Origin: Candidatus Jordarchaeia archaeon | Lineage (GTDB): Archaea > Asgardarchaeota > Jordiarchaeia > Jordiarchaeales > Jordiarchaeaceae | Assembly (NCBI GenBank): GCA_029856435.1 | Contig: JAHQXB010000063.1 | Span: 1-64,000 of the forward strand | Direction: 5' to 3' | DNA: 64,000 nucleotides | Part shown: piece after piece, positions 1-64,000 of the stretch | How positions within the stretch are numbered: the first letter of the stretch is position 1 | How the letters are laid out: every line of letters starts with the position of its first letter | Position numbers and translations under genes: made by a program | Notes under the pieces: generated by a model | The model's database searches: none | The model's input: only the letters and a program-made list of their open reading frames with translations | What the model was told of the DNA's origin: nothing

Positions 1-12
1 TTTAGTCCCCTA

Positions 13-155
13 TGCATTACCCACATTATGGGTAATTTTTCTCTCCCGGATTTTATATTTGTGTGATACTTTTATTTGCAGGAACAGGGAACTATGCATT
101 TTCCACACAAAATTAGGGAGAAGCAATTACCCTTTACCACCTATTGGGTAATGCA
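13..155. repeat. Long imperfect nested inverted repeat (hairpin)
   Basis: TGCATTACCCA 13-23 / TGGGTAATGCA 145-155; GGGTAATT 30-37 / AATTACCC 125-132; TCTCCC 42-47 / GGGAGA 116-121; TTTGTGTG 58-65 / CACACAAA 104-111. Confidence 0.75.
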
Positions 156-158
156 CAG

Positions 159-265
159 CCTTAACCTAGGAGTTATTTAAGGCTTCTTTTCCCAAAAAAA
201 GAGGAAAAAACAATATTTTCTGGAAGCGAAAAGGAAAAAATTAACTGGAAGGTCTATATGTATAG
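159..265 (+). repeat. Dispersed ~100-bp repeat, copy 1 (directly upstream of IS110 transposase ATG)
   Basis: CCTTAACC..GTTATTTAAGGCTTCTTT..ATATTTTCTGGAAGCGAAAAGGAAAAA.TTAACTGGAA shared with 11110-11213 (-) and 50824-50930 (+). Confidence 0.9.
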
Positions 266-271
266 GAATAG

Positions 272-1325
272 ATGAAATATATTATAGGAATCGATGTTCA
301 CAAAAAATACTGCTACGTATGCATGAAGGATATGGAAGGAAACATAAAAAAAGGGAATTCTTAATCCTAAACAAAAGTTACGGGGCCAGAACCCCGATCA
401 GCACCAAAGGGAACAGGAAGGCGAAAGCAGTCCTTTAGAGCACAGGCAACCTATCAAATTGTACACCAGCCTCAAAGAAGCAGGGGTGGAAGCGACGCTC
501 TCCAACCCCAAGAAGAACAAAGCCATAGCCGGAGCCAGAATAAAAACGGCAAAAGGAAACGCCAGAAACCCAACCGACCCCCTAGAACCAGCATGATAAC
601 CCCCTGCCTGCATCCCACCCCCAAGTTCCGCAAAATCCACGCCCTAGTAAGGCACCACATAAACCTCACAAGAAGCAGAACCCCAAGCGAAGAACAGCAT
701 CCACGCCCTCCTAAAGCAAGTACCAATTCCAAGAAGACCTCACTGGAAGCGACCAGTTCGGCAAAGCCGGCTGGGAGCGACTCCAAAAAACACGCACACA
801 AACTCCGGGAAGCCAACTTATAATGGAGGCCGAACTTTAGACAAATAGAGCTGCTTGATCAGTTGCTGGAGGAGGTTGATCTAAAAATAGCTGAAGAATA
901 ATTCCAAGACGAGGACGCTAAAGCTGCTCATGACCATACCCGGCGTCGACTACCCTACCGCCCTGCTCTTTATAAGCAAGATAGGGGACATAAGCCGGTT
1001 TCCAGGCGCCAACAAACTTGCAGGCTGGCTGGACCTCGTGCCAAAGCTTGGGGAGAGCGGCGAAAAAGCCGCAAGGGAGGAATAACAGAGGAGGGCTCAT
1101 CCTGCGTGAGGTGGGCGCCTAAACCAAGCAGCTCACGTGGCGGTGCGCTGGGATCCCCATTTCGCCCAGAAGTACCAGTGGATAAACAAGAGGTGGGGTG
1201 AGGTAAGGGCCATCTTGGCCATGGCGGGGAGATGGCTGTTGCCATGTACTATATGCTCAACCCGCAGGAAGCAAGTACCGCTTCAGAAAAGAGGAATCAG
1301 TAAGAGAAAGCTGGAACGAAGTTAG
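272..1325 (+). pseudogene. IS110-family transposase relic (frameshifted)
   Basis: From ATG 272: MKYIIGIDVHKKYCYVC (DEDD N-terminus); near 940-1045: IPGVDYPTALLFISKIGDISRFPGANKLAGWLDLVP (Transposase_20-like motif); no continuous frame. Confidence 0.85.
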
Positions 1326-1709
1326 AAATGGAAATAGGATAGGGGTAGGCCCTAAAGAGCTTCCCCCAACATGAGGCTCTGTTGAATAATTTTAATTTTT
1401 TAAATATTGGTTGTTTTTTGGAAATTTTTCAAATTTGACGGTGTAAAATTATAAAAAATTCATCAATATGTTAAAGGAAATTGAAAAAAATAAAACTTTT
1501 TCAATAGAGCCCGTGAGAGGACCCCACGTGTAGTGCAGCTTAACACTTCCGATGCCTCCTCCACTCCTCAGGCGCTAAGGTTTTTCATGGATGGATGTTC
1601 TTCGCCATATGGGAGTTAAGAGTATTTGGGTTTTTGTTATTAATTTTGTATATAGTAAGATTTATAGGCTTTCTCTAATAACTTTAGTTTTGTTTTGGAG
1701 GAATTCTAG

Positions 1710-2579
1710 ATGTATCTATTATTGTTACTTGCAACTTTATCTGTATTTGACGGTATAAATGCGTTTTTTCAAGCTCTTTTTAATGGTATTATGTTGTGGA
1801 TTTTTACCTATGGTTCTGCTGGTTTATTTGCAGCAATGCTTTTACAAGCGGTGGCTGCGCCCGTCCCCAGTGAGTTTATTTTGATGCTTGGTGGAGCCGC
1901 CTTCTCCCTCCAGTACTATGTAACTTTTTTTACTCCACTGATGGTATCGACTCCTGAGGTTTTTAATTTTTTTACACTAGTTCTCTTTGTACCTTTGGTT
2001 TTTCCAATTTTTAACTTTGATTATGGAATCTTTTTGGCGGGTTTAGTGGGGGGTACCGGGGAAGTGGTGGGTGGTGCTATAGGTTTTTACATTGCAAGAT
2101 TTGTCGGGAGACCAGTTATTGAACGCTGGGAAAATAAAGCCATTGTTATGGAGAAAGACGAGCATACATCTGATGGTGGGAGAGTAAGGCGAACTTTTGA
2201 TAAAATTGTTATTTATATTTTAGGAGACGCAGTTCTAATAGCAGACCAGTGGATTACGCGATATGGGTTTTGGGCCATCCTCGTTACCAGATTAACTCCA
2301 CTTATACCCTTTGACTTTATTTCTTATGGTGTAGGTCTGACCAAGGTGAAATTTAGGACTTTTATCATTCCCACTGTCATTGGAGGGTATCCCCGGGCCT
2401 TTATGTACTGTTTTTTTGGAGCAAAACTCCTACTCTACCTAAACTATGCAACTTTTGGTAATCCTTATACCCTGTTCTTTATCATAGTAGCAATGGTAGT
2501 CGCACTTTTGGCCGTAGTATACGAGTTTGTAATTAAGAGAAAATATTTAGCACCTAGAGAGGAGACAATAAAGAAATAG
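1710..2579 (+). CDS. DedA/TVP38-TMEM64 (VTT domain) membrane protein
   Basis: APVPSEFIL..GG; RLTPLIPFDFISYGVGLTKVKFRTFIIPTVIG; several hydrophobic helices. Confidence 0.85.
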   Translation: MYLLLLLATLSVFDGINAFFQALFNGIMLWIFTYGSAGLFAAMLLQAVAAPVPSEFILMLGGAAFSLQYYVTFFTPLMVSTPEVFNFFTLVLFVPLVFPIFNFDYGIFLAGLVGGTGEVVGGAIGFYIARFVGRPVIERWENKAIVMEKDEHTSDGGRVRRTFDKIVIYILGDAVLIADQWITRYGFWAILVTRLTPLIPFDFISYGVGLTKVKFRTFIIPTVIGGYPRAFMYCFFGAKLLLYLNYATFGNPYTLFFIIVAMVVALLAVVYEFVIKRKYLAPREETIKK

Positions 2580-2600
2580 GTTCTACCTTTAACCGGGGAT

Positions 2601-3599
2601 TCACTTGAGCAGTTTAATGTAGCTACCCATATTTTTCTTTTTTGCCAGCTGATAGACAACATTGGCGGCTGCTATGTCTTGAACCGCCATTCCTGTGGAG
2701 TCGAATAGTGTGATCTCGGTCTCGTTTTCTCTGCCCACATTCTTTCCAATTAAAATGTCTCCAATTTCCGCGTGAACATCTTTTTCTGTAATTAGCCCCT
2801 GTGCAAGGGCGTGTTGAATTTCTCCGATTATTTGGCACTGTTTGAAACTGTCCACCACAATTTTTGCTCTTTTCATAATTTTAGGGTCTAACTCTTGTTT
2901 TCCGGGAGCGTCTGCCCCAATTGCGTTGATGTGGACACCATCTGGGATCCATTCATCCATAACTAGGGCCTTATTGGAGGGTGTAGCTGTTACAATAATG
3001 TCTACTTCACTCACAGCCTCTTTTGGGGTGTTCACTGGTTTAACCTCGATGCCTAAGCATTCCATCATTTCAGCGGCATATTTCTCGCTGCCGGCACTGT
3101 GAATATTGTATACTTTTACTTGTTTGAGGGGAAAGATTTCGCTTAGCGCTAATACCTGCATCCTTGCTTGTGTGCCTGCACCTATTACTCCCACAATCTG
3201 GGAGTTTTTTCTGGCAAGTACACTTGCAGCCACTGCTCCCGCCGCGCCAGTTCGCACCGCTGTTATATAGGTTCCATCCATAATTGCCAGTGGCAGGCTG
3301 GTTTTCAGATCCATGAGGATTATTAACGCTATTCCTGACGGCAGGCCTATTTTGGGATTGTCATAATATCCAGAAGCTATTTTTGTTCCTATAAGTCCGA
3401 AGTCCTCTACGTACCCTGATTTTATATCTACCTCACCTCTGTATTTTTCCACTCCCAAGTGTATTATGGGAGCCAGTTCAACTCGCCCCCTGGCAAAAGC
3501 CTTGTACGCTTCTGCTACAGCCTTGATGGCCTCACTCATTGGAAGGCAAGACTTGACTTCTTCTTGGGATAGAATTATTACCTCAGACATTTTGCTCAC
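2601..3599 (-). CDS. Ornithine cyclodeaminase/mu-crystallin family (archaeal alanine dehydrogenase-like)
   Basis: ITAVRTGAAGAVAA, GVIGAGTQA, HINAIGADAPGKQELD, ITLFDSTGMAVQD. Confidence 0.9.
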   Translation of the reverse strand: MSKMSEVIILSQEEVKSCLPMSEAIKAVAEAYKAFARGRVELAPIIHLGVEKYRGEVDIKSGYVEDFGLIGTKIASGYYDNPKIGLPSGIALIILMDLKTSLPLAIMDGTYITAVRTGAAGAVAASVLARKNSQIVGVIGAGTQARMQVLALSEIFPLKQVKVYNIHSAGSEKYAAEMMECLGIEVKPVNTPKEAVSEVDIIVTATPSNKALVMDEWIPDGVHINAIGADAPGKQELDPKIMKRAKIVVDSFKQCQIIGEIQHALAQGLITEKDVHAEIGDILIGKNVGRENETEITLFDSTGMAVQDIAAANVVYQLAKKKNMGSYIKLLK

Positions 3600-3752
3600 G
3601 TAATGACCTATTCGATGAGAGAAGTATAGATAGATAGCAGGATTGAACCATAAAAGTTTATATTCTATCGGCTACCAGAAATTAGTGTTCTCAAGCAATG
3701 GTAGAACCATATTAAGAAAGGGGTAATAAAATTTGCTAAGGTAAGTTCCTGA

Positions 3753-4916
3753 ATGATTCATTATTTCGGGGTGAATGGTATGCCGATGAAGAATATTTTG
3801 GGCGATTTTCCAATTATCGAGAAGGTTAATTACTTGAATAGTGCGAGTATCGGGCTGGTTCCCAAGAAGGTTATTGATAGAACCAAGGAGTTTTTTGTGG
3901 ATTTGACTAGAGGTGGCACATTAACTTTGGATGAGGAGAAAGAAGCCTTGGTTTATGATGGCCTCAGAGAACAGGGGGCAAAACTTTTGGGGTGTGACCC
4001 AGATGACATAGCCATTTTTAACAGCGTTTCTGAAGCTGTGAATTCCATCGCTTGGAGTTTAGAGTTGAAGGAGGGACGGGTGGTATCCACGGGTATCGAG
4101 TTTCCAAGTGTTACCTATCCTTGGCTGAGAATTGCTCGAAAAGGGAAAATTGAGGTAAAGCTGGTTGAGGCTAAAAACTGGAGTGTCTCAGTTGATGATT
4201 TGTTCAGTGAAATAGATGAGGAAACGAGAGTTGTTGCTTTGAGTCATGTGGAATATTTAAATGGCCAAAAATGGGATATCAAGAAAATTGCTAAGCAGGC
4301 CCACGAGGTAGGGGCTATACTGGTTGTGGATGGTATACAAGCTGCGGGCTACCTACCTCTGAATGTTAGGGAAATAGCCGCCGATGTTTATATTACTGGG
4401 AGCTATAAATGGCTGATAGCTCCTTTCGGAACCGCTATAGCATACATTTCAAAAAAATTGTGTGATGAGCTGGAACCCGCTCTTGTGGGTTGGAGATCAA
4501 CAGAGGATATGTGGAATTTTAATGCCAGAGAGTTAACATTTGCGGCTAAAGCTAGGAAATTTGAATACAGCACGAGTGCATATGATGCGAAGCTTGGGCT
4601 TGTGGAATCAATAAAATATCTAAGAAAAGTGGGGATAGAAAAAATATATGAACATAACATGGCGCTAAATGAGATTCTGCGCCAAGAACTAGATTCAATA
4701 AAAGGTGTTAAAGTAATAACACCACAAGATAGAGGTTCCATAGTTACATTCTACATTGAGGGGAAGGACAGCAAGAATGTCGCTGAAAAGTTACGTAAAT
4801 TAAAGAGACCTGTGGAATTAAGTATAAGGTTAAACATGATTAGGTTATCTCCCCACCTGTACAACACAGAAGAAGATGCCCTCCAGTTTCTAGAGAGCTT
4901 AAAAAAGGCTATTTAG
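3753..4916 (+). CDS. Class V PLP-dependent aminotransferase / cysteine desulfurase-like (start probably 3786)
   Basis: YLNSASIG, VVDGIQAAG, TGSYKWL (PLP lysine), IRLSPHLYNT. Confidence 0.85.
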   Translation: MIHYFGVNGMPMKNILGDFPIIEKVNYLNSASIGLVPKKVIDRTKEFFVDLTRGGTLTLDEEKEALVYDGLREQGAKLLGCDPDDIAIFNSVSEAVNSIAWSLELKEGRVVSTGIEFPSVTYPWLRIARKGKIEVKLVEAKNWSVSVDDLFSEIDEETRVVALSHVEYLNGQKWDIKKIAKQAHEVGAILVVDGIQAAGYLPLNVREIAADVYITGSYKWLIAPFGTAIAYISKKLCDELEPALVGWRSTEDMWNFNARELTFAAKARKFEYSTSAYDAKLGLVESIKYLRKVGIEKIYEHNMALNEILRQELDSIKGVKVITPQDRGSIVTFYIEGKDSKNVAEKLRKLKRPVELSIRLNMIRLSPHLYNTEEDALQFLESLKKAI

Positions 4917-4949
4917 AAATAGTCTTCCACTAATTGTGTGAGGAAATGT

Positions 4950-5468
4950 CTACTTGATTTCCATAATTTTTTTCTTGAAATCCTCTAAATCTACTTCGTA
5001 GATTGTCCGGCTCTTAAGTGTGATGATATTTTTGTCTATCCCTATGTATCCGTTTTCTTCCAAGGTTTTGAGGTTTCTTCGGAGCTGTTCTTCGCCCATC
5101 TTATCCTTAAGAAAATTTAGCTCTTCCCTCTCTATTGGGGCTCCTTTTTCGAGAATCAAAGCCAAGATTACTGCCAGTGTGGCAGTTACAGACCTATCTA
5201 CCAGAAAACAGGGAACTAGAGACGAACCTAAATCGTTTACTGCAATTACCCATCTTCTTTCTGGGGAAATGTATTTTAATTGGAGACCGATTTCATTCAA
5301 CTTTTCTTGAAGCGTGTTTAGAAGGTCTTGGAGGTGGGACTCGTCCTCCTCATCTGAGAGGAATATTTCGCGTAATTCTTCAGATGTGATTCCTGGCTTT
5401 TTACCGTGACTCAGGAGAAGGAGTAGGGAGAGTAGCTGGAGTTCTGTTGACATTTTAGGCTTCCTCAA
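4950..5468 (-). CDS. ScpB-like / kite tandem winged-helix subunit
   Basis: Size, position after kleisin-like gene, two wHTH-like halves (GITSEELREIF..LQEKLNEIGLQL; LRRNLKTLEENGYI). Confidence 0.6.
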   Translation of the reverse strand: MRKPKMSTELQLLSLLLLLSHGKKPGITSEELREIFLSDEEDESHLQDLLNTLQEKLNEIGLQLKYISPERRWVIAVNDLGSSLVPCFLVDRSVTATLAVILALILEKGAPIEREELNFLKDKMGEEQLRRNLKTLEENGYIGIDKNIITLKSRTIYEVDLEDFKKKIMEIK

Positions 5469-6087
5469 GAAATCTTTTATTTCCTTCAGATACTACCTTA
5501 ATTTTTTTGCTGTCCAAAAGGAAGGTGAAGGCCATAAATTTTCTAACCGTCTCCTCCCAGTTTTCACCACGAATAATTCTGGAGAGTTCGGCTTTCTTTG
5601 ACTCCCGCAGAAGATTTAGAAAATTTTTCACAATATCCATAAAGGGGGGTTCATCATAAAAGTTTATAGTGTCTGCTTTTACTTCAGCCTTTATTTCCGG
5701 AGGGAACTCTAAGGAGGTATATTCGCGCCCCCTCAGAAATTGGAGGGAGTAGATTAGACCGGCTGTGGTTATGAGGTTCAATTTTACTATGGGGCGTATT
5801 TTGATAAGATTTGAGAGAGAGTCTATGTCGAGTCCTTGAAGCTTATTTTTGAGGTTCTTACCAGTTGGAAAATCGGGAAAAAGTAGTTTATATGCTTCAT
5901 TAATTTTTTTTTCATGAACCATAACAAGACCATATAGGGCCTCTGAGTGCTCTAATATTTTAGAATCTGCATTGGAGAGGTTTTCCTGGAGCTCGACTGC
6001 GTACTCATAGATGGGAATACTGAAAGGATTAGTGTCACCTCTTAGAACATTCATACACTCTTTGATAATCTCAGAGATTTTTTTCAT
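5455..6087 (-). CDS. ScpA-like kleisin
   Basis: N-terminal NPFSIPIYEY..HSEALYGL and C-terminal VRKFMAFTFLLDSKKIKV resemble kleisin N- and C-domains; follows SMC; start moved to MKKISEII to avoid overlap. Confidence 0.65.
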   Translation of the reverse strand: MKKISEIIKECMNVLRGDTNPFSIPIYEYAVELQENLSNADSKILEHSEALYGLVMVHEKKINEAYKLLFPDFPTGKNLKNKLQGLDIDSLSNLIKIRPIVKLNLITTAGLIYSLQFLRGREYTSLEFPPEIKAEVKADTINFYDEPPFMDIVKNFLNLLRESKKAELSRIIRGENWEETVRKFMAFTFLLDSKKIKVVSEGNKRFLEEA

Positions 6088-6094
6088 AGGAGCT

Positions 6095-8590
6095 TCAGCT
6101 CTTCTCAAAATCCTTTTTTTGCAGAATCTCCACTCTAGATTTACCTTCCGCGTCACGAAAAACTCCTATCACATGATCCGCTTGCTCAGCTATGCCTAAA
6201 CGCATAGGAGTGATGACAATATACTGAGAACGATTGGAGCAAGATTTAATCATCTTTGATATTGTTTCTTTGTTGGCAGGATCAGTGTGGATTCCAAATT
6301 CGTCAAAGAGATAAAATGGCGAAGGATGAACTCTTTGAAGCGCAAGTAGGAAGGCCATAGTTGTTACGTTTTTTTCTCCCCCTGAATGTTCACCAGTGTC
6401 CACAGATGTGGGTTCGTTCCCCCTAAAGCTTGAGTAAAGGTAAAGGTTTAGCTCCCCATTTTCTTGCTTTAACTCCACGAATCCCTTCCCATTAACTTCA
6501 CGGAGAATGTCAACAAAGTTTTCATTAAATTTAACCATCTTTGTCTGAAGCTCCTCTAAGAGCTTGGACTGCTCCTTTTTTAATGTGTCTATGAGAATAT
6601 CCCTTTCCTGTTCCAATTTTTTTGTTTGTTCTTCTATGTCTTTTACTGTTCCCTCATATTCTTCGAAGGATTTTAGATCCTCTTCTGAGTACTCCTTTAG
6701 GGCTTCCAGTTTTGCCTCTACCCTAATAATTTTCTGGTTTAGTTTAGGTAGCGGCAGAATTTCTTCTTCAGTGGGGCGAAGGATTGGATCTATCAGCTGG
6801 ATTTTGGGCTCCAAATCTTTTAATTCTTCGCGTAGTGAATTTGACCGGTTTCGGTAGAATTGTAAATCTCCTTCCAAGTTGTTCAGGCGAGCTTTGATCT
6901 CGGCAATCTCTTGCATTAAATAATCACGTGTTTTAGTCAGCGAGTTTAATTCGCGTTTCAATTCAACACGGTTACTAATAATATCCTTCTCCCTTTGTAC
7001 CAGTTCCTGAATTTTATCGGTGAGACCCTTCAGCTGTTTTGAAGTTTCTAATCTACCATCTGCGGTTTCACTGTTTTCGTTGCTGCTAGCACTAAATGAG
7101 CCGATGATTGAGAACTGTGTAGGGATATCAATGTTAAAGTAGCCTACGGGCGAATAAGTGATTCTGGTGCCATTAAGGGTTACCACAGGAGTATTATACA
7201 TTTTAGCATTAACCAATGCGTGCTCTAAGTTATCCACAATAAGATATCTTGATAGAATTTCTTCCACCATTGGGCGTAGAGCCTCGGGAACGGTTACCAT
7301 ATTTACTGCCCAGTCAATGATACCTTCGCCGGGGAAAATAGGCTTACTAGGGGGTGACTTTTCATATTTTTCAGTTACACAGTAGATGCGGGTTCTAATC
7401 CCCTTCGAGATTAATTTATCATGCAGGAGTATACAGTCTTGGCGGTTGGTGGTAACAAAGCTTTCTAGAACTCTTCTCCCAAGGGCGGATTCTATTGCCA
7501 AGTTGTATCTTGAATCTTTGATTTTCAAGTGTTCCACTATAGGCCCAATTACTTCACCTTTGATGCTGAGTGATTGTATTATTCGCTTAACCCTAGAAAT
7601 ATTTGAAGCATATGTTTTGGGGGTTAAGGTCTTATAATCTTCTTTTAAGGAGAGCACATAAGCCTGCAATCTTGATTTTTCCTCAGTGAGCTGTAATTTT
7701 TTCTGGTAAATTTCTTCCCTTTCGGCTGAAAGATTCTCCTCCCTTCTTTCCAAGCTGGAAATTTTTGTGCATGTAGAGTGGTATTCTTGTTCCTTCTTTT
7801 CAAGGGTTGAGTTGAGTTCATTTATTTCGATATTTAGTTTTTCTAATTTTTCTGTGGCTTGGGATAGCTCCATTTCTTTGTGATATTTTTGGGAGAAGGG
7901 GTACATGGCCTCCAGTTTATTTTTCATTTTTTCCAATTCAACCTTTTCCAAATATTTCTCTTTTCGAGTTTTTCGCAGTTTAAGCTCCTTTCTGGCTTCT
8001 CTCAATCTATTAGTCAAACCTTTAAGTTTCTCACTGTTTTCCCTGAGTTTTTCCCTACTTTCTTCGATTCTTTTCAGCACTGGGCCTAGCCCCAAAGCAT
8101 CTACAAAGAAATATGCGCGCTCATTTGGCTTGGCTTTAATAAGGTCGTTTACTTGTCCCTGGTGAATAGTTACCAAGGGATTGTCTGGATTTATACCCGC
8201 CTCGGATAGCAACGTCCTCAAATTACGCAGGTGAATGGGTTTACCGTTTAGCCGGAATAGGGACTGTTTTCCCCTACGAAGAATGCGTGTTATTTCGACC
8301 ATGTCGTCGTCTAAATCTTTGAAAATTTTTTCTCCAAAGCTATTTTTGTTTTCTATTAATATGGATATTCTAGCAGCCTTTTCTCCGTGGCGTATATACC
8401 TATCAAGCAATCTATGTCTCTCCCTTGCCAAAGATCCCAAAGCGATTCTAATTGCAGATATGATGGAAGTTTTTCCCGCCCCGTTACGACCCACTATTAC
8501 ATTGAAGGTGGGTGAAATGGGTATCGAAATATTATCATAGGACATAAAGTTATTGAGTTTTAACTCCGTAATCACGTTCTCGCCCCCCAC
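6095..8590 (-). CDS. smc: SMC-family ATPase, Smc5/6-like, short coiled-coil arms
   Basis: Walker A GRNGAGKT, hinge VIGPIVEHLKIKD..AIESALG, signature HSGGEK, Walker B PFYLFDEF; 831 aa. Confidence 0.9.
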   Translation of the reverse strand: MGGENVITELKLNNFMSYDNISIPISPTFNVIVGRNGAGKTSIISAIRIALGSLARERHRLLDRYIRHGEKAARISILIENKNSFGEKIFKDLDDDMVEITRILRRGKQSLFRLNGKPIHLRNLRTLLSEAGINPDNPLVTIHQGQVNDLIKAKPNERAYFFVDALGLGPVLKRIEESREKLRENSEKLKGLTNRLREARKELKLRKTRKEKYLEKVELEKMKNKLEAMYPFSQKYHKEMELSQATEKLEKLNIEINELNSTLEKKEQEYHSTCTKISSLERREENLSAEREEIYQKKLQLTEEKSRLQAYVLSLKEDYKTLTPKTYASNISRVKRIIQSLSIKGEVIGPIVEHLKIKDSRYNLAIESALGRRVLESFVTTNRQDCILLHDKLISKGIRTRIYCVTEKYEKSPPSKPIFPGEGIIDWAVNMVTVPEALRPMVEEILSRYLIVDNLEHALVNAKMYNTPVVTLNGTRITYSPVGYFNIDIPTQFSIIGSFSASSNENSETADGRLETSKQLKGLTDKIQELVQREKDIISNRVELKRELNSLTKTRDYLMQEIAEIKARLNNLEGDLQFYRNRSNSLREELKDLEPKIQLIDPILRPTEEEILPLPKLNQKIIRVEAKLEALKEYSEEDLKSFEEYEGTVKDIEEQTKKLEQERDILIDTLKKEQSKLLEELQTKMVKFNENFVDILREVNGKGFVELKQENGELNLYLYSSFRGNEPTSVDTGEHSGGEKNVTTMAFLLALQRVHPSPFYLFDEFGIHTDPANKETISKMIKSCSNRSQYIVITPMRLGIAEQADHVIGVFRDAEGKSRVEILQKKDFEKS

Positions 8591-9963
8591 ATCTTCTGCA
8601 TTGTTTCCTGAACTCTCTGAAATCTTTCTCGCTTCTCCTTTAAAACTTCAATACTTTTTTCGGGATTGGAAGTTAAAAATTCAAAATTTTTAGCGATAAC
8701 AATCTCATCCTTTGACAATGAGTCCCCACTTTTTAGCTTTGTAAGGGTTAAGAGTAGCTTTTCATATTTTTTATCGTCAGTTACAACATCCTGAATGAGA
8801 GCTTGGTGAAGATACTCCTCCCTTTGCAAGTTTCTTTTTTGTAACTGTTTTTCCTTTATTCTCTGCGATATCTCCGTTCTCATGGAGTGAGCTATTTCCA
8901 AAAGTATGTCTGTTGTCAATATTTTTTTGCGTCTTTTCTCCAGTAAAACCACAGCTCTGGAGACGAGATTTTCAAGATCCGCCCCAGAAAAGTTTTCCGT
9001 AGCCTCAGAAACCTGAGGGAAATCTATGTTCTTCTCATACAAGAGGCGAGACAGCAATACATGTAAAATCTCCGTTCTTGCTCTAACATCAGGTAGGGGA
9101 ACAGAGATTACATCGTCAAACCTTGTCCAAACCGCTGCGTCCAACAAATCCGGCCTGTTGGTAGCTGCGATGACTAGTATGGAGTGGTCGCACAGATTGG
9201 TGGAGTCAAGTTCGTCCAATAAGGCGGAAAGGACGGAGGACTGGTTTAAATCTCTGCTTTGCGCCAGAGCATCAAAATTATCTATAAAAAGAATGAGAGG
9301 CTTATTGTTTAAGTCTTCGCGGATGAATTTGAAAATTGCACGAATACCTAGAACAGTATCCTCTGGTGACCCTGTTGCCAAACTCTTTAGAAAATCGACT
9401 ATTGGGACTTTAGACTCTTTGGCTAGGGCATAGACTAGAGTGGTCTTTCCAGTTCCAGGCCTCCCATATACAAGCAATTTGCCACCCAGCTTAATCCCCT
9501 TAGATTTAAGCTCCGAGATTTTTCTCAGAAAAGAAGCATAATCGTTCAACTGTGCCTTCACATCTTCATAGTTCCCAAGGTGGTCAAATGTGAACGTTAA
9601 TTCTTCGGGTTTCTTTATTATAACTTGAAAATCGATCTCCTTTTCACGTTTAACTTTTTGTGTTAAAAGGATTGTTGCTGCTAACGCCCCAACAACTGAG
9701 TCAAACTTCTGGGATAAATTTCTTTTATCTTCCTCTAAACCGTTAATCCTATTAGTGAGGGTACTTATGCTCTTCTTAACAGTTTCTATTACTTCCCCAC
9801 TCAGACCACTAGCACCCTCCTTTAGGGAGTCTAATTCTTCTTTTAAACTGTTTATACTGTTTACAACATCCTCCAAGGCGTCCACAGTTGGAACATCTGC
9901 CAAGGGCGTTGAAATGTAGTCTACTCGTATTCTTCTACTCTTTGGCATGATGCATAACCCCAA
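8572..9963 (-). CDS. AAA+ ATPase with N-terminal coiled coil and atypical Walker B (start possibly 9948)
   Basis: GRPGTGKT, LFIDNFD, SRH AATNRPDLLDAA; overlaps the smc start. Confidence 0.85.
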   Translation of the reverse strand: MGLCIMPKSRRIRVDYISTPLADVPTVDALEDVVNSINSLKEELDSLKEGASGLSGEVIETVKKSISTLTNRINGLEEDKRNLSQKFDSVVGALAATILLTQKVKREKEIDFQVIIKKPEELTFTFDHLGNYEDVKAQLNDYASFLRKISELKSKGIKLGGKLLVYGRPGTGKTTLVYALAKESKVPIVDFLKSLATGSPEDTVLGIRAIFKFIREDLNNKPLILFIDNFDALAQSRDLNQSSVLSALLDELDSTNLCDHSILVIAATNRPDLLDAAVWTRFDDVISVPLPDVRARTEILHVLLSRLLYEKNIDFPQVSEATENFSGADLENLVSRAVVLLEKRRKKILTTDILLEIAHSMRTEISQRIKEKQLQKRNLQREEYLHQALIQDVVTDDKKYEKLLLTLTKLKSGDSLSKDEIVIAKNFEFLTSNPEKSIEVLKEKRERFQRVQETMQKMWGART

Positions 9964-10073
9964 TTTTAGTAAGAGGCACCGCTCCCAGAAAATGTTTTAA
10001 CTATTTAGTGTTTTAATGTATAATCAACAAGGGGTACTAAAATATTTCTAGTGGATTTTAAAAGGTAGGAGAA

Positions 10074-10298
10074 ATGAGCGAAAAATATATCACTTTGACC
10101 AAGCACTTCGTCGGAAAATGGAAATGGAACTGTCTAATCTGCTCCCTTGATATCGATCCAGCTAAAGACGCGGGAAACGTGTACCAGTGCGGCAAATGTC
10201 GTTACATGATGCACCTAGATGAACTCAAAAACTGGATGGCCTCCCGGAACACTAAAAGGTGTCCCTTGTGTGGATGTGAAGTTGAAATCAAGAGCTAA
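10074..10298 (+). CDS. Small stand-alone RING-variant zinc-finger protein
   Basis: CLIC..CGKC..MHLDE..W..CPLC. Confidence 0.75.
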   Translation: MSEKYITLTKHFVGKWKWNCLICSLDIDPAKDAGNVYQCGKCRYMMHLDELKNWMASRNTKRCPLCGCEVEIKS

Positions 10299-10325
10299 AG
10301 ATTCTAAATTTTATGTTTAGGATTC

Positions 10326-11033
10326 CTATTTCTGAAGGATAGCGAATTTTCCACAGGTGGGACATTTTCCATTCAGTCTGACGTAGGCTTTTATGCAGCC
10401 CTCATGGAAGAGAACCGAGCAAGATTCACACTTCCAAATTGCTACCACATTGTTAAGGACTGTTTTGCAAAGTCCGCAGATTCCGCTTTTGGGAAGCAGT
10501 AGAGGGCGCAGATAAGCGATAGATGCGAGGTTTAAAGCTTCTGCAAAGGGGCAATAGGTGTGGAAAACGCCTGAACCAGCTTGACAGCCTATTCCACCCA
10601 ACTGCTTCCACTCGCTCTTAAGCTCAAATACGTTTCCGACGCGGGTAATAACCCAACAAGGTTCCTTACAAAATCTTGAAAAAATTTTTTTGTAGCCATT
10701 TAGGAATCCTCTTGAAATAGCTTGTGTTGTCGCTGCTAGTTCTTCATCACGAGAATTTCTGAATAAAACATCTCGATTCACGAGATGACCCAATTCGTGA
10801 GCCATAACAGCAGCAACTTCATCTTCGCTCCATCCCCTCAATTTTTCACTTATAGTAATAAAATGTTCCCTCACAACGCTTTTCCTCCCTTTTCTCAACT
10901 CAACGGTTTTAACACTCGCAAGCATATCCTTCTTAAGTTCACCAAACTTGGTTTTGAATTTTTCATTTTTTAAATCAGGGAACGCAGGCAGCACCAAATT
11001 TCTCAGAATCCATCCCAAATAATGCTCACTCAT
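10326..11033 (-). CDS. HExxH zinc-peptidase-like domain fused to C4HC3 RING
   Basis: VMAHELGHL; C-terminal CGLC..CESC..FHEGC..CPTC. Confidence 0.75.
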   Translation of the reverse strand: MSEHYLGWILRNLVLPAFPDLKNEKFKTKFGELKKDMLASVKTVELRKGRKSVVREHFITISEKLRGWSEDEVAAVMAHELGHLVNRDVLFRNSRDEELAATTQAISRGFLNGYKKIFSRFCKEPCWVITRVGNVFELKSEWKQLGGIGCQAGSGVFHTYCPFAEALNLASIAYLRPLLLPKSGICGLCKTVLNNVVAIWKCESCSVLFHEGCIKAYVRLNGKCPTCGKFAILQK

Positions 11034-11109
11034 TAGAACAGCTCCCGAAGACCAAACAGATAAAAAGCAAATAAGAAAGGTAAAACAGCATTTAAAAAGA
11101 ATTCCGAAT

Positions 11110-11213
11110 ATACAATATAGACATTCCAGTTAATTTTTCCTTTTCGCTTCCAGAAAATATGGTTTTTTTCCGCCTTTTTTGGGAAAGAAGCCTTAAATAA
11201 CCCCGGGTTAAGG
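11110..11213 (-). repeat. Dispersed ~100-bp repeat, copy 2
   Basis: Reverse complement closely matches 159-265; lies in a divergent intergenic region. Confidence 0.9.
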
Positions 11214-11327
11214 ATAGGTTTAGGAAAAAATTAATGAGAAACTCTATAAATACAAGTAAATTCTGGAATTCAAAGCCATAAAAATTTCAGAGTTTATGGA
11301 GAGTTTGAGGGCAGAAGATGGTTAAAG

Positions 11328-12188
11328 ATGGGAGATATAGATTATTATAAGCGTTTAACATTAGAAGCTAAACTGATTAAACAAAAGTACAAGACACTTG
11401 GAACCGGCAGAGAAGGAAAACTCTCCAAATGGTCGGGCTACATCACAGTTAGAAATCGCCCCCTTTTTGTTTCAATTCAGATACCTGAAGATTTCCCTAA
11501 CAAGCCACCCCTCATAAAGGCCAGCGGTGTTCAAACTAATTTAAATGAGGAGTTAGGCGTTCTCAAAAATTGGAGACAAGAATACAACGTAACAGATGTT
11601 ATAGACGCTCTGAGAAAATATTTAGAAGAAAAAATAGATGCAGATAAGACCACACCAAGGAGGCTGGCAGAAGAACTTCAAAGAATGATAGAAAATTCAC
11701 ATTTACTTATGAGTAGATCCGAGTATGTGTCCATTAGACTCACGAGGGACACCTCCAGCCTAAGAGAATACAGATTAATGGTTGTATTCCTAAAATACTC
11801 AAAACCAAGACTTAATGGAAAAGTAATAAACATTAAACTAGTTCTCCCAGAAGAATTTCCAACGGTGAAACCAAGAATAGAAATATCCAGCGGCAAAGAA
11901 GAAATAGATTTGAATTTGGAAAAATATTTAGAGAATCTACCGCCTATGAGGAATTGGACTCCGGATAAGCACCTATTTGAAGTTGCATTATCCATTTTAG
12001 AATTTTTTAGTAATTTTGCGATGGCAGTTTGCCCAATTTGCCTAAACAAAATTACTGCACAGGAATATGATAGCGCCATCAAATGTATAAACCCCAGATG
12101 CCGGAGCTTGTATCACAAAAATTGCTTCGAAGGCTGGATAAGACAAGGATACAAAAGAGAATGTGTGTTTTGTGACACACCAGTATAA
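11328..12188 (+). CDS. Tandem UBC/RWD-like domains plus C4HC3 RING (FANCL-like E3 architecture)
   Basis: IQIPEDFPNKPP and LVLPEEFPTVKP motifs, each followed by a W-containing helix start, no catalytic Cys; CPIC..CINPRC..YHKNC..W..CVFC. Confidence 0.75.
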   Translation: MGDIDYYKRLTLEAKLIKQKYKTLGTGREGKLSKWSGYITVRNRPLFVSIQIPEDFPNKPPLIKASGVQTNLNEELGVLKNWRQEYNVTDVIDALRKYLEEKIDADKTTPRRLAEELQRMIENSHLLMSRSEYVSIRLTRDTSSLREYRLMVVFLKYSKPRLNGKVINIKLVLPEEFPTVKPRIEISSGKEEIDLNLEKYLENLPPMRNWTPDKHLFEVALSILEFFSNFAMAVCPICLNKITAQEYDSAIKCINPRCRSLYHKNCFEGWIRQGYKRECVFCDTPV

Positions 12189-12221
12189 ATCAATAAGACA
12201 TCAAGATGCCAAGAGTTTAAC

Positions 12222-13373
12222 CTATTTTATGAAGTTTAACTTGAAGGTTTTAGGGGTGGCAAGATATTTTGATATTACAAATATATTTTCGCCAGACTTC
12301 AATCCAACATCCTTAAGCCTGAGTTCTTCCCCCAAGGGGAAGTGCTCCCTGTATGCTATTTCGGGGTCGGGAATGGCATATCTTTGGGAAATCTGTACTT
12401 TGATGTCAAAAACCGTAGCATTTGAATCCACGTTCATTTGCTGTGCTTCGTCTCCCAACCCGCAGAGCCAACAGTCAGCTCTTCGCGTCCGAGTCAAGCA
12501 ATCGAGACCCCCGCTGATTCCGTTATATCGAAACATCTCCACACTTCTAGGTAAGCCGAGCAAAACTTTTATTGCCTCTTGGGACTGAATCCCCGCTATT
12601 ATGGCGTTCGTAGTTAGGATGGCTGGTAATTTTGGAGCTATCTTTTCCTGTATTTCTTTTGCGAGTTCCTCAGAAACTCCTGGAACTGAGACCAAGTTTT
12701 TAAGTTTGGCGTATTTTAGATCAAGCTCAGTCTTGTAGCCTCTTAAAAATAACTCTTCAACAATATCAAGTGTTAAACCTTTTATTCCGTACTTTTCCAA
12801 CTCGTTGAATAAATCGCGGGGCTTGCGTCTTCTCAAAGAACACCAAACTCTCTGCTTCTCTTTGGGAGGATAACACTCATAACAGGGAGTCACGTAAGGG
12901 ATTATTACACGTACGTGACCAAAGAAACCATGTGTACCAGCATCAATAAAGGGTTTATTTAGAGACACCGCCACTGAGTTCAGATAACGGCGGCCTTCAA
13001 AATTATCCAAACTACTCAGAAAAATATCAGCTTTCCGATACACATCAATACTAATACACTCTATATTATCATAGTAAGATTCAACTTCTACGTTGGGATT
13101 CATTTCAGTCAAGTTACGTTTAGCAGCCACAACTTTGGGTGAACCGATATCCTGGTCTCTATACAACATTTGCCTACTTAGATTGGAGAGCTCCACAACA
13201 TCATTATCTATTATAATTAATTTCCCAACACCCATAAGAATCAAATTTTTTGCCGATTCGCAACCCAGAGCACCCATACCCGCAATTAAAACAGTAGAAT
13301 TCATCAGTTTATCCTGATTCCAAGCAACACCCATAACATTCACAAGTTTTTGTCTATGATAACGACCCTCCAT
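12222..13373 (-). CDS. Ubiquitin-activating enzyme E1-like (ThiF/UBA) with HhH insert and C-terminal Ubl domain
   Basis: GMGALGCE, DNDVVELSNLSRQ, PCYEC..WCSL, PAILTTNAIIAG, CWLC, terminal ubiquitin-fold-like segment. Confidence 0.9.
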   Translation of the reverse strand: MEGRYHRQKLVNVMGVAWNQDKLMNSTVLIAGMGALGCESAKNLILMGVGKLIIIDNDVVELSNLSRQMLYRDQDIGSPKVVAAKRNLTEMNPNVEVESYYDNIECISIDVYRKADIFLSSLDNFEGRRYLNSVAVSLNKPFIDAGTHGFFGHVRVIIPYVTPCYECYPPKEKQRVWCSLRRRKPRDLFNELEKYGIKGLTLDIVEELFLRGYKTELDLKYAKLKNLVSVPGVSEELAKEIQEKIAPKLPAILTTNAIIAGIQSQEAIKVLLGLPRSVEMFRYNGISGGLDCLTRTRRADCWLCGLGDEAQQMNVDSNATVFDIKVQISQRYAIPDPEIAYREHFPLGEELRLKDVGLKSGENIFVISKYLATPKTFKLNFIK

Positions 13374-13402
13374 GCCAAAACCCTCACAGAAGTTTCACTT
13401 TT

Positions 13403-13882
13403 CTACCAACCCTGGTTGGCGTAGTTTAGAACATATTCCCGGGCTATTTCAAGAAATTTTTGCGGTTCCCGTCTCTGCTGGTAAGCCGCCTGTGAATTAA
13501 GGGGATTATCAGGGTTAGGATTGTTCAGCAGCGTCCTCAGAGCTTCTATAACCCCAACAATGTTTGTCTGTGGCTTCCACTCTCTCCCCAATATTGCTAT
13601 ACAAACCGAAAAAGGCGGCCGATCACCGAAAGCAATATTAGGATGCCATATCCGAGTGTGCCACAAAACTTCCGGTGGCTCAAAAGGAAAACGCCGAGTA
13701 ATCTTAATCTCAACCTTAAACATTCCCCCTTCGTAGGGGGAACCGGCGGAACCGTATATTATTCCGCGCCAATGAGTTAACTTACCATTCACCGAATGGA
13801 AGGTAGGCTCCTCCCTCCTCATCCGCTGAGCCTCTAATGCGAGCCTAGCCCAGTAGCGTTCCGAATCAAGTTGAGCAGGCGT
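13403..13882 (-). CDS. Ubiquitin-conjugating enzyme E2 (active-site Cys present; apparent ACG start)
   Basis: SPYEGGMF, FPFEPP, WHPNI, VCIAIL..W, PNPDNPLN; frame extends 20 codons upstream of ATG 13822 to an ACG at 13882 preceded by AGGGGGT. Confidence 0.9.
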   Translation of the reverse strand, partial: TPAQLDSERYWARLALEAQRMRREEPTFHSVNGKLTHWRGIIYGSAGSPYEGGMFKVEIKITRRFPFEPPEVLWHTRIWHPNIAFGDRPPFSVCIAILGREWKPQTNIVGVIEALRTLLNNPNPDNPLNSQAAYQQRREPQKFLEIAREYVLNYANQGW

Positions 13883-13975
13883 TTAGGAACCCCCTGAAGA
13901 ATTATGTTCTAAGCTTCCATGGTAAGCTAAGACCATGTCGGAATTTTGTGTCGAATAGGAAATCCTTAAATGTTT

Positions 13976-14221
13976 CTAGAAGCCACCTTCAATATCAGAA
14001 CTGACATAGAATATTTTATCGCCATCTTGAACTCCAACACTTCCCAGAGGGGCATTATCATCTTGTAGTTCAATACCCCTACAGGTTAGGGTGAGAGCAC
14101 TTGCTGGAACTCCACATTGTTTAGCCACTCTCTCTTTCAGAGACTTCACACTTTCCTCTGGGTCTACCTCCATCTCAAAGGGGGCTTCCTGACCGATAGC
14201 AGGTACAATTCGGATGAGCAT
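13976..14221 (-). CDS. Ubiquitin-like modifier with C-terminal GG-F
   Basis: Beta-grasp pattern (VDPEESVKSLKERVA..GVP..L..L..G.EL.D..L..GV.DGD) ending IEGGF. Confidence 0.9.
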   Translation of the reverse strand: MLIRIVPAIGQEAPFEMEVDPEESVKSLKERVAKQCGVPASALTLTCRGIELQDDNAPLGSVGVQDGDKIFYVSSDIEGGF

Positions 14222-14555
14222 TGTTTAACCACCAACAACTTAACTGGTAAGTGTAAATCTTATTATATGTATTCAGAGGAAGATGAACAATTTAAAGTCT
14301 TCTCATAGAAATCTAGCTACTAGAAAGACAACCTAGATCACGAGAAAGACAACCTAGTTTACGGACAGCAACTTCGAATGAAGTACAACCTATAATAAGA
14401 GATGTTCTAATCCGCATTTCCCATTCCTAAAAAGTGAATCTATTTGTGGGTTTCCAGCCGCAAGTATTTGTGAAAAGTAAAAGGGACGTGAAGCGTGAGT
14501 CTATCTGTCCTTTTTTAACGAAAACTAGTTGTGAAGTCTTTTGAAAATTTGTTAT

Positions 14556-15245
14556 TTATTTGGTGAGCCAGCCATATTTTTTGTATGTTTTAATTCCTTC
14601 TTTTGATTTTAGGAATTGAATGAATTTTTTCGCCGTGTCTTTGTTTTTGCAGAAGGCGGTTGCTGCTATTAGGGTGCTTCTGTAAACTTGTGCTTCTCTG
14701 GGGATTTCAATTGCGTCGAATGTTTTGGGGTGTAGAGCTTTGTAGGTATTCCATCCGAATGCCACATCCACCTTTTTTCTGACTATGGAGCCTAGTAGTT
14801 CTCCGCATCCATCGGCGAAAAGTGTTATGTTTTTTTGTATTTCTTGTGTTAGAGCAGTTTTGCTGGCTATTTCGTCCCAGACTCCCTTTAGACTGTCTAC
14901 CGTAGATATGGCGATTTTGATGTCTTTTTTTGTTAAATCATGGAGGGATCTTATTTTTTTGGGGTTACCTTTCTGTGTTAGGATTACTGATCTTCTGTAG
15001 CCTAGGATGCTTCTGGTTTCTCTGTCTATTAAATTATTTTTTTGTAGTTCATCCATTATGTATGCTGCTCCACAGGTAAAAACGTCGCAGAGTCCAGTTT
15101 CGATTTTGGGAATTATTTCCGATGGCAGCCCTATGGTATATTTGAGTTCCACGCCACATATTTCTTGAAATCTTTTTCCAGAAATTTTTAGGGGGGTGGC
15201 AACATCACAGCAAGAACAAATATTTAAAACCTGCTTCTGAGACAA
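14556..15245 (-). CDS. ModA-like (molybdate/tungstate-type) substrate-binding domain protein, no signal peptide
   Basis: CDVFTCGAAYIMDEL, GNPKKIRSLHDL, KIAIS, VDVAFGW, AKKFIQFLKSKEG..KKYGW. Confidence 0.65.
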   Translation of the reverse strand: MSQKQVLNICSCCDVATPLKISGKRFQEICGVELKYTIGLPSEIIPKIETGLCDVFTCGAAYIMDELQKNNLIDRETRSILGYRRSVILTQKGNPKKIRSLHDLTKKDIKIAISTVDSLKGVWDEIASKTALTQEIQKNITLFADGCGELLGSIVRKKVDVAFGWNTYKALHPKTFDAIEIPREAQVYRSTLIAATAFCKNKDTAKKFIQFLKSKEGIKTYKKYGWLTK

Positions 15246-15420
15246 ATATTTTCTCCTCCCTTTTACGGAATGTCAGAGTTATCAATAGTTTTATAATAAA
15301 ATCTAATAAAATATGCCTCATATGTGGAAATAATGGATGATGGTGTAGAGTATTTGTGGCTCTGTTATTTGAGAAAAGAAAGTGGCGCGTCCGCTTGGGA
15401 TTGCTCGGTGGGGAAAACTT

Positions 15421-16086
15421 ATGGTTGATGTTAGGATTTATCCTTTGACTCTTGCTAAGATTATTAGGCATAGTACAATGTTTTCGGGTATAGAAGTGGC
15501 AGGTGTTTTGATTGGGAGATTAGTGAATGGTGTAGTTGAGATTTCGGATTCGGATACCGGTCCGCAGATTGGTACAACGGGCCATGTGAAGCTGGCGAGA
15601 TATGTGGCGCCACTCATTGCTGAGAAGCTTCACAGGCAGGGAAGAAGTGATTACATTGTTGGGTGGTATCACTCACACCCGGGATTTGGCTGTTTTCTTT
15701 CTCCAATTGATGTAGACACCCAATCAGGACTCCAGAAGATGTTTTCCAAATGCGTAGCGTTGGTCGTTGACCCTTATGAGTTCATTATTTCGGGTCGCCC
15801 ACGTGATGCAAAAATCGAAATGTTTAGAGTTCAAGATGGTAGAATTGTTACACTGGAATATGAGGTTGTTTTTGAGACTGATAAGATTATCAGAAACTTT
15901 ATTGATAACCTAGAGAGAGGCGAGGATCAATACGTAACTTCTTTAGACAAGATTAGGTTAGAGTTTTATGAATGGAACAGAAAGTTGGAAGAAAAAGTAG
16001 GTTTTGTTACTGAGGAAATCAAACAAATCCGTGAAGCACTGGCAAACATTCTTGAAGCACTAAAGCAAGGTAGACGAATATCATAA
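15421..16086 (+). CDS. JAB1/MPN+ (JAMM) metalloprotease, Rpn11-like
   Basis: EVAGVLIG, VGWYHSHPGFGCFLSPIDVDTQ, VALVVDP. Confidence 0.92.
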   Translation: MVDVRIYPLTLAKIIRHSTMFSGIEVAGVLIGRLVNGVVEISDSDTGPQIGTTGHVKLARYVAPLIAEKLHRQGRSDYIVGWYHSHPGFGCFLSPIDVDTQSGLQKMFSKCVALVVDPYEFIISGRPRDAKIEMFRVQDGRIVTLEYEVVFETDKIIRNFIDNLERGEDQYVTSLDKIRLEFYEWNRKLEEKVGFVTEEIKQIREALANILEALKQGRRIS

Positions 16087-16218
16087 AATTTTAGAATTCA
16101 ACAATTAATAGGTCGCCTCATAATTTTTTAAGCTCCCTTTTGGCGCAGGACTTGTTTCAGAAATCTTCGGAAAGGAGTGGCCCTTTTGTGATTTTGAAAA
16201 GTTTTGGGTTAGGAGACA

Positions 16219-16929
16219 CTATTTTTTGATTAGGATGCAGATGGGTAGGCTGGCTCTTTTCCAGTCAGCATACTTTCCTTCGTATTCGATTTCAGGCGCT
16301 TGCTCCCTTCCATGAGTTCCCAATACTGCCAGAAGTGTTCCAGGAGTGGCTTGTTTATGGAGTACTTTTAGCCACTTGTCTGTGCGGGAAATTAACTTCT
16401 GTGTAATTTCTTTAGGAGGTCTGAAGCTGTATTGTTTATAAAGGGTTTCAAAGTCGATAAAGTGTATCCATAGAAAATCTGTTCGGTTAAGAATTTTAAC
16501 AGTTTCAATATATGTTCTATTATCTGAATCGCTTGGCCTTGTTTCCACTCCTTTTACTCCCTCGAGGTCCTCTGGCCTGGCAATCATTGTCACTTTACGT
16601 CCATGCTCCGCCATAAAAGTTAAGAGATTAAAATCAGCGTCGGGATTACCATGAATGACCTCTTGTAGGACATGGGGCGTGTAGGGATTCTCAGTTTCCA
16701 GCATTAATATTGCTTCTGATTTTCCAATGAGGAATTTAGGCTGATAATAAGTACACTCTAGCAAACCAAAATTGTCAAAAATGGCGAAAATTAAGTGATT
16801 GGATCTAAGAGTGTTAGGAATACCCTCTATTTGGGGTGGTATCCTACTCGGAGGTTGAATGCCCAAAAGGTTCAAAAGCGTAGCTGGAACTTGATTCATT
16901 CGTCCTTGAAACGCAGAGATATCACTCAT
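16219..16929 (-). CDS. Alkaline-phosphatase-superfamily-like protein (divergent)
   Basis: VPATLLNLLG, IFAIFDNFG, FLWIHFID, AVLGTHG. Confidence 0.5.
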   Translation of the reverse strand: MSDISAFQGRMNQVPATLLNLLGIQPPSRIPPQIEGIPNTLRSNHLIFAIFDNFGLLECTYYQPKFLIGKSEAILMLETENPYTPHVLQEVIHGNPDADFNLLTFMAEHGRKVTMIARPEDLEGVKGVETRPSDSDNRTYIETVKILNRTDFLWIHFIDFETLYKQYSFRPPKEITQKLISRTDKWLKVLHKQATPGTLLAVLGTHGREQAPEIEYEGKYADWKRASLPICILIKK

Positions 16930-17052
16930 GTTCCGCTTTCCACCTAACAATTGTAGAAGTTGAGAGCTACATGATTAAATTATTCTAAGGATATTATTAA
17001 AAATAACCTTATTTAAAACATTTCATTAAAAACAATTCCGGGGAATGCTTCC

Positions 17053-17397
17053 ATGGAGAAAGAGCTTCCAGGAACAGAAAAGGAAGAAGAAAAGGTAGAC
17101 GCCCTCGCAACCCTACTATTTCTAATTTCCATATTAATTTTAGGCTACATTTTTCAAGGCTGGTGGACAGGGTTGTATCCCTTCACAATGAATTCCGTGG
17201 GGGAAGTAATGATTACTTCACCAATAGTTTTACTAATTTTGGGTTCTCTGTCTCTTTTGAGTTTGGTTGGAGGAATGATTCGCGCCCACTACTCCCGAGA
17301 AGGGGTGATTCTAACAGCAATAGCGGGAATAATTATACTTCTAATATTGGGTTATGTATTATTATCCAGCTATAACCCGTTTCAACTACTAGGATAA
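17053..17397 (+). CDS. Hypothetical membrane protein (3 TM)
   Basis: 114-aa ORF with three hydrophobic stretches. Confidence 0.6.
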   Translation: MEKELPGTEKEEEKVDALATLLFLISILILGYIFQGWWTGLYPFTMNSVGEVMITSPIVLLILGSLSLLSLVGGMIRAHYSREGVILTAIAGIIILLILGYVLLSSYNPFQLLG

Positions 17398-17436
17398 ACA
17401 AAGTAGTGGGGTATGTTTGATTTGATAAGGCTTTTA

Positions 17437-18422
17437 TCACTCTTCGCCGAACAAAATTTTGGATAGTTCTTTTAGTTGTTCTATGCCCCGGATTTCTTTG
17501 TCGTAGAGGGGAACCTCTGTTATGTTAAAGTCGTCGTATAGTTCATGTATTTCTTTAAGGTTCTCTAACTGCATACTTCTACGTGCCCGACAAAAGGGAC
17601 AGTTAGGTATGTCTGGATAAACCATGTTAACGATTATGTGGTCGCAGGGGATTTCGTACTCGTTGAGAGCGGAGAGTAATCTTTCTGTCTCAAAAACAGC
17701 CATTGCTTCAGGTATCATAACAACTACGAAAGCTGTACTCTCCGGATTCGATAGTTCAGCCCGAGCCACATCAATGGTAGTCTTCAGTTTTTCCAAAACT
17801 TCCATACTGCGATCAACTTCACCGCCCTTGCCGATTAATTTTTTAAAGAGTCCCGCTAGTCGTCCAAAGTATTCCCTTATTTTTAGCATGTTAATAACCC
17901 AGCCGCTGAGTACATCTGGCAGCGATAAGAGCCTTAAGGTGTGTCCCGTTGGGGCAGTATCAAATATTACGAGGTCATACTCAGGATTTTCGATGTATTC
18001 AAGTACCTTAGCAAACGCTAAGGCCTCGTCTGCTCCTGGAGGAGTCATACCAGTTAAGCCCCCCATACTCTCCAGTAGTGATTGGGCCTGAGGCTCGGAA
18101 AAATCTCCTTGCTCCAGATTTTTCTTGTAATCCTCAAAGGCTTTATGAGGGTCAATCTCTAATCCGTAGAGATTTTTTACTCCCTTAATTTTCTTAATTT
18201 TTGGACCTATGTGTTGGTCAAAACTATCACTTAGGCTATGGGCAGGGTCTGTACTAATGATAAGGGTTTTGAGTCCATATTCCGCTGCCCAAATAGCTGC
18301 AGCAGCCGAGCAACTGGTCTTTCCTACTCCCCCTTTTGAGGGACTAGTTAAACATAACTAATCTTTCCTCCGAAGAGTAGGAATTTTACTTGCCTCTCTT
18401 TTAGTAGATCGGCTATTGTCAT
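17437..18422 (-). CDS. Get3/ArsA family ATPase, intron-containing (exons 18422-18365 and 18335-17437; 318 aa)
   Basis: Spliced MTIADLLKERQVKFLLFGGKGGVGKTSCSAA..STDPAHSLSD..PGADE..FDTAPTGHTLRLL..CPFC; AGGTGG upstream of ATG 18422. Confidence 0.92.
18336..18364 (-). other. 29-nt BHB intron in get3/arsA Walker A motif
   Basis: GAGG-AAA-[GATTAGTTA tgtt TAACTAGTC]-CCTC-AAA, flanked by exon helix TTCCTACTC/GAGTAGGAA. Confidence 0.92.
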
Positions 18423-18606
18423 TGCTTACTTCCACCTGTTTTTCAGTTATGATTATGATTGGTGACATATTTACACATTTATGCTTGAATTTAAGTTTTA
18501 TTCATTAGATTCTACCTGTTTTGAGAATTAATTTTTGACCTATTACCTTGAATCGGAGATTTACAATTTATAAAGGTTGAACTTATTTGAAATCCCTGTA
18601 TTTATC

Positions 18607-19260
18607 TTATTTTATCTTGACTCTTTTACCTGTGACCATATAGTAGATTCTTGCTGCCAAGTTACAGGAGTGGTCTGCTATTCTTTCTAGGTATCTTGCT
18701 ATGAATAGGAGGTAGGCGGCATCAGATATTCCGCTTGGCTTCTCTATTACTAGGGTGATTAGTTCTCTAAATATTTGTTCGAAGAGTCCGTCTACTAGGT
18801 CGTCGTCCTCTGAGAGTTTCATTAAATTATCGACTCTTCTTGCGATGAAGGCGTCCAAGGATTTCCTTATCATTCCCTGTGCGATTTCTGACATGCGGGG
18901 AATATCTATTAGTGGCTTGAAAAAGGGTTTTCCAGCTGTTTTTATGGCTATTTCTGCGATGTCTCCGGAATAGTCGCTTATTCGGTCTATGTCTGTTATG
19001 ATTTTTAAGCAGGTTACAATAAAGCGTAAGTCTTCTGCCATGGGTTGCTGAAGTGCTAATAGTTCCATGCAGATTCTCTCTATTTCAAATTCTAGGTCGT
19101 CAACCTTCTTTTCTATCTCTATAACCCTTTGGGCTTGTTCTACGTCTTGTTTTTTGAGAGCGTTTACAGATTCTCGAACCGTCACAATTGACAGCTCACC
19201 CATATCGACAACCATGTCTGCTAATTTTTTTAGTTGGTTCTGGTAACGTAGCCTCAACAT
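18607..19260 (-). CDS. phoU: Phosphate signalling protein PhoU
   Basis: LALQQPMAEDLRFI, DIDRISDY, DDDLVD, YLERIADH; follows pstB. Confidence 0.92.
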   Translation of the reverse strand: MLRLRYQNQLKKLADMVVDMGELSIVTVRESVNALKKQDVEQAQRVIEIEKKVDDLEFEIERICMELLALQQPMAEDLRFIVTCLKIITDIDRISDYSGDIAEIAIKTAGKPFFKPLIDIPRMSEIAQGMIRKSLDAFIARRVDNLMKLSEDDDLVDGLFEQIFRELITLVIEKPSGISDAAYLLFIARYLERIADHSCNLAARIYYMVTGKRVKIK

Positions 19261-19306
19261 TTTCTTTTCAGGTTTTAAAGTTTCTTCCTTCAATGCTATC
19301 CTTCCT

Positions 19307-20149
19307 TTAGCCGAACCTCCCCGTAATGTAATCCCTTGTGCGTTCTTCGCGGGGGTTTTCGAAAATTTTTTCGGTTTCATCATATTCTATAAGTTCGCCT
19401 AGATACATAAAGGCTGTGTATTGAGAAACTCGCGCGGCCTGCTGCATGTTGTGGGTTACTATAACGACCGTGATTTTTTCTTTGAGATCCCATATAAGGT
19501 CTTCGATTTTTGATGTGGCAATGGGGTCGAGTGCTGAGCACGGCTCATCCATTAAAAGAACTTCCGGATTTATAGATAGTGCCCTAGCGATGCAGAGTCT
19601 TTGCTGCTGACCGCCAGAGAGTTCGTATGCATTTACATTTAACCTGTCTTTAACCTCGTCCCATAGGGCAGCCATTTTTAAACTATCTTCCACAATTTTG
19701 TCTAATTCCTTACTATTGTTTACTCCGTGAATTCTGGGGCCATAGGCAACATTGTCATATATGGACATGGGGAAGGGATTAGGTTTTTGGAAAACCATTC
19801 CCACCTTTTCTCTGATAGCTACCACATCGGCGCTATAATCATAGATGTTTTCGCCGTCAAGAAGCACCTCTCCCTCAACCCTAGCCCCATCAAGATCAAC
19901 CAACCTATTGAATGATCTTATTAATGTGGTTTTACCACACCCTGAAGGGCCAATTATTGCGGTGACCTTATTTTTTAATATTTTTAGGTTTATGTTTTTT
20001 AGGACATGATTTTTACCAAACCATAGATTTAGGTCTTTAACCTCTATTTTAACGTTCCTTGTTCTAGTCCTTTTTTCTTTAACTACACTGTCCTCTCTAT
20101 TATTTAATGCCGATAATTTGTTTAACACAGATAACATCATTCTCACCAA
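19307..20149 (-). CDS. pstB: Phosphate ABC transporter ATPase
   Basis: [54 protein letters not shown]. Confidence 0.96.
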
Positions 20150-21051
20150 CCCTTCCTCCTTTTTAAACCTTTATTTCGAATATACATTGCAAAAATGACG
20201 AATAGGAGAACCAGCCCCACAAGCACAAGAGCTGTTCCAAACTCGTAGGGTTTATTGACTGCTGCAAAAGGACTTGTTGTCGCCTCATAGTACAGGTGAT
20301 ATGTCAAAGCCATAACCGGCTGAAAGACATTTGTGGGGTAAAGGCTGCTTTGGTAGAAGACGGCTGCCGCGAAAAGTATGGCGGCAGTCTCGCCGGCGAC
20401 CCGCCCAATCCCCAGTATTGTACCTGTGGAGATTCCCGGCGCTGCTGCGGGTAGAACGGTTTTGGTAATGGTTTCCCACTTTGTGGCCCCTAGAGCTAGG
20501 CTTGCCTCTCGAAAGCTTTTCGGTATGGTCTTCAAGGCTTCCTCTGTTGACTTAACTATTATGGGGAGAGCCATGAACCCTAACACAAGCCAGCCTGAGA
20601 GGAGAGAGACACCGAAGTCTAACTGTTTGCAGAAGAAGGCGAATGCAAAGAGACCGAACACTATCGAGGGAACACCCGCCAAGTTACTAATGGTCTGGAT
20701 TATGAAAGATTTCAGTCGACCCTCGTGCAGGTACTCATTAATGTAGATAGCTGAAAGAATTCCCAAGGGTACAGCTATACAGATAGCACCCGATACTAGA
20801 GCAAGAGTTCCAAATATCATGGGAAGTATCCCCCCATAAGAGAGAGACAAACCTAGTGGTGTGCCATAGAGCATCCTTGCTCCGGGTGTGCCAGTTATAA
20901 ACTCCCAGTTGATTACTTGTGCACCGTTAATTATAATTACGCCCATAATTAGGATGAACGAAGCTAAAATTAGGAGGGTGGGAATGCTGAAAAGTATCTC
21001 GCCGAGACCCACTCCCTTAGTAACAGCGGTTAACTCTTTTTCGACCTTCAC
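20143..21051 (-). CDS. pstA: Phosphate ABC transporter permease
   Basis: [31 protein letters not shown]. Confidence 0.93.
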
Positions 21052-22163
21052 TACCTCACTCCTCCAAACTTCTTTTTGAATCTAGTGTTTATTGTATCTG
21101 CTACGAAATTAACAATGTAGGTGATTATGAAAAGCACCAGTCCAACACCGAAGAGGGCGCTGTAGTGTAGGGTGCCCACTGCAGTTTCTCCCATCTCTGC
21201 CGCTATGGCTGCAGTCATAGGTTTAACAGAGGTAAAGAAAAGTTCCAAGGATAGGGGGGGAATGTTTGCTACGCCTCCACAAACCATAAGCACAGCCATC
21301 GTTTCCCCAAGCGCCCTACCAACAGCCAAAATAATACTCGCAGTAATTCCAGAAATAGCAGCGGGCAGAAGAACTTTACGTACTGTTTGGAAGTGTGTGG
21401 CTCCAAGGGCGAAAGAGGCTTCCTTGTAAGATTGGGGAACGGAGCTTATTGCGTCCTCGCTAATGGAAACAATGGTGGGAAGAATCATAATTGAGAGAAT
21501 AATTGCCCCCGCGAGGGCTGTCTGACCAGATCTAAGATTGAAAATATTGGCAATGTATGGAACAAGAACTGCAAGCCCCACAAAACCATAAACTACGGAT
21601 GGTATCCCTGCCAGAAGTTCAATTACTGGCTTTACGACATTTCTAATTCTTGGGGGGCAGTACTCCGATAGGTGAATTGCAGAGAGAATACCAATGGGCA
21701 CAGCTATAAGTAGAGCACCGCCAACGACGGTGACGGTTCCAGCTATAAGTGGTAAAATTCCGAATTCGTAGCTACTTGGATCCCAAGTTGAGCCTGAAAC
21801 AAAGTTTACAAAACCAATAACAATGTTTCCATTTGCCTGAATTAAAGCATGAAGCCACAAATAGTCAGATAAACCCATTTCGTTAAGAAGAAGAGTAATA
21901 TACAGTCCAATCTGCCAGTAGCCCATCTCCCGAATAATGGGAAGCCCCTGCTGCACTAGGAAAAAAAGAATGAGCATTGTGATGATAAAGCTAGAAAGAG
22001 CACAGAGACCAGTAAGTCCTTCAGGAGAGAACACCCTCTTTAGAAGCTCCACAACCTTTAGTTGCAATATGTCGATTCTGGGAGTCGCAAATTTCATAAA
22101 ACTAGAAACAAAGTTTTTGAGAATTCCCTGTAAACGTTTTCCCAGAATCATAACACCACCCAT
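21051..22163 (-). CDS. pstC: Phosphate ABC transporter permease
   Basis: ELLAGIPSVVYG, MILPTIVSISEDA, RALGETMAVLMV. Confidence 0.93.
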   Translation of the reverse strand: MGGVMILGKRLQGILKNFVSSFMKFATPRIDILQLKVVELLKRVFSPEGLTGLCALSSFIITMLILFFLVQQGLPIIREMGYWQIGLYITLLLNEMGLSDYLWLHALIQANGNIVIGFVNFVSGSTWDPSSYEFGILPLIAGTVTVVGGALLIAVPIGILSAIHLSEYCPPRIRNVVKPVIELLAGIPSVVYGFVGLAVLVPYIANIFNLRSGQTALAGAIILSIMILPTIVSISEDAISSVPQSYKEASFALGATHFQTVRKVLLPAAISGITASIILAVGRALGETMAVLMVCGGVANIPPLSLELFFTSVKPMTAAIAAEMGETAVGTLHYSALFGVGLVLFIITYIVNFVADTINTRFKKKFGGVR

Positions 22164-22200
22164 TAGGTATATTCCAGTCTCACACTTAATATTATGTGTA

Positions 22201-23121
22201 CTACGCGAACGCTACGTAGCCCGCAGCCTCAACAGCCCTTTGACCTATTGGACTTAGCACAAATTTAATGTACATATCAACAGTGGACCCTGGGGTTGGA
22301 ACCCCATTAGTAACATAGTAAAGTGGCCTAGTGGCAGGATAATTTCCATTTCTGATGTTTTCTCTTGTTGGAGCGAAAAATGTTCCGTCGCTTCCGGCAA
22401 TCTCGGCAGTATTGACGTACTGGGTATAAGCAAAGCTGCAATACCCTATGGAGTAGGGGGTACCTAAAACTGAGAAAACCATGTCCTGATTATTGGTTAC
22501 TTCTTGATTTACCTTTGTCACACTAATCCCGAAGAGTTTTTCGAAGGATTCGCGGGTGCCAGAGTTGGGCTCTCTACCAATAACCCATATTGTTTCAGCA
22601 GGCAAACCTGAGTTAACCTGGTTCCATCTAGTGTAAACTCCGCTGTATATGTTTACCACCTGCTCTTTAGTCAGCTTCAAATTCACTTGCCCGGGAATAT
22701 TCCAGATTATACATATAGCATCCAGTGCCACAGCATTGAGATGGAGTGTTACACCATTTGCAGAAGCTCTAATAAGTTCACTGCTCTTAGGAGGGCGAGA
22801 AACAGCTCCTATGGGCGAAATCCTGTCAATAACATTACTGTACCCCAAGCCTGAGCCCCCAGCAGACACTTGAACATTAATCCCCGTGGCCGCGTGAAAG
22901 AGCGGCGCTTCAGCAAGTGTAATCGGCAAGACTGTGGTTGAACCTGCTATATTTAAGGTGTCTGAAGCCTGACCAGTGTATATACCTAAACTCTGCTGCA
23001 AATCTGCCTGAGGTTTTATGAAGATTATGGGATAAATAATGAACATTGAAATAGCTGCCATTGCTAGTATGAGCATTATTATTAGTAGTGTTTTTTTGCG
23101 GGGCAAGTTTAATGCCATCAT
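22201..23121 (-). CDS. pstS: Phosphate ABC transporter substrate-binding protein
   Basis: IAGSTTVLP, GGSGLG, REPNSGTR, YPATRPLY; N-terminal TM anchor. Confidence 0.92.
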   Translation of the reverse strand: MMALNLPRKKTLLIIMLILAMAAISMFIIYPIIFIKPQADLQQSLGIYTGQASDTLNIAGSTTVLPITLAEAPLFHAATGINVQVSAGGSGLGYSNVIDRISPIGAVSRPPKSSELIRASANGVTLHLNAVALDAICIIWNIPGQVNLKLTKEQVVNIYSGVYTRWNQVNSGLPAETIWVIGREPNSGTRESFEKLFGISVTKVNQEVTNNQDMVFSVLGTPYSIGYCSFAYTQYVNTAEIAGSDGTFFAPTRENIRNGNYPATRPLYYVTNGVPTPGSTVDMYIKFVLSPIGQRAVEAAGYVAFA

Positions 23122-23232
23122 TTCCTATCCATTTTCTTCCTTTTCGCATGGACATCTAATTTTATGCTTTACTAATATTTTCCTAAAGATTCATAAGGAT
23201 ACATATGTATACTTATTGTAGGTGTTTGTGGT

Positions 23233-24213
23233 ATGGAATCTAGAAAAATTCAAGAGGTTAAGGGGTCTTTCTATGTTTATTTGCCTAAGGACTGGTGTGC
23301 AAAGTCTAAAATAAAAGGTGGAAGCGAGGTAGTTATTCAGCAGTTGGATGATGGAAGTCTAGTAATATTTTCCAATAAGGAAGTCTATAAGCAGAAATTG
23401 AGCGGGGTTTTTGATGTTGAAAACTGCGATTCACATGTAGCCAACGTAATACTGCTTGCAGGGTATATAGTGGGACTGGATCAATTCAGCCTAGTATCTA
23501 CAAAAGAAATTTCCCTTGAATTCAGAGAAAATATAGAAAGCCATGTAAGAAATATGATAGGGGTAGAGGTTGTAGATGAAACAGACAAATCCATAGTAGT
23601 TAAGGACATAAGTGAGGGCACATCCATAAAGCCTATAATTCAGAGGCTACTTAACACCACGGGTTACATTCTCACTAGTGTAGTAAGGATAATAAGGATC
23701 GGGGATCGCAAAGAGGCTCAGGCAATTATTAACCGTGATGATGATGTTGACAGGTACAATTGGTTGGTTCAGAGGATGGTTCACCTCATACTTGAGAATC
23801 CCGCGCTTGCTCGAGAATTAAATATATTACCCATAGAAGGGCTGCATTATAGCCATATAACAAGATACATTGAAAGAATAGCGGATCACGCAGTGGCCAT
23901 AGCTGAGCAAATTTTGGCTAGTGGAACAATTAATGAGGATTTGTCCAAGTTTGCAGAAAAGGCTAATGAAGTATATAATTCACTCATTGATGTTTTCTTT
24001 AACAGAAACTTGAAGAAGGCTTTTGAGATTTTGGAACAGAGATCTAATCTTAAAAGGGAACTACGAATTTTGGAAAAAGAGTTTCCAGAAAACAAGATAA
24101 TTATTATACACCTTGAAAGAATCATTGATTACTGCTCCGACATTGCTGAAACCGCCATAGATCAAACAGTATACAACATGGTTCTGAAAAAGAGAACCAT
24201 AAAATGCTTTTAA
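23233..24213 (+). CDS. Archaeal phosphate uptake regulator (AbrB/SpoVT domain + PhoU domains)
   Basis: RKIQEVKGSFYVYLPKDW N-terminus; DDDVDR, IERIADH; divergent from pstS. Confidence 0.88.
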   Translation: MESRKIQEVKGSFYVYLPKDWCAKSKIKGGSEVVIQQLDDGSLVIFSNKEVYKQKLSGVFDVENCDSHVANVILLAGYIVGLDQFSLVSTKEISLEFRENIESHVRNMIGVEVVDETDKSIVVKDISEGTSIKPIIQRLLNTTGYILTSVVRIIRIGDRKEAQAIINRDDDVDRYNWLVQRMVHLILENPALARELNILPIEGLHYSHITRYIERIADHAVAIAEQILASGTINEDLSKFAEKANEVYNSLIDVFFNRNLKKAFEILEQRSNLKRELRILEKEFPENKIIIIHLERIIDYCSDIAETAIDQTVYNMVLKKRTIKCF

Positions 24214-24246
24214 CGAGTATACGTAGTAATTGAAAAGGAGTTCCGT

Positions 24247-25965
24247 TTAGAAGTCGGCGGAGAAGGGGCGTTCTCCATCTTTGAATTCAGGTATTGTATT
24301 CCACGCTTCATGAATTACCAGTATGGAGGAGGGGTTAATTATTCGATTTGCTTGGTCTATCGCCTCGCGTAAGTTATTCACATTGATGATGGGAAGTCTG
24401 CCAATATTTTTTAAGATCTTCCCAGAAACAAGTATGAGGTTCCTTCCCTCAAATTCTAGGATATTTCTTATCAGAAGGATCTTCGGGTCTTTATAGACCA
24501 TATCAAGAAATTCATGATATTTAAGAGCCATAGCTTCTCCTAGCTTTCTTGAATCTTTACGGTCCAAGTCTGCAATCAGTACAGTTAAGCCGTGGGGGTT
24601 GAGGAGGTGTTTTATTGCCCCTATTGATTGTAAACTTGAATAAAAGTCTTGATCGTAGGGTTTTCCTGGTGCTAATATTACCATTTCTACTCTACCATCT
24701 ACTTTGGTTGCAAAGAGTCTTCTTGATATTTCTATTCCTTTGGAGTAAGCGTCTTCGGGGTTTCCAGCAACTAAATCTACGATGTTACCTTCACCATCAA
24801 CAATGGTGTTTATTATAAAGTCAATGCTGCAAAGTGGAGCTACACTTTGTGAATCTCTATGCACTGGATTTTTCTCAGTAAAGCCTATTCTGCTGTTCAA
24901 AAGCATCCCCCTGACTTGGTTGCACACAATTGCCTCTGCCCCAGCGACTCCAGGTAAGATTGTTTGGTAACCCCCTGTAAATCCAGAGTAAGGATGGGGA
25001 TGTATGGATCCAATGGTTATGCGGTAATCGGCATCCATCACTTTTGTGTTTATCTTAAGTCTGGCTCCAGAGAGTGTTCTACCAACTTCCGTTAGGTTAT
25101 CTTCGTCCAAGGAGTCGTGAAAAGTAACATTGTAATTCTCCAAAATGTTACTCCCCAAAATCCTACTTATCGACTTGTTTGAGTTTGGCTTGTTTAGTCC
25201 ACAGGCCACTACTATGTTAATTTGAGGTATTTGTGCTTTTTTTAGGTCATTAAGAACCAGTTTGAGGATGTCGCTTGTAGTGGGGAGAGAATCATAGTCT
25301 ATGATTATAGCGACATTTTGTGCACCAGAAACCTCCCTTACCAGTGAATCAGTTCCCAGTGGTTCGTTTAAAATATTGTCAATAGAGTTTATTGAAAATT
25401 TTTTATGGGTGATTTTTGGGGGCTCTATAACACCGCTTAGAATCTGTTTTGGTATTTTTGCAAACTCCGACCGGCCCCTGCATCTTAATGAAACAATTAT
25501 TTTATTCTTGTTTTCTTCCCTTCTGATTTTCTCCTTTTTAAACCAAACCAATTTATCATGCACAATACCCTTAGCAAGACCGTACTGTTCCAATAAGGGA
25601 TGATTAACATTATAAATGAAAGCAGGTTTGTCTAAGTCATCGAAACCCATACCGAGCTCTTCACCGCACAGTATGGAATTTTGGAGCAGGTCAAAAAGCG
25701 CCCCTTTGTACTTTTCACGCCTCTCCTCTTCGCCATCAATTTTTGACAGATTGTCCAGAATTGCAAAGGCATTAAGGCCCAACCATTTAACATTAAACCC
25801 CCTTAAAACCTCGGGATGCTTCTCTACCACCTTTTCAACACAAGATTTGAATCTAGAGCTGGCGTTGGATGTATACACCATCTCTACGGCGCTCATTAAC
25901 TCGCTGAAGAGCATCACTGATACTATGACTACCCTATCCAATGCAACCTTAGCCTCCTTTTTCAT
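24247..25965 (-). CDS. LarA (lactate racemase)-like domain with ~150-aa unknown N-terminal domain
   Basis: TLSGARLKINTKV..AD, PHPYSGFTGG..ILPGVAG, NPVHRD, DFIIN; several catalytic residues appear substituted. Confidence 0.7.
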   Translation of the reverse strand: MKKEAKVALDRVVIVSVMLFSELMSAVEMVYTSNASSRFKSCVEKVVEKHPEVLRGFNVKWLGLNAFAILDNLSKIDGEEERREKYKGALFDLLQNSILCGEELGMGFDDLDKPAFIYNVNHPLLEQYGLAKGIVHDKLVWFKKEKIRREENKNKIIVSLRCRGRSEFAKIPKQILSGVIEPPKITHKKFSINSIDNILNEPLGTDSLVREVSGAQNVAIIIDYDSLPTTSDILKLVLNDLKKAQIPQINIVVACGLNKPNSNKSISRILGSNILENYNVTFHDSLDEDNLTEVGRTLSGARLKINTKVMDADYRITIGSIHPHPYSGFTGGYQTILPGVAGAEAIVCNQVRGMLLNSRIGFTEKNPVHRDSQSVAPLCSIDFIINTIVDGEGNIVDLVAGNPEDAYSKGIEISRRLFATKVDGRVEMVILAPGKPYDQDFYSSLQSIGAIKHLLNPHGLTVLIADLDRKDSRKLGEAMALKYHEFLDMVYKDPKILLIRNILEFEGRNLILVSGKILKNIGRLPIINVNNLREAIDQANRIINPSSILVIHEAWNTIPEFKDGERPFSADF

Positions 25966-26396
25966 TCTCTGTCAAAATAACCAGCTCAGACTCATTTGAT
26001 AGAAATGCACAGTTATATTACCCTATAAATCGCTTGAGGATAATATTAACAATAATTGGGGGTAAATGTGTTTCGCATCATAATCAGACCAGAAGTCTCA
26101 TTACGATGCTGATGGGTATTCACTTTCTGGAATTCAAACTTGTACGAAAGAAGTATTCGTATTTTGAGAAATTAAATATTTAGGTGATTTTAAACGAATT
26201 AAGTAAACAAAAAAGATGTACAAATTAAATACCCGCAGCTGTTTACCAACTAGAAATTTAAACATAAAAAGGATTATTCCAACTATTTTCCAAGGCGAAA
26301 TATTATAAACGAAAAGGGAGCAATATTAAAAGTGAAAACGGTACAGATTCAGAATCACGTTAGGCTCACAACAAAAAGTGCAGGAGACGAACTGGT

Positions 26397-26915
26397 ATGG
26401 GTGAGGAACCCCGGGTTGTTAAAATTTTGGTCACAGGACCTTACTCCTCTGGAAAAAGTACAGTGGTCAGCAAACTCTGCAAAGATGCAGTAAGCATAGA
26501 TGCGCTTCAGACAACTGTTGGTTTTGATTTTGGTTCCAGATACGAGGAAGTCAATTTTTTGGATTTGAAGATTTTTGGAACGCCCGGACAAGAGAGGTTC
26601 AAATTTTTACAAGAGATTTTAGCTAAGGGGAGTGCGGGTATTTTGTTAGTGGTGGATAGTACTTCTCCTGAAAATGTGGATTTAGCGAAAAATATTCTAG
26701 TGAGGATAAGGAAGGAGCTTTCAAAGAAGGTACCTGTTGTTATTCTTGCTAACAAACAGGATTTGGTAGGGGCCTTAAGCCCCGAGGAAGTTAGAAAAAA
26801 GATGGGAGTTTCGCGCAATGTCCCAGTCATAGGCACCGTGGCTCCAGAATCCATTGGTCTAAAAGAAGCTATTACAACTTTAATCAAACTAATGTTAAAG
26901 GCGGAAAAACAGTAG
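26397..26915 (+). CDS. Small Ras-superfamily (Rab-like/MglA-type) GTPase
   Basis: G1 GPYSSGKS, TTVGFDFG, G3 GTPGQERF, G4 NKQD. Confidence 0.9.
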   Translation: MGEEPRVVKILVTGPYSSGKSTVVSKLCKDAVSIDALQTTVGFDFGSRYEEVNFLDLKIFGTPGQERFKFLQEILAKGSAGILLVVDSTSPENVDLAKNILVRIRKELSKKVPVVILANKQDLVGALSPEEVRKKMGVSRNVPVIGTVAPESIGLKEAITTLIKLMLKAEKQ

Positions 26916-26993
26916 ACGTAAATTAGAACTATTACTTAACTGTAAATTTGTTTTATGATGGTTTTTATTGTGTAATTCTACTGTTTTTGGATT

Positions 26994-27692
26994 CTATATT
27001 GCGGGTTTTCCACATTTTTTGCAGTACCTTGCTTTTGGGGGCAATCTTGATCCACAGTATATGCAGAAGGAAAATTCGTCGTCGTTTTCTGAGAATAGTG
27101 TGGTGCTCCCATAGTTTTGTGGATAGTTTGATTCGTTTTGATTCATTTCTTCAGAGTGGTTAAAAATGTCAGATATGGATTCTGTGGTGTGGCTTCCTTT
27201 TTCTTTGGGAGCGGGTGGGATTGAGTTGTGCTCGGTGTTTTCTGCATTTTCGAATAGGTCTGACGCTGTGATTGGTTTATTGCGGTAGGGGTATGGTTTG
27301 GCGGATTCTTTGGGTTCGCAGTATCGAGGCCCGAGGTTATTAATGTCCAGACCTTTTGAGTATTCTATGAATTTATTGTGCAAGTATGTTTTTAATCGAA
27401 AATAGTCTTCTTTAGATAAGCCCAGTAGTTCAAGTGCTCTATCTCTGTTTTCGCATGGTTTTTCTAAGCTGCAGCAGTAGGCTAAGCTACCATAACAGGT
27501 GGTTGCCATTGCTTGTTCTTGTGGACTTTTAAATATGGGGGGTATGCGGGCACCACCAATTATTAGGACGCTCCCCTCTTCTACCTTTATGTCTGCGAAG
27601 CCTTCTGTTATTAGAGCTTGTAAAACTTGGTTTGCAGGGTAGACTCTGCCACCAATAACGATGAACCCCTCAGCCTTAGGCGCCCTTTCCAT
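26994..27692 (-). CDS. Cys-cluster protein (YCCxxxKPC motif) with C-terminal zinc ribbon
   Basis: CYGSLAYCCSLEKPCENRDRALELLGLSKEDY; terminal CIYCGSRLPPKARYCKKCG. Confidence 0.6.
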   Translation of the reverse strand: MERAPKAEGFIVIGGRVYPANQVLQALITEGFADIKVEEGSVLIIGGARIPPIFKSPQEQAMATTCYGSLAYCCSLEKPCENRDRALELLGLSKEDYFRLKTYLHNKFIEYSKGLDINNLGPRYCEPKESAKPYPYRNKPITASDLFENAENTEHNSIPPAPKEKGSHTTESISDIFNHSEEMNQNESNYPQNYGSTTLFSENDDEFSFCIYCGSRLPPKARYCKKCGKPAI

Positions 27693-27864
27693 GCGTATCC
27701 ATCCAGAGTTTAAAAGTATATTTGAAAACAGCTGTTTTAAGCAGTATTAACATTTTTACGCTTCAAATAGCGGTTCTTAAAATATTTTTTAATGTCCATA
27801 TTAATAATTGTAAATATTTTCCACGTATATTGGTTTAGCTAGTTTTTAATTAAAGGCTAGATGT

Positions 27865-28395
27865 TCATCCGCAAGGTGCTTCGGAGAGAATTATTTCTTC
27901 CCTTTTTTTAGATGTTTTCCTTTTTCTGACCATATTTCTGTTATTAATTTTTTCAGTTTTTCCCGATGGGCAGTTGTGCTTTTCGGGTAGTCTATGTTCG
28001 GCGCAGTAGTATCCGCCGCAGCGTTTACATTTGAAGGTTAAGGGAGTTATGGCCAAGCAGTAGTTGCAAGTTCCGCTGGCATATCCTAAGCGTGTCACCG
28101 TTATTTCTTCGAATTTCACCTTTTTGCCTAAGAGGAGGTATAGTCTTATTAAGATTTTTTTTGCTATTTCTTCGCACTCCTCTTTAGAAATACGCTCTTC
28201 TGGAATTATTATGTTTATTTTATCTCCGTCCACGATGAGAGTGAGGTCTACAATTCGTCCATTGTGTTCTATGCTTCCCCGGGCAATATTTTGGCCAATA
28301 ATACTTAAAGCCATTTCTGAGGTTAATCTCCGGAAGATTACTTGATTTAAGCCATTAATTAGCGCCTGAAAAATTTGATTACTCATACTTTTCAC
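27865..28395 (-). CDS. AN1-type zinc-finger protein
   Basis: CNYC..FKCKRCGGYYCAEHRLPEKHNC. Confidence 0.8.
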   Translation of the reverse strand: MKSMSNQIFQALINGLNQVIFRRLTSEMALSIIGQNIARGSIEHNGRIVDLTLIVDGDKINIIIPEERISKEECEEIAKKILIRLYLLLGKKVKFEEITVTRLGYASGTCNYCLAITPLTFKCKRCGGYYCAEHRLPEKHNCPSGKTEKINNRNMVRKRKTSKKREEIILSEAPCG

Positions 28396-28654
28396 CCAAA
28401 TTTAGCTCTTTGAAATAAAAGAGCCACTTAAAGTTTATTAAGTAATCCCAAAAAAATATATCCTGACGCTTACGCAAAAATAAATTCTAGCTATTGGATT
28501 TTAGTTAAATATTTTATTTACTTGTGTTAACATATGTTTTTTCGGGGTACTAATTTACACTAGTTGGGCTTTTTTTATGCCCACATCAAAAGTTTTAATA
28601 TGTTAGGTTAGTAGATATTCTGTAGAGAAAAAGTGAAAGGGGCTGTTAAAAGCG

Positions 28655-29449
28655 TTGTCCAGCAGCAATTTTGAACTAACCCTGGCACGGGAAACTCAAC
28701 TAATGTATCAGAGAACTCGCGGTTTTGAGCCAGTTAAAGGCGATCTTACCCGTTGGAGAGGCGAAATCGCCGGTAGAGGCGAATTCCGAGGACTTAAATT
28801 TGAGGTGGAAATTAGGGTTCCTCCCACATTCCCAATAGATCCTCCTCAAGTGTACATGATTTCTCCCACTGAGCACCCTAATGTAGATATTGAAACGGGA
28901 AGAGTTCAACTGAATATTTTGGAGCACTGGAGACCGGAATACCACCTTTATCATGTAGTAAACACCTTGAAGGGTGCTTTTGCGAGGATCCCTCCACGTC
29001 CAGCAACAAGTCGAGTTAGATTTGGAAAAGAGGCTCCTAAGGTGACTTTAACACTGGTTGGGAAAGAGGATAAGACCGAGGAGGGAGAAGTAACTAGCTC
29101 TGAGGCCGCTTCAGAATTATCTGAGGGTGAGTCGGAAATCCAGAAACTTAGACGCTTGCTCCAGGAACGCGAGGAAGAAATAGCCATGCTACGTGGCAGA
29201 TTGTCCGCTCACAATGTACCAGAAGTGGCTCAGGAGAGCGAGTCTACGTCTCTTCCTGGGGATCCCGCGTTTCGTGAAGTTCTGGATGTTGAGAGCGAGA
29301 AAATAGCTATTGAGGACTTGATCAGGACACTTGAAGAAAAATTTGAAGCGGGGGAAGTAGGTCCAACCGAGTATGCTAAGCTATATAAGAGGTATAAGAA
29401 ACAGCTGTACATAGTAAACAAGAGACTGGAGAAGCTTTCGGCTAGGTAA
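28655..29449 (+). CDS. ESCRT-I Vps23/TSG101-like (UEV + coiled coil + steadiness box)
   Basis: FPIDPP, HPNVD..GRVQLNIL..W (catalytic Cys replaced by Q); C-terminal IEDLIRTLEEKFEAGEV...Y.K.Y. Confidence 0.8.
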   Translation: MSSSNFELTLARETQLMYQRTRGFEPVKGDLTRWRGEIAGRGEFRGLKFEVEIRVPPTFPIDPPQVYMISPTEHPNVDIETGRVQLNILEHWRPEYHLYHVVNTLKGAFARIPPRPATSRVRFGKEAPKVTLTLVGKEDKTEEGEVTSSEAASELSEGESEIQKLRRLLQEREEEIAMLRGRLSAHNVPEVAQESESTSLPGDPAFREVLDVESEKIAIEDLIRTLEEKFEAGEVGPTEYAKLYKRYKKQLYIVNKRLEKLSAR

Positions 29450-29472
29450 TCCGCGAGGATGGAGGATAAAAA

Positions 29473-30141
29473 ATGAAGACTGCAGAAAAATCTAGAGGGA
29501 AACAATCGAAGAACGATTTGGAAGAACATTTGGAATTAGAGGCGGAACTGTACTCTTGCATAGCTACTCTGGATATGCTGGGTAAAAATTATGATAATGG
29601 TTTAATTGATGCCTCCACCTACAGCCGCCAAATGAGAGCCTACATCCAAAAAATTATCGACGTACGTAAAAAATTGGAAGAAAAAGGTTTTGATCTAACC
29701 AAGTTTATAGAGCAAGAAAAAATCATAGAAAATTATCCCAACGCTGCGGTGAAGCTAAGAATTGTTAAATCCGATGAAACTGTTATGAGACCAGAGGAAG
29801 AGATACCCTTAGAAATAGTTAAGTTCTCACCAGCAAAATTAGCCACGGAAACAGCTGACCTTGTAACAAACTTCATCACATTAATAGACTGCGTCCAATT
29901 AGGAGACTATGCCCGGGTGGATAACATAGTTCCCATAATGGATGACATAATACTCCTCATGGAAAACTACACAGGACTGAATGACAAGAACTACTGGGTT
30001 TACAAAGAGATAACCGCTTGGCGTGACAAACTCAAAAACGAGCCTCCAGACCTTGTGATTGACTCCGAAGACGCAAAAAAAATAGAGTACGACGCAGTAA
30101 GGTGGTTTAAAGACTTCCGCCAAAGAATAAGACAATTATAG
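29473..30141 (+). CDS. ESCRT-I Vps28-like
   Basis: EAELYSCIATLDMLGKNYDNG.I...Y; TNFITLIDCVQL; expected gene position. Confidence 0.82.
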   Translation: MKTAEKSRGKQSKNDLEEHLELEAELYSCIATLDMLGKNYDNGLIDASTYSRQMRAYIQKIIDVRKKLEEKGFDLTKFIEQEKIIENYPNAAVKLRIVKSDETVMRPEEEIPLEIVKFSPAKLATETADLVTNFITLIDCVQLGDYARVDNIVPIMDDIILLMENYTGLNDKNYWVYKEITAWRDKLKNEPPDLVIDSEDAKKIEYDAVRWFKDFRQRIRQL

Positions 30142-30159
30142 AAGAGGAGCCATAAAAAG

Positions 30160-30894
30160 ATGGGAATACGGGAATTACGCGACCGGATGGAGAAAAAAAA
30201 GTACATGCAAAAAAAGGCCACAGAATTCAAATTGGAGGAAATAAAAAGCGATTTGGAAACCGCAACAGAAACAAAAGAGAAACTGGAAGAAATCGCTAGA
30301 AAATATGGAGTCATCATAGCTACCAGTCCCAAACTACAGGATGAAATTGAAAGAATCAGAAAACAGTACGGAATACCCAACGAATCCATAATCACCCAAA
30401 TAATTTCCGAAGAAGAAGTACTTAAAAGGGGAACAATGGGAATAGGAACAAAAATCGACCACGAAAAACTGGGAATGCTACTCTATCAAAGAGCCCTGCT
30501 TAAACGCAAAGAAAACGGAGGAATAATGACCTTCGCAGAAGCCTACCTACTAACAAACACGGGGAAACTCGCCCAAAAACTTGAAAACAAAGACATTGAA
30601 AAAGCAGTAAAAATACTTGAGAAAAACAAACTCATACCAGGAATACGCCAACTGAAAAGCGGAGTAAAAATAATAAGCTTCTTCCCCATAGAACTAACCG
30701 ACGACCAAAACGAAGTACTAAGCATAGCAAGTAGAAGCGGAAGCGTCACCCTAGAAGAAATAATGCTAAAAACAGGTTGGACAAAAACCCGCGCACAAAG
30801 CGTACTACAAACCCTAGAAGAAGAAGGAATAACCAGAAAAGACAAAAGCTACGCCCACGGAGAAAAATACTACTTCCCAGGATTCGTGCACTAA
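30160..30894 (+). CDS. ESCRT-II Vps22/Vps36 (EAP30)-like
   Basis: NGGIMTF, DIEKAVKIL, LTDDQNEVL, GSVTLEE..TGWTKTRAQSVL, YYFPG. Confidence 0.85.
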   Translation: MGIRELRDRMEKKKYMQKKATEFKLEEIKSDLETATETKEKLEEIARKYGVIIATSPKLQDEIERIRKQYGIPNESIITQIISEEEVLKRGTMGIGTKIDHEKLGMLLYQRALLKRKENGGIMTFAEAYLLTNTGKLAQKLENKDIEKAVKILEKNKLIPGIRQLKSGVKIISFFPIELTDDQNEVLSIASRSGSVTLEEIMLKTGWTKTRAQSVLQTLEEEGITRKDKSYAHGEKYYFPGFVH

Positions 30895-31065
30895 AACTAC
30901 TACAATCCCAGAAGAGCCCTTCACAAAATCCTCTCTTTTCCCGAACGTCACAGCTGCCTTCTGGCTGGTTTTACTTTTAACACCTTCCCCCTTTTTGAAA
31001 CATTTAAGGACACTTGAAGTAGAACAAGAATTTAAAAAAAAGGGAGGAAAAGGGAATTTTCCGCA

Positions 31066-32796
31066 CTACTCAGGCGGAATTTCGGCGTATATAGTAGCCA
31101 TATCTATGCCTACTCTCTTGTTGTGGGCATAGTATGCCGCGAAGATTAAACCGCCCAGGCCGAATACGAACACGTTGAGCAAGAATCCTTGCAGAGCCAG
31201 TGCTCTTATAGCTGCAAATATTACGAAAGTTGTGCCGAAGAACGCTATAACACCAGCAATGGTAATGACCGGTACGCGGCCCACTTGCCACTTGAATCCT
31301 CTCTCATAGATTTCGGGCTTAATGTAGGGGAACAGTATTGCTGCCATGGATCCAAACCAGAGCATAGTTGTATCCATAACCACAGTATCGAAGGCCGCCA
31401 TGAAGATGTCAAGTGATGAGAGCAGAACACCTGCAACGGCAACTATGGCTACTAGTGTGGTTGCCCAAACTGGGCTGTGCCATCTCTCACTAACCTCAGC
31501 GAACTTCACTGGGAATGTTCTGTCGAATGACCATGCGAAGGTGGTTCTGGCAGCGGTGATGAGGAATGGTGGAATGTCGTTCATCAACCATAGGGCGCCC
31601 GCTATGGCAATTAGGAATGCGATGGGCCCTGAAGCATATGGAACTTGCAGTGTCGCGTAGAATGGCAACTGAGTTCCTATAGGAGCCGGCCAACTGGGAA
31701 GGGCCCATGGAGGTATCATCGCCAAGTACATTGAGAGGTTGTCACCCCACACAGCTTGCAGGGCAGCGTATAGACCCGCATATTCAGGGTTCATTGTGAG
31801 GGCCCATGTGATGTCACTCTGAGCTCCTGCTGCGACAACGTACACGTTTGCGAAAAGCCCGCTAGTGTTTAGCGCCAGGAAGCTGATTCCAATGTAGTAT
31901 GCTGCAATTATTAGGGTACCGTAGATTACGGATATTATCATGTTTCTGTTGGGTTCCTTCATCTCGCCACCCACGAATGTGGATGCGGTGAACCCGATGT
32001 AAGCCCAAGTGAGCAGTGCTACTGCGCTAACGGTGTCATCCATTGGTGTGGTGGCAAGGATACCGTTCCAATAATGCAACATGGCTGCTTCAAAGTAGTT
32101 GTTGAATAGTCGGGTAAGGGCGTTGTCCAGCCCTCCACTTGTAATGAAGTCTATGGGGTTGGAGTAGGCTAGGGCGTAGTTGACCATGGCGTTGGCTGTG
32201 TTTCCAGTTATCAGGTAGAATATTGTGAAGAGGCTTCCTATTGCTGAGATGATGAGCATGGCGTTTAGTACTTTTCCAAAGATGTTTAGTCCAGCTACTG
32301 TGACTATGTAGAAGACTATCACCATGATTATTCCTACTATGATGCCAGCTTCTTTTGACTGCATCCAGGTTCCTATTTGGAACAGTCCATCTGTGGGGAC
32401 TCGTCCAATGACTTGGAGTCCGAAGCCCAAGAAGGCTGTGTCTAGAAACGCGATGATGCCGAAGGATAGTGCTACTGATACCCACCAGACCCAGCTGCTT
32501 AGGAATCCTATGAAGGGGCTCATGGTCCGGCTGATATATACGTAGCCGCCGCCGGATCGGGGCATTGCTACTCCGAACAGGGCGAAGACTACTGCAGCAG
32601 ATATGGCGGGTATTGCGCCTATGGCGAATGCCAGTGGTACGTTGGCTAAGGGGAGTGTGGCGGGGGTATTTACTGAGTATTTGTTGATTCCTCCGCCGAT
32701 GACGTTGCAGAGCACTATGGATAGGGCGGTGAACCATCCAATTTCACGTACTAAACCTGTAGCATCTCTTGCGAAGGTTACCTTTTTTGCTCCCAT
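31066..32796 (-). CDS. APC-family amino acid permease
   Basis: FARDATGLVRE, AMPRSGGGYVYISR, GEMKEP, ~12 TM segments. Confidence 0.9.
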   Translation of the reverse strand: MGAKKVTFARDATGLVREIGWFTALSIVLCNVIGGGINKYSVNTPATLPLANVPLAFAIGAIPAISAAVVFALFGVAMPRSGGGYVYISRTMSPFIGFLSSWVWWVSVALSFGIIAFLDTAFLGFGLQVIGRVPTDGLFQIGTWMQSKEAGIIVGIIMVIVFYIVTVAGLNIFGKVLNAMLIISAIGSLFTIFYLITGNTANAMVNYALAYSNPIDFITSGGLDNALTRLFNNYFEAAMLHYWNGILATTPMDDTVSAVALLTWAYIGFTASTFVGGEMKEPNRNMIISVIYGTLIIAAYYIGISFLALNTSGLFANVYVVAAGAQSDITWALTMNPEYAGLYAALQAVWGDNLSMYLAMIPPWALPSWPAPIGTQLPFYATLQVPYASGPIAFLIAIAGALWLMNDIPPFLITAARTTFAWSFDRTFPVKFAEVSERWHSPVWATTLVAIVAVAGVLLSSLDIFMAAFDTVVMDTTMLWFGSMAAILFPYIKPEIYERGFKWQVGRVPVITIAGVIAFFGTTFVIFAAIRALALQGFLLNVFVFGLGGLIFAAYYAHNKRVGIDMATIYAEIPPE

Positions 32797-33377
32797 TTTT
32801 TAAGTCCTCCTTCCTAAGTTGGACTTTCTTCTAAAATTTTTGTTTCACTTATATAAGATTATCTATTTACAATTGTATAGTATTACGACAAACGCCGAAG
32901 CGAACCAAGAAAGGGAGAGTATGGCTTTAGCCAAGGGGAATTAAGAATATTCAAAAAAATTTTTTATTGATATTAGAAATTAAGTCAAAAAAGGTGATTT
33001 AACTAATAATATGAGAATAAGCCTTGTTAGCGGGGAAAATATATAAAAAATTATTATTTTAAATTATTTTTATATATATTAATAATTGAATAACTATTTT
33101 TATTTGAAAAAATATAAATATTAAGTCAAAATTGTCAAAAAAATTCAAAAGAGGGACAGAAGCGATTTAACCAACGAAAATTGTCGTAAGAATTCTGTTT
33201 AATTGACAAAACCGTTAAAAGAAAAAACCAAACATATAATTTAATGGTTTAAACAAATAACTTTTAAAGATAAACAAAAGCACGTATATAAAAGCCAACT
33301 AAACGCCCCCAAAAAAGCCCTAAAACGCGAAAAAGAAAAGATTCATCCCCAGAAAAGGGAAAAGCAACGTAGAAACA

Positions 33378-36300
33378 GTGGTTGAAATGAAAAACAGGAA
33401 AAAAGCTACAGTAGCACTCATACTTTGCGCAATACTCTTCTTTACCACGGCAGTCACACTTACCAATATGATACCTTTAGCACTCCCAACTAGCCAGAAT
33501 AATCCTCCCCCACCGAAGGAAAACGGAGCTTATGCAATAATCCAGATAAATGGAATATATTACAATGTAACCTGGTTTGAAATAAACAACGAAACCATGA
33601 ACCAAACAATCGAAGACAGCATCGTAGGCACAAATAACTACAGTCTTAACGTCAGCTGGAACAATAATGTTAATTGTTCAGTTGCCATGTCTTTCAACAC
33701 CACGAATGATACAATATATTTCAACGGCGTCCAACTATATATAGGGTATAATAATTCTCCACCAGCTCTCAGGGTGGAGCTAAGAAACGGAACCCAAGAG
33801 AACTCAAAATGGGTACCAAGCAACGAAACCATAACACACAAAGAATACAGTAGTAGCAATTTTACTCAAGAGGGAAGTTGGAATACTTTACTAAATGAGA
33901 CATCCATAAGACTTGTCCCATTACATACCTATTTCATACTGCTCAGGTTGGATGACACTACAGGTGAGGATAATAGTAGTTATTACTATTGGCGGTGTAC
34001 TCCAGATAGCGGTAGTGATAGTGATGGTGTCGATGAGGGAAACGCACTGGCCCTAGGATTTAAAGATATAAGCGATTTAAATAACTCTGCTCTTTGGGCT
34101 GGCTGCAGTGATGATTATGACTGCTGGATGATTGTGAATTTCACGAAGCTTCAATACACTCTAAGCCTACAGCTTCCTGTGAATTGGACGCTGAGTTACC
34201 TTATGGTGGATGTTTTCAACAGTACCGGATCTTTCTTTTATCACATTTCGGATAGTGTCTCGGGGAACATTACTGGGGGTACAGGGAGCTTCAATGTTAC
34301 TCTGCCTGATGGCGATAGACTGTATCTTGCAGTTATTAAATTTACAGACATACGTCCAATTTCGTGGTTAACCGTAATTGAAGATACGAGGAATTCTGAT
34401 GGCTACGCCCACACTGTAGGAAATATGAGTGAAGCTCAAAGATTTAGGTTGCCACACGACTCAAACAATCTCTCAGTGCAAATATTGATACGCAACACGG
34501 GCTTGACAGAGAATCTCATAGCGGAGATATGGAATGCCACGTTCGTTGAGTCAGTGGGTAGCTATAACCTTACAGGGAAAGTAGTTGAGTTGGATGTGCC
34601 ATACTGGAACGTTAATTCAGACTATAATTGGTATACCCTCAACTTTGAAGGCTACTTCTTGGAAGGGGACTATTTTCTAGTGATTCATACGAAGGACTGG
34701 GCGGGCGATCCAAGTAGCGGTTTGTTTTACGATTGGGCAAGTCGTACTAGCTTTTATGAGATTCCCCCATTAGAAGGCTATGAAATATGGACTTCACAGG
34801 ATAACCGCAACAATTGGAACTGGCAGGATATGCGAGACCCTTACGGTCACAGGTACTGGCATTGTATGAAGGTGGAGTCGTACAATTCAACGGACACAAG
34901 GAACATTAGTATCTGGATTAATGACAAGCTGGTTGGCAACAATTGGGTGTGGAATGATACAGTTTGGATACCGATACAAAAGACTCAGGGTGATAATGTC
35001 ACCTTCACCGTAACCAGTAATATAGACTTTGAGTATAGTTTAGACTATGACATGTATTACTATAATTATAGCTATGATTTGAATAATGAAACGCAGTTCT
35101 ACGTTAACAATTATTCCATGAGCAACAGCACCCAAGGCTATTTCGCCCAGTACTTTACCAGCAGCCAGCTGGGATACAACAGTAGCAAGGGACTGGTTAA
35201 CCTGACTTTCAAGGCTTGGAACATAACCAGTAAGGAGTGGATAGTTACAAGCATTAACGCCACAATAAGCGCCTCAATGTATTACACAGAAAACATTTCG
35301 GTGCCATCTGCGACAGAACTAAACTACACTTATATACATAGCAGTGACGCTACCATTTCCCTTTCACAAGAACCCCTACACATCGACTACTCTGACCTAA
35401 ATGTATGCGCAGTTGACATGGTTCAACTTAATGGCACAATCCTCTATGGCAACTGGACAAACAACACCTTAACCAGTAAGGTAACAGTGCTCAAAAACGC
35501 TTTTAACGATACATTAATAGGGCAAGAAATCTTGGCAGGGGACAATGTAACAATCACCGTGAACTTTTACTCCATGGTAAATATTGAAACCCCAATCCTA
35601 CCCTACATTGGTGAGCCAGCCACATTAAATATTACGAATGTAATCGATACTCCTGACTACTTGAACGTAACCATAATAAGACCCAACGGCACAATACAAA
35701 CGTGTCAAGGAACCAAGGTGAATAATGAGAACTGGAGCATTAGTTTCACACCTGAAGAAGCCGGAAAATACATTGCGTCAATCACCACGCAATCCACAGG
35801 TGAAAATATAATAAGGAGAGAAGTGGCAAATCAAAGTTTAGAACAATATTACTATGTATTCAATGTATACCAATTAGGGGTGGGACTTAATAAACCTGAC
35901 ATTGGCGCCAAGGAAACTCTAAGCCTAGGAGTACCATATACGTTACAGATATGGGTAAGGTACTTACCATTCAACTCCTCGGAAACCCCGCAGGTTAATG
36001 TAAGTAGCATAACAGTTTTCCTGAATGGTAGTAAAACAATAAATGATCCAGAATTCAATACTTTAACGGGATTCTGGGAGCTTACAATAATATGGAACAG
36101 CCTCTGTAACCTAAACATCACAGTGAACGTTACTGATGATAACAATAGGATTATCGTCGAAAGTTTTGTAGTTCAAGTGGTCTTCCCAAAACCACCATCA
36201 CCTATTCCCATATTATCATTGATGACAGCATATGCGGCCGTGAGTCAGTTCAATATGGACACACTGGCAAGAATCGCCACTATCGTATTCTGGCTACTAA

Positions 36301-36380
36301 TAGTAGTTCTCATCTTTATGCGCGTCTTTTATCCAGATACTCTAATCAAAATCCACAAAAAGCTACTGAGAAAAACATGA
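33378..36380 (+). CDS. Large secreted, membrane-anchored surface (glyco)protein
   Basis: N-terminal basic + hydrophobic signal, many N-x-S/T sequons, beta-rich composition, C-terminal TM helix with basic tail; ATG at 33387. Confidence 0.75.
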   Translation: MVEMKNRKKATVALILCAILFFTTAVTLTNMIPLALPTSQNNPPPPKENGAYAIIQINGIYYNVTWFEINNETMNQTIEDSIVGTNNYSLNVSWNNNVNCSVAMSFNTTNDTIYFNGVQLYIGYNNSPPALRVELRNGTQENSKWVPSNETITHKEYSSSNFTQEGSWNTLLNETSIRLVPLHTYFILLRLDDTTGEDNSSYYYWRCTPDSGSDSDGVDEGNALALGFKDISDLNNSALWAGCSDDYDCWMIVNFTKLQYTLSLQLPVNWTLSYLMVDVFNSTGSFFYHISDSVSGNITGGTGSFNVTLPDGDRLYLAVIKFTDIRPISWLTVIEDTRNSDGYAHTVGNMSEAQRFRLPHDSNNLSVQILIRNTGLTENLIAEIWNATFVESVGSYNLTGKVVELDVPYWNVNSDYNWYTLNFEGYFLEGDYFLVIHTKDWAGDPSSGLFYDWASRTSFYEIPPLEGYEIWTSQDNRNNWNWQDMRDPYGHRYWHCMKVESYNSTDTRNISIWINDKLVGNNWVWNDTVWIPIQKTQGDNVTFTVTSNIDFEYSLDYDMYYYNYSYDLNNETQFYVNNYSMSNSTQGYFAQYFTSSQLGYNSSKGLVNLTFKAWNITSKEWIVTSINATISASMYYTENISVPSATELNYTYIHSSDATISLSQEPLHIDYSDLNVCAVDMVQLNGTILYGNWTNNTLTSKVTVLKNAFNDTLIGQEILAGDNVTITVNFYSMVNIETPILPYIGEPATLNITNVIDTPDYLNVTIIRPNGTIQTCQGTKVNNENWSISFTPEEAGKYIASITTQSTGENIIRREVANQSLEQYYYVFNVYQLGVGLNKPDIGAKETLSLGVPYTLQIWVRYLPFNSSETPQVNVSSITVFLNGSKTINDPEFNTLTGFWELTIIWNSLCNLNITVNVTDDNNRIIVESFVVQVVFPKPPSPIPILSLMTAYAAVSQFNMDTLARIATIVFWLLIVVLIFMRVFYPDTLIKIHKKLLRKT

Positions 36381-36513
36381 ATTCTCTCATTTTTTTCATT
36401 AATTGATAGAAGAGATTTTACACCCTCCTCAACTTTAAGTCGGGACTTTATAGCCAATGATTCTGTAATTCCGTACCTCTATTTTTGGAGGGTTAAATAG
36501 AGAAAAGGAGGGA

Positions 36514-36720
36514 TGGTGCGGAGGACGAGATGTGTTCAGGGGGTAGCAGGTACCACCGCCTTTGAACTCGTGTAGGCCTATGTGAACTCCCAGATGACTG
36601 GGGGTTTCTACGCCACAGGAGCTCTGATATGCGAGTGATTTGAACTCGAAAACCTCAGTCCTGCTCCATGCCAGTCGAGCCCTTGAGGGGCGACATTTGA
36701 CCTGGCTCGGAAACCTCCGC
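36514..36720 (-). tRNA. tRNA-Leu(GAG) with four introns and encoded CCA
   Basis: Acceptor GCGGAGG/CCTCCGC+ACCA; introns 36695-36668 (D-loop, 28 nt), 36652-36622 (37/38, 31 nt), ~36607-36578 (variable arm, 30 nt), 36561-36532 (T-loop, 30 nt); removal gives an 88-nt class II cloverleaf. Confidence 0.92.
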
Positions 36721-37096
36721 ACATATACATATATTGGCAAAATAGGATTACACTAAACCAGTTTTTATAAGTTTCTATGGTAGGTAACGGTGATGTAGAT
36801 TAGTCCTATTCTATCCCTCATTTCGAGGCTCTAAATTATAAAAGAAGCCCTATGAAAGCTTCCTTCGAAGGTGAAACCGAATGAATCTACACCGCGGTAG
36901 GTAACAATATAATGCAATATGATTATATTTTTCGTGTTTAAAAAAGGGGATAGCATACTATTAAAAAATTTTTTGGGACTCTATTTTTAAAGAGTAAGGT
37001 TCAAAAGGAAAACGTATAAAAATTATAATGCGTATCCATTTTGTGTGGTAGAACTTTGTCTGAGCCCAAAAATTTATTTAGGATATTTGGAATAGT

Positions 37097-37265
37097 GCAG
37101 GGATTTCCGAGTGGTCAATACCCAGCAGTGGTTGGCTACAGGAGCTGGGCTTAGGACCCAGTGGCGTAGTGGTGTCGGCCTGTTTTGGTGGCGCCGCGTA
37201 AGCCTTCGCGTGTTCGAAAAGAAGCATCAGATTGATGCAGCTCGATAGTCACGCTCCCTGCACCA
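37097..37265 (+). tRNA. tRNA-Leu(TAG) with three non-canonical introns and encoded CCA
   Basis: Acceptor GCAGGGA/TCCCTGC+ACCA; anticodon arm CTGGG-CTTAGGA-CCCAG uninterrupted; introns 37119-37139, 37170-37201, 37219-37248; 86-nt mature tRNA. Confidence 0.93.
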
Positions 37266-37303
37266 ATTTTTAAAAGTAGGTATATGCCCTGTTTATTTGG
37301 ACT

Positions 37304-38152
37304 GTGAGGTCTTTATTTTTTGGTTTTTGTTTGACGGTGGTTATTTTGGATAAGCGTATTGATAGGATCGATCGCAAGATTGATAAGGGTAGAATTAAAA
37401 GGAAGCGCTCAGAGGATTTGGAGACGACGCAAGCGGTTATTGATAAGAGAACCGCTATGGTTTTGTACGATTTGATTAATAGGGGTTTTTTGGATAGTAT
37501 GAAGGGGGTTGTGGCTTCGGGTAAGGAGTCGAATGTTTATTGGGCGACTGCCGAGGAAAATGGGTTTACTCGGGATTTGGCGGTCAAGATTTATAGGACT
37601 TCGACTATGGATTTTAAGAGGATTTGGGTTTACATTCAGGGGGATCCTCGCTTTACTAAGGTTAAGAGGGATACGCGTTCCATTGTTTATGCATGGGCTG
37701 AGAAGGAGTTCAAGAATCTTAGGTTGGCGGATGAGGCGGGTGTTAGAGTTCCCAAACCCGTTGTTTGGAGGGGTAACGTTCTCGTTATGGAGTTTATTGG
37801 TGAAAATGGAGTTTCTGCCCCTAGGCTGAGAGAGGCAATGGTTGAGGATCCGGAGCCCATTTTTAAAATTGTTTTTGATTATGTTGCTAAGCTTTATGAG
37901 AAGGCGGAATTGGTGCATGCAGATCTTAGCGAGTATAATATTTTATATTGGGATGAGCCGGTAATAATTGATGTTTCTCAAGCGGTTCTTCTCAGCCACC
38001 CTTTAGCATTAGATTTTTTGGCTCGTGATCTAAGGAATATTTTAAGATATTTTTCAAGTTTAGGAGTGGAGGTTCCCTCCTTGGAAGAAGCATATAAAAA
38101 AGTTACGGGTGAAGAATTGGTTGGAGACAAGAGAATTTATAAAAGTTCCTAA
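37304..38152 (+). CDS. rio1: RIO1-family Ser/Thr kinase
   Basis: SGKESNVY, AVKIYRT, WAEKEFKNL, LVHADLSEYNIL, IIDVSQAV; true start probably a few codons downstream. Confidence 0.95.
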   Translation: MRSLFFGFCLTVVILDKRIDRIDRKIDKGRIKRKRSEDLETTQAVIDKRTAMVLYDLINRGFLDSMKGVVASGKESNVYWATAEENGFTRDLAVKIYRTSTMDFKRIWVYIQGDPRFTKVKRDTRSIVYAWAEKEFKNLRLADEAGVRVPKPVVWRGNVLVMEFIGENGVSAPRLREAMVEDPEPIFKIVFDYVAKLYEKAELVHADLSEYNILYWDEPVIIDVSQAVLLSHPLALDFLARDLRNILRYFSSLGVEVPSLEEAYKKVTGEELVGDKRIYKSS

Positions 38153-38702
38153 AGAGCGGGTGGCAGTCATCATAGGTTCAAATGGACAGGTTAAATCTAT
38201 AATTGAAAGGGAAACCAAAACCAAGCTAGACATCAATAGTGAAGATGGCAGCATAGTTATCACTCCAACTGAGGAAACAGATGATCCTTTAGCGGTTTGG
38301 AAGGCTAGAGACATTGTGAGGGCTATTGGCAGAGGCTTCAGCCCCACCAGAGCCCTTAGACTCTTGGATGAGGGGGAACTGTTGGAAATAGTGGATCTCA
38401 CACTTTTCACCAATAAATCTAAGAATTCTCTGACCAGAATTAAGGGTCGGATTATAGGCGCCGGAGGAAAAACGAGAAAAATTATAGAGGAGATCAGTGG
38501 CGCCAATATATCAGTTTATGGGCACACGGTGGCCATAATAGGAAATGTTGAACAGGGCAGAATGGCTAAGGAAGCAATAATGATGCTGATTAAGGGTGCC
38601 CCCCACTCCACAGTTTATAGTGTCCTCCAGAAGAGAAAAAGGTCCCAAAAGAGAAAATGGACCTCTTGGAAGACCTTGGGAGAAAATCAAATCGGAAGCT
38701 AA
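38109..38702 (+). CDS. KH-domain pre-rRNA processing protein Dim2/Pno1/Krr1-like
   Basis: RVAVIIGSNG, AIGRGFSP, GRIIGAGGKTR, GAPHSTVY. Confidence 0.92.
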   Translation: MKNWLETREFIKVPKERVAVIIGSNGQVKSIIERETKTKLDINSEDGSIVITPTEETDDPLAVWKARDIVRAIGRGFSPTRALRLLDEGELLEIVDLTLFTNKSKNSLTRIKGRIIGAGGKTRKIIEEISGANISVYGHTVAIIGNVEQGRMAKEAIMMLIKGAPHSTVYSVLQKRKRSQKRKWTSWKTLGENQIGS

Positions 38703-38704
38703 AA

Positions 38705-39022
38705 TCAAATTCCCTTCAAATAACCATTATCCTCAAGCCACTTTGCCTGCCCTTTAGAGTATCTCCAAATTATATCCGCCCTGTCATCCTGAAAGTCCCA
38801 AGGGGCAACAATGACGACGTCCCCCTCTTTGATCCAGACACGTTTCTTCATTTTTCCTCTTATTCTGCTGAGTCTAACTTTCCCATCGGTACACTTTACT
38901 TGAAGGCGGTCGTAGCCCATCATTTTAACCACTATTCCAAGAATTTCGCCCTGTCTTGGAGTGCGAACCTTCCGGAATTCGCCTTCGTCTTCTTCTATGA
39001 GGTCTTTTTTCTTCGGTGTCAC
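38705..39022 (-). CDS. eif1a: Translation initiation factor aIF-1A
   Basis: GIVVKMMG, RIRGKMKKRVWIKEGDVVIVAPWDFQ. Confidence 0.96.
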   Translation of the reverse strand: MTPKKKDLIEEDEGEFRKVRTPRQGEILGIVVKMMGYDRLQVKCTDGKVRLSRIRGKMKKRVWIKEGDVVIVAPWDFQDDRADIIWRYSKGQAKWLEDNGYLKGI

Positions 39023-39087
39023 AATTTCAACCTTCTTTTAGTCCCTTAAGAATACGTTTCCGTTCTTTTAAAATTTCCTAAATGGCT

Positions 39088-39270
39088 GAACTTGTTAAAA
39101 AATTGTTGTTCGGTTTTTCTTGGTTTGGTGTTTCCGCAGGGTGCTTGAGTGATTCTTGCAGGTTTGCGATGGTGCTCTCCCCGCCGTCATGGGAGGTGGC
39201 ACCCGCCACAACAGAACCTTGGAAGAGTCGCAGTTCAGACCGAGAAACGAAATTATTTTTTAACAAGTTC
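39088..39270. mobile_element. MITE (183 bp) with 16-bp terminal inverted repeats and 9-bp target-site duplication
   Basis: TAAATGGCT at 39079-39087 and 39271-39279; TIR GAACTTGTTAAAAAAT / ATTTTTTAACAAGTTC. Confidence 0.85.
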
Positions 39271-39317
39271 TAAATGGCTGTTGGGAATTGTTAGGTTTCC
39301 TAGAGGAGTACCGATTA

Positions 39318-40385
39318 TTAAGTTTCTGGTATGAGGATGGTTATTTCTTCGTCTATTTTTATTGCTTGTATTATTTCTCCTTCTTTAAGGTTTGTGTGGG
39401 TTTGCTCTCTTTTTATTTCTGCTATTTCATATGTTTTTAGGTCCATTAGTTGGATGGTATCTTTAGTTTTGGAGATTATGAGGTATTGTTTTGTTTCTGG
39501 TTTCCAGCTTTGTATTTCTGATTCCCAGAAGTCCTTGTACTGTATAATTTGCTTTTCTCCAGTTTTGGGGTTTTTTCCTATAAGGTTGCCTTTTTCGATT
39601 TTTTCGAATATGAGGGTTTTGTCCGTTAATTGTATAATCTCGCCTGGAGTGAAGGAGGGGAGTCTCACTGATACTGATGTTGTTCCTTTCTTTTTTCCAT
39701 CCTTCATTCCGGACAATTTGAATGATTCATGGATATTTGCGCCCATTTGTTCTTTTGCGGATGTGGCAATGCTTTTCGCGAGTCCAGTTGAGCTAACGTA
39801 GAGGTCGAAGCCTTCTTTTTTCTCCTTTATTTCGGGTATGTATTCATCTTTGTATCTTTCAGATTCGAGAGCTTTGTCTATTATTTGGTAGATTTGTTGT
39901 CTCTCTTCTTCGCTTATTCTGCCTCTTAGCCCCCTGAACTGGACTATGGCCTCATAGGCGCCTTGTTTTTTCTTAGTACAAATGCCGCAAGGTGAAGATT
40001 CGAGTTTTACGGTGACTTTGACCATTTCACTGATGGCAGTGTCGTTTTTTTTGGCGGTTATTAAAATGGGAACATCGATTTTTCCGGTTAATTCCACTTC
40101 TTCGGCTATCTGTGGTTGTATAATTATCTCAAATTCTGGTGAGTGTTTTATGAAGCGCTGTAAGTTCTGCTCTATTACTATCTCTAAGAATTCTTTCGGG
40201 TTAAAGCTATTGGTTTGCACCCACTTTTTGGAAAGCTTGTAACTGTAACAGTGTGGACAAATTCTCACTTCAAACTCATGTTTAACACTGAATGGGGGAT
40301 TCTTCTTGAGGTAACATGATTCACAGAGGTTTTCAATCAGGGGGATATCTGTTTTTCCACACAGCGCACAGAATCTTTTTGTCAT
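39318..40385 (-). CDS. nmd3: NMD3 ribosome biogenesis protein
   Basis: FCALCG..LCESC, ICPHC, CGIC..YEAIVQFRG, GFDLYVSS. Confidence 0.93.
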   Translation of the reverse strand: MTKRFCALCGKTDIPLIENLCESCYLKKNPPFSVKHEFEVRICPHCYSYKLSKKWVQTNSFNPKEFLEIVIEQNLQRFIKHSPEFEIIIQPQIAEEVELTGKIDVPILITAKKNDTAISEMVKVTVKLESSPCGICTKKKQGAYEAIVQFRGLRGRISEEERQQIYQIIDKALESERYKDEYIPEIKEKKEGFDLYVSSTGLAKSIATSAKEQMGANIHESFKLSGMKDGKKKGTTSVSVRLPSFTPGEIIQLTDKTLIFEKIEKGNLIGKNPKTGEKQIIQYKDFWESEIQSWKPETKQYLIISKTKDTIQLMDLKTYEIAEIKREQTHTNLKEGEIIQAIKIDEEITILIPET

Positions 40386-40412
40386 TTACATGTTACCTCA
40401 TAAAGTATGAAT

Positions 40413-40730
40413 CTACATAATTACCTTTTGTGCGTGGGCTACGCCTTCAATTTTTATGATTCCTTGGGGAGGTATTAGTCCCTCAATTATGGCTTGGGAA
40501 ACAATGTTGTTGCCAACTATGTTTATTATGGTTCCTTGTTTGATTGCTGCTATGCCCTCCTCTATTGAGACCAGCTCACCACAATAAAATTCCTTTTTCA
40601 CCTCTATTTTGAGCTTGCCTTCTCTGAAGGTTTTTCCTAATATCTCTTCGTCGCAAACGGCAACCATAATTTCATTATTTACTCTCCTTACATGAAGGTA
40701 GACTCGCATCTTAAAGCTCTCCTTACTCAT
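40413..40730 (-). CDS. DUF424 family protein
   Basis: MVAVCDEEILGKTFREG.LKIEV..EFY.G, IINIVGN. Confidence 0.85.
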   Translation of the reverse strand: MSKESFKMRVYLHVRRVNNEIMVAVCDEEILGKTFREGKLKIEVKKEFYCGELVSIEEGIAAIKQGTIINIVGNNIVSQAIIEGLIPPQGIIKIEGVAHAQKVIM

Positions 40731-40755
40731 TATGGTAGGTGGCTTTGAAGCAACT

Positions 40756-41166
40756 CTATTGTATGGCTTTGATTGATGCTCTTGCTCCGCAGGCTTCGCA
40801 CACAAGGAAGTAGAATCTATCCTGTTTTTCAATATGGGTGTCTGGCTTTCCACACTCGGAACAGAGAACGTAGGTGTGGGTGTATCTTGATATTAGTTCA
40901 TCAAGAGCCTTGTTTGTAAACTTTCCCTGGAAAATCGCTCTCTGACCTTCTATAATACCTGCGGTTGCTAACTCCCGCATAAGATACTTCATTAAGTGTT
41001 GAGGGTCTCTGTTCAGAGCCGAAGCTATATCTCTATAGTTTCTAACAATTGTCCTGTTTCCCTCAACAAAAATTACTGATTTGGGGATCTCGAATCTTTT
41101 GCGTTCAAAAACTTCAGGGGGTAACTGTTGACGTGCTCTATCTAATAGACGCTCATAGTTTTCCAT
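40756..41166 (-). CDS. eif2b: Translation initiation factor aIF-2 beta
   Basis: YERLLDRA, NRDPQHLMKYL.REL.T.G, YVLCSECGKPDT, CEACGA. Confidence 0.96.
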   Translation of the reverse strand: MENYERLLDRARQQLPPEVFERKRFEIPKSVIFVEGNRTIVRNYRDIASALNRDPQHLMKYLMRELATAGIIEGQRAIFQGKFTNKALDELISRYTHTYVLCSECGKPDTHIEKQDRFYFLVCEACGARASIKAIQ

Positions 41167-41186
41167 TACACAACCACCTCGAGTGT

Positions 41187-41858
41187 TTAGAGTTTCCTGT
41201 AAGTCTGTGGCCTGGGCTCATAGATTGTTCCATCAGACAACAACTCTGTGAGGCAGGACTCTAATTCCTTAAGTGATAATCCAGTTTCTTTCTTTATGAT
41301 CTGGAAATCCACTCCTTCACCTTCGTCAAATTTTTCGATAACTTCCATAATGCGGGTAATCTTACTGGCGAGGTCTTCTTCAGGTACAGTTTTATCTTCT
41401 TCGGATACTCCAATATCTTCTTTTAGAGGGCTAGTCTCACCTACAGGTTTTAACAACATTAACTCCAATTCTCTAACAATTTCCCAATTGGGGTCGTCAA
41501 CATTTATAACAAGTTCTGGGACTAAATAAACCTCGCCCCGATACTCTTTAACCTTACCGATAATGTCTACTATATCACCAATCTGGACCTTATTAATAGG
41601 GGAATTCTGATTCTTCCAGAACTTAGCCCTAATTGTCTCGGAACCATCATCAATTGTAATGCTACCAAAGTCTGGCTGGGAGCTGATAAACTTGTCGACC
41701 ACAGTTCCCATAACCCTAGCTCTCTGAACCTCTAATCCTGAACCAGTAACGATAAACCGCCCATTAGGTTTTTCCACCCACTTACCATTAACCAGATCCG
41801 AAATATGCACCTTATACGCGGTGGCCCTCTTTTTAATGATTCTACTCAACTCCATCAC
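41187..41858 (-). CDS. RPA32-like OB-fold + winged-helix ssDNA-binding subunit
   Basis: RARVMGTVVDKF, ITIDDGSETIR, DIVDIIGKVKEY, LLSDGTIYEPRP. Confidence 0.85.
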   Translation of the reverse strand: MMELSRIIKKRATAYKVHISDLVNGKWVEKPNGRFIVTGSGLEVQRARVMGTVVDKFISSQPDFGSITIDDGSETIRAKFWKNQNSPINKVQIGDIVDIIGKVKEYRGEVYLVPELVINVDDPNWEIVRELELMLLKPVGETSPLKEDIGVSEEDKTVPEEDLASKITRIMEVIEKFDEGEGVDFQIIKKETGLSLKELESCLTELLSDGTIYEPRPQTYRKL

Positions 41859-41958
41859 TCTGAAAATTTCTTAAACAGTTTAACATCTTTATTCGACACA
41901 TTCCAGAACGATTTCCAATAAGCATTAATTTGGAATCCTAAGGGTGGATTTTGAACGT

Positions 41959-42819
41959 TCAAAAAAACTGAACGCCATAAATTTTTTCTGGAAGTTCCTT
42001 GTTAACTTTCCAAAGTCTATCCTTTAAATCTTCTTGCTTTCTTAATTGATTTACCAACTTGGGTACAGATTTTGGTCCCAGTACCGCCCCTGGCCTCTTG
42101 GGATCGTCAAGGTAATCAGTTTCGAGGAGGAAGCGGTCTCCCTCCTTAAACGCAGCTTCGACATTTTTCCTAGATGCAATTAGGGAGGGAAAAATTTTTT
42201 CGCGTTCACAAATTTTAATTAGCGGTGGACAAAAATGCTTTATTACCCTACAGGGGCTCAAGTTAGATTTTCGTATCATGCCAGATAATTCAATTATTTC
42301 CTTTTCGCCCACACTTTCTGTATGAAGCTGTACCGCGCACCCACAGTCTCTTGCCCTTCCAAGAGCGTAAAGTAATATTTCATTTGAGACTTCCCAAATT
42401 TCGGGACTTACCTGATAATGGGGCCGCCCCACCTCCCCAATGGCTATCGCTCTCCCCTCCTCAATCCACTTTACCGCTATGTCCAAACCAGCACACATAA
42501 GCTCCTTGGCTTTTTTTATTTCCATTCCTCTGTTTAACATCTGTGTCAGTTCAGCTGGGTGAACTCCTATAACACCATAGGCATAAATATTGAAAGCCCT
42601 AATTTTTTCCACGCAATCAGAAACATAACTGTAACAGGTTTCATAATCGGAAGGCTTTGAAACAGTTACTCCATAGCTCCATGAAGGGAGACAAACTATA
42701 ATTAGAGCTGTACCCCCCGCTCTCTTGAATTCTTTTCCAATGTTTACAGGTCCAAGTCCTTTAAATGGATTAATGTGCATATGGTTATCCGTGGCGGGAA
42801 AACTTTGCATATTAATCAC
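41959..42819 (-). CDS. TatD-related metallohydrolase (archaeal)
   Basis: DNHMH, GVHPAE, AIGEVGRPHY, VQLHTE, LETDYLDDP.RPG. Confidence 0.88.
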   Translation of the reverse strand: MINMQSFPATDNHMHINPFKGLGPVNIGKEFKRAGGTALIIVCLPSWSYGVTVSKPSDYETCYSYVSDCVEKIRAFNIYAYGVIGVHPAELTQMLNRGMEIKKAKELMCAGLDIAVKWIEEGRAIAIGEVGRPHYQVSPEIWEVSNEILLYALGRARDCGCAVQLHTESVGEKEIIELSGMIRKSNLSPCRVIKHFCPPLIKICEREKIFPSLIASRKNVEAAFKEGDRFLLETDYLDDPKRPGAVLGPKSVPKLVNQLRKQEDLKDRLWKVNKELPEKIYGVQFF

Positions 42820-43047
42820 ACACAGCTAATTCTCTTGAAAATAGTAGGGTGAGAAAATTTAATATTTGTTATTTATCAGCATTTTTTACCAAACGTTTAA
42901 AACAGCCCTGTCTCATCGTTCTGATAATGAGAACATAATTCTGAAGAAACATTTTTACATATGGGAATGTTTGTTCCAAAAGGTTCTTAAGAAAAATTAT
43001 TGTTGCTACCTAAAATAAGGTGACTTATTTGTTCGAGGTGGTAGAGT

Positions 43048-45057
43048 TTGAGTAGGATACTGATTACTTCCGCGTTGCCCTATGCTAATGGTGACCTTCA
43101 CATAGGACATGTTTCCAGCACATATATTCCCGCTGACGCTTATGCAAGATTTTGCAGATTAAAAAAACACGACGTAGTTTTTGTATGTGGAAGCGACGAC
43201 CACGGGACTCCAATTTCAGTTGCAGCACGCGAAGCAGGGCGCACACCCCTCGAACATATCGATTATTATCGCGAGAGACAACTAAATGATCTTAAAGCAT
43301 TAAACATAAGTTTTGATAACTATTATAAAACTCACAGCGAAGAAAACCGGGAAATAACAGAATACTTTCTCCTAAAACTAAGAGAAAAGGGCTACATCTA
43401 CCAGAAAGAAGTTGAAGAATTCTACTGCGAGAGGGACAAAACCTATCTTCCCGACAGAATGATAAAAGGCACCTGCCCCCACTGCGGAGCAGAAGACCAG
43501 TATAGTGACGCCTGTGAAGTTTGTGGAAGAACAATTGAGCCGGGAGAAATACTTAAACCCTACTGCATCCTGTGTGGTGAACCTCCAGTAACCAGAAGGG
43601 AAAAACATTTCATATTCAAGCTAAGTGTGTTCTCTGACAGATTATACCAATGGTTAACATCGGACAAAACGGGTAAGAACTTTCCCAAAGATGTTATAAA
43701 CTATGTTGTTCAATGGATAAAATCGGGGCTCCAAGACTGGGACATCACTCGGGAGGATTACTGGGGATTCAAATTACCATACCCTGACGCAAAGGAGAAC
43801 CAGTACGTCTATGTCTGGTTCGATGCACCCATAGGGTATATAGCCTCCACAATTAATTGGAGTAGAAAAAACAAAGCAAACTGGGAGGACTACTGGAAGA
43901 GGGAGGATAGCTTCATCACACATTTCATTGGTAAGGATATAATATACCACCACTTTCTTTTCTGGCCAGCCATGCTTATGGGAACCGAGGAAATAACGCT
44001 CCCCAAAAAGTATGTGGTGAACGGATACCTCACCCTCGAAGGTTTAAAGATGAGCAAAAGCCGAAAATGGCTAATTCCCCTAAACTACATTTTGCAAAGA
44101 TACCCGGCAGATTATGTGAGATTTTATCTGGCCTTCAAAGCCGCAAACACCATAAAGGACAATAACTTCAGCTGGGAAGAATTTCAAGAAAGAATAAACG
44201 GAGACCTTGTGGACAACATTGGAAACTTCATCCACCGAATCCTGCACTTCATCAACAACCGATACAACAGCAAAATACCAGAACCCTCAGATTTCGACGA
44301 ACAGGACAGGGAATTTATCCAATTAATTAAAACCGCCCCTGACGAACTCGCCACATACTATGAAGAATGCGACCTCTCAAAAGCCATCAAAAGAATAATC
44401 GAACTCTTCAAATTCGCCAATAGTTACTTCTCAGCAAAAGAGCCCTGGAAAGCCATAAAGGAAAAACCCAAACAAGCCAAAAACACGCTCTACCTTTGCG
44501 CCAACTTCCTGCTCTCAGCATCTATACTCCTATATCCAATAGTACCCCAATCAGCAGAAAAACTCCAAGAACTACTAAAAATAAAACCAGAAAATTGGGA
44601 CACCGCAAAAGAGTTCCTACTAAAACCCGAACACCAAATCCAAAAAGCAGAACCGCTATTCGAGAAAATCCCAAAAGAAGAAATAATAAAAGAAATAGAA
44701 ACATTAAAACAACAAACAGAACAAGCAGGAAAAAAGGTAGAAGTCGACATCAGCGAATTCGACAAACTGGACATAAGAATAGGGGAAATAATCTCCGCAA
44801 AACAACTACAAGGAGACCTAACACACATAATCGTCAAAACAGAGCCCAACAAACAATTAAACATAATAGGCAAACTAGGAAAAAACTACAAACCCCAAGA
44901 ATTAAACGGTAAAAAAGTAACAGTGATAACAAATCTTAAACCCAAAAAGATCCAAGGAATACTATCAGAAGGCATGCTCCTAGCAGCCATAGACGGAGAA
45001 AAAATATCACTACTAGTACCAGACAAGGACGTTGAAACAGGAAGCAAAGTCAAATAA
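43048..45057 (+). CDS. metG: Methionyl-tRNA synthetase with C-terminal tRNA-binding domain
   Basis: TSALPYANGDLHIGH, YVWFDAPIGY, KMSKS, SEGMLLAA. Confidence 0.97.
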   Translation: MSRILITSALPYANGDLHIGHVSSTYIPADAYARFCRLKKHDVVFVCGSDDHGTPISVAAREAGRTPLEHIDYYRERQLNDLKALNISFDNYYKTHSEENREITEYFLLKLREKGYIYQKEVEEFYCERDKTYLPDRMIKGTCPHCGAEDQYSDACEVCGRTIEPGEILKPYCILCGEPPVTRREKHFIFKLSVFSDRLYQWLTSDKTGKNFPKDVINYVVQWIKSGLQDWDITREDYWGFKLPYPDAKENQYVYVWFDAPIGYIASTINWSRKNKANWEDYWKREDSFITHFIGKDIIYHHFLFWPAMLMGTEEITLPKKYVVNGYLTLEGLKMSKSRKWLIPLNYILQRYPADYVRFYLAFKAANTIKDNNFSWEEFQERINGDLVDNIGNFIHRILHFINNRYNSKIPEPSDFDEQDREFIQLIKTAPDELATYYEECDLSKAIKRIIELFKFANSYFSAKEPWKAIKEKPKQAKNTLYLCANFLLSASILLYPIVPQSAEKLQELLKIKPENWDTAKEFLLKPEHQIQKAEPLFEKIPKEEIIKEIETLKQQTEQAGKKVEVDISEFDKLDIRIGEIISAKQLQGDLTHIIVKTEPNKQLNIIGKLGKNYKPQELNGKKVTVITNLKPKKIQGILSEGMLLAAIDGEKISLLVPDKDVETGSKVK

Positions 45058-45611
45058 CCAAAAAATTGAACCTACCAACACCTTTGCAACTGTTGTTACA
45101 TGTTTAAGATTTTACTATCTTACCTTATCTTGAGTATAATGTTGATTAGTGAAAGCATTAGAATTACTTTCTCTTCTTCTAAGCCACAAATACTCTTCTT
45201 TTAGGAAGCGCCTTTTCCCAAAAGTAGTCTTTAACACCCAGCCCAAAAGCTTGGCTTAAAGAACGCTAAATTTAAAGCCACCACTGGAAAAGCAAGCACC
45301 CAGAGGTAACAAGTATCCCCAAATTCACCCAACCCCATCGGCTTGGAGACAGGGAAATCCTCAACGTAATCTTCTCAGAATAGCTGCTTAAATTGAACTC
45401 TTCTGCAGCCCACATGGCTACTCCACGAGGCCACTCTAACAATCTCTTAACATCTTCCTCACTAGGCTCAACCATTAAAAGCATACTATTATCTAGGTAA
45501 CTCTTGGAATGGGGGTTCCCAAGGGATTCGAAGGTAGAATAGGAAATCGTAGCCGTAGATAATACGCCACGGGATTTCTACCCCCGTCCCGTAAGGAAAC
45601 CATGGAACCTA

Positions 45612-46337
45612 TTACCACCACCCTATGGTTGTCCAGTACGGTAGATTATTAGCGACGATGTGAAAGTATGGGTCTGCTATCATTGTTCCGTTGGAGCTGC
45701 AAATTGATATTTTGGTCACGGTTTGGATGGTTCCGTTTATTTCCAGCTCGTACACTCTTGACTGTTGTGGTGCAGTTTTCACCATCGATTGTGACAGTGC
45801 CATTCCGCTCATACACCAATTTTCCCTGCTGTACCTTGACGTCTATGTCTTTGAACGACTCGTACACCTGCTGGGTTATGTTCTCCATTTTCAGTTCTAT
45901 CTCTCGGCTTAGAAGCTGATCGAATTGTTTGAATTGTTCTAGGTACACTGGGTTCTGTTTCAGGAAGCTGAAGAAGTTGCGTTTCAAAGTTTCATTATCT
46001 GGATTGTTTTGACTCATTAACGAACCATATTCTGGAGTGTTTTTGATATTCTGCATCTGCCATTCTCAGAATCCCTGATTTATACTGTCCTGGAATGTTT
46101 TCTTTAATTCATCGACTTCTCGAGGGTGAGTGAACCATTCTCTATCCTTGCAATTGCTTCTGGGTCCAGTAAAGAATCTGCCCCCAAGTTAATCTTCTGG
46201 TTTGAAACAAGCAGGGACATCCCAGTGTGAGGCAGTTTGGTTCTGGCAGCCTGTACACTTACTGTTGTTATGCCAATTCCTATCCCTAGTATAATTGCCG
46301 CAAAAAACGACACAAAGAAAACTTTACTCTTGCACAT
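45612..46337 (-). pseudogene. Degraded gene for a secreted protein
   Basis: Signal-peptide ORF 46337-46104 continues after a frameshift and a TGA into 46056-45649, then into another frame ending at 45612. Confidence 0.5.
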
Positions 46338-46593
46338 CCAAAATCCTCCAACAATTTAACTTATTATCTATAAAAAGTAGTATATACATCGGAAGTTTGG
46401 AGACACTACACTCCTTACCAGTGAAGAGATATTGTGTTTTGAGAGATGCTCATCTTTTAAGTTTGTGAAAAAAAGAGCTATCTCAACCCCCAAAAAATAA
46501 TCCTCCAGACAATAATAGAGTGCAACCAATCTCACATAAAAAACACCAAAAAAACAACCCACACACAAACCTACAAACACACAACAACAATCA

Positions 46594-47496
46594 TCACACC
46601 CATTCCTGAAAAACAACACTGGAATAGGTATCAATAACATCTTCCATCTCAAAAATTTTCAGTAAAAATCTATTATAATGTTTAATATCCTTGACACGTA
46701 CCACAGCCATTAACCCATACTCCTCGCCTGTCCGATAAAGACTCCAAACCTCATCAAACCCACACAGATTCCTAGCCACCGAAAGATAGGCTGCGGGATC
46801 AACTCTAATTTCTAAATAAAACTTCGCATCCAAACCAATTGCAGAAAAATCTACTTTTGCAGTATAACCGATAATTACGTCCTCACTGCGAAGTTTAGAA
46901 ATTCGCCGAGAAACCACAGGTTGCGAAACACCTAACTTCTTAGCCAAATCAGTTTGGGAATAAGGCATAGAATTGGTTTGCTGCCTAAGGATACTAAGCA
47001 ACTTCCAATCAAAATCAGAAACAGGGTAATAATCGGTTTTTGAATCAGGAACAACAAAACCCGACTCCTTGAAGGTAGCCAGTATCTCCACCAAACGATA
47101 CTTCTTAAACCTAGAAACCACCATCAAACAATCAAGACCAGAAAGAAAAGAAGAAAACTCAGAAGGAGAACGAAAACGATACACCCCCAAAAGAGAATAC
47201 TCACCCGAAATCCCATCCATAGACTGAATCTGGGGAATACTTAACAGACCTCTAACAATATCATACTCGTGAGGATTCGTCTTAACAAAAAGAAAAATAC
47301 TACGATCAAAAAGTATCTTCAAAGGATTCAAAACTACAGTATATCCTCTCAAAACCTTCCTCTCAAATAACCGACTAATCACCTTAGCAATATGATTACG
47401 GCTCTTACCCAGCCTCTCCGCCAAACCCTTCACACCAGCAGAAGAATCCTTCAACAAAAGATTCAAAACCGCCTCTTCTAGAGCATCTAACCGCAT
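46594..47496 (-). CDS. Tandem (double) Lrp/AsnC transcriptional regulator
   Basis: Two HTH-AsnC + RAM units (LAERLGKSR..GYTVVLN; LAKKLGVSQ..GYTAKVD..TGEEYGL). Confidence 0.88.
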   Translation of the reverse strand: MRLDALEEAVLNLLLKDSSAGVKGLAERLGKSRNHIAKVISRLFERKVLRGYTVVLNPLKILFDRSIFLFVKTNPHEYDIVRGLLSIPQIQSMDGISGEYSLLGVYRFRSPSEFSSFLSGLDCLMVVSRFKKYRLVEILATFKESGFVVPDSKTDYYPVSDFDWKLLSILRQQTNSMPYSQTDLAKKLGVSQPVVSRRISKLRSEDVIIGYTAKVDFSAIGLDAKFYLEIRVDPAAYLSVARNLCGFDEVWSLYRTGEEYGLMAVVRVKDIKHYNRFLLKIFEMEDVIDTYSSVVFQEWV

Positions 47497-47611
47497 AAAA
47501 ACCACACAAAACAAGCCAGTACAAAAGCAAATTATAACAAACAAAATATATAAACTTTATAAGATTACACCCACAAAAAGGAAAACAAAAACACCACAAG
47601 GGAGAAAAAGT

Positions 47612-48982
47612 ATGACACAAACGCAAAAAGGAGAAAAATTTGAAGTCAAAGACCTAAAACTAGCACCAAGCGGACGAGCAACAATTGAGTGGGCAGAATC
47701 AAGAATGCCCGTGCTCATGCAAATAAGAGAGAGGTTCCGAAAAGAAAAACCGCTTAAAAACACCATAGTAGGAGCATGCCTCCATGTAACAAAAGAAACA
47801 GCAGTTCTTGCAAAAACCCTGAAAGCTGGAGGTGCAGAAGTCTACCTCTGTGCCTCAAACCCCCTATCAACACAGGACCATGTAGCCGCCGCACTGGTAG
47901 AAGAAGGAATAAACACATTCGCCTGGAAAGGCATGGACTACGAAGGCTACTACCGAGCAATAGCCAACGTTATTAAGGGAGAACCGAACATCACACTAGA
48001 CGACGGCGCCGACCTAGTATCAACCTTAATCAAACTCAAAAGAGGAGAAACCGGCGAGGAAATCAAGGTAGTTAAGAAAATTCTTGGAAGCCGAACAGAC
48101 TGGGCGGACAAAGTATGGGCCGGAGCCGAGGAGACCACAACGGGCGTAATCCGCCTTAGAGCCATGGCAAAAGATAACGTGCTACTATACCCAATTATAG
48201 CTACAAATGATACCCCCACAAAATGGGAAACATAAACACCCCCCGTGTTTAAGCCCAAATTTGACAACCTGTGGGGAACTGGGCAAAGCACCATAGACGG
48301 CATACTGAGAGCAACAGCAGACCTTATCGCGGGCAAAATTTTTGTAGTCGCAGGGTATGGCCATTGCGGTAGAGGCGTAGCGCTAAGAGCTAAGGGGCTA
48401 GGAGCGAGAAGAGTCATCATATGCGAGATAAATCCACATCGAGCCTTAACAGCCGCCTTAGAGGGTATGGAAGTAATGCCCATGAGGGAAGCCGCAGAGG
48501 TGGGAGACATTTTCGTAACCGCCACAGGATGCAAGAACGTCATAAATGCAGAACATATGAAAAAGATGAAAAACGGAGCAGTGATGTGTAACACAGGTCA
48601 CTTTAATGTGGAAATAAATATACCTGACTTGGAGAAAATCAGCGTTAGCAAGAGAGAGATAAGACCACTAGTCGATGAGTACACACTGGAGGATGGAAGA
48701 AAAATCTACCTACTAGCCCAAGGCAGGCTTGTGAATCTAGCATGTGCTGAGGGACACCCAAGCGAAGTTATGGACATGAGCTTTTCTGATCAGGCTTTAG
48801 CTGTGGAGTGGATTGTTAAGAATAGGGATAAGCTGTCTGGGATGGGTAGTGTGGTTTTGGATATTCCTGAAGAGATTGATAGGACTGTTGCAGAATTGAA
48901 GTGTAAGGCTATGGGTCTTAGATTAGATGTTTTGACCCCTGAGCAGGAAGCTTATTTGTCGGGCTGGGCTGAAGGAACCTAG
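47612..48982 (+). CDS. ahcY: S-adenosylhomocysteine hydrolase, intron-containing (exons 47612-48229 and 48260-48982; 446 aa)
   Basis: [30 protein letters not shown], spliced [37 protein letters not shown]. Confidence 0.95.
48230..48259 (+). other. 30-nt BHB intron in ahcY (contains in-frame TAA)
   Basis: TGGG-AAA-[CATAAACAC ccccc GTGTTTAAG]-CCCA-AAT. Confidence 0.92.
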
Positions 48983-49133
48983 TTTCCCTCTTCCTTTTTA
49001 TTTTGCGAGGTTTTGTTGTTTTTTTGGTCTACTTACTTTATAGGTTTATGGTTTTTTTGTTGTTGCAGGGTTAAGTCTATCTTTATTGGGGATTTTGCCT
49101 CTCCAAAAATAAAAAGTTCTAGTTAATTTGCTT

Positions 49134-49460
49134 TTAAATTAGGGATAATAGCGCTATTGGAGCGAGGTTCTGGGTTAACAATTGGTTAATTAGTTGATAT
49201 AAGTAGATTCCGAGGTATTGGGTTACTCCGCCTGAAATTTCGATGATTATAGGGATAAGGAGATGCCACTTAGAGGAAACCCCTATTAGCAGTAGGCTTA
49301 TTACTATTCCTATTATGTAGGAGAGGCGGCGGTGGAAGACGGCTAGTAGTGCTAGGTTCATGATGAACATACCCACCCCAATCATTAGTAGTATACCAAA
49401 AATTGTGTTGAGCAGATTATAAGTTAAGGGGTTGGTAAGAAGCCAGTACACATTTATCAT
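49134..49460 (-). CDS. Hypothetical membrane protein
   Basis: 108-aa hydrophobic ORF. Confidence 0.5.
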   Translation of the reverse strand: MINVYWLLTNPLTYNLLNTIFGILLMIGVGMFIMNLALLAVFHRRLSYIIGIVISLLLIGVSSKWHLLIPIIIEISGGVTQYLGIYLYQLINQLLTQNLAPIALLSLI

Positions 49461-49663
49461 AGGAATCCTCTCTATTGTATTTTTGTGTAGGAAAGGATAT
49501 GAACCCCTCGAAATTTAATAGGCTGATTTCATTATTGGGGGAGGTAAGATGTATAGGAAAGTTTTAATTACGTTTTTAGGATTAAATTTTGCAGATATTT
49601 GGCGTTGATTGTTGATTTTTGTGGTTTGGATGTTGATGTTAATGTTGATTGGAGGAGAATCTG

Positions 49664-50782
49664 ATGGATACTGAGGAAAAGGTTCAGCGTGTCTTGCGTG
49701 GCTTGAGTGAGGTTATTACTGTTGAGGATTTGCGCAATTTGTTTGAGGTAGATAACCACCCTAAGGCTTACATAGGTGTTGAGCCTTCTGGATAAACCTT
49801 TTAGGCTTTCTAGGGTTCCAGAATATTTCATTTGGGCTGGGTGGTTTGGGCCTGGAAGGTTCAGGATTTGGTTCTTTGTGATGTGGATATGCATGTTCTC
49901 GAAGCGACTTGGCATGCTAAGATTAATGACAAGTTTGGTGGAAACATGGATACCATACACACCTGTGCAAAGTATATTGAGCACTGTTTACAAGCGTTGG
50001 GTGTAGATATTGGTAGGGTTCGTTTTCCAAAGGCTGAGGATCTTATGGATAGTTTGGATTATTGGGCCACAGTGATAAACATTGCTAAAAACACTACGCT
50101 GGCACGTATTAAGAGAGCTATGAGTATTATGGGCCGCAAAGTAGACGATGCTGAATCGGATTATTCAAAAACGCTTTATCCTTGCATACAAGTGGCTGAC
50201 ATCTTATATGCTGGTTTTAAGCTGTGTCTGGGTGGGACTGACCAGAGAAGAGCTCACATATTGGCGAGGGAGTTGGCTCCTAAGTTCGGCTTGGATTGGA
50301 AGCCGGTAGCGATTCACACTCCTCTCCTCATAGGCTTGGAGGGATTATCGAGGATGGAGGTTGAAGGTGTGAATGAGGATGTTTTAATGGAGGCCAAGAT
50401 GTCGAAATCCAAACCTCAAACAGCAATTTTTATACATGATAAGCCAGAGGAAATCAGGAGTAAAATCTCTGCTGCCTTTTGCCCACCTAAACAGGTAGAA
50501 TTCAATCCAATAATTGAAATAAATAGGCTTCTTCTTTTTTCCAGAGAAGGTTTCATTCTTCATGTGGAACGTGAGGAAAAATTTGGAGGGGATGTAGATT
50601 TTGAGAGCTTTGATGAATTGAAATCTGCCTACAGCGCCGGTAATCTCCATCCTCTGGACTTGAAACGGGCTACTGCAGAGGCACTCATTGCACTGCTGAA
50701 AAATGTTAGACAACATTTTGAAAAGAATAGTGAAGCCCGTAACCTTTTAGAAACATTAAAAAAGGCTACAGTGACCCGGTAA
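49664..50782 (+). CDS. tyrS: Tyrosyl-tRNA synthetase, intron-containing (exons 49664-49793 and 49824-50782; 362 aa)
   Basis: Spliced KAYIGVEPSGLFHLGW, YPCIQVADI, GGTDQRRAH, KMSKS, LHPLDLK. Confidence 0.95.
49794..49823 (+). other. 30-nt BHB intron in tyrS HIGH-motif region (creates in-frame TAA)
   Basis: CTGG-ATA-[AACCT..GGGTT stem-loop]-CCAG-AAT. Confidence 0.92.
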
Positions 50783-50823
50783 TAAACCTATGACTTTCTC
50801 ATTAATTTTTTCCTAAACCTCTT

Positions 50824-50930
50824 CTTAACCGGGGTTATTTAAGGCTTCTTTCCCCAAAAAAAGGTGGAAAAAACCATATTTTCTGGAAGCGAAAAGGAAA
50901 AAATTTAGTTGGAAAATTTATAGTAGGGAT
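50824..50930 (+). repeat. Dispersed ~100-bp repeat, copy 3
   Basis: CTTAACCGGGGTTATTTAAGGCTTCTTT..CCATATTTTCTGGAAGCGAAAAGGAAAAAA matches copies 1 and 2. Confidence 0.9.
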
Positions 50931-51031
50931 ACTTCCACGCAGGATCATAAGAAAACTTTATTTTGTTCGGGTTTAACATTGTGTTCAAGAGAATGTCGTT
51001 TGTTTCTCTTTGCTAGTTTGGATGGCTGATT

Positions 51032-51457
51032 ATGTCTTGTAATAATTTATATGAAGAATTGGAACGGTTGATATCAAAGCTCAGAACGATTTCTGAAAAC
51101 GGTACCCCCATTGTTGTGGAGGGCTATAAAGACGAGAGAAGCCTAAGAGAACTGGGAGTTCAAGGAATAATTCTCAAGTTATCTGGAAGAAAACTCATAG
51201 AAATCGCTGAGGAACTTGCCAATTATGAGAACTTTCTGATTCTAACCGACTTTGACCGCAAAGGACAAAATATGGCGCTGCGCCTCTTGGAGTATTTAGA
51301 TTACCACAAGGCGGAGTTGACGCTGAGTTTCAGGAGAAGATTTAAAAATTTAACCTCAAAAGTCACCTGCGACATAGAAGGATTAGCATCCTCATATTTC
51401 ACTCTTCAAAACAAAAACAATGAAAACATGGAATTCGAAGTTGAAAAATTCTTTTAA
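51032..51457 (+). CDS. Small Toprim-domain protein
   Basis: IVVEGYKDERSL, ILTDFDRKG, DIEGL. Confidence 0.9.
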   Translation: MSCNNLYEELERLISKLRTISENGTPIVVEGYKDERSLRELGVQGIILKLSGRKLIEIAEELANYENFLILTDFDRKGQNMALRLLEYLDYHKAELTLSFRRRFKNLTSKVTCDIEGLASSYFTLQNKNNENMEFEVEKFF

Positions 51458-51617
51458 GAATAAGTGGGAGAAAGACATAATTATATCCGAAAATACGTTA
51501 ATGTTAAAAATGGCATATTATCATGCTAAAGCTTAATTAAATAAACAGTCACTCTTACCAAAACTTCAATCATTATACACCCTTATTATCTTATTTCATT
51601 ATGGAGGTGACGCTTAC

Positions 51618-52850
51618 ATGGTTAATCGAAACGAGTTTAGCACAACAAAGTACATTATAAAAGCTAAAATAGAAGTAGACGGAGTTGTTGAAAAACCAGA
51701 CGTTGTAGGAGCAATATTTGGACAAACCGAGGGACTGCTGGGTTCTGAACTTGACCTGCGGGAGCTACAGAGAACTGGGCGAATAGGTAGAATAAAAGTT
51801 ACAATAGAATCGCATGGAGGCAAATCAACGGGAACAGTAATAATCCCCTCAAGCCTTGACAAAGTGGAAACTGCAATGCTAGCAGCCGCTGTGGAATCCG
51901 TTGACAGAGTAGGGCCATGTACCGCTCATGCAACCTTAGAGATAATTGAAGATGTACGAGAGGTTAAAAGAAGAAAGATTGTTCAGAGAGCAGCAGATAT
52001 TATAAGAAAATGGTCCGAAGAGGTGTCGCCTGAAAGTCAACAGCTCACAGACGAGGTTTTGGATGCAGTTCGAGTAGCTGAAATCACTAAGTACGGTCCT
52101 GAAGAATTACCAGCGGGACCAGCCATAGACAGCTCTGACGATATAATAATAGTTGAAGGGCGGGCGGATGTTCTTAATCTTTTGAGATGTGGTTATAAGA
52201 ACGTTATAGCGATGGAAGGAACAAGTATACCAAAGACTATAATCGATCTTAGCAAGAAAAAAACGATCACAGCCTTTCTAGATGGGGATAGGGGAGGGGA
52301 CTTGATTCTGAAGGAATTACAACAAGTAGCAGATATAGATTATGTGGCGCGAGCTCCTCAGGGAAGGGAGGTTGAAGAACTCACCCAAAAGGAAGTGGTT
52401 AAGGCCCTGAGAAACAGATTACCTGTAGAGCAATTAGAAGCAGAAGAACCCAAAAAGAAGGAGAAGGAGAAAAGAAGAGAGCAGGAAAAAGAAGAAAAAA
52501 AGGAAAGAGAGTTGGAAGAAAAAAAACCCAAAAGGATGGAAATTCCTCCCAAAATTAAGCTTCCAGAACAGATTCTGAGCTACCTGCACAACATCAAGGC
52601 TTCAAATAAGGCTGTACTTTTGGGGAAAAATTTTGAATTAATGGAAGAAATGGAGGTATCTTCGTTAGCAGAGCGTCTGAAAGAAGTGGACTCGGTTAGA
52701 GCCATCATTTTTGACGGAATTATTACTCAGAGGTTGGTGGACCTAGCTCAGGATAAAGGGGTGGAGTATATTTTAGGGGTAAGACAAGAGAATGTTACAA
52801 AGAAACCCTTAAATTTAAAGATTGTAGAGTTCAACGAGGTAATAACTTAA
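51618..52850 (+). CDS. dnaG: Archaeal DnaG (exosome-associated primase-like)
   Basis: DGVVEKPDVVGAIFGQTEGLLG, VEGRADV, DGDRGG, IIFDGIITQRL. Confidence 0.97.
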   Translation: MVNRNEFSTTKYIIKAKIEVDGVVEKPDVVGAIFGQTEGLLGSELDLRELQRTGRIGRIKVTIESHGGKSTGTVIIPSSLDKVETAMLAAAVESVDRVGPCTAHATLEIIEDVREVKRRKIVQRAADIIRKWSEEVSPESQQLTDEVLDAVRVAEITKYGPEELPAGPAIDSSDDIIIVEGRADVLNLLRCGYKNVIAMEGTSIPKTIIDLSKKKTITAFLDGDRGGDLILKELQQVADIDYVARAPQGREVEELTQKEVVKALRNRLPVEQLEAEEPKKKEKEKRREQEKEEKKERELEEKKPKRMEIPPKIKLPEQILSYLHNIKASNKAVLLGKNFELMEEMEVSSLAERLKEVDSVRAIIFDGIITQRLVDLAQDKGVEYILGVRQENVTKKPLNLKIVEFNEVIT

Positions 52851-52889
52851 AAATTTACACCCCGTTAGAAACTGTAGGGTGAGAAATTT

Positions 52890-54011
52890 TTGAAGGAAAA
52901 AAGTGAAAAGATTCGACATATTTCTACTTCCGTCCGTGAAGAGCCTTTAAAAAAGAAGGAACGAATGCAATATCTATCTGTGGTGGAGCTACAGCCATCA
53001 GGTTTTCCTTTCCGGCTTGTGGGAGAGGAGCCCCCTATAGCCTTATTGACCGACGACACTGAACTGTTCCAAGCATACGCTAGGGAACAGTGGGCGGGTA
53101 TTTGTGTTAAGAAGGGGGATTACCTATTTGACCAACTGGTTTTCCCAGATTTCGCCTTTAAGGTTTCCGACGCTCAGCCAGCTCGGGGAAGGATAGGTTT
53201 TTCCACACGTTTCATTCTTAAGAGGAAACCCTTCAGTGAGGAGAAGAGACCGTCAATTCGTTTCTCAGATGTTATAGGGCAAAACGAAGCTAAAAGCAAG
53301 TGTCTGATAATTAAAAAATATTTGGAAAATCCGAAAGCCTTTGGGGACTGGGCGCCGAGAAACATTCTGTTCTATGGGCCTCCAGGAACGGGGAAAACAA
53401 TGCTGGCTCAAGCACTGGCCAACGAAACAAATGCGCCCTTCTATTTAATTAAATCCACAGATTTGATAGGAGTTAATGTCGGTGATGCTTCAAGAAGGAT
53501 ACACTCTGTCTTCAAAATAGCGTCGGACAATGCGCCTAGCGTTATATACCTTGACGAAATTGACGCCATAGGGTTAGATCGCAGCTTCCAAAACATAAGA
53601 GGGGACGTATCAGAGGTAGTTAATGCTTTGTTGGGGGAGCTGGACGGATTAACCGCGAATTTTGGCGTTGTATGCATAGGAGCCACAAATAATCCTATCA
53701 TGCTAGATAAGGGAATCAGAAGCAGATTCGAAGAGGAAATAGAGTTCAAACTTCCCAACGCTGAAGAACGGGAACAAATTCTCAGACTCTACATATCAAA
53801 AATGCCCTTGCCGGTAAAAGTGGACATTAAAAAGATAGTTAGAAACACTGAAGGCTTCTCTGGAAGAGACCTTAAAGACAAAATCCTTAAAGCAGCGCTA
53901 CACAAAGCTATACTACAAGAGGAAAAATGTGTAACCCAAGACATAATAGACGCCGTACTTAAACAACTCAATGACAAATCACCAAAAGAAAAACCCAAAA
54001 TGTTCACTTGA
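52890..54011 (+). CDS. Archaeal AAA-family ATPase
   Basis: FSDVIGQ, WAPRNILFYGPPGTGKT, YLDEIDAI, RSRFEEEIEF. Confidence 0.92.
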   Translation: MKEKSEKIRHISTSVREEPLKKKERMQYLSVVELQPSGFPFRLVGEEPPIALLTDDTELFQAYAREQWAGICVKKGDYLFDQLVFPDFAFKVSDAQPARGRIGFSTRFILKRKPFSEEKRPSIRFSDVIGQNEAKSKCLIIKKYLENPKAFGDWAPRNILFYGPPGTGKTMLAQALANETNAPFYLIKSTDLIGVNVGDASRRIHSVFKIASDNAPSVIYLDEIDAIGLDRSFQNIRGDVSEVVNALLGELDGLTANFGVVCIGATNNPIMLDKGIRSRFEEEIEFKLPNAEEREQILRLYISKMPLPVKVDIKKIVRNTEGFSGRDLKDKILKAALHKAILQEEKCVTQDIIDAVLKQLNDKSPKEKPKMFT

Positions 54012-54069
54012 AATAATTTAAATTGTTAAACCCAAAAATTTCTATAAACAGTTTTCTACAGATTAACAG

Positions 54070-54621
54070 GTGCCAGTCTTGAAAATCATCGGCCTTGTAG
54101 GAATGCCGGGCAGCGGAAAGACATTAGCGGTAAATGTAGCAAAAAACTTGGGTATACCAGTAATATCAATGGGAGACGTGGTTCGTGAAGAGGTAAAATT
54201 AAGAGGCTTGGAGGAAACGCCCCAAAACGTAGGCTATGTGTCAAAGGATTTGAGGGAAAAAGAAGGCCCCCAAGCTGTGGCCCAAAGGATACTCGCCAAA
54301 ATTAAGAAGGAAAAGGCTCCCGTTATTCTTGTTGAGGGAATTAGAAGCCTCCAAGAGATAGAATTATTCAAGACACTCACATCTGACTTCACACTAGTCG
54401 CTATCCATTCGTCGCCCAAAACCCGCTACCGACGTTTAAGTGGAAGGGGACGGTCGGACGACGCTAAGGACATCAGAATTTTTCAGGAAAGAGACCTCAG
54501 AGAAATAAATTATGGGATAGGGGCGGCAATCGCTATGGCAGATTACATGATAGTAAATGAGGGCAGCGAATCAGAGCTGATGAGAAAAGTTCAAACAATT
54601 CTAGAGGGGATAATACAATGA
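54070..54621 (+). CDS. Nucleotide kinase / dephospho-CoA kinase-like (UPF0200)
   Basis: GLVGMPGSGK, SMGDVVREE, EGIRS, RGRSDD. Confidence 0.85.
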   Translation: MPVLKIIGLVGMPGSGKTLAVNVAKNLGIPVISMGDVVREEVKLRGLEETPQNVGYVSKDLREKEGPQAVAQRILAKIKKEKAPVILVEGIRSLQEIELFKTLTSDFTLVAIHSSPKTRYRRLSGRGRSDDAKDIRIFQERDLREINYGIGAAIAMADYMIVNEGSESELMRKVQTILEGIIQ

Positions 54622-55049
54622 TAGAAATGGAAATCGAAGCCCCAGTATACCACACTGAGAGTAGAGACAAAGTGGAAAAAGCTCTAAAGTCTGTCGTGGA
54701 CACAACCTACACTTTATTAGAGGGGGTAGGATTAAAGGTTCTTCGTGGCAAAGCTCAAGGTCTGGAGGGACTTGTGAAACTTCATCAACAGTTGAGGGAA
54801 CAACTCATAGTTGAATCGGCAAGAAAAATTTTGGTAAGAAACATAATGGGAAACACAGTAACATTCTACCTACATAAGCAAGCAGCCTTTATGGGAAAAA
54901 TACACTTCTGCCAACCAGAATCAGAATCCCCAATGGGTTCCATAAAAGTAACAATAAAAAGCACCAACATTGAGAAGCTGGTGGACTGGCTTACGCCAAA
55001 AACTATTGAGGGCAAGCCCTTAGAGAGGCCCCCACCAACAGACTGTTAA
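54618..55049 (+). CDS. UPF0201/DUF54 putative RNA-binding protein
   Basis: APVYHTESRDKVEKAL, LHKQAAFMG, WLTPKT. Confidence 0.8.
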   Translation: MIEMEIEAPVYHTESRDKVEKALKSVVDTTYTLLEGVGLKVLRGKAQGLEGLVKLHQQLREQLIVESARKILVRNIMGNTVTFYLHKQAAFMGKIHFCQPESESPMGSIKVTIKSTNIEKLVDWLTPKTIEGKPLERPPPTDC

Positions 55050-55067
55050 AAAAGGGAAGAAATAAAA

Positions 55068-55874
55068 TTGGCAGGTATGAAACTAGGCATCTCAACTATG
55101 CCCTTCATAAAAAGTCACTTCAACGAAATTGTGAAAACAATTGAGAATACTCCAGAAAATTTAGAATTGGACTGTTGGGAAATCATTGAAGAAGGATTCC
55201 ACTTTTTAAACCCGGAAAGAATAAAAATGTTAAAGAATGCCGCTTCAACATGCAAAATAAGTTATACAGTTCACGCTCCCTTCGCAGGAATCAACTTAGC
55301 CTCACCAGAGCCTCTCCAATCGGTTCTGCTAGATTTCATGGACAAGTCACTTGAAAGAAGCCACACCCTAGAGGCTGAAATATTTATAGTACACCCAGGG
55401 GTACTTTCACCCTTCACGATTCACTTCCCCGAATTAGCTTGGGAGAGCCTAAAAAACGCAATAAGACATCTGTGTAAGCTTTCAGAGGCTTTGGGCTCTC
55501 CTAAAATTGCAGTTGAAAATATGGCGCCACCTTATCCTTTTCTGGTTTCCCAAAGTCAAGATATAGAGAGGCTGTTTCAAGAACTTGAAGATTGTGAATT
55601 TGGTTTGTGTCTGGACATTGGACACGCCCAAAAATCGGGCGGAGTGAAAACCTTCATTAAACATGTGGAACAGTACGTAACACATGTGCATGCCCATGAT
55701 AATATTGGGGATGATGACGCTCACCTACAGGTTGGAAAGGGAATCGTTGATTGGAAATATGTTGTCGGCACACTTAAAAAACTAAATTTTGGAGGATATA
55801 TTGTTGTTGAGAATACTACCTTAGATGATGCTTATAATAGTGTGCGCTTTTTAAAATCAGTTATTAACCATTAG
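55068..55874 (+). CDS. Sugar phosphate isomerase / AP-endonuclease-2 TIM-barrel protein
   Basis: TVHAPF, IVHPG, AVENM, CLDIGHA, HVHAHDN..DAHL..G.G.VDW, VVEN. Confidence 0.88.
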   Translation: MAGMKLGISTMPFIKSHFNEIVKTIENTPENLELDCWEIIEEGFHFLNPERIKMLKNAASTCKISYTVHAPFAGINLASPEPLQSVLLDFMDKSLERSHTLEAEIFIVHPGVLSPFTIHFPELAWESLKNAIRHLCKLSEALGSPKIAVENMAPPYPFLVSQSQDIERLFQELEDCEFGLCLDIGHAQKSGGVKTFIKHVEQYVTHVHAHDNIGDDDAHLQVGKGIVDWKYVVGTLKKLNFGGYIVVENTTLDDAYNSVRFLKSVINH

Positions 55875-55886
55875 GTTTTCTCAGTA

Positions 55887-56789
55887 CTATTCCAGAACTA
55901 TCTCCATAAGATCCTCTCCTAGGATGCTGTTTTTAAAAATTTTTTTAGCTTGTTCCAAAAGTTCGTTGGAGTTCTTGTACCTTGAACTTATATGAGTAAG
56001 AATCAATTTTTGCACCCCCGCTTCTTTAGCCACTTTTGCAGCTTGGGTGGTTGTGGAGTGCTTTGTCTCCATTGCCTTTTCTTCCAAGTCTTCTCCATAT
56101 GTGCTATCATGTATTAGGATAGTGGCGCCTCTACTTATTCTTTTAACAGAGTCGCAGGGAGGAGTATCTCCTGAATAAACAATTCTTCTTCCAGGCCTTG
56201 GAGGATCCACCACTAGGTTTGGCTCTATTCTTCTCCCATCTGGAAGTGTAACGTTTTCGCCGTATTGTAATTTTTTCCATAGAGGTCCCATAGGTATTCC
56301 TAAAGCTCTAGCCTTTTCAGGATGGAATTTACCCGGCCTATCCTTTTCAATAAAGGCAAAGGCAAAAGAATTGTTGTGCTCCGTCCTTGTACATTCAATG
56401 GTATAGAGGTTCGTCTCACATACTAACCCTTCAGTAACCTCTTCGATATACACGTGGAATGTGAGAGTAAATTCTACCGTTGTCTCTATGGCTTTGACGA
56501 AGTCGGCAATGCCCTTTGGACCAAATATGTAGAGGGGTTTCTCACGGTTCATTAGAGAAAGTGTTTGCAATATTCCGGGAATGCCCATTATGTGGTCACC
56601 GTGAAGGTGAGTGATAAAAATTCTATTAATTCTGTTTACACTTAAATTTGCCTTCTCCATCTGTCTTTGTGTTCCCTCAGCACAGTCGAACAAAATAATC
56701 TCTCTATCTATCTTTATGGCTATTGCCGGAAGGTTCCTATCGGCAGTAGGCATTCCGCCAGAGGTTCCCAGCAGTACTATTTTCAGCAA
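55887..56789 (-). CDS. rnz: Ribonuclease Z
   Basis: LGTSGGMPT, FDCAEGTQRQ, THLHGDH, YSGDT, LTHISSRY. Confidence 0.96.
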   Translation of the reverse strand: MLKIVLLGTSGGMPTADRNLPAIAIKIDREIILFDCAEGTQRQMEKANLSVNRINRIFITHLHGDHIMGIPGILQTLSLMNREKPLYIFGPKGIADFVKAIETTVEFTLTFHVYIEEVTEGLVCETNLYTIECTRTEHNNSFAFAFIEKDRPGKFHPEKARALGIPMGPLWKKLQYGENVTLPDGRRIEPNLVVDPPRPGRRIVYSGDTPPCDSVKRISRGATILIHDSTYGEDLEEKAMETKHSTTTQAAKVAKEAGVQKLILTHISSRYKNSNELLEQAKKIFKNSILGEDLMEIVLE

Positions 56790-56792
56790 CTT

Positions 56793-57824
56793 TCACTTCC
56801 TCAGCACTATAATTTGACGTGTTAAACTCTTGTGTACCGGTATCAAATGTTTTTCTACTATTCGAAAACTTGTCCCCGAAATAAATTCATTTACATTGAT
56901 TGTTAAGGGAGTGCCCAGACAGACATATCCCTTTGGACTAGATAGTTCATCCAATTCCTGTAAGAAGAACTCAATAAGTTCCTCGGGGCGGGCGCCCTTA
57001 GTGGAGGCCGATCCTCCGTATGGAGGATCCGTTGCTATGCTGTCAAAACGGTTGAAGGGAAGATGCTTTGCGTCTGAAAGTATAATGTTCCAGTTGACTA
57101 CGTTGAAGTGTAGGAGGTTCCTTTTCGCGCCTCGAACCATTTTTTTGTCTACGTCGGAACCTATAGTTTTACAACCCATAAGGCCCGCCTCAATTAGAAG
57201 ACCTCCCGCTCCACAGAATGGATCCAAGAAGAATTCTTTGGGTCTAGCCCGGGAGAGATTAACCATGGCTCTGGCAAGATGGGGATTCATAGAGCTGGGA
57301 ATAAAGAAAGGCCTGAACTTTGCCTTTCTGAGACCTAAGGCCTTCCTTTCAGATTCCCTGACACTTATCCCAAATAGGAATACGCCGTCCGTTAAAACGC
57401 CATAAAACAATTTATCAGGGTTTTCAAGATTGGCCCTTGCCCCCACACTTCTATGAATGAAGGCGCCGATTTCTTTTTCCAAAAGGAGTGAACTCACCTC
57501 CGGTGAATAATTTTTTATGCGTTTCACTCTAACGGCAAAAGTTTCTCTGGCTGAGATGTGTTTCTGAAAATCTGTGTCTCGAAGCGAAGTCATTATCTGG
57601 TTGAAATCCGCTTCACATTTAAATAGTGAAATGCAGCATCTGTGAACCATTGCGGCGCGTTCAGCTATTCTTTGGCAGCTCTCTTCCTCCGCGTTTAAGA
57701 GTAGTATTTGGTCATATTTTTCTGCTTTATAATCCATGTTCAGGCTTTCAAGTATTGCTAAGCACTCTGCAATGGCTATTGTTGTGGTTTCTCCAGATAG
57801 AAGGTAAAAATGGTTTTTAATCAC
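56793..57824 (-). CDS. tRNA (guanine-N2)-methyltransferase Trm11/TrmG10 (THUMP + MTase)
   Basis: TFAVRVKR, RPFFIPSSM.P.LARAMVN, DPFCGAGG, ATDPPYG. Confidence 0.92.
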   Translation of the reverse strand: MIKNHFYLLSGETTTIAIAECLAILESLNMDYKAEKYDQILLLNAEEESCQRIAERAAMVHRCCISLFKCEADFNQIMTSLRDTDFQKHISARETFAVRVKRIKNYSPEVSSLLLEKEIGAFIHRSVGARANLENPDKLFYGVLTDGVFLFGISVRESERKALGLRKAKFRPFFIPSSMNPHLARAMVNLSRARPKEFFLDPFCGAGGLLIEAGLMGCKTIGSDVDKKMVRGAKRNLLHFNVVNWNIILSDAKHLPFNRFDSIATDPPYGGSASTKGARPEELIEFFLQELDELSSPKGYVCLGTPLTINVNEFISGTSFRIVEKHLIPVHKSLTRQIIVLRK

Positions 57825-58714
57825 TCTTTCAACGCCTCAGCGATAATAGGAGCTACAGACACTAAACTAACATCGCTGGGGACTGTGTCGGTTGCAATTA
57901 TTTCAGTTACTCCTGCGTTAAGAATCCTCAACCGGGAGTCCCCCACTAGGATGGCGTGAGTGCATGCGGCGTAAATTTTTGAGGCGCCTTGATTTTTAGC
58001 GATTTCAACTGCTTTAACCATAGTTCCGCCAGTACTGATAATGTCATCCACTACAACCACATCGTGATTGATGACATCGATCTCTTTACTCTTGGTTTCG
58101 ATTTCACCCGTGTACTTATCCCTAGACTTGCTGAGAACCACATATTCGGCGCCTAAAAATTCCGCGAGTTTTTTGGCCCTATTCGTAGCTCCTTCATCTG
58201 GGGAGATAATAACAGGCTTCATCAGTTCATACTTGTTTAAATATTCACCCAGAAGGGGAACAGCGCTCAAGTCCTTCACAGGAATTCTGAGATTCTCAAA
58301 AAGTCTTTTGTTATGAATATCAACTGTTATTATTTCGTCGGCACCCGCATTCTGGATTATGTTACAAACTATTTTTCCACTCACCGCTTCGCCGGGCAGA
58401 AATCTTTTGTCTTGTCGGGCGTAAGCAAAATAGGGAACAACCGCTGAAACCTTCGCTACGCCCAATTCTTTTAGAGTTTCAATTATGAAACAGAGCTCAA
58501 CTATACCTTGATCAGGGTTTGGAGGTATCGTGGACTGAACCACAATAGCGTGACGATTTTTTGGCGCCTCTTTAATTCTGATGTATTTCTCCCCATCTGG
58601 GAAGGTCTTGAACTCAACTGGAATAACTTCACATTTTAAACATCTAGAGATACGCAGACCCAAGAGTTGTGAACTGGGACCAGGTACTACTACTTTTTCC
58701 GACAAATTCATCAA
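57821..58714 (-). CDS. prs: Ribose-phosphate pyrophosphokinase
   Basis: FPDGEKYIR, PYFAYARQDKRF, SPDEGA, VDDIISTGGT. Confidence 0.96.
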   Translation of the reverse strand: MMNLSEKVVVPGPSSQLLGLRISRCLKCEVIPVEFKTFPDGEKYIRIKEAPKNRHAIVVQSTIPPNPDQGIVELCFIIETLKELGVAKVSAVVPYFAYARQDKRFLPGEAVSGKIVCNIIQNAGADEIITVDIHNKRLFENLRIPVKDLSAVPLLGEYLNKYELMKPVIISPDEGATNRAKKLAEFLGAEYVVLSKSRDKYTGEIETKSKEIDVINHDVVVVDDIISTGGTMVKAVEIAKNQGASKIYAACTHAILVGDSRLRILNAGVTEIIATDTVPSDVSLVSVAPIIAEALKE

Positions 58715-58918
58715 CTCTTCTCTAAAACATTAATCTACCAAATTTTCTAAAAATCTGCTCTTAACACGAGATAACTTACAGATATTTAAAGGCTGTTCAT
58801 CTTTATTCCTGATATATTAAAAATATTTTAGGTCAAATAAGCTCGCAAAAACATCCACAGAACATTATTTTGGGTTGCAGCATCTGACTACAATGTTTTA
58901 AAAGTTGGAAGGGTACAT

Positions 58919-59971
58919 ATGTATCTAGAAAACTCTTTAATTTTGGTGAAGCTTTTGCTAAAGGAAACAATGATTTACGAGAAGCTTGAAAATGACATGG
59001 TAAAATGCGGGATCTGTCCTCATCGCTGTTTAATTAAACCCGGAAAGAGAGGAAAATGTAAAACAAGAGAAAACAGAGAGGGGGTTCTCTACTCCCTTGT
59101 TTATTCTTCAATATCTGCGATGGCTAATGATCCCATTGAGAAAAAACCTCTGTTCCACTTTTATCCGGGTAGCACTGCCTTTTCTATATCAACAGTGGGT
59201 TGTACTTTTCATTGTCTCCACTGCCAAAACTGGAGCATCTCTCAAGCAGAGCCCGAATCTGGCTTAACTAGGGAGTTCCCACCAGAAGAGATTGTTTCAG
59301 CAGCTAAGAGAAGTGGTAGCCGTTCCATTGCATATACCTATAATGAGCCCTTCGTTTTCTACGAATTCGTCTATGATACTGCAAAGATTGCAAAGGAAAA
59401 CAACATAAAAAATATTCTGGTTACAAATGGATATGCTACACCTGAGGCCATAGAAAAAATAGCCCCTTTAATAGATGCAGCAAACATTGATGTGAAAGCA
59501 ATGAGCGAAGAATTTTACAAAGAAGTATGTGGGGCGCGGCTTCAACCAGTCTTAGACGCCGTGCTCCTCATGAAGGAGAAGGGCATTCATGTAGAAATTA
59601 CGTATCTGATAATCCCCCAGAAAAATGATAGTGCAGAGGAAATAAAGAGATTTGTAGAATGGGTTAAGGGTAATTTGGGACTGGATATACCCATCCATTT
59701 CTCAAGGTTTTATCCCCATTACAAAATGACAAATCTTAATCCCACCCCAGTTCAAACAGTCATTAAAGCCAGAGAAATCGGGCAAAAAGCAGGGCTGCAC
59801 TACGTCTATTGCGGGAATATACCGGGGCAGGGAGAGAACACGTATTGCTACAATTGTAACCAATTAATAGTGGGACGATGGGGATACTCAATAGAAGAGT
59901 ACAAACTTGCCAAAGGCAACACGTGCCCAAACTGCGGAACGAAGATAAACATGATTGGAGGAGGGGGATAG
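58919..59971 (+). CDS. AmmeMemoRadiSam-type radical SAM enzyme (start probably 58955-58970)
   Basis: CGICPHRC, DPIEKKPLFHFYPG, GCTFHCLHCQNW, YTYNEP, HFSRFYP. Confidence 0.9.
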   Translation: MYLENSLILVKLLLKETMIYEKLENDMVKCGICPHRCLIKPGKRGKCKTRENREGVLYSLVYSSISAMANDPIEKKPLFHFYPGSTAFSISTVGCTFHCLHCQNWSISQAEPESGLTREFPPEEIVSAAKRSGSRSIAYTYNEPFVFYEFVYDTAKIAKENNIKNILVTNGYATPEAIEKIAPLIDAANIDVKAMSEEFYKEVCGARLQPVLDAVLLMKEKGIHVEITYLIIPQKNDSAEEIKRFVEWVKGNLGLDIPIHFSRFYPHYKMTNLNPTPVQTVIKAREIGQKAGLHYVYCGNIPGQGENTYCYNCNQLIVGRWGYSIEEYKLAKGNTCPNCGTKINMIGGGG

Positions 59972-59988
59972 CTCCCATCTAAAATGTT

Positions 59989-61138
59989 TTAGGATACTGG
60001 ACGCCAGATAATTCCTAGTTCATCCGCTGTTTTGTATGCTTCCTCCATTTCGTGGCTAGTAACCCTTCTACATATGTCTGCATATTCCTTCCTTCTTGGC
60101 ACCTCGTGTGTTGGGTGATACTGTTCCATTATGTTAACTAAAGCCTTGGGGCAATTTTTAGCCACCCATTCAAGAACCGGTTTGGTGCAACACTCAATGT
60201 GTCCCGGTAAAACTAGGTGCCTTATTATCATGCCAGATGTTCCTGGTTCCACAGTTTCATCATAGGCCATTTTATGATTTCTTGAAACAATTTCCCAGTA
60301 ATTAGAAACTTTACTCAACCTTTCTGCGCATTGATCATTCCCATATTTAAAGTCGGGGAGCCAGAAATCCATAACGTCTAATAAAAGCTTCATACATTCT
60401 TTGGAACAGTACATATTAGAATTCCATAGTTGTACAATGTTTGTTTTAGTTTCCCTTACGCCCTTTAAAATGTTGTAGGTGTTTGGAGTTGGTTCTCCAC
60501 CCACATAATTTATGTTTCTTGCACCTTCCCTCTTTAGATCTCTTGAGATTCGTGCAAGGCTCTCACCCGAAGTTTCTATACCGTTTTTTGGATTTGTGGA
60601 AATGTCATAGTTCTGACAAAACACGCATTTAAAAGTGCAACTGGAGAAGAAGAATGCACCGTAAGAGCCTTAACTCTTAAGCGTTTGTGCCTGAAGGAAC
60701 TAAAGGGGCCTCTTCTCCAGTATGTATGAATGCTGAGGATACATAAGACTCTCTGCCAAGTTTACAAAATCCTTTTTCACCCTCCAGTCTATTAGCCCCA
60801 CACCGTCTTTCACAGAAATGACACTGCGATAGAATCCTTCTTGCTAGTTCCACCTTAGCATCTAAATAAGAAATCTTCGGCGAATCAATGTTTCCCAGAT
60901 CCAGTTCACCTGCATCAATCCGCCTCAAGACACTCCTAAAAACACCACTTATTCTATCATGCTCATCCCAAAGCTTGCCCAGCTCCGCATCTAGCTCAAC
61001 ATCTACACCTACTTTTAAAGCTATCATAAACTTAGCATAAAGCCTATCATTGAATACCTCATAGTACCTCCAAAGCCTCTCACGAACTGTACCGTCATCC
61101 CAAACACGGTAAGCATCTGGGCGAATTAGCTTCCACAT
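59989..61138 (-). CDS. PflX-like radical SAM protein, intron-containing (exons 61138-60685 and 60653-59989; 372 aa)
   Basis: CHFCERRCGANR, spliced HTGEEAPLVPSGTIFFSSCTFKCVFCQNYDIS, VGGEPTP, PDFKYGND, RHLVLPGH. Confidence 0.92.
60654..60684 (-). other. 31-nt BHB intron in pflX-like gene
   Basis: GCAC-AAA-[CGCTTAAGAG ttaagg CTCTTACG]-GTGC-ATT. Confidence 0.92.
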
Positions 61139-61469
61139 TTTTTAAACCCTCCAACTCTTTAAGTTCTTAATAAAACAGACACAACAAGTAAATATAATTT
61201 TTACACAAAATCCCAAAAATATTTGTGATTGTAATGAGGGAAATGCAGACTTATTTGGCTCCTTTTCCCCTCAAACAGGCTCTATAGTTTACTAGAAGCC
61301 AATTTTTGAAGCGCGGATGAACTGTTCTACATCACTATTAGAATGTGGGAAAATACTTAAATGTATATTAAAGCCTCAGAAATGAGGATTATAATTTAAA
61401 AAGTTATGGATGAGAAATGTTCATGCTGTTCAATTCGAGAACCAAATATAGTCATTTCTAAAAAGAGTA

Positions 61470-62492
61470 TTGGAGGCTAATTTTTTGACCTGTCACGTCT
61501 TGGTGGGCGGTTTCTTCGGAGATGAAGGAAAAGGGAAAATTATTTCCTACCTAGCTATAAAGGATAATGCGTCAATATGTGTAAGGGCAGGTGTTGGCAC
61601 AAACGCGGGACACACAGTTGAATACAAAGGTAAAACCTACAAGTTGAGGCAGATATCAAGCGGATTTGTCCAAGAAAAGGCCAAAATACTAATCGGGCCC
61701 GGCGTACTGGTTAATCCTGACATTCTAAAAAAGGAGATAGAGGAAACAGGAGTGGGGAACAGAATAAAAATTGATGGACAGTGCGCAATAATCGAAGCAA
61801 AGCACATAGAAGAAGATAGAGGCTCCTCGTTTCTCAAAGAGAAGATTGGGAGTACTGGCAGCGGATGTGGACCTTGCAACGTGGAGAGGGTAATGAGACG
61901 GGCTAAACTGGCAAAGGACATTGCAAATCTTTCCCAGTATATCACAGATGTCCCATTGGAGGTTAACACAGCCATCGATGAGGGTAAGCATGTTTTAGTG
62001 GAGGGAACTCAAGGCACGTTCCTGTCACTATACCACGGTACTTACCCTTTTGTAACCAGTAAAGACACCACCGCATCTCAAGCTTGTGCAGATGTGGGCG
62101 TGGGGCCAACCAAGGTGGACGAAGTTTTCGTTGTTTTCAAGTCGTATACTACTAGAGTTGGAGCAGGACCTCTCACTGAAGAATTGTCTGAGGAGGAAGC
62201 TAAAAAGAGGGGGTGGTTTGAAACTGCAACAGTGACTGGAAGGAAAAGAAGAGCAGCGCCCTTTAACTTTGAATTGGCAAAAAGAGCCGTCATGCTCAAT
62301 GGCGCCACACAGGCTGCCTTGACGAAACTTGACGTAATCTATCCAGAATGCGCTGGAGCTAGGTCTATAGAAGACCTGTCCAGAGAGGCCCTCTCCTTCG
62401 TAAGAAAAATTGAGGAAACAATAAAAATTCCCGTAAGTCTTATAGGAACAGGGCCTAACACCATGGATATAATAGACCTCAGAGAAGCATAA
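61470..62492 (+). CDS. purA: Adenylosuccinate synthetase (short archaeal type)
   Basis: GDEGKGK, NAGHT, EGTQG, YPFVTS, TRVGAGP, TVTGR. Confidence 0.97.
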   Translation: MEANFLTCHVLVGGFFGDEGKGKIISYLAIKDNASICVRAGVGTNAGHTVEYKGKTYKLRQISSGFVQEKAKILIGPGVLVNPDILKKEIEETGVGNRIKIDGQCAIIEAKHIEEDRGSSFLKEKIGSTGSGCGPCNVERVMRRAKLAKDIANLSQYITDVPLEVNTAIDEGKHVLVEGTQGTFLSLYHGTYPFVTSKDTTASQACADVGVGPTKVDEVFVVFKSYTTRVGAGPLTEELSEEEAKKRGWFETATVTGRKRRAAPFNFELAKRAVMLNGATQAALTKLDVIYPECAGARSIEDLSREALSFVRKIEETIKIPVSLIGTGPNTMDIIDLREA

Positions 62493-62522
62493 TTCTTGAT
62501 AAAAACATAAAGTATTGTGAAA

Positions 62523-63302
62523 TTAGAGCTTTTCTTTAGAAGTGGTGAGCTGGGGGACTTCTTTTGACATGAAGTTTCTTAAGGCTCTTATTAGTGCATC
62601 GACCCCCTCTATCATGGATATTGCGACAGGGATGCGTTCCACTTCTGCTATTTTTACAGCAAGGGGGTCCAGTTTCTTTGGTCCATGAATTATAAGTAGG
62701 GACGGTTTCAATGAGCGGGTGGTTCCTATCTGGCTAGTTTTAATAGCCACCATAGAAGCTCTTCCACTAATCACATTTGTGAATATGGCAGCACGCTGGG
62801 GCGTAGCTCCATAGAGTTTGAGAAGCTGTTCGGAGGAAAGATTAACTATAGCGTTGATGACGTCAATAGCAGTATATCCATATATCGGCTGGCTTAGCAG
62901 ATCCTTGTTTACAAGTACTTCGCATTCTAGGTATTCACATAAAACCTCAGATTTGATAGCATATGGAAACTCTCTAATATCTAGAATGATGTCTGAAGGA
63001 ATTTCCTTGGTTATAATTCTAGTCAAACCATTAACTACTTGGCCGCCCTTCAGGTCGTCTAGGTAGACTAAAGCCTCAACAAATTTTTTAATGGTGTCTA
63101 TTCGGGGAGAAACCCTTCTACCACTCTCATAGTCACTAATCACTGAGGGAGAGAGTCCAAGAATGTCCGCTAGGTCCTTTTGAGGAATCTGAAACCTTTC
63201 TCTCCACTTCCGCATCACTTTGCCTGGATCATCAGATAATGCTATTTCTCCGGCAATGCTCTGACATAAACTTTTTTTACTTTCATCGATGGAGCTACGC
63301 AT
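62523..63302 (-). CDS. XRE-family HTH transcriptional regulator (conserved archaeal type)
   Basis: IAGEI.LS.DPG..MRKWRE.F, SVISDYESGRR.SP, ALIFT-like AAIFTNV..GR. Confidence 0.88.
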   Translation of the reverse strand: MRSSIDESKKSLCQSIAGEIALSDDPGKVMRKWRERFQIPQKDLADILGLSPSVISDYESGRRVSPRIDTIKKFVEALVYLDDLKGGQVVNGLTRIITKEIPSDIILDIREFPYAIKSEVLCEYLECEVLVNKDLLSQPIYGYTAIDVINAIVNLSSEQLLKLYGATPQRAAIFTNVISGRASMVAIKTSQIGTTRSLKPSLLIIHGPKKLDPLAVKIAEVERIPVAISMIEGVDALIRALRNFMSKEVPQLTTSKEKL

Positions 63303-63574
63303 AGACTATGAACACTCCTTTGAAAAATAGTTTAATGATTTAAAGCATTTAAGGGATAGAATATAAGTCTTTCGACAAATGTTGAAAAAAGTTCTAATTT
63401 TGTCGAATATACCCTTTATGAAACGGCAATTTTATTTTGGGAAATTTATAGGTCGAACTTCTTTATAAATAAAATTTGTTTTAAATTATTTAAAATTTTT
63501 GTGTAGATTTTTCCAAAATTTTTAAATAGTATGAGGAATTTTTATCCGTTTTGTGTCATTCTTTTTTGTATCTA

Positions 63575-64000
63575 TTAGAGCTTTTTTAATATGTTATCTA
63601 GGCTATCTACATCTGATTTGAGCACGTTTTGAAGATGCTTCAGAGCGAAATTGTGATCTTCATCTGTTAGTGCCGCTACACAGTCCCTTGGAACTATTAC
63701 TTTATATCCGAGCAGGGTGGCGCTGCTACCCGTGTGTAGAATGCAGATATCGGTACACACTCCCGTTAACACAAGCGTGTCTATTTTCTTACTTTTTAGA
63801 ATTTTTTCTAGGTTCGTTCTAAAGAAGCCGTCATATGTTTTTTTCTTAACTACTATGTCATCCTTCTGGGGCTTCAGCTCATCTATAACCTCAGATCCCT
63901 TAGTTTTTTCTACAGCGTGTGGCGGCCATATTTTGAATTCTCGGTCATCAGGGTCATGGCTATCCGCTATGAATATTACGGGGATTTTTTTGTTCCTTGC
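63575..64000 (-). CDS. Cysteine hydrolase (isochorismatase/nicotinamidase family), 5'-truncated by window edge
   Basis: DSHDPDDREF..WPPHAV..GSE, KKTYDGF..T.L, TGVCTDIC. Confidence 0.9.
   Translation of the reverse strand, partial: ARNKKIPVIFIADSHDPDDREFKIWPPHAVEKTKGSEVIDELKPQKDDIVVKKKTYDGFFRTNLEKILKSKKIDTLVLTGVCTDICILHTGSSATLLGYKVIVPRDCVAALTDEDHNFALKHLQNVLKSDVDSLDNILKKL

Follow-up and report, generated by a model that had tools for sequence, protein, structure and literature searches.

A predicted SMC5/6-related operon joined to a eukaryote-like ubiquitin gene cluster through a coiled-coil–AAA fusion gene in Freyarchaeia/Jordarchaeia

Gene content of the locus

The window analyzed here is the whole stretch of 64,000 nucleotides at positions 1 to 64,000 of contig JAHQXB010000063.1 from Candidatus Jordarchaeia archaeon (GCA_029856435.1). 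Open reading frame calls, Pfam searches and sequence profiles recovered all 12 genes that an earlier sequence-only reading had listed at 4950-16086, namely a kite-kleisin-SMC-AAA operon, three RING genes, E1-E2-ubiquitin, a JAMM gene and a ModA-like gene (Table 1). The TGA stop codon of the AAA fusion gene (8574-8572) overlaps the start of the SMC gene, which is either the GTG at 8575-8573 or a GTG at 8590, and the SMC/kleisin and kleisin/kite gene ends likewise abut or overlap. Given the stop/start overlap of the AAA and SMC genes, the four minus-strand genes form one tight unit, and AAA-SMC-kleisin-kite is a single predicted operon.

Table 1. Features of the locus, with coordinates in the window, and the evidence for each
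Feature	Coordinates	Strand	Length and evidence
Kite	4950..5453	-	167 aa; Nse1/3 (MAGE)-like tandem winged-helix; without RING
Kleisin, Nse4-like	5455..6087	-	210 aa, counted from ATG 6087
Short SMC ATPase	6095..8590	-	826-831 aa; Pfam SMC_N 1.8e-43, SMC_hinge 1.3e-13
Coiled-coil (CC)-AAA fusion gene, leads SMC operon	8572..9948 (also listed 8572-9963)	-	458 aa; PF00004 6.7e-26
CC-coding part of fusion gene	9619..9948	-	Hairpin motif, then coiled coil
X-like part of fusion gene (AAA, lid, tail)	8575..9489	-	Common to class-c accessory gene X
Divergent intergenic region, fusion gene/RING74	9949..10073	.	125 bp, AT-rich
RING74, small RING finger protein	10074..10298	+	74 aa; zf-RING_16 2.1e-6, zf-RING_2 2.9e-5
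HExxH/M48-like protein with C-terminal RING	10326..11033	-	235 aa; Peptidase_M48 5.1e-7 (residues 69-108 only), zf-RING_2 1.7e-4
Double RWD/UBC-like protein with RING, E3	11328..12188	+	286 aa; zf-RING_2 1.1e-5, UQ_con 2.3e-5, RWD 9.6e-5, FANCL_C 2.3e-4
E1-like ubiquitin-activating enzyme	12222..13373	-	383 aa; ThiF 1.2e-60
E2 ubiquitin-conjugating enzyme	13403..13822	-	139 aa; UQ_con 3.4e-32; HPN...C active-site region
Ubiquitin	13976..14221	-	81 aa; Pfam ubiquitin 9.8e-12; C-terminus GG-F
SBP_bac_11, ModA-like solute-binding-protein fold	14556..15245	-	229 aa; 1.1e-34; inside cluster
JAMM/MPN+ isopeptidase, Rpn11-like	15382..16086	+	JAB 2.4e-17; E...HSHP...S..D motif

The ubiquitin side has the predicted make-up of an archaeal eukaryote-like ubiquitin operon, with a ubiquitin bearing the GG motif, a ThiF E1, a UBC E2 with its catalytic Cys, a small RING protein and a JAMM protein. 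As the ubiquitin ends in GG-F, C-terminal processing would be needed. The E1 shares 30-46% identity with E1 genes of other Asgard ubiquitin clusters. RING74 corresponds to the small RING E3 that archaeal ubiquitin operons encode; tblastn detected relatives of it beside ubiquitin/E2/E1 genes at seven of the 16 other Asgard loci. The M48-RING gene is 86-96% conserved in 4/4 genomes of the genus; the SBP-fold gene occupies the same place in 4/4 genus genomes, and tblastn returned none in the 16 other Asgard ubiquitin loci. Genes for UEV-Vps23, Vps28 and EAP30 lie 12 kb from the cluster, at 28655-30894.

An AF2 model of the double-RWD-RING protein (pLDDT 81.8) was compared with the PDB using Foldseek. 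The top three matches were FANCL chains (7kzp_L at 4.3e-7, 7kzp_M and 9a0j_L; 4.3e-7 to 4.3e-6), followed by Listerin and then E2s, all with low TM-scores of 0.25-0.39. A search of 1.84 billion representatives yielded only nine relatives of this protein at E<=1e-3.

The SMC-kleisin-kite core and the fusion protein

Searched as single sequences, the kite gave only weak winged-helix matches and the kleisin had no Pfam or PDB match. With both nearly silent alone, their labels needed profile evidence, and TACK-only profiles built from operon neighbors (kleisin, 46 rows; kite, 43 rows) were searched against 54,740 ORFs from the window's own genome and the fetched loci. The sole own-genome match of the kleisin profile was the window kleisin (1.4e-7), and that of the kite profile was the window kite (1.1e-11). 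Against the PDB, the full kleisin profile matched Nse4 (5.3e-6), EID3/NSE4 (2.1e-5) and ScpA (0.067), and the full kite profile matched the MAGE domain protein 7dg2_C (3.6e-5) and Nse1 (0.057). In hhalign comparisons, the window kleisin aligned with class-c Asgard kleisins (95.6%, E 1.1e-8) and the window kite with class-c Asgard kites (97.1%, E 7.7e-11), and the kite showed no similarity to canonical ScpB-position proteins (0.4%). By these profiles the kleisin is Nse4-like and the kite Nse1/3-like, of MAGE type.

The SMC protein retains a hinge, has arms of roughly half length, and keeps Walker A, the signature SGGEK and the Walker B DE intact. Its genome holds two SMC genes, the window copy and a canonical one on another contig, the latter being a 1189-aa frame followed by ORFs of 226 and 191 aa. 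In the SMC tree, the window SMC clusters with TACK SMCs that lack a hinge and is separated from the canonical ones (SH-aLRT 87), and the second copy falls with canonical SMCs. A profile of Freyarchaeia and TACK SMCs ranked yeast Smc5 first in the PDB (1.4e-70), with Pyrococcus Smc at 4.4e-64 and Smc6 at 8.8e-63; as a single sequence, the window SMC had Pyrococcus Smc as its best match (9.5e-40), with Smc5 at 6.1e-21. With the kleisin profile leading to Nse4, the kite profile to MAGE/Nse1 and the SMC profile, unlike the single SMC sequence, to Smc5, the earlier claim that the operon is of the Smc5/6-related kind is supported; the window SMC itself is possibly nearer to Smc5/Smc6 than to Smc1-4 or canonical SMCs.

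The lead gene of the operon encodes an N-terminal hairpin and coiled coil, one Cdc48-D2-like AAA domain with its lid, and a conserved C-terminal tail. The nearest PDB relative of the AAA domain is p97 D2 (phmmer, 2.7e-48). Its Walker A reads GRPGTGKT, its Walker B reads D-N, not D-E, in 12/12 orthologs, and its pore loop lacks an aromatic residue. Single-domain orthologs of this AAA protein were found in Freyarchaeia/Jordarchaeia only, and the joined gene is confined to that lineage in the genomes searched. The part from the AAA domain onward resembles gene X, the first gene in the order X-SMC-kleisin-kite seen in 13/13 class-c Asgard loci (families f2, f7, f8 and f9). A profile of the Freyarchaeia AAA proteins aligned by hhalign with the class-c upstream profile (96.7%, E 4.6e-10, 284 columns), pairing fusion residues 147-444 with 44-343 of the 355 in class-c X and running through the tail. 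A tail-only profile comparison between fusion and class-c X was not significant, and the full-length class-c profile gives the Freyarchaeia AAA no higher score than it gives a different AAA protein of the same genome; the specific kinship suggested between the two is drawn solely from the profile-profile alignment.

The CC part of the fusion has separate relatives. A profile of 10 free-standing CC proteins, containing no Freyarchaeia AAA protein, matched it in its own genome at 9.6e-10 and matched the orthologous fusion position in 6/6 genomes of the genus. The fusion hairpin motif (..I-x-T-P-x-x-x-V-P-T-V..) is invariant in 12/12 orthologs, and residues 6-50 have a mean pairwise identity of 88%, compared with 82% for the AAA domain. 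The consensus of the CC family, I-x-T-P-x-G-x-V-P-T-V followed by a long helix, recurs in the fusion except that Gly is replaced by Ala. From these two homologies, the gene is read as a ubiquitin-cluster coiled-coil domain joined to the accessory ATPase of the SMC operon. The sequence-only reading had described the SMC operon as physically joined to a complete ubiquitin cascade, and the join is tighter than it claimed, since the AAA gene is itself a fusion.

Free-standing CC genes, as proteins of ubiquitin/UEV clusters, were found in 40/61 Asgard genomes, and by hand count 26 of these 40 have a UQ_con-family match <=5 kb away on their contig. In family f2, the CC gene sits away from any UQ_con match in 5/5 genomes. 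An AF2 model of one free-standing CC protein shows a beta-hairpin and one 125-residue helix (pLDDT 86). A preprint places an uncharacterized coiled-coil protein, asCOG005522, in ubiquitin/RING/UEV-Vps23 clusters; the CC family is probably this protein, matched by the preprint's description and not by accession. The tie of the family to ubiquitin is one of guilt by association.

Distribution of the link and competing readings

Synteny across Asgard genomes, the check proposed by the sequence-only reading, was present within the genus; beyond its family, a different arrangement was seen in f17 and f19. The SMC/ubiquitin link was found in 6/6 genomes of the genus, which belong to one of 20 sampled Asgard families, and the gene order of the window recurs in 4/4 other fetched genus genomes at 74-93% SMC identity. 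As the whole region is collinear within the genus, conservation there is weak evidence. This collinearity extends to unrelated flanks (ArsA-like, a 243-aa unknown and an aminotransferase); in one genome, G005, the flank past the kite is altered and the SMC/ubiquitin junction is kept. Elsewhere, 0/79 TACK/Hadarchaeota-type operons had an E1, E2, ubiquitin, JAMM or RING match (<=10 kb), four class-c Asgard loci scanned with the window's proteins had no ubiquitin genes, and 0/16 other Asgard ubiquitin clusters had an SMC match within 10 kb. At nine further class-c loci the scan was confined to SMC-operon parts and the coiled-coil protein. The link is lineage-specific, which counts against a general link between SMC and ubiquitin genes.

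Given this distribution, the two modules may simply be neighbors, a general tagging system beside an independent SMC complex, with the fusion a product of chance and its coiled coil an oligomerization stalk. We give this reading tentative credence. It fits the separate occurrence of both modules in all other lineages examined and the collinearity of the unrelated flanks; moreover, a free CC copy in the same genome adjoins a second E1-E2 set on another contig, so this type of cluster is not specific to SMC genes. It sits less well with the hairpin motif, as more than the heptads is invariant in all 12 fusion proteins, and with a second lineage, families f17 and f19, in which 4/4 genomes carry an SMC-kleisin-kite(Nse-type)-PriL-E1-like-CC array whose ThiF protein has the window E1 as its best match in the window's genome. 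Chance alone would seldom produce two arrangements of this sort in roughly a dozen families with CC genes; a rough post-hoc estimate, made with no formal test, gives a probability on the order of 1e-2 to 1e-3.

SMC-based immunity is an established theme (PMC10586767). An anti-plasmid role had been suggested for the locus; as a defense island, it would pair an SMC-type sensor of foreign DNA, as in Wadjet, Lamassu or human Smc5/6, with ubiquitin-like conjugation, as in bacterial Bil or CBASS Cap2/Cap3 systems. PADLOC gave family-level matches for the SMC (mad3 at 2.5e-39, LmuB and JetC), the AAA (IetA, 2.3e-41), the E1 (CBASS E1-E2, 1.6e-18) and the JAMM protein (JAB, 1.8e-6). However, such matches reflect the general likeness of ATPase, ThiF and JAB proteins, and PADLOC returned no match for the kleisin, kite, E2, ubiquitin or three RING proteins. 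Membership in Wadjet or Lamassu was rejected, as neither JetA/B/D nor LmuA/C partners were detected with PADLOC. The locus is also fixed in 6/6 genus genomes amid housekeeping genes, with no obvious anomaly of base composition in the first 24 kb, and related TACK operons adjoin RNA polymerase and Lhr helicase genes. The anti-plasmid reading gained no support, and we consider a defense role very unlikely.

The suggestion that the locus is a surviving precursor state of eukaryotic Smc5/6-Nse, with ubiquitin-ligase activity in the course of joining the ring, fared no better. By profile, all three core subunits are of Smc5/6 type, the RING E3s, E2 and ubiquitin lie within 8 kb, and the host is an Asgard archaeon. 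Against this, the 167-aa kite has no zinc-finger match in Pfam and the RING genes stand apart from it; the locus encodes a single SMC and a single kite, and the genome holds one match to the kite profile. No SP-RING/Nse2-type or Nse5/6-type Pfam match was found in the 12 genes at E<=0.01, a threshold that divergent forms could escape. The bridge between the two sides is an AAA fusion without counterpart in eukaryotic Smc5/6, and the link is limited to one sampled family plus the different arrangement in f17/f19. In addition, a preprint holds that archaeal kites lack the Nse1 RING, which it regards as having been added in eukaryotes (van Hooff et al., bioRxiv 10.1101/2024.01.07.573240). The precursor state is not supported and is very unlikely, leaving the interpretation of the sequence-only reading as a whole partly supported.

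Proposed working and comparison with known systems

In Freyarchaeia/Jordarchaeia, an Asgard SMC5/6-related operon (X, SMC, Nse4-like kleisin and Nse1/3-like kite) appears to have recombined into a eukaryote-like ubiquitin cluster, where it would have taken the place of the cluster's CC gene and acquired CC-X as a first gene divergent from the small RING gene. The firm base of this proposal is the gene content, the stop/start overlap, the homology of the fusion to two distinct families and its strict conservation. An SMC homodimer, the kleisin and a kite dimer would form a short-armed, DNA-entrapping ring, on which the X part of the fusion may dock as it would in other Asgard lineages. Because its Walker B glutamate is Asn and its pore loop lacks an aromatic residue, the AAA domain would be expected to bind ATP and barely hydrolyze it, acting as a nucleotide-dependent adaptor or switch and not as an unfoldase. 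The CC hairpin domain could tie the ring to the neighboring ubiquitin machinery, in which the JAMM protein would trim Ub-GGF, E1 and E2 would then charge ubiquitin, and the small RING, the FANCL-like double-RWD RING and the M48-RING could fill E3 roles. The putative outcome is that subunits of the SMC complex, or proteins trapped on DNA, are ubiquitylated or recognized.

Functional coupling of the SMC operon and the ubiquitin cluster in this lineage is plausible, and we hold it with moderate confidence. This reading draws on the X half of the fusion belonging to the SMC side and the CC half to the ubiquitin side, the genome's free CC copy beside its second E1-E2 set included; on the divergent RING/CC gene pair, which recurs as in the window in 4/16 other Asgard ubiquitin loci (L116, L121, L122 and L123); on f17/f19, where E1-like and CC genes have independently come to adjoin an SMC operon of Nse type; on the retained junction in G005; and on a CC motif conserved as well as the AAA domain. 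One fused gene with parts typical of each side hints at joint working and is not proof of it.

Compared with eukaryotic Smc5/6 and its Nse1-Nse3-Nse4 subunits, the locus has an SMC, an Nse4-type kleisin, a MAGE/Nse-type kite and closeness to ubiquitin-ligase activity in common. It differs in having one SMC for Smc5 and Smc6, one kite for Nse1 and Nse3, a RING unfused to the kite, no Nse2 or Nse5/6, and an AAA partner. Identity with the eukaryotic Smc5/6-Nse holocomplex was rejected on the heterodimers, the kite-fused RING and Nse2/Nse5/6, none of which was found at the locus. The fusion protein shares with Cdc48/p97 an AAA domain nearest to p97 D2 and an AAA_lid_3, but has a single AAA domain, no double-psi-barrel N domain, the D-N Walker B and the altered pore loop; with a CC N-terminus as well, it was rejected as a member of that family. 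The double-RWD-RING protein resembles FANCL in its pair of UBC/RWD-like lobes with a RING after them at the C-terminus. It is shorter (286 aa versus about 375) and without the N-terminal ELF domain, for which its length leaves no room, and the Listerin RWD-RING scores nearly equal; given also the low TM-scores, membership in the FANCL family was rejected, and the model suggests a protein FANCL-like in architecture only. Archaea are not known to have a FANCD2/FANCI-type substrate.

Archaeal SMC5/6-related SMC-kleisin-kite operons have been described in TACK and Asgard archaea (Yoshinaga & Inagaki 2021, PMC8665677; van Hooff, Raas, Tromer & Eme, bioRxiv 10.1101/2024.01.07.573240). As far as the accessible portions of these sources go, the window operon is like them in being a second SMC system beside the canonical one, in the order of SMC, Nse4-like kleisin and Nse1/3-like kite, and in a kite without RING. 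The window SMC has 831 aa and a hinge, whereas the nearest TACK SMCs have 580-690 aa with no SMC_hinge match on record, and class-c Asgard SMCs have 1115-1161 aa. An AAA lead gene goes unmentioned in the same portions, the term "AAA" being absent from the van Hooff preprint, whereas the window lead gene bears a ubiquitin-cluster domain and its operon abuts a ubiquitin cascade. The class-c operons share the four-gene order and a Cdc48-D2-like AAA-type gene in first position. In class-c X, Walker A is lost in 4/4 proteins read, whereas the window protein has an intact Walker A and has lost only the Walker B glutamate; the CC fusion and the ubiquitin neighbors occur in the window lineage only.

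The archaeal E1/E2/small-RING/ubiquitin/Rpn11 operon is known from Caldiarchaeum and Asgard archaea (PMC5654768, PMC6043591), and ubiquitin-ESCRT clusters from Asgard archaea (PMC9192718, bioRxiv 10.1101/2023.07.25.550441). To the extent of the text available from these papers, the window cluster agrees in its ubiquitin GG with C-terminal extension, ThiF-type E1, UBC E2, small RING, JAMM and coiled-coil gene beside the RING gene. It adds the M48-RING, double-RWD-RING and SBP-fold genes, and where others have UEV-Vps23, its CC is fused to an AAA ATPase followed by SMC genes. Each half of the locus is of a published kind, and the joining of the SMC and ubiquitin parts, including the fusion gene, is new.

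Gene content of the locus and kinds of system

Every gene named in the sequence-only reading, which had described a Smc5/6-like operon joined to a ubiquitin cascade, was recovered by open reading frame listing and Pfam searches of the window, which is contig C81 of a 3.5 Mb assembly. As the stop codon of the AAA gene (TGA, 8574-8572) overlaps the SMC start codon and the remaining junctions abut or overlap, AAA-SMC-kleisin-kite constitutes one tight unit.

Features of the window and of the loci compared with it
Feature	Location	Strand	Remarks
Kite candidate	4950-5453	-	
Kleisin candidate	5455-6087	-	
SMC, 831 aa	6095-8590	-	Pfam SMC_N 1.8e-43, SMC_hinge 1.3e-13
AAA (fusion) gene	8572-9963	-	ORF; real start ATG 9948, from 11 orthologs
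RING74	10074-10298	+	
HExxH/M48 + RING	10326-11033	-	
Double UBC/RWD-like + RING	11328-12188	+	
E1	12222-13373	-	
E2	13403-13822	-	
Ubiquitin	13976-14221	-	C-terminal end GGF
Direct-repeat pair	14322-14357	-	
SBP_bac_11 protein	14556-15245	-	
JAMM	15382-16086	+	
Phosphate ABC transporter/PhoU set	18607-22163		
ESCRT-I/II set	26397-30894		
Small Ras/Arf-like GTPase	26397-26915		
zf-AN1 protein	27865-28395		
UEV-Vps23-like	28655-29449		UQ_con 1.5e-17, UEV 1.4e-6
Vps28	29473-30141		
EAP30/Vps22-36	30160-30894		
ORF, 1000 aa	33378-36380		no Pfam family at E<=1e-4
Toprim/AAA genes	51032-54011		two Toprim-domain proteins (141, 410 aa), then PRS2-type AAA ATPase (373 aa)
Second ubiquitin set, own genome	contig C40, 196-3665		E1, E2; free-standing CC gene
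Second ubiquitin set, genome G005	locus L128, 9080-12307		E1, E2, ubiquitin; free-standing CC gene
Shortened RING protein, G005	locus L020, 14025-14576		
Six-gene arrays, families f17/f19	L105 9680-16691; L106 3308-10197; L107 4253-11207; L139 4255-11164		Hel308-like helicase upstream, divergent (L105, L107)
Class-c loci with short first gene, family f2	L130 7287-12480; L131 6450-11655; L132 7774-11637		
Unknown protein of ~230 aa (example)	L035 9025-9744		

The genome also encodes a canonical SMC (1189-aa frame on contig C5) with two small downstream genes of its own. Beyond its own lineage, the window SMC is closest to SMC-like proteins of 560-690 aa from Bathyarchaeia, Nitrososphaeria, Hadarchaeota and others, for which a hinge match is not on record. 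In 58 of 79 operons with such hinge-less SMCs (TACK-type loci), the SMC gene is followed by same-strand frames of about 265 aa and about 190 aa. Profiles of both families, made without rows from Freyarchaeia/Jordarchaeia (the window's lineage), were searched against 54,740 ORFs from the genome itself and the fetched loci, and the sole own-genome matches were the window kleisin (1.4e-7) and the window kite (1.1e-11), respectively. Against the PDB, the kleisin profile placed Nse4 (5.3e-6) and human NSE4/EID3 (2.1e-5) ahead of ScpA (0.067), the kite profile matched a MAGE/Nse3 chain (3.6e-5) and Nse1 (0.057), and the SMC profile put yeast Smc5 first (1.4e-70); the single SMC sequence put Pyrococcus Smc first. 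Single-sequence PDB searches with the window kleisin and kite gave no match, and the Pfam ScpA, ScpB and Nse families were absent from every archaeal kleisin and kite tested. The SMC side matches the published 'SMC5/6-related' archaeal operon, as described by Yoshinaga & Inagaki 2021 (PMC8665677) and van Hooff et al. (bioRxiv 10.1101/2024.01.07.573240). According to van Hooff et al., archaeal kites lack the Nse1 RING. The proposal of the sequence-only reading that the locus might represent a precursor state of eukaryotic Smc5/6-Nse did not find support.

The ubiquitin side, too, is of a type already in print. Of the 61 sampled Asgard genomes, 49 have UQ_con-family matches, and when 16 loci around such matches were fetched and searched by tblastn with the window's proteins, E2 was found in 16/16, E1 in 11/16, and ubiquitin and a RING74-like gene in several. 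The SBP_bac_11 protein, which has a molybdate/tungstate-type solute-binding fold, is kept within the ubiquitin cluster in all fetched genomes of the genus and did not turn up at any of the 16 ubiquitin loci from other Asgard genomes. A 15-nt direct repeat in two copies (CTAGGTTGTCTTTCT, minus strand), 21 nt apart, precedes the start of the ubiquitin gene by ~100 nt and may be a regulator site. Rfam gave zero matches at E<=0.1 across 9900-15450, and PADLOC returned nothing but generic matches. A second ubiquitin set accompanies a free-standing CC gene both in this genome and in the complete genome G005, where it lies ~70 kb from the first cluster. The ESCRT-I/II set begins ~10 kb past the JAMM gene, with the phosphate transporter set in between. 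A preprint describes ubiquitin and UEV-Vps23 as unlinked in Jord/LC30, and the position of the window's UEV-Vps23, Vps28 and EAP30 genes at 28.7-30.9 kb agrees with this remark.

Among 1.84 billion representatives, only 9 are related to the 286-aa double-RWD RING protein at E<=1e-3. Its model shows two UBC/RWD-like lobes and a RING (pLDDT 81.8), and in Foldseek the three best matches were FANCL chains, followed by Listerin and then E2s, all with low TM-scores. The protein resembles FANCL in architecture and differs from it in having no ELF domain; one paper that names both FANCL and Asgard speaks only of an Asgard RWD-like domain. From G005, tblastn recovers no more than residues 103-286, which hold the second RWD lobe together with the RING, and a 246-aa representative (P0242) is shortened likewise, so the first RWD lobe is variable within the lineage.

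The gene heading the SMC operon

The first ~110 residues of the AAA protein comprise a hairpin motif that is invariant (..I-x-T-P-x-x-x-V-P-T-V..) and, behind it, a coiled coil; the identical motif starts free-standing proteins of 128-290 aa encoded within other Asgard ubiquitin clusters (the CC family). A profile built from ten free-standing proteins, with the AAA fusions left out, found members in 40 of the 61 genomes and matched the N-terminus of the AAA gene product in 6/6 genomes of the window's genus at about 1e-9. By hand count, a same-contig UQ_con match lies <=5 kb away for 26 of these 40 free-standing genes; the other 14 belong to three fragmented same-genus assemblies, five f2 genomes, one of f8 and one of f16, and four genomes without any UQ_con match, these last four being the class-b arrays of families f17 and f19. 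In the window's own genome, a free CC copy adjoins the second E1/E2 pair. At four fetched loci (L116, L121, L122 and L123) the CC gene and a small RING gene are transcribed divergently, as are the fusion gene and RING74, with 125 bp between them. Mean pairwise identity is 88% in the CC motif region versus 82% in the ATPase domain. Clusters of Ub, RING and UEV-Vps23 are noted in a preprint to hold a coiled-coil protein that has yet to be characterised, asCOG005522, and by its description this is probably the CC family.

An AF2 model of a family member shows a beta-hairpin and one long helix (pLDDT 86). Pfam returned coiled-coil noise and no family, and Foldseek gave nothing at E<=0.001, its best rows (E about 4-8) including stathmin-like hairpin-plus-helix chains. 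When residues 1-115, which make up the CC part, were searched against 5.8 billion proteins of 251-802 aa, only the 11 Freyarchaeia/Jordarchaeia orthologs came back, so no further fusion partner of CC was seen.

The AAA domain of the fusion is closest to p97/Cdc48 D2 (2.7e-48), and its single-domain orthologs are confined to Freyarchaeia/Jordarchaeia. Beyond the CC part, the protein matches the product of the first gene (X) of other Asgard Nse-type SMC operons, here class c. Class-c SMCs (1115-1161 aa, classed by tree) always have an AAA-like gene ahead, in the order X-SMC-kleisin-kite at 13/13 loci from families f2, f7, f8 and f9. By hhalign, window-type and class-c kleisins match at 95.6% (E 1.1e-8) and kites at 97.1% (E 7.7e-11), with no similarity to canonical kleisins and kites; these class-c proteins are of the same Nse type as those of the window. 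Comparison of the Freyarchaeia AAA profile with class-c X gave 96.7% (E 4.6e-10) over 284 columns through the lid and C-terminal tail. Weaker tests did not agree: with the class-c X profile, a different AAA protein of this genome scores as high as the fusion protein, and a tail-only profile of class-c X proteins against the Freyarchaeia tail was not significant. The PRS2-type AAA ATPase behind the two Toprim-domain genes of the window scores as well as the fusion protein with the class-c X profile. A literature search for an AAA+ gene with Asgard kleisin and kite found no paper.

Walker A is gone in all four class-c X proteins examined. The Freyarchaeia fusion protein keeps Walker A, reads D-N instead of D-E in Walker B in 12/12 orthologs and has no aromatic residue in its pore loop, a combination that by established AAA+ knowledge should allow ATP binding with scarcely any hydrolysis. 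In the sister family f2, the class-c SMC is preceded by a gene for only 172-276 aa; because it retains mainly the conserved C-terminal tail of X (E about 1e-20 to 1e-22 at profile positions 280-369), this tail may be the part that counts for the SMC complex. Taken together, CC homology at one end and X homology at the other make the first-gene protein of the window a ubiquitin-cluster protein fused to an SMC-operon protein, and its gene the joint between the two sides of the locus.

Reach of the linkage

The short SMC is present in 6/6 genomes of the genus and, at that similarity, in 0/55 other Asgard genomes. In a whole-genome search at E<=1e-3, the kite profile matched only the six genus genomes and, weakly, three proteins of family f12; it missed the class-c kites, though profile-profile comparison connects these. 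Four fetched relatives of the genus are collinear over the entire stretch, unrelated flanks included, and within the genus adjacency is therefore not more than collinearity. In G005 (74% SMC identity), the SMC/ubiquitin junction is retained and the flank past the kite is different. Two runs that are metatranscriptomic by label, flagged 'probably DNA', contain contigs of a ~92-93% identical relative covering 4950-9191 and 8841-11034, which show that this relative has the same gene arrangement.

Outside the lineage, matches to E1, E2, ubiquitin, JAMM, RING or SBP were found at 0/79 TACK-type loci, and an SMC match within 10 kb at 0/16 other Asgard ubiquitin loci. The recurring neighbours of the TACK operons are an Lhr helicase downstream (13 loci), an RNA polymerase operon and a gene for an unknown protein of ~230 aa with no Pfam family, which is divergent and just upstream of the hinge-less SMC (21 of the 46 loci having 3 kb of upstream sequence).

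A second lineage brings the two sides together in another form. In 4/4 genomes of families f17 and f19 (G029, G039, G048 and G056), the order SMC-kleisin-kite-PriL-ThiF-CC is co-directional, the CC gene being inverted within the array in G039. The SMC (1056-1077 aa) is of another class, the kite is Nse-type at 90% by hhalign, and the ThiF protein (255-267 aa) finds its best match in the window's genome in the cluster's E1. No UQ_con match was found in these four genomes (completeness 78-87%), and no small ubiquitin-like ORF ending in GG was seen beside the ThiF and CC genes. Independently of the window's lineage, these arrays thus place an Nse-type SMC operon next to E1-like and CC genes.

History, coupling and comparison with known systems

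The simplest history has an X-SMC-kleisin-kite operon joining up, in the ancestor of Freyarchaeia, with a ubiquitin cluster at its CC gene, and the joined SMC operon would have taken the place that UEV-Vps23 holds in the clusters of other lineages. Gene fusion is the strongest purely genomic hint of a functional link. The fusion, the degree to which it is conserved and the second lineage make functional coupling of SMC operon and ubiquitin cluster in this lineage about as likely as not, where it had been a guess. We do not put it higher because the CC family has no assigned role, the modules are unlinked nearly everywhere else and the argument is drawn from sequence. A complex prediction of two SMC-head chains and the kleisin with AAA residues 121-463 gave a score of 0.00 and a mark of 0.32, which is no answer and evidence neither way. 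If the link is fortuitous, the locus is a clean but ordinary example of two published systems.

A more specific proposal, which we regard as less likely than not but worth stating, is that Freyarchaeia possess prokaryotic ubiquitin-controlled genome maintenance. A dedicated CC-AAA adaptor would wire an SMC5/6-type ring to E1, E2 and E3 enzymes of its own, the FANCL-like ligase among them, and the ring, or proteins met by it on DNA, would be ubiquitylated and then remodelled; the E1-like and CC genes ending the SMC-PriL arrays of f17/f19 would be a reduced version of that circuit. As the parts are small, soluble-looking and encoded at one locus, pre-eukaryotic ubiquitin action on SMC rings could be tested by reconstitution.

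The locus also highlights three under-described pieces: the fourth gene, of AAA type, that SMC5/6-type operons have in Asgard archaea, the hairpin and coiled-coil protein of their ubiquitin clusters, and an archaeal RING ligase with two RWD lobes that resembles FANCL. Ubiquitin and SUMO govern eukaryotic SMC complexes; we know of no prokaryotic SMC complex under such control, and our literature search found none. At this locus one fused gene is common to two systems, and each of these is already viewed as foreshadowing eukaryotic machinery in archaea. Should the proposed circuit hold, ubiquitin-type signalling on SMC complexes would predate eukaryotes, though not necessarily as a direct ancestor of the Nse1 RING.

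Follow-up and report, generated by a model that had tools for sequence, protein, structure and literature searches.

In the 64-kb stretch of DNA that was analysed (the window), from an Asgard archaeon of the genus Freyarchaeum, four protein genes that are unrelated to one another and for the most part indispensable, arsA/get3, ahcY, tyrS and a pflX-like radical-SAM gene, are each split by an insert of 29-31 nt with the shape of a tRNA intron; a helix of 4 bp, two bulges of 3 nt and an inner hairpin are present in all four inserts. Because of this shape the mRNAs would almost certainly require cutting and rejoining by the tRNA-splicing enzymes; the inserts are real, and the analysis suggests that the mRNAs are very probably spliced in this way. 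We hold with good confidence, judging from the genes and their relatives, that the four inserts are relaxed (HBh'-type) bulge-helix-bulge (BHB) introns in protein-coding sequence, cut by EndA and joined by RtcB, and what is new is that archaeal mRNA introns of the cbf5 type here occur as a variant spread across the genome. The original prediction had described the anatomy and positions of the inserts and an Asgard host; all four inserts were found as described, the coordinates it gave being the outer intron ends, and the best protein matches were to Candidatus Freyarchaeum deiterrae, Freyarchaeota and Jordarchaeales.

The arsA/get3 gene lies on the reverse strand, and its exon 1 (18365..18422, ATG at 18422, 19 codons plus 1 nt) ends in FGG-K, so that its reading frame stops within the first half of the P-loop. 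It is followed by a 29-nt intron (18336..18364; helix GAGG/CCTC, bulges AAA/AAA, inner hairpin of 7-9 bp) and by exon 2 (17437..18335), which runs from GGVGKT to the stop and matches Pfam ArsA_ATPase (6.5e-61) and positions 6-297 of 299 of NCBIfam TIGR00345; no other copy in the genome exceeds the family cut-off. On the forward strand, ahcY consists of exon 1 (47612..48229), a 30-nt intron (48230..48259; helix TGGG/CCCA, bulges AAA/AAT, in-frame TAA) and exon 2 (48260..48982), and is also a single copy; a possible GTG start for exon 2 lies inside the insert. The tyrS gene, on the same strand, has an exon 1 of 43 codons plus 1 nt (49664..49793), a 30-nt intron (49794..49823; helix CTGG/CCAG, bulges ATA/AAT, in-frame TAA, TAG and TAG) and an exon 2 (49824..50782) that opens with a junction codon TTA for Leu, split after its first T, and continues with FHLG through to KMSKS; it is the sole TyrRS above cut-off in the genome. 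The exon pairs of these two genes adjoin in NCBIfam profile coordinates, with ahcY covering positions 1-179 and then 181-416 of 416 in TIGR00936, and tyrS covering positions 1-43 and then 45-339 of 342 in NF006330. The pflX-like gene, on the reverse strand, is composed of exon 1 (60685..61138, 151 codons plus 1 nt), a 31-nt intron (60654..60684; helix GCAC/GTGC, bulges AAA/ATT) and exon 2 (59989..60653; Pfam Radical_SAM and Fer4_12), in which a junction codon ATC for Ile, split after the A, precedes FFSSCTFKCVFC; the two exons are continuous in orthologs from 8 other Asgard families.

Each of the four helices is followed by three unpaired bases, and the predicted rule of cutting after the second bulge base gave exactly the sequence of the intron-less orthologs in four genes out of four. 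The junctions restored by this rule are FGGK joined to GGVGKT in arsA/get3, TKWE joined to FDNLWG in ahcY, EPSG-L-FHLG in tyrS and PSGT-I-FFSSCTFKCVFC in the pflX-like gene, the last being identical to PSGTIFF.(S/G)C..C.FCQNYD of intron-less orthologs. The BHB label itself held only in part, since helix, 5' bulge and inner stem are good, but the motif is relaxed (HBh'-like) with an outer exon-exon helix of 0-3 bp. The inner helix is good in all four; at the 3' bulge RNAfold drew internal loops of 2x2 or 1x2, and these loops together with the short outer helix place the inserts in the relaxed HBh' class, which would require a broad-specificity EndA. The thermodynamic z-scores were modest (-3.4, -2.1, -1.65 and -1.3) and weak for three of the four; the minimum-energy fold of the tyrS site favours a 7-bp helix in a different register, and that of the pflX-like site is without the central helix.

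The same motif and size class are found in seven introns of two tRNA-Leu genes 11 kb away. The tRNA-Leu(GAG) gene (36514..36720, reverse strand) carries four introns, in the D-loop (36696-36671, 26 nt), at position 37/38 (36652-36622, 31 nt), in the variable arm (36607-36578, 30 nt) and in the T-loop (36561-36532, 30 nt), and gives a 90-nt mature tRNA-Leu(gag). The tRNA-Leu(TAG) gene (37097..37265, forward strand) carries three, in the D-loop (37119-37139, 21 nt), the variable arm (37170-37201, 32 nt) and the T-loop (37219-37248, 30 nt), and gives an 86-nt mature tRNA-Leu(tag). ARAGORN and Rfam reported zero tRNAs in the raw window, and a T-arm/acceptor scan of the window missed both genes because their T-loops are interrupted; in agreement with the seven introns of 21-32 nt that had been claimed, their removal yields valid tRNA-Leu cloverleafs, and ARAGORN detects clean tRNAs only then.

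The tRNA-splicing machinery that had been postulated is encoded in the genome, by two EndA paralogs (PF01974, 108 and 80 bits), consistent with an (alpha-beta)2 enzyme, and a single RtcB (579 bits), whose gene is itself interrupted by such an insert. Asgard EndA is of the broad-specificity (alpha-beta)2 type with an L1 loop, which accepts relaxed HBh' motifs as substrates (PMC5829648). In the mechanism we propose, each gene would be transcribed together with its insert, and the end of the 5' exon would pair with the intron's 3' end, giving the 4-bp helix between two 3-nt bulges, a structure that the intron's own hairpin would prop up. The heteromeric (alpha-beta)2 EndA would then cut each bulge after its second base and RtcB would join the exons, which would restore the P-loop of Get3/ArsA, the TKxxFDN motif of AhcY, the HIGH region of TyrRS and the radical-SAM segment just before the CxxxCxxC cluster; the seven introns of the neighbouring tRNA-Leu genes would be removed by the same machinery. 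Cleavage and ligation of the four transcripts themselves are thus what we infer. The inserts might alternatively be removed from the RNA by machinery other than EndA and RtcB, such as a different pair of nuclease and ligase or a process directed by guide RNA, as the weak outer helix and predicted folds that are not always those of minimum energy might suggest. We consider this very unlikely, because the 4-bp helix, the 3-nt bulges and the cut after the second bulge base are the signature of EndA and predict every junction, the (alpha-beta)2 enzyme is known to cut relaxed HBh' motifs (PMC5829648), and no alternative candidate was seen.

The comparison between species showed that the central helix and both bulges are invariant in all intron-carrying orthologs, and that the inner hairpin varies by compensatory substitutions, which together point to a constraint on RNA structure. 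The pflX-like inner stem, for example, occurs in three compensating versions (TAAGAG/CTCTTA, CTGGA/TCCAG and CCAGAG/CTCTGG). Because the stems had shifted between families, MAFFT alignments of the introns did not reflect the structure; these were set aside and each ortholog was analysed anchored on the helix instead. Between two of the genomes (G000 and G010), 6 of 120 positions in the four introns differ, in comparison to 22-34% at synonymous sites. The pflX-like intron (27-31 nt) is present in each of the 10 genomes of the class in which the gene was detected, and the tyrS intron in all six g1 genomes (30-31 nt), being missing in four f2 genomes, which read EPSGLAHLP. The ahcY intron is present in all six g1 genomes and in G005 (23-30 nt), with four g2 genomes lacking it (KWE joined to FDN) and G006 having three introns in this gene, the longest of 191 nt. 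The arsA/get3 intron (28-29 nt) is carried by G000, G008, G009 and G010 and is missing by exact deletion in G006 and all five f2 genomes. Since the inserts range from 23 to 31 nt between species, often not in multiples of three, and the exons stay in frame, the insert appears not to be translated.

An insert that stays in the mRNA could also be skipped by the ribosome, which would take off before it and land after it. In the known cases of such translational bypassing, phage T4 gene 60 and the mitochondrial byp elements, 27-55 nt are skipped, so that the insert sizes are similar; the in-frame stop of tyrS directly after the take-off site (GGA TAA) recalls gene 60, and a take-off and landing pair of Lys AAG and Lys AAA is conceivable for arsA. 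However, there are no matched take-off and landing codons in ahcY, tyrS or the pflX-like gene, and the helix and bulges conserved across both insert ends are those of the adjacent tRNA introns, where no ribosome is involved. The junction residues given by cutting at the bulges (Leu in tyrS, Ile in the pflX-like gene) match those of the orthologs, whereas hopping would yield other residues or lengths, and bypassing is thus very improbable in comparison to splicing.

To ask whether these are isolated cases or a system, as had been claimed, conserved loci were compared by homology in a motif-free census, which found 9 BHB inserts in 493 conserved loci (~1.8%), all nine with a frame-restoring cut and including those in the genes for ribosomal protein eL42, ppsA and endoQ. 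Such introns in about 2% of the conserved genes would make them a genome-wide habit of the Freyarchaeum genome. The census covered parts of two relatives, and the bacterial-looking G047 contig added next to nothing. The motif was present in 11 of 13 homology-defined inserts, and in 9 of 13 with a good inner stem as well. By chance, at positions drawn at random from the genome, a 4-bp helix with bulges and precisely the length that restores the frame was found within 6 nt in 14.8% of trials, and in 2.5% when a good inner stem was added. Three candidates were rejected, one with the frame open straight through (C44:21016), one upstream of the start codon (C71:9323) and one in a dubious ORF (C73:16643). 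The census replaced a scan of the genome and the window for the motif with ORF continuity, which matched mostly boundaries between co-directional genes, gave equal counts for the true cut and for cuts moved by 1-2 nt, and by its strict inner-stem rule overlooked two of the four known introns.

We also looked for spliced products in public data. Among 5.8 billion assembled proteins there was no full-length AhcY or TyrRS of the clade, the AhcY read-through query finding no full-length protein above 73% identity and the TyrRS query only truncated calls; the ahcY junction pattern with N{0,30} had one match in JGI contigs, which was unspliced DNA, and no spliced form. Full-length eL42 proteins of 91 aa were found, but these come from genomic alleles that have no intron, that of Ca. 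Freyarchaeum deiterrae among them. That no spliced product appeared in the protein and JGI contig searches, that gene callers predict a protein from exon 2 alone (TyrRS calls of 313 aa) and that ahcY exon 2 might start at the GTG are what could be expected if the genes were broken, either as pseudogenes or as two separately translated halves, with the BHB-like shape a coincidence. We give this very little credence. The downstream exons are under strong purifying selection, with dN/dS of 0.008-0.08 over dS up to >1, and are not decaying as had been considered; a search of the genome for intact second copies of tyrS, ahcY and get3 found none, and all four genes, including the only TyrRS, are single copies. 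Purifying selection and single-copy status argue that the host genes are functional. Moreover, the breaks lie inside indivisible motifs (the 19 residues of arsA exon 1 stop halfway through the P-loop), the stems change with compensation alongside a conserved helix and conserved bulges, and a chance rate of 2.5-15% stands against the 9-11 of 13 observed. The inserts are not an assembly artefact, as the same ones are seen in 4-10 assemblies that are independent of each other, and also in 11 public clusters of TyrRS proteins. Group I or group II introns and inteins were rejected, as inserts of 29-31 nt are without a ribozyme core of hundreds of nt or a protein-splicing domain and three of the four carry stops or a frame shift; Rfam found nothing in the window at the gathering cut-off or at E<=1.

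In the literature that was searched, the only archaeal coding-sequence intron of the tRNA type reported is that of the cbf5 pre-mRNA in Crenarchaeota (Desulfurococcales and Sulfolobales; Watanabe 2002; Yoshinari 2006; Yokobori 2009, PMC2738675). Like the Freyarchaeum inserts, it is a short BHB-type intron in coding sequence whose presence varies between related lineages; its removal takes the heteromeric tRNA-splicing endonuclease and a ligase, as predicted for the Freyarchaeum introns. The cbf5 intron affects one gene per genome, in contrast to four genes without relation to one another within 64 kb and about 2% of the conserved loci genome-wide. The Freyarchaeum introns further differ in that tyrS, rtcB (the gene for the ligase) and the gene for ribosomal protein eL42 are among their hosts, that some genes carry more than one of them, and that the organism is an Asgard archaeon and not a crenarchaeon. 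The Haloferax volcanii HVO_1309 mRNA has a BHB intron in its 5' UTR that was confirmed in vivo and in vitro as an endonuclease substrate (PMC7714728). There the archaeal splicing endonuclease acts on an mRNA, as predicted for the Freyarchaeum inserts, but the intron lies in an untranslated leader on which the protein does not depend, whereas those of Freyarchaeum break the frame or add stops within catalytic motifs. Multi-intron tRNA genes are known in Freyarchaeia/Jordiarchaeia and Atabeyarchaeia (PMC11291895; bioRxiv 10.64898/2026.10.13.758758), and searches of these two studies, which deal with tRNA genes only, brought up no mention of introns inside protein-coding genes. Within this phenomenon the two tRNA-Leu genes of the window are ordinary cases, being of the same lineage, motif and size class (21-32 nt). 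In eukaryotic HAC1/XBP1 splicing, Ire1 cuts at paired stem-loops and RtcB or Trl1 ligates. This is likewise spliceosome-independent mRNA splicing by a protein endonuclease and a tRNA ligase, but with Ire1 as endonuclease, a different motif, stress regulation and a single substrate, and any evolutionary link between the two is speculation.

Taken jointly, the data make it reasonably likely that routine spliceosome-independent mRNA splicing is normal in several Asgard lineages, with dozens of BHB introns per genome that would be gained and lost on a species timescale, in essential genes (TyrRS and eL42) as well as rtcB, and with independent gains in other Asgard families (the Odin-like family f3, and family f13). 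If this is true, these archaea would be the first prokaryotic group with common protein-gene introns removed by a protein enzyme and a living example of intron spread driven by a permissive tRNA-splicing enzyme, and the rtcB intron would create a self-dependent loop. If the transcripts are spliced, tRNA-Tyr charging, SAM recycling and tail-anchored protein insertion, and elsewhere in the genome ribosome assembly and RNA ligation itself, would depend on the tRNA machinery; what was a one-gene curiosity in cbf5 would become a system that spans the genome, in the prokaryotes most closely related to eukaryotes, and a tractable model for the invasion and fixation of introns in coding sequence. The mishandling by gene callers that had been foreseen was evident for tyrS, where every public TyrRS of at least 80% identity is an exon-2-only call of 273-336 aa. 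As standard annotation truncates or splits such genes, metabolic reconstructions and completeness estimates of these archaea are therefore biased.

Reading of the four sites agreed in every detail with the original prediction of inserts that carry a 4-bp helix and 3-nt bulges. They lie in arsA/get3 at 18364..18336 on the minus strand (29 nt; helix GAGG/CCTC, bulges AAA/AAA), in ahcY at 48230..48259 on the plus strand (30 nt; TGGG/CCCA, AAA/AAT), in tyrS at 49794..49823 on the plus strand (30 nt; CTGG/CCAG, ATA/AAT), and in a pflX-like radical SAM gene at 60684..60654 on the minus strand (31 nt; GCAC/GTGC, AAA/ATT). The inserts of ahcY and tyrS keep the frame and contain one and three stops, respectively, and those of arsA/get3 and the pflX-like gene shift the frame. 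Exon identities were taken from Pfam and NCBIfam profiles, on which the exon pairs of ahcY (positions 1-179 and 181-416 of TIGR00936) and tyrS (1-43 and 45-339 of NF006330) abut, while exon 2 of get3 covers positions 6-297 of TIGR00345.

The contig is 91 kb long and belongs to a metagenome-assembled genome (G000) of 3.54 Mb, 97.8% complete, whose best protein matches are to Candidatus Freyarchaeum, Freyarchaeota and Jordarchaeales. The GTDB class compared comprises 11 species genomes in two families: f1, consisting of genus g1 (G000 and G006-G010), and f2, consisting of g2 (G001-G004) and g3 (G005); the complete genome of Ca. Freyarchaeum deiterrae is G006. Each gene's larger exon was searched in the 11 genomes and the DNA at the break was compared. 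The results showed that a cut behind the second base of each bulge regenerates the uninterrupted gene in 4/4 cases, since insert-free orthologs in relatives match the predicted junctions (marked ^). Presence and absence across relatives, a comparison proposed earlier, vary within the class for the arsA, ahcY and tyrS inserts. Among the class genomes the arsA insert is carried only by G000, G008, G009 and G010; in G006, of the same genus, and in each of the five f2 genomes the sequence is ...GGnAAr^GGnGGnGTnGGnAAr, that is, FGGK^GGVGKT with not one base extra. The ahcY insert occurs in every one of the six g1 genomes and in G005, and the four g2 genomes without it read AAATGGGAG^TTCGACAAC (KWE^FDN). 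All six g1 genomes carry the tyrS insert and four f2 genomes lack it, reading EPSGLAHLP, the Leu of which matches the junction codon T^TA foretold by the cut rule. In pflX the insert is present in 10/10 class genomes in which the gene was found, and eight other Asgard families have uninterrupted orthologs (PSGTIFF.(S/G)C..C.FCQNYD), with Ile as the predicted junction codon A^TC. The four-insert observation is genuine and lies far outside chance expectation.

Anchored on the helix, ortholog inserts measure 23-30 nt in ahcY, 27-31 nt in pflX, 30-31 nt in tyrS and 28-29 nt in arsA; the lengths often differ by non-multiples of three, and the exons stay in frame. The helix and both bulges are invariant among orthologs, except that a single G-C pair is replaced by G-U in G001, and compensatory changes rebuild the inner stems, which in pflX are TAAGAG/CTCTTA in g1, CTGGA/TCCAG in G005 and CCAGAG/CTCTGG in g2; in ahcY, the stem of G005 is unrelated in sequence and retains pairing. 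Between G000 and G010, 6/120 positions differ in the four introns in comparison to 22-34% at synonymous sites. In these respects the inserts behave as RNA structure rather than as coding sequence. Translational bypass, by which ribosomes would pass over the inserts in the message, is unlikely. Folding z-scores of the four sites (-3.4, -2.1, -1.65 and -1.3) give only moderate thermodynamic support. In the predicted folds the central helix and inner stem are good, as is the 5' bulge, and the outer helix is weak; the tyrS fold favours a competing 7-bp register, and the pflX fold does not form the central helix. The four sites are accordingly relaxed (HBh'-type) motifs, which are substrates of (alpha-beta)2 or epsilon2 endonucleases (PMC5829648).

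Family-level searches of the whole genome found a single member each of TyrRS, AhcY and Get3/ArsA above curated cut-offs, each at its locus in the window with its stops; paralogs of the pflX-like gene in the genome are all distant. For the exon after the insert, dN/dS was 0.033-0.056 between G000 and G010 (dS about 0.27-0.29), with 0.008 for ahcY, and 0.04-0.08 in comparison with G006 or G007, at a dS above 1. Intact second copies of tyrS and ahcY beside decaying loci, the outcome feared for the original prediction, are thus contradicted by single copies and dN/dS of 0.008-0.08. Exon 1 of arsA has 19 residues and stops midway in the P-loop, so that two separate polypeptides cannot work. Split or dead genes are unlikely, and by these comparisons the interrupted genes are functional and unique.

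Two EndA catalytic-domain paralogs (contigs C104, taken as alpha, and C64, taken as beta) and one RtcB (C93) are encoded in the genome, and EndA/RtcB would cut and rejoin the mRNAs of the four genes. Such splicing is the best explanation and very probable; another RNA-processing route acting on these transcripts is unlikely. In the literature searched, BHB introns in mRNA were limited to crenarchaeal cbf5 (PMC2738675) and the 5' UTR of Haloferax HVO_1309 (PMC7714728), cbf5 being the sole prior mRNA example according to PMC7714728, and papers on Freyarchaeia/Atabeyarchaeia introns deal with tRNA genes only (PMC11291895; bioRxiv 10.64898/2026.10.13.758758). This kind of intron is already known from cbf5, in comparison to which the scale, the hosts and the multi-intron genes are new.

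A pure motif scan was rejected as an intron finder, as introns were not separable from gene boundaries, and a motif-free homology census was therefore used. Stop-to-stop ORFs of relatives, from 1.19 Mb of G004 (f2), 0.8 Mb of G021 (family f13) and a 179-kb G047 contig, were compared with G000 by tblastn, the criterion being extra DNA in G000 with the motif ignored. Among 493 distinct G000 loci compared with the outgroup, nine had a 28-33 nt insert. Besides ahcY and the pflX-like gene, these were ppsA (C125, 29 nt), a roadblock/LC7-like small gene (G000:C5:19779, minus strand; 31 nt, CGAC/GTCG), ribosomal protein eL42 (L44e; G000:C42:8859-8891, plus strand, L197:1520-1552; 33 nt, GYGSQP^KP), an HdrC-like ferredoxin (G000:C49:335, plus strand; 30 nt, CAAG/CTTG, between cysteine motifs, CTTCYTCQE^RCPRK), OFOR alpha (C66; 33 nt, YPI^TPQT), endoQ (C24, 28 nt) and rtcB itself (C93), whose reading frame holds one TGA, this being a 30-nt BHB insert that separates LPD from AHQGYG. 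The eL42 insert, which separates GYGSQP from KPIQKRF, keeps the frame and contains two stops (GCCT/GGGC, bulges AAA/AAA). All nine (9/9) have the 4-bp helix and 3-nt bulges, and the cut restores frame; three other events were rejected as alignment artefacts. The motif was found at 11/13 listed events, 9/13 with a good inner stem, in comparison to 14.8% and 2.5%, respectively, of chance trials within 6 nt of a random position. At about 1.8% of the conserved loci, or one intron for every 50 kb or so of conserved coding DNA, this rate suggests some tens of such introns in a genome; at four in 64 kb, the window lies above the average. In the G047 contig (G047:C1, L145-L153; 179 kb, Asgard MAG), tRNA genes free of introns form a dense cluster and hardly any proteins match G000; the contig looks like a bacterial contaminant.

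Among 5.8 billion public proteins there was no full-length AhcY above 73% identity and no full-length TyrRS above 56%. All clusters at least 80% identical to the window's TyrRS (11/11) are exon-2 calls of 273-336 aa, which shows the intron to be fixed in the clade and the gene to be truncated by pipelines, in line with the expectation that gene callers mishandle such genes. A JGI contig scan gave a single match, an unspliced contig. The g1 TyrRS (49664-50782) is 42-43% identical to that of sister family f2 and 54-56% identical to TACK-type enzymes (Thermoprotei, Bathyarchaeia, Methanomethylicia), and may be a xenologous replacement.

ARAGORN and Rfam found no tRNA in the raw window. Once the introns were taken out, the two predicted tRNA-Leu genes gave ARAGORN clean cloverleafs, with all seven introns upheld: tRNA-Leu(GAG) at 36720..36514 on the minus strand (segments of 26, 31, 30 and 30 nt removed) and tRNA-Leu(TAG) at 37097..37265 on the plus strand (21, 32 and 30 nt). 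The BHB rule fits several of these, e.g., the T-loop intron (GUUC/GAAC, bulges AAA/ACA); another has a 3-of-4 helix, and a further one is relaxed. Standard finders are nearly blind in G000, because ARAGORN detects only 3 tRNA genes in the whole 3.54 Mb, one with an implausible 664-nt intron. The tRNA introns of Freyarchaeia were already known (PMC11291895; bioRxiv 10.64898/2026.10.13.758758).

Introns also differ in number among relatives. The arsA and eL42 introns are absent from G006, whose eL42 gene is annotated as a normal 91-aa protein. The G006 ahcY gene (G006:C1:1874871-1878398, reverse strand; L056) has three introns with canonical helices and bulges, of 56 nt (CCGG/CCGG, AAT/AAT, at TTTG^IVR), about 29 nt, the one common to relatives, and 191 nt (CCAG/CTGG, TGA/TAA, at GHPSEVM^DMSF), excision of which yields the peptide of G000. 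BHB-like inserts absent from G000 were observed in G004:C1 (f2) near 445969, 565618 and 549895 (29, 30 and 59 nt) and in G021:C1 (f13) near 320575 and 654018 (54 and 38 nt); mRNA introns are thus not confined to genus g1. In the small-genome, Odin-like family f3 (1.3-1.4 Mb; L144, G042:C33, likewise G011, G022 and G032), the pflX-like gene has a 29-nt BHB insert (GCGT/ACGC, bulges ATA/AAT), which looks like an independent gain because its site is seven codons downstream, within the CxxxCxxC motif.

What the first reader, a model, noticed from the sequence alone, without database searches (positions are those of the whole stretch)
18336..18364. 29-nt BHB intron splitting the Walker A loop of Get3/ArsA
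Seen: FGG|(insert)|KGGVGKT. This is the best-formed motif: exon helix TTCCTACTC/GAGTAGGAA, central GAGG/CCTC, AAA bulges, 9-bp intron stem with TGTT loop. Because 29 nt is frameshifting and the unspliced frame hits TAA, ATPase expression would require splicing. The ORF track misses the N-terminal third. Inference: splicing-dependent expression of a tail-anchored-protein-targeting ATPase homologue.
Basis: seen in the sequence. Interest (0 to 1): 0.9.

Follow-up and report, generated by a model that had tools for sequence, protein, structure and literature searches.

The report
tRNA-type mini-intron splitting Asgard get3
The only Get3/ArsA ATPase gene of this Asgard (Freyarchaeia) archaeon is interrupted, in the middle of its ATP-binding loop, by a 29-base intron of the kind normally cut out of archaeal tRNAs. 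Its mRNA therefore almost certainly has to be cut and rejoined by the tRNA-splicing enzymes, which print documents for only two other archaeal mRNAs.

Summary
Observation confirmed. On the minus strand, the genome's only TRC40/Get3/ArsA gene is split between Gly19 and Lys20 of the Walker A loop by a 29-nt insert (window 18336-18364).

- **Structure:** the insert and its flanks fold into a near-canonical bulge-helix-bulge (BHB) motif: a 4-bp helix, two AAA bulges, a 9-bp intron stem and a 12-bp exon-exon helix (z = -4.5). It is the strongest such motif in the 3.5-Mb genome; a simulated genome gave none as good.
- **Junction:** cutting after the second bulge nucleotide gives FGG-KGGVGKT, which is what all 29 intron-less orthologue loci read here encode.
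- **Comparative evidence:** three sister species carry the insert at the same site (28-29 nt). They differ by a loop indel and two compensatory pair changes. The exons are under strong purifying selection (dN/dS 0.02-0.07). The intron clade nests inside intron-less Freyarchaeia, which points to a recent gain.
- **Machinery:** the genome encodes two-subunit EndA, RtcB and Archease.
- **Limits:** I could obtain no RNA data, so splicing is inferred.
- **Annotation and prior work:** public gene calls for this clade are truncated. In print I found only cbf5 and a Haloferax 5'UTR as archaeal mRNA BHB introns.
- **Earlier scan notes:** the scan had already flagged this get3 intron in a related genome, and other mRNA introns in this genome. 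I independently found one in rtcB.

The parts
18432..18436 (-). Shine-Dalgarno-like GGTGG, 9 nt upstream of the start codon
   Evidence: Read. The same motif is kept upstream of the ATG in the intron-bearing alleles and in the intron-less same-genus orthologue G005.
18365..18422 (-). Exon 1: ATG (18422-18420) plus 19 codons, MTIADLLKERQVKFLLFGG, and the first two bases of the Lys20 codon
   Evidence: Aligns residue for residue with the N-termini of intron-less orthologues.
18372..18383 (-). Outer (exon-exon) helix, 5' strand, 12 nt, inside exon 1
   Evidence: MFE fold. 12 of 12 pairs in all four intron-bearing alleles, against 4-10 of 12 in 29 intron-less orthologue loci.
18367..18370 (-). Central 4-bp helix, exonic strand GAGG
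   Evidence: invariant, always paired.
18364..18366 (-). 5' bulge AAA. Predicted cut between 18365 and 18364 (after the second bulge nucleotide)
   Evidence: The cleavage rule is as stated for cbf5 in PMC2738675 and seen in the EndA-RNA crystal structure in PMC12397907.
18336..18364 (-). The 29-nt BHB intron
   Evidence: Absent from 29 intron-less orthologue loci read.
18342..18363 (-). Intron stem-loop: 9-bp stem (18355-18363 with 18342-18350) and UGUU loop (18351-18354). It holds the in-frame TAA (18348-18350) that ends the unspliced reading
   Evidence: Two stem pairs show compensatory changes among the four alleles, and one allele has a 1-nt loop deletion.
18338..18341 (-). Central 4-bp helix, intronic strand CCUC
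18335..18337 (-). 3' bulge AAA. Predicted cut between 18336 and 18335
   Evidence: In the MFE fold A18334 and G18333 are also unpaired (relaxed exon side).
18321..18332 (-). Outer (exon-exon) helix, 3' strand, 12 nt, made of the Gly-Gly-Val-Gly-Lys codons of the P-loop
   Evidence: The two synonymous differences among alleles keep the pairing (U-A/U-G).
17437..18335 (-). Exon 2: last base of the Lys20 codon, then GGVGKT... to the TGA stop (17437-17439). The spliced product is 318 aa
   Evidence: Pfam ArsA_ATPase 3.8e-92, profile positions 9-304 of 305. NCBIfam TIGR00345 GET3_arsA_TRC40, 319.6 bits against a cut-off of 135. Archaeal Get3 structures 3zq6 and 3ug6, E 1e-84 and 1e-82.

Best explanation
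A 29-nt archaeal bulge-helix-bulge intron sits inside the coding sequence of get3.

Proposed mechanism:
1. The gene is transcribed as one pre-mRNA.
2. Exon 1 (Phe-Leu-Leu-Phe codons) pairs with exon 2 (P-loop Gly-Gly-Val-Gly-Lys codons). The end of exon 1 (GAGG) pairs with the 3' end of the intron (CCUC). This presents two AAA bulges on either side of a 4-bp helix.
3. The two-subunit (alpha-beta)2 splicing endonuclease EndA cuts after the second nucleotide of each bulge.
4. RtcB, with Archease, joins the exons and probably circularises the 29-mer.
5. Only the spliced mRNA encodes the intact Walker A loop (FGG-KGGVGKT) and the 318-aa Get3 ATPase. Unspliced RNA yields a 24-residue peptide.

Origin: the intron was gained recently, in the ancestor of one species cluster of the genus. 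It most likely persists as a tolerated, constitutively removed insert rather than a purpose-built switch.

Shown here: the structure, the exact junction, conservation with covariation, selection on the exons, and presence of the enzymes. Inferred: cleavage and ligation in vivo, circularisation, and constitutive rather than regulated splicing.
For: - **Fold:** the BHB is recovered as the MFE structure, z = -4.51.
- **Rarity:** it is the only site in the genome with an inner stem >=9 bp, an outer helix >=9 bp and A-rich bulges; a simulated genome had none.
- **Junction:** the spliced sequence equals the continuous sequence in all 29 intron-less orthologue loci read, from the same genus to other Asgard families.
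- **Independent assemblies:** four assemblies and species plus a JGI contig carry the insert at the same site.
- **Variation:** the length differs (28 or 29 nt), which is harmless only if the insert is removed. 96% of pair cells are paired against 42-59% when the partners are slid. Two pairs show changes on both sides (G-C/A-U and C-G/U-A/U-G).
- **Selection:** dN/dS is 0.02-0.07 at dS 0.2-0.35 among the intron-bearing alleles. Exon 1, the ATG and the SD-like motif are all kept.
- **Single copy:** this is the only true ArsA/Get3 gene in a 98%-complete genome.
- **Enzymes:** the EndA catalytic subunit aligns end to end with the Aeropyrum pernix alpha subunit (3p1z_B, 3e-45), including the Lys-bearing loop region. 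A second, beta-like EndA, RtcB and Archease are also present. Asgard (alpha-beta)2 EndA with the L1 loop is published as the broad-specificity type (PMC5829648).
- **Context:** Freyarchaeia tRNA genes are 92-95% intron-bearing (PMC11291895). A second coding-sequence BHB intron lies in rtcB of this genome and its whole genus.
- **Phylogeny:** the intron-bearing alleles form one clade (support 98/100) nested among intron-less Freyarchaeia.
Against: - No transcript, cDNA or peptide evidence could be obtained. All 12 members of the public protein cluster for this clade are truncated calls; none has the spliced full length.
- The exon side of the motif is not strictly canonical (1x2 internal loop next to the 3' bulge).
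- Covariation rests on only four related sequences, and the shuffle control is not significant (124 of 500).
- Loose BHB shapes occur at chance frequency in this AT-rich genome.
- The intron lies 58 nt from the start codon, so translating ribosomes could compete with folding. How the cell avoids this is unknown.
Confidence: 0.86

Rival explanations
1. The splicing is real but conditional. The intron acts as a switch, so that Get3 is made only when EndA/RtcB activity or RNA folding allows it, for example by competition with translating ribosomes or by temperature.
For: The intron sits in the catalytic P-loop, 58 nt from the start codon, and carries an in-frame stop in all four alleles. rtcB itself carries a BHB intron, so ligase supply could feed back on all spliced mRNAs.
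Against: Close relatives do without the intron. The gain is recent and clade-limited. The stem top and loop drift freely. Nothing in the sequence suggests a sensor.
Confidence: 0.12
2. Pseudogene: a 29-nt insertion inactivated get3, and the hairpin is incidental.
For: The unspliced frame is broken. Public annotation calls the gene partial or truncated.
Against: dN/dS is 0.02-0.07 over dS 0.2-0.35 in both exons of four species. The start codon and SD-like motif are kept. It is the only Get3 gene in the genome. A 1-nt indel lies inside the insert but none in 957 nt of exons.
Confidence: 0.02
3. Translational bypass (hopping, as in phage T4 gene 60) or programmed frameshifting carries the ribosome across the insert without RNA splicing.
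For: GGA codons lie on both sides of the gap, and a stem-loop with a stop codon sits between them.
Against: Take-off at GGA and landing on the downstream GGA would delete Lys-Gly, or Lys alone, from the P-loop. Every orthologue has FGGKGGVGKT. The stop is five codons after the take-off site, not adjacent. The conserved feature is the two-bulge geometry with exon-exon pairing, which bypassing does not need. A 29- or 28-nt gap cannot be crossed by a +/-1 frameshift.
Confidence: 0.02
4. A shorter protein is made from an internal start: the GTG inside the P-loop as in public gene calls, or the ATG at 18066.
For: Gene callers choose a 296-aa ORF starting MGKTSCS in sister genomes.
Against: In this genome that codon is GTA, not a start codon, so the start is not conserved. 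Such a product lacks the glycine-rich half of Walker A. The 209-aa ORF lacks the whole P-loop and switch I. The conservation of exon 1 would be unexplained.
Confidence: 0.02
5. Assembly or sequencing artefact.
For: The genome is a 181-contig MAG.
Against: The same insert, with its own substitutions, is found in four independently assembled genomes from different studies and in a JGI metagenome contig.
Confidence: 0.005

Closest known systems
BHB intron in the cbf5 pre-mRNA of Crenarchaeota (Desulfurococcales, Sulfolobales; Watanabe 2002, Yoshinari 2006, Yokobori 2009 = PMC2738675)
   Same: A short BHB-type intron inside a coding sequence, at a catalytic motif. The BHB is relaxed. The predicted cut is between the 2nd and 3rd bulge residues. 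The host has a hetero-oligomeric (alpha-beta)2 EndA. Presence is patchy, with gain and loss among relatives, and gene callers mis-annotate it.
   Different: Different gene (get3, in the Walker A loop), different phylum (Asgard, Freyarchaeia), and a much younger gain limited to one species cluster. cbf5 splicing was shown by cDNA and in vitro cleavage; here nothing is shown at the RNA level.
BHB intron in the 5' UTR of Haloferax volcanii HVO_1309 (Schwarz 2020, PMC7714728)
   Same: An mRNA substrate of the archaeal splicing endonuclease.
   Different: It lies in the 5' UTR, not the coding sequence. The EndA is of the alpha2 type in a euryarchaeon. Removal is not needed to restore a reading frame.
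Non-canonical tRNA introns of Freyarchaeia/Atabeyarchaeia (Valentin-Alvarado 2024, PMC11291895)
   Same: Same lineage, presumably the same enzymes, and short introns at unusual positions.
   Different: Those are in tRNA genes. The paper's passages on introns that I read deal only with tRNA introns.
HAC1/XBP1 unconventional mRNA splicing in eukaryotes (Ire1 cleavage, tRNA ligase/RtcB joining)
   Same: Spliceosome-independent removal of a short intron from an mRNA, with ligation by the tRNA ligase. RtcB's role in XBP1 splicing is mentioned in PMC8718801 (listing); the rest is from my own knowledge.
   Different: The nuclease is Ire1, not the tRNA endonuclease, and it recognises stem-loops rather than a BHB. 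That splicing is a regulated stress switch.

Membership tests
Archaeal BHB intron (EndA substrate) | Two 3-nt bulges on opposite strands separated by a 4-bp helix | tested here: met
   GAGG/CCUC helix with an AAA bulge on each strand. Recovered as the MFE structure and invariant in four alleles.
Archaeal BHB intron (EndA substrate) | Flanking helices on both sides (h and h') | tested here: met
   The inner 9-bp stem abuts the 5' bulge. The outer 12-bp exon-exon helix is present but separated from the 3' bulge by a 1x2 internal loop, so this is the relaxed form.
Archaeal BHB intron (EndA substrate) | Cutting after the 2nd bulge nucleotide on both strands yields a functional mature RNA | tested here: met
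   The spliced frame gives FGG-KGGVGKT and a 318-aa ORF collinear with the intron-less orthologues. The rule is from PMC2738675.
Archaeal BHB intron (EndA substrate) | Structure kept by compensatory change among homologues | tested here: inconclusive
   Two pairs change on both sides and two wobble-preserving synonymous changes occur, with 96% of cells paired against 42-59% when slid. Only 4 related sequences are available, and the shuffle control gave 124 of 500.
Archaeal BHB intron (EndA substrate) | Host encodes EndA and an RtcB-type ligase | tested here: met
   Two EndA genes (alpha-like, with Tyr/His/Lys visible in the sequence, and beta-like), RtcB and Archease.
Archaeal BHB intron (EndA substrate) | Cleavage and exon ligation observed (spliced RNA, circular intron) | not testable with these tools
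   No transcript data were reachable.
cbf5-type pre-mRNA intron | Located in cbf5 at the catalytic Asp codon, in Desulfurococcales/Sulfolobales | tested here: not met
   The gene is get3 and the host is Asgard. It has the same kind of mechanism but is not a member of that intron lineage.
TRC40/Get3/ArsA ATPase family | Family profile above the curated cut-off over the full length | tested here: met
   TIGR00345, 319.6 bits (cut-off 135), profile positions 5-297 of 299, from exon 2 alone. Pfam PF02374, 3.8e-92.
TRC40/Get3/ArsA ATPase family | Deviant Walker A GKGGVGKT, switch I (DPAH), switch II (DTAPTGH), and the CxxC zinc motif of Get3 dimers | tested here: met
   All are visible in the exon translations. 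Walker A is complete only after splicing; CPFC is present near the C-terminus. That CxxC binds zinc in Get3 is from my own knowledge.
TRC40/Get3/ArsA ATPase family | Tail-anchored protein targeting activity | not testable with these tools
   Inferred only from similarity to the archaeal Get3 structures 3zq6 and 3ug6.
Translational bypass element (T4 gene 60 type) | Matched take-off and landing codons whose use gives the conserved protein | tested here: not met
   GGA-to-GGA hopping would delete one or two P-loop residues that are present in every orthologue.
Self-splicing group I / group II intron | Ribozyme core detectable; length of hundreds of nucleotides | tested here: not met
   The insert is 29 nt. 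There is no Rfam match in the window even at E <= 0.5.

The most novel reading that the evidence does not exclude
In Freyarchaeia, close archaeal relatives of eukaryotes, tRNA-type BHB introns may be actively colonising protein-coding genes. On this reading the get3 intron is a recent, species-cluster-level gain at a site whose codons happen to be self-complementary. Older BHB introns sit in other genes, including rtcB, the ligase that must rejoin them all. Expression of many housekeeping proteins would then depend on EndA/RtcB mRNA splicing, an intron-bearing mRNA world without a spliceosome.
Probability: 0.5. Interest if true: 0.85.

Novelty: new member of a known kind. Interest (0 to 1): 0.64.

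Why it matters
- **Rarity in print:** the papers I could search document spliceosome-independent BHB introns in archaeal mRNAs for only two genes, cbf5 and a Haloferax 5' UTR. A 2023 review says more probably await discovery (PMC10485636).
- **What this case adds:** an essential-looking ATPase in an Asgard archaeon cannot be made without such splicing. Close relatives lack the intron, so its gain can be dated to within a genus.
- **Use as a test system:** it offers a clean natural experiment on how BHB introns enter coding sequences. Here the Phe-Leu-Leu-Phe and Gly-Gly-Val-Gly-Lys codons already pair at 4-10 of 12 positions before the insertion.
- **Annotation:** public gene calls for this clade are truncated in the P-loop, so intron-blind gene callers under-report intact genes in these lineages.
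- **Wider question:** together with the rtcB intron, it bears on how intron-tolerant the archaeal relatives of eukaryotes are.

Tried and rejected
- My first translation upstream of the insert (from the ATG at 18468) was in the wrong frame. The real exon 1 starts at 18422.
- A genome-wide scan with a loose BHB descriptor gave chance-level counts (1059 against 969). An ORF-restoration filter on those hits did not beat shifted-splice-site controls (35 against 41-45) and missed the true site. I therefore dropped the home-made census and used only the stringent comparison.
- ARAGORN and Rfam found no tRNA or other RNA family in the window. ARAGORN finds only 6 tRNAs in the whole genome, so tRNA introns could not be used as a local reference set.
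- blastn-short of the intron against the genome found no second copy, so there is no evidence for a repeated mobile element.
- The stops flagged inside get3 matches of two other Asgard genomes are just the natural stop codons, not further introns.
- G002 gave no get3 match, so its state is unknown.
- MFE folds of the other reported window inserts at 48230-48259 and 60654-60684 had z-scores near zero (-0.04 to -0.97). A BHB-like shape could be made out only for the first, and the second showed no clear BHB. They are weaker motifs than this one.

Full report
**What is there.** The feature lies on the minus strand.
- An ATG at 18422, preceded by a GGTGG Shine-Dalgarno-like motif, opens 19 codons (MTIADLLKERQVKFLLFGG).
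- After 29 further bases the frame that continues is KGGVGKTSCS... for 299 residues, to a TGA at 17437.
- That second part alone scores 3.8e-92 on Pfam ArsA_ATPase, starting at profile position 9. It scores 319.6 bits on NCBIfam TIGR00345 GET3_arsA_TRC40 against a cut-off of 135.
- Its best solved relatives are a Chlamydomonas ArsA1 and the archaeal Get3 homologues 3zq6 and 3ug6.
- If the insert is read through, exon 1 ends at a TAA after 24 codons.
- The ORF list sees only a 209-aa piece that lacks the P-loop.
- It is the only true ArsA/Get3 gene in a 97.8%-complete genome.

**Is the motif real and more than chance?**
The energy is -29.1 kcal/mol, z = -4.51, and none of 200 shuffles folds as well.
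- The exon side is slightly relaxed. A 1x2 internal loop separates the 3' bulge from the outer helix.
- I tested how common such shapes are. A loose descriptor (4-bp helix, 5-bp inner stem, 5-bp outer helix) hits 1059 times in the genome and 969 times in a first-order Markov simulation. Shape alone is therefore weak evidence in this AT-rich genome.
- At the quality seen here (inner >=9, outer >=9, A-rich bulges) the real genome has exactly one site, this one, and the simulated genome has none.

**Comparative evidence, which carries the case.**
- Record titles place the lineage in Candidatus Freyarchaeota/Jordarchaeia, Asgard archaea.
- I read 33 orthologue loci from relatives' genomes (of 40 searched) and from metagenomes. 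Of these, 29 read ...FGGKGGVGKT... without interruption. They include the complete same-genus genome G005 (83% identity) and metagenome alleles at 82-84%. Database proteins at 87-88% identity are also uninterrupted.
- Three other species of the genus (G001, G003, G004, plus a JGI contig identical to G004) carry an insert at exactly the same site.
- Cutting after the second nucleotide of each bulge is the rule stated for cbf5 (PMC2738675) and seen in the EndA-RNA crystal structure (PMC12397907). It gives a 318-aa product collinear with the intron-less proteins.
- The insert is 29 nt in three alleles and 28 nt in one. This is a loop deletion that would change the unspliced frame but is irrelevant if the insert is excised.
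- In the four-sequence alignment, 96% of pair cells are paired, against 42-59% for slid controls. Two inner-stem pairs change on both sides (G-C/A-U through an A.C intermediate, and U.G/U-A/C-G). The two synonymous differences in the exon helix keep pairing.
- With four related sequences this covariation is supportive, not statistically decisive (124 of 500 shuffles reach it).

**The gene is alive.**
- Among the intron-bearing alleles dS is 0.20-0.35 while dN/dS is 0.02-0.07. There are no indels or stops in 957 nt of exons. The start codon and SD-like motif are retained.
- Public gene calls for this clade begin at a GTG inside the P-loop (296 aa, MGKTSCS...). None of the 12 cluster members is full length, and one NCBI record is labelled partial.
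- In the present genome that codon is GTA, so this start is not conserved.
- A protein tree puts the intron-bearing alleles in one clade (98/100) nested within intron-less Freyarchaeia. Gain in that clade's ancestor is the parsimonious reading.
- The intron has no second copy in the genome.

**Why here?** The Phe-Leu-Leu-Phe codons of exon 1 are pyrimidine-rich and the Gly-Gly-Val-Gly-Lys codons of exon 2 are purine-rich. In the same register the intron-less orthologues already pair at 4-10 of 12 positions, and the intron-bearing alleles pair at 12 of 12. The site was predisposed to supply the outer helix, and synonymous positions appear tuned or held to it. This is inference.

**Machinery.**
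- The genome has two EndA genes.
- One is 192 aa. It shows the Tyr/His/Lys catalytic residues and aligns end to end with the Aeropyrum pernix catalytic alpha subunit (3p1z_B, 3.2e-45), including the Lys-containing loop region.
- The other is 197 aa. It lacks the His and matches the N-terminal, structural half of two-unit enzymes and the beta-subunit models.
- Asgard (alpha-beta)2 EndA with the L1 loop is described as the broad-specificity type (PMC5829648).
- RtcB and Archease are present.

**Context in this lineage.**
- Freyarchaeia tRNA genes are reported to be 92-95% intron-bearing, often at non-canonical sites (PMC11291895). In keeping with that, ARAGORN finds only 6 tRNAs in this whole genome.
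- While checking the ligase I found that rtcB itself carries an in-frame TGA inside its LPD-AHQGYG motif. A 30-nt insert there has a 4-bp helix, two 3-nt bulges and an inner stem. The same cut rule restores LPDAHQGYGFPIGGV.
- That insert is present, with sequence and length variation, in all six genomes of the genus. It is absent from Jordarchaeales relatives.
- The ahcY gene in this window is likewise broken by a 30-nt in-frame insert with a stop inside a conserved motif.
- Earlier notes of this scan list further cases in this genome, and the same get3 intron in a related genome. I treated these as leads only.

**Rivals.**
- Pseudogene: excluded by the selection data.
- Assembly artefact: excluded by four independent assemblies.
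- Internal start: not conserved, and would lack a P-loop.
- Ribosomal hopping between GGA codons: would delete P-loop residues that every orthologue keeps, and does not explain the conserved two-bulge geometry.
- Self-splicing intron: excluded by size and by the lack of any Rfam match.
- Regulated rather than constitutive splicing: cannot be excluded, but has no positive support.

**Known or new?** The kind is known. cbf5 in Crenarchaeota has been spliced by (alpha-beta)2 EndA and ligated, and a Haloferax 5' UTR intron is documented (PMC10485636, PMC7714728, PMC2738675). Introns in other protein genes were only 'predicted'. My searches found no paper reporting BHB introns in protein-coding genes of Asgard archaea, or in get3. 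This is therefore a new member of a known kind, in a lineage where it matters. What is missing is any RNA-level proof.

Noticed in passing
L057:1547-1576 (= G000 contig C93, minus strand), outside the window: The RNA ligase gene rtcB carries a 30-nt BHB-type insert with an in-frame TGA inside the LPD-AHQGYG motif. Cutting by the bulge rule restores LPDAHQGYGFPIGGV. The insert is present, with sequence and length variation, in all six genomes of the genus, and absent from Jordarchaeales relatives. The ligase would have to rejoin its own mRNA.
   Followed up: partly
window 48230-48259 (+ strand): ahcY is split by a 30-nt in-frame insert carrying a stop, inside the conserved NDxxTK..FDN motif (the two stop-to-stop ORFs meet at 48235/48236). 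The fold is a weaker, relaxed BHB (z about -1).
   Followed up: partly
whole window and whole genome: ARAGORN and Rfam (even at E <= 0.5) find no tRNA or any other RNA family in the 64 kb. ARAGORN finds only 6 tRNAs in the 3.5-Mb genome. This fits the published heavy interruption of Freyarchaeia tRNA genes.
   Followed up: no
window 17437-18326, and public proteins P0003, P0123-P0133: Public gene calls of the intron-bearing clade start at a GTG inside the P-loop (296 aa), or are shorter or labelled 'partial'. This is systematic mis-annotation caused by the intron.
   Followed up: yes
window 18607-21051 (minus strand): get3 lies directly downstream of pstA, pstB and phoU on the same strand, separated from phoU by a 184-nt AT-rich spacer. 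No functional link is evident.
   Followed up: no
window 18321-18383, and the orthologue loci L014-L053 read: The P-loop region of get3 is intrinsically self-complementary. The FLLF codons pair with the GGVGK codons at 4-10 of 12 positions even in intron-less orthologues, which may predispose this site to host a BHB intron.
   Followed up: partly
L070 (G005 rtcB): In the complete Freyarchaeum genome the rtcB insert has a different length and shifts the frame (the family match starts only at profile position 20). The same intron therefore appears in-frame or frameshifting in different species.
   Followed up: no

Follow-up and report, generated by a model that had tools for sequence, protein, structure and literature searches.

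A probable BHB-type mRNA intron in the SAH hydrolase gene of a Jordarchaeia archaeon

The ahcY gene of the Candidatus Jordarchaeia genome GCA_029856435.1 carries, inside the catalytic motif of SAH hydrolase, a 30-nt insert with an in-frame stop codon. This insert is very probably a BHB (tRNA-type) mRNA intron, obligatorily spliced by EndA and RtcB. Relatives without the insert encode the predicted spliced junction, and among relatives that have it the length of the insert varies while the helix and bulges that would guide its removal stay constant.

The interrupted gene and the fold around the insert

The window analysed here is a stretch of 64,000 nt (positions 1 to 64,000 of contig JAHQXB010000063.1, forward strand), in which ahcY occupies a single reading frame (Table 1). 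Codon 207 of the gene (ACA) starts at position 48230 and the homologous frame resumes with TTT GAC at 48260, so that the insert measures exactly 30 nt and is in frame. The peptide encoded by exon 1 ends in ...NDTPTKWE, and the insert lies between TKWE and FDN, within the catalytic TKxxFDN motif, which is whole only once the insert has been removed. The match to PF00670 begins at residue 3 of exon 2, which places the intron at the boundary of the two protein domains. Over the full-length product, both AdoHcyase and AdoHcyase_NAD are recognized (Pfam E-values of 2e-59 and 3e-55, respectively). The product of the unspliced frame could be aligned end to end with solved SAH hydrolases (PDB 7R39, E = 7e-139); compared with these, it has exactly 10 extra residues between TKW(E) and FDN and none elsewhere in the motif. 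The gene is present in a single copy in the 3.54-Mb metagenome-assembled genome (97.8% complete, 5.7% estimated contamination) and has no lesions besides the insert. The first-pass annotation of this DNA had described a 30-nt insert with an in-frame stop at 48230–48259 and the peptides that flank it, and both the reading frame and the alignment with SAH hydrolases bear this out. AhcY of this order also has an in-frame insertion of ~20 residues relative to solved homologues (window positions ~48030–48120, + strand), which is open and translated and is not an intron.

Table 1. Features of the ahcY gene and of the predicted BHB structure (window coordinates)
Feature	Position	Strand	Remarks and basis
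ahcY, whole gene	47612..48982	+	Single frame, open apart from TAA at 48233-48235
ahcY exon 1, substrate-binding domain, 206 codons, ends in TKWE	47612..48229	+	ORF and translation; Pfam AdoHcyase PF05221, E = 2e-47
ahcY exon 2, NAD-binding domain and C-terminus, including stop codon	48260..48982	+	Pfam AdoHcyase_NAD PF00670, E = 4e-56
Putative BHB intron, 30 nt	48230..48259	+	Boundaries from the rule of cutting after the second bulge nucleotide; absent in intron-less relatives; BHB finder, folds
In-frame TAA, codon 2 of the intron	48233..48235	+	Unspliced translation would end after residue 207
Central helix, 5' strand TGGG (Trp codon and first base of Glu)	48224..48227	+	Pairs with 48254-48257; invariant in 9/9 variants
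Central helix, 3' strand CCCA, from the intron	48254..48257	+	Pairs with 48224-48227; folds
5' bulge AAA	48228..48230	+	Predicted cut 48229/48230; BHB geometry
3' bulge AAT	48258..48260	+	Predicted cut 48259/48260; BHB geometry
Intron hairpin	48231..48253	+	Stem 48231-48239/48245-48253 with one A.A mismatch, loop 48240-48244; folds
Outer helix, exon-1 strand	48214..48223	+	Distal 48214-48220 pairs with 48270-48276 (7 bp); internal loop; proximal 48222-48223 pairs with 48261-48262 (two A-U pairs); MFE or constrained folds
Outer helix, exon-2 strand	48261..48276	+	Proximal 48261-48262, distal 48270-48276; MFE or constrained folds

The insert and its flanks form a 4-bp helix between two 3-nt bulges on opposite strands. 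The helix TGGG/CCCA and the bulges AAA and AAT had already been proposed in the first-pass annotation, and they held up: the unconstrained MFE fold gives the same central helix, together with the inner hairpin and the distal exon–exon helix. The exon-1 strand of the outer helix consists of coding positions, whose conservation is not independent evidence for pairing. In BHB motifs, the endonuclease cuts after nucleotide 2 of each bulge. Cutting by this rule leads to a junction consistent with the homologues, as TKWE|FDN is the sequence found in the intron-less genome G007 and in other relatives, and the rule works equally for the nine known variants of this insert and for five other inserts in ahcY (see below). 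The predicted spliced junction is TGGGAA|TTTGAC; the A runs would allow the cuts to shift by as many as 2 nt without altering the spliced sequence.

The motif is slightly relaxed in the source genome. The second inner pair is an A.A mismatch, so the inner helix has eight of nine pairs, and the helix past the 3' bulge consists of two A-U pairs only, which are not predicted by the folding program. Measured against the strict hBHBh' form, the 3' side is relaxed and BHL-like, and the inner side is fully canonical in the variants G002, G005, L160 and L165. The fold energy of an 81-nt stretch is not unusual (z = -0.97), and that of a 71-nt stretch has z = -2.7. As for chance occurrence, motifs of like quality (four Watson–Crick pairs plus at least eight of nine inner pairs, length 20–45 nt) number 2001 over the 7.08 million strand positions of the genome, that is, ~2.8e-4 per strand position for any of the 26 lengths. 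Per exact position and length, as for the one register in which the protein is restored, chance occurrence is thus of the order of 1e-5.

Distribution and variation of the insert

A pattern search detected the insert in seven of 11 Jordarchaeia genomes, comprising all six members of genus g1 and the single member of g3 but none of the four members of g2. Near-identical loci are found in QZM_A3, SQRJ_82, Jordarchaeum madagascariense and the closed chromosome CP147778 (Jordarchaeia being the same group as Freyarchaeia). Seven independent assemblies thus have the insert, among them that of a closed chromosome, as do another five metagenome contigs. In g2, which belongs to the same order, ahcY is intact and reads AAATGGGAG|TTCGAC, which encodes TKWEFDN and is equivalent to the predicted spliced junction; in more distant Asgard archaea, the site in ahcY is likewise uninterrupted.

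Taken together, the genomes and one metagenome scan yielded nine distinct variants of the insert, with lengths of 23, 27, 28, 29, 29, 30, 30, 30 and 34 nt. All three frame classes are represented among them, so that the insert is not a translated loop or a readthrough segment. Exact in-frame joining, as had been claimed from the single sequence, finds support both in this spread of lengths and in the TKWEFDN of intron-less relatives. All seven genome variants, which were read in three frames, retain a stop in the exon-1 frame.

Across the nine variants, neither the 4-bp helix nor either bulge changes; only the hairpin and its loop differ. Hairpin changes among relatives fall in the loop or preserve pairing: the A.A mismatch is replaced by A-U or G-C and two pairs are replaced by G-U. 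In G009, the hairpin has an unrelated sequence, yet the frame of helix and bulges is the same. In the nine-sequence alignment, 95% of the pair cells are paired, as against no more than 51% with the partners slid. The covariation score exceeded that of 500/500 shuffles, in a set of nine related sequences in which only two pairs changed on both sides; with seven sequences it was not significant (91/500 shuffles), and after the addition of the two metagenome variants the signal is modest. The free MFE fold coincides with the BHB-constrained fold in seven of the nine variants.

Both exons are under strong purifying selection, with dN/dS of 0.008–0.095 among the intron-bearing genomes (dS of 0.2–2.2); by exon, the values are 0.03–0.10 for exon 1 (against congeners) and 0.01–0.04 for exon 2. 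The earlier statement that neither half is decaying agrees with these values, which lie at 0.01–0.1 in both exons. Neither half of ahcY has lost its function since the arrival of the intron. In comparisons with the closest congeners (G001, G003 and G004; synonymous difference 0.18–0.34), the 25 structure-forming bases of the intron show no substitutions and one deletion, and the 5-nt intron loop changes freely. A search of a collection of 5.8 billion proteins, which includes assemblies from RNA runs, for a spliced or intron-less close AhcY returned no contiguous AhcY of more than 73% identity, a result that neither supports nor refutes splicing.

Other inserts and the splicing machinery

Comparable inserts are found at other positions of ahcY. 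In the complete Freyarchaeia genome CP147778 (G005), the gene is in four pieces, separated by three inserts of 56, 29 and 191 nt (minus strand of L031), each of which shifts the frame and each of which, when removed by the same cut rule, restores the homologous sequence. These inserts have perfect 4-bp helices (CCGG/CCGG, TGGG/CCCA and CCAG/CTGG), two 3-nt bulges and an abutting inner helix of 8–9 bp. Three genomes of other Asgard families (G021, G035 and G027; loci L032, L033 and L034) have BHB inserts of 31–34 nt in ahcY, located at HPS|EVMD in G021 and G035, which is also the site of the third intron of CP147778, and at HFDIE|I in G027. The HPS|EVMD site, common to three families, could reflect either an old intron or repeated insertion at a favourable site. 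In all, ahcY introns occupy four positions across Asgard genomes.

Other genes of the source genome are interrupted in a similar manner. A 30-nt BHB insert (window positions 49794–49823, + strand; helix CTGG/CCAG, bulges ATA and AAT) interrupts tyrS, which lies 800 nt downstream of ahcY; removal of this insert joins EPSG|LFHLGW and restores the class I synthetase signature. The sole RtcB gene lies outside the window, on the minus strand of contig C93, where a 30-nt insert at L118:1547-1576 places an in-frame TGA between LPD and AHQGYGFPIGG. Compared with Pyrococcus RtcB (1UC2), this insert adds exactly 10 residues. The boundaries are BHB-compatible (CCCG/CGGG, bulges ACA and AAG), with a weak inner helix. 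The rtcB insert is found in each of the six g1 genomes (its stop is TGA in three of them and TAA in two, and in G005 it shifts the frame) and is absent in g2 and g3. The ligase that would seal the spliced exons seems, from its gene sequence, to require splicing itself.

Elsewhere in the window, the frame of a PflX-like radical-SAM gene is interrupted immediately ahead of the CxxxCxxC motif (~60662–60707, - strand); in a relaxed scan, a BHB-compatible removal with approximate boundaries merges the two frames. A genome-wide count of CDS introns of up to 45 nt, based on a strict motif and ORF merging, gave 43 in-phase versus 32–36 out-of-phase loci and missed ahcY itself, and a count based on a relaxed motif and codon-usage scoring gave 255 in-phase versus ~300 out-of-phase loci. 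These counts give no intron number because the signal is drowned by motifs that arise by chance where ordinary genes adjoin.

A BLAST search of the ahcY intron against its own genome revealed no related copy, and the many word matches of 11–13 nt that it returned belong to an unrelated repeat of ~60 copies. This ~100-nt repeat is present in roughly 60 copies or more genome-wide (e.g. at C2:12760-12890, with one copy outside the window on C81 near 72165). It has a highly conserved body and a sharp 3' end, TTCTACATCACC, beyond which the sequence is unrelated, and it resembles a MITE or else the RNA-scaffold end of an element of the IS200/IS605 type; only a 10–13-nt word is common to it and the ahcY intron.

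The genome encodes two EndA paralogues, as do most Asgard genomes according to published work; their genes are located at C104:1178-1756 and on C64 at L117:1195-1788. One paralogue most resembles the catalytic alpha subunit of the (alpha-beta)2 EndA of Aeropyrum pernix (E = 3e-45) and keeps the catalytic Tyr, His and Lys residues; the Crenarchaea-specific loop aligns in it free of gaps, with both basic positions occupied. In published experiments, this loop enabled relaxed motifs to be cleaved irrespective of their position (PMC3241643). The other paralogue is without the catalytic His. The gene for RtcB is present, although it is interrupted by the insert described above. Judging by its gene content, the host appears to have an EndA fit for relaxed, non-tRNA motifs as well as RtcB. 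In Freyarchaeia and Atabeyarchaeia, introns are found in 92–95% of the tRNA genes, many of them at non-canonical sites (PMC11291895). Neither ARAGORN nor an Rfam scan at gathering thresholds detected any tRNA genes in the 64-kb window, in keeping with published reports of multi-intron Asgard tRNAs being overlooked by standard tools.

Under the mechanism that we propose, the exon sequence TGGG of the pre-mRNA would pair with CCCA of the intron, forming the 4-bp helix with its two opposite-strand 3-nt bulges, with the intron hairpin on one side of the helix and a weak exon–exon helix on the other. EndA, here a two-paralogue and probably (alpha-beta)2 enzyme with a broad-specificity loop, would cut at 48229|48230 and 48259|48260, after nucleotide 2 of each bulge. 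RtcB would then join the exons as TGGGAA|TTTGAC, yielding the message for a 446-residue SAH hydrolase with TKWEFDN. On unspliced mRNA, translation would stop at the TAA, two codons into the intron.

Alternative readings and known systems

The ahcY intron looks like one of many such introns that have spread in this lineage. As it is absent in the sister genus, and as similar introns are present in tyrS, in rtcB and at other sites in ahcY, non-specific spread fits better than a device dedicated to ahcY. This bears on the proposal of the first-pass annotation that splicing gates the SAM cycle and SAH detoxification, for which we found no support; no evidence for regulation of ahcY by the intron was seen in the sequence. 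A real intron whose controlled removal gates the output of SAH hydrolase is, in our view, unlikely. The early in-frame stop would indeed make unspliced mRNA unproductive, and since the rtcB gene of this genus also carries an insert of this kind, feedback from splicing capacity to every gene with such an intron is conceivable in principle. However, there is no SAM- or SAH-specific sequence in the intron, an Rfam scan of the window and of the G005 locus found no family and no riboswitch in it, the sister genus g2 does without it, and similar introns in unrelated genes, and at other positions of ahcY in other lineages, point to non-specific spread.

It could also be argued that ahcY is a split gene, in which the N-terminal domain is translated up to the TAA and the NAD-binding domain is translated separately from a GTG at 48245, the two polypeptides assembling into an active enzyme and the hairpin being incidental. 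The break does fall at the domain boundary, with PF00670 starting at exon 2 residue 3; an in-frame GTG or ATG is found upstream of exon 2 in all eight variants that were read in frame; and purifying selection on both halves is predicted by a two-polypeptide reading as well. Still, a break within TKxxFDN would put foreign residues on both new termini, and the candidate starts are not preceded by a purine-rich ribosome-binding sequence. Separate translation would also leave unexplained why the BHB geometry and the cut register remain constant while the length and the hairpin sequence change. In G005 it is untenable, as ahcY would there be in four pieces, with a middle one of ~24 codons. We consider a split gene quite improbable, and splicing of a BHB intron remains the preferred reading.

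Translational recoding, either as readthrough of the TAA to give a 10-residue loop or as a ribosome hop of the kind known from phage T4 gene 60, is hardly credible. In the source genome, the insert is in frame and the hairpin directly follows the stop, but in relatives the inserts of 23, 28, 29 and 34 nt are frame-shifting, the stop (TAA or TAG) is not a known recoded codon of such a class, the take-off and landing codons of a hop would be mismatched (GAA versus AAA), and the insert peptide is not conserved. Readthrough, selenocysteine or pyrrolysine recoding and hopping were all rejected on the grounds of frame-shifting lengths, the identity of the stop and the mismatched codons. A decaying pseudogene or an assembly artefact, which an internal stop in a metagenome-assembled genome with 5.7% estimated contamination might suggest, is equally far-fetched given that the insert recurs in five metagenome contigs and in seven independent assemblies, of which one is a closed chromosome, and given a single-copy ahcY with dN/dS of 0.01–0.1 and no other lesions.

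As far as can be judged from the genomes, the ahcY mRNA almost certainly requires cutting and re-joining by the enzymes of tRNA splicing. What would be new is a core metabolic enzyme of an Asgard archaeon that could not be made without removal of a BHB intron, since the searchable literature reports cbf5 alone as a case in archaeal coding sequences. ahcY also shows gain and loss of BHB introns at four sites across Asgard genomes. The interest of the case rests on the phylum, on the multiple, recurrent insertions in one essential gene and on the interrupted ligase gene. If confirmed on RNA, splicing of protein genes by the tRNA machinery would be a recurrent trait of the archaeal lineage nearest to eukaryotes, and it would allow direct tests of the invasion of coding sequences by introns and of splicing versus coupled transcription–translation. 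Standard gene callers split such genes into two ORFs, so that metabolic reconstructions may score them as fragments.

A broader reading, which we offer tentatively, is that Jordarchaeia, and probably other intron-rich Asgard classes, might possess an obligatory endonuclease-based layer of mRNA splicing, such that the expression of ahcY and of the other genes with introns would be linked to splicing capacity and perhaps adjusted by it. Essential protein genes would then have acquired BHB introns again and again, as many as three in a single gene and with the same ahcY site occupied in three Asgard families, and the mRNA for RtcB would itself need splicing. Were this reading true, interrupted protein genes and post-transcriptional exon joining would be routine in the closest prokaryotic relatives of eukaryotes.

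Splicing of HAC1/XBP1 mRNA by IRE1 and a tRNA ligase such as RtcB is independent of the spliceosome: RNA structure defines the cuts, the removal of a small intron alters translation and the tRNA ligase seals the exons. This unconventional mRNA splicing has been reviewed (PMC13149111). By analogy, the splicing proposed for ahcY would work in a similar way in that it would be spliceosome-independent, with cuts set by structure and sealing by a tRNA ligase. The HAC1/XBP1 system differs from it in using IRE1 instead of EndA and twin stem-loops instead of a BHB and in being a regulated stress response, and there is no homology between the introns or the host genes.

Among archaeal systems, the BHB intron of Haloferax volcanii HVO_1309 (PMC7714728) resembles the ahcY intron in being an mRNA substrate of the archaeal splicing endonuclease but sits in the 5' UTR and interrupts no reading frame. 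The non-canonical tRNA introns of Freyarchaeia and Atabeyarchaeia (PMC11291895; bioRxiv 10.64898/2026.10.13.758758) occur in the same organisms as the ahcY intron, have the same motif and size range, presumably depend on the same enzymes and sit where a BHB can form. In contrast to the ahcY intron, they are located in tRNA genes, and neither of these two papers reports protein-coding ones.

The closest counterpart is the pre-mRNA intron of cbf5 in Crenarchaeota (Aeropyrum, Sulfolobales and Desulfurococcales; Watanabe 2002; Yoshinari 2006; Yokobori 2009, PMC2738675), which a 2020 study gave as the only example of a BHB intron in a coding sequence (PMC7714728; also PMC2738675). Like the ahcY insert, it is a short and often relaxed BHB intron within a CDS; its hosts, like that of ahcY, combine a hetero-oligomeric EndA of broad specificity with numerous tRNA introns; and both introns are patchily distributed among close relatives, which indicates gain and loss. 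Splicing of cbf5 has been demonstrated on RNA, whereas we infer that of ahcY from sequence. Unlike cbf5, ahcY is the gene of a metabolic enzyme in the Asgard phylum, with up to three introns in one congener and four positions across Asgard. With ahcY of an Asgard archaeon as its host gene, the insert falls outside the cbf5 intron family and would represent the same kind of element but not the same intron.
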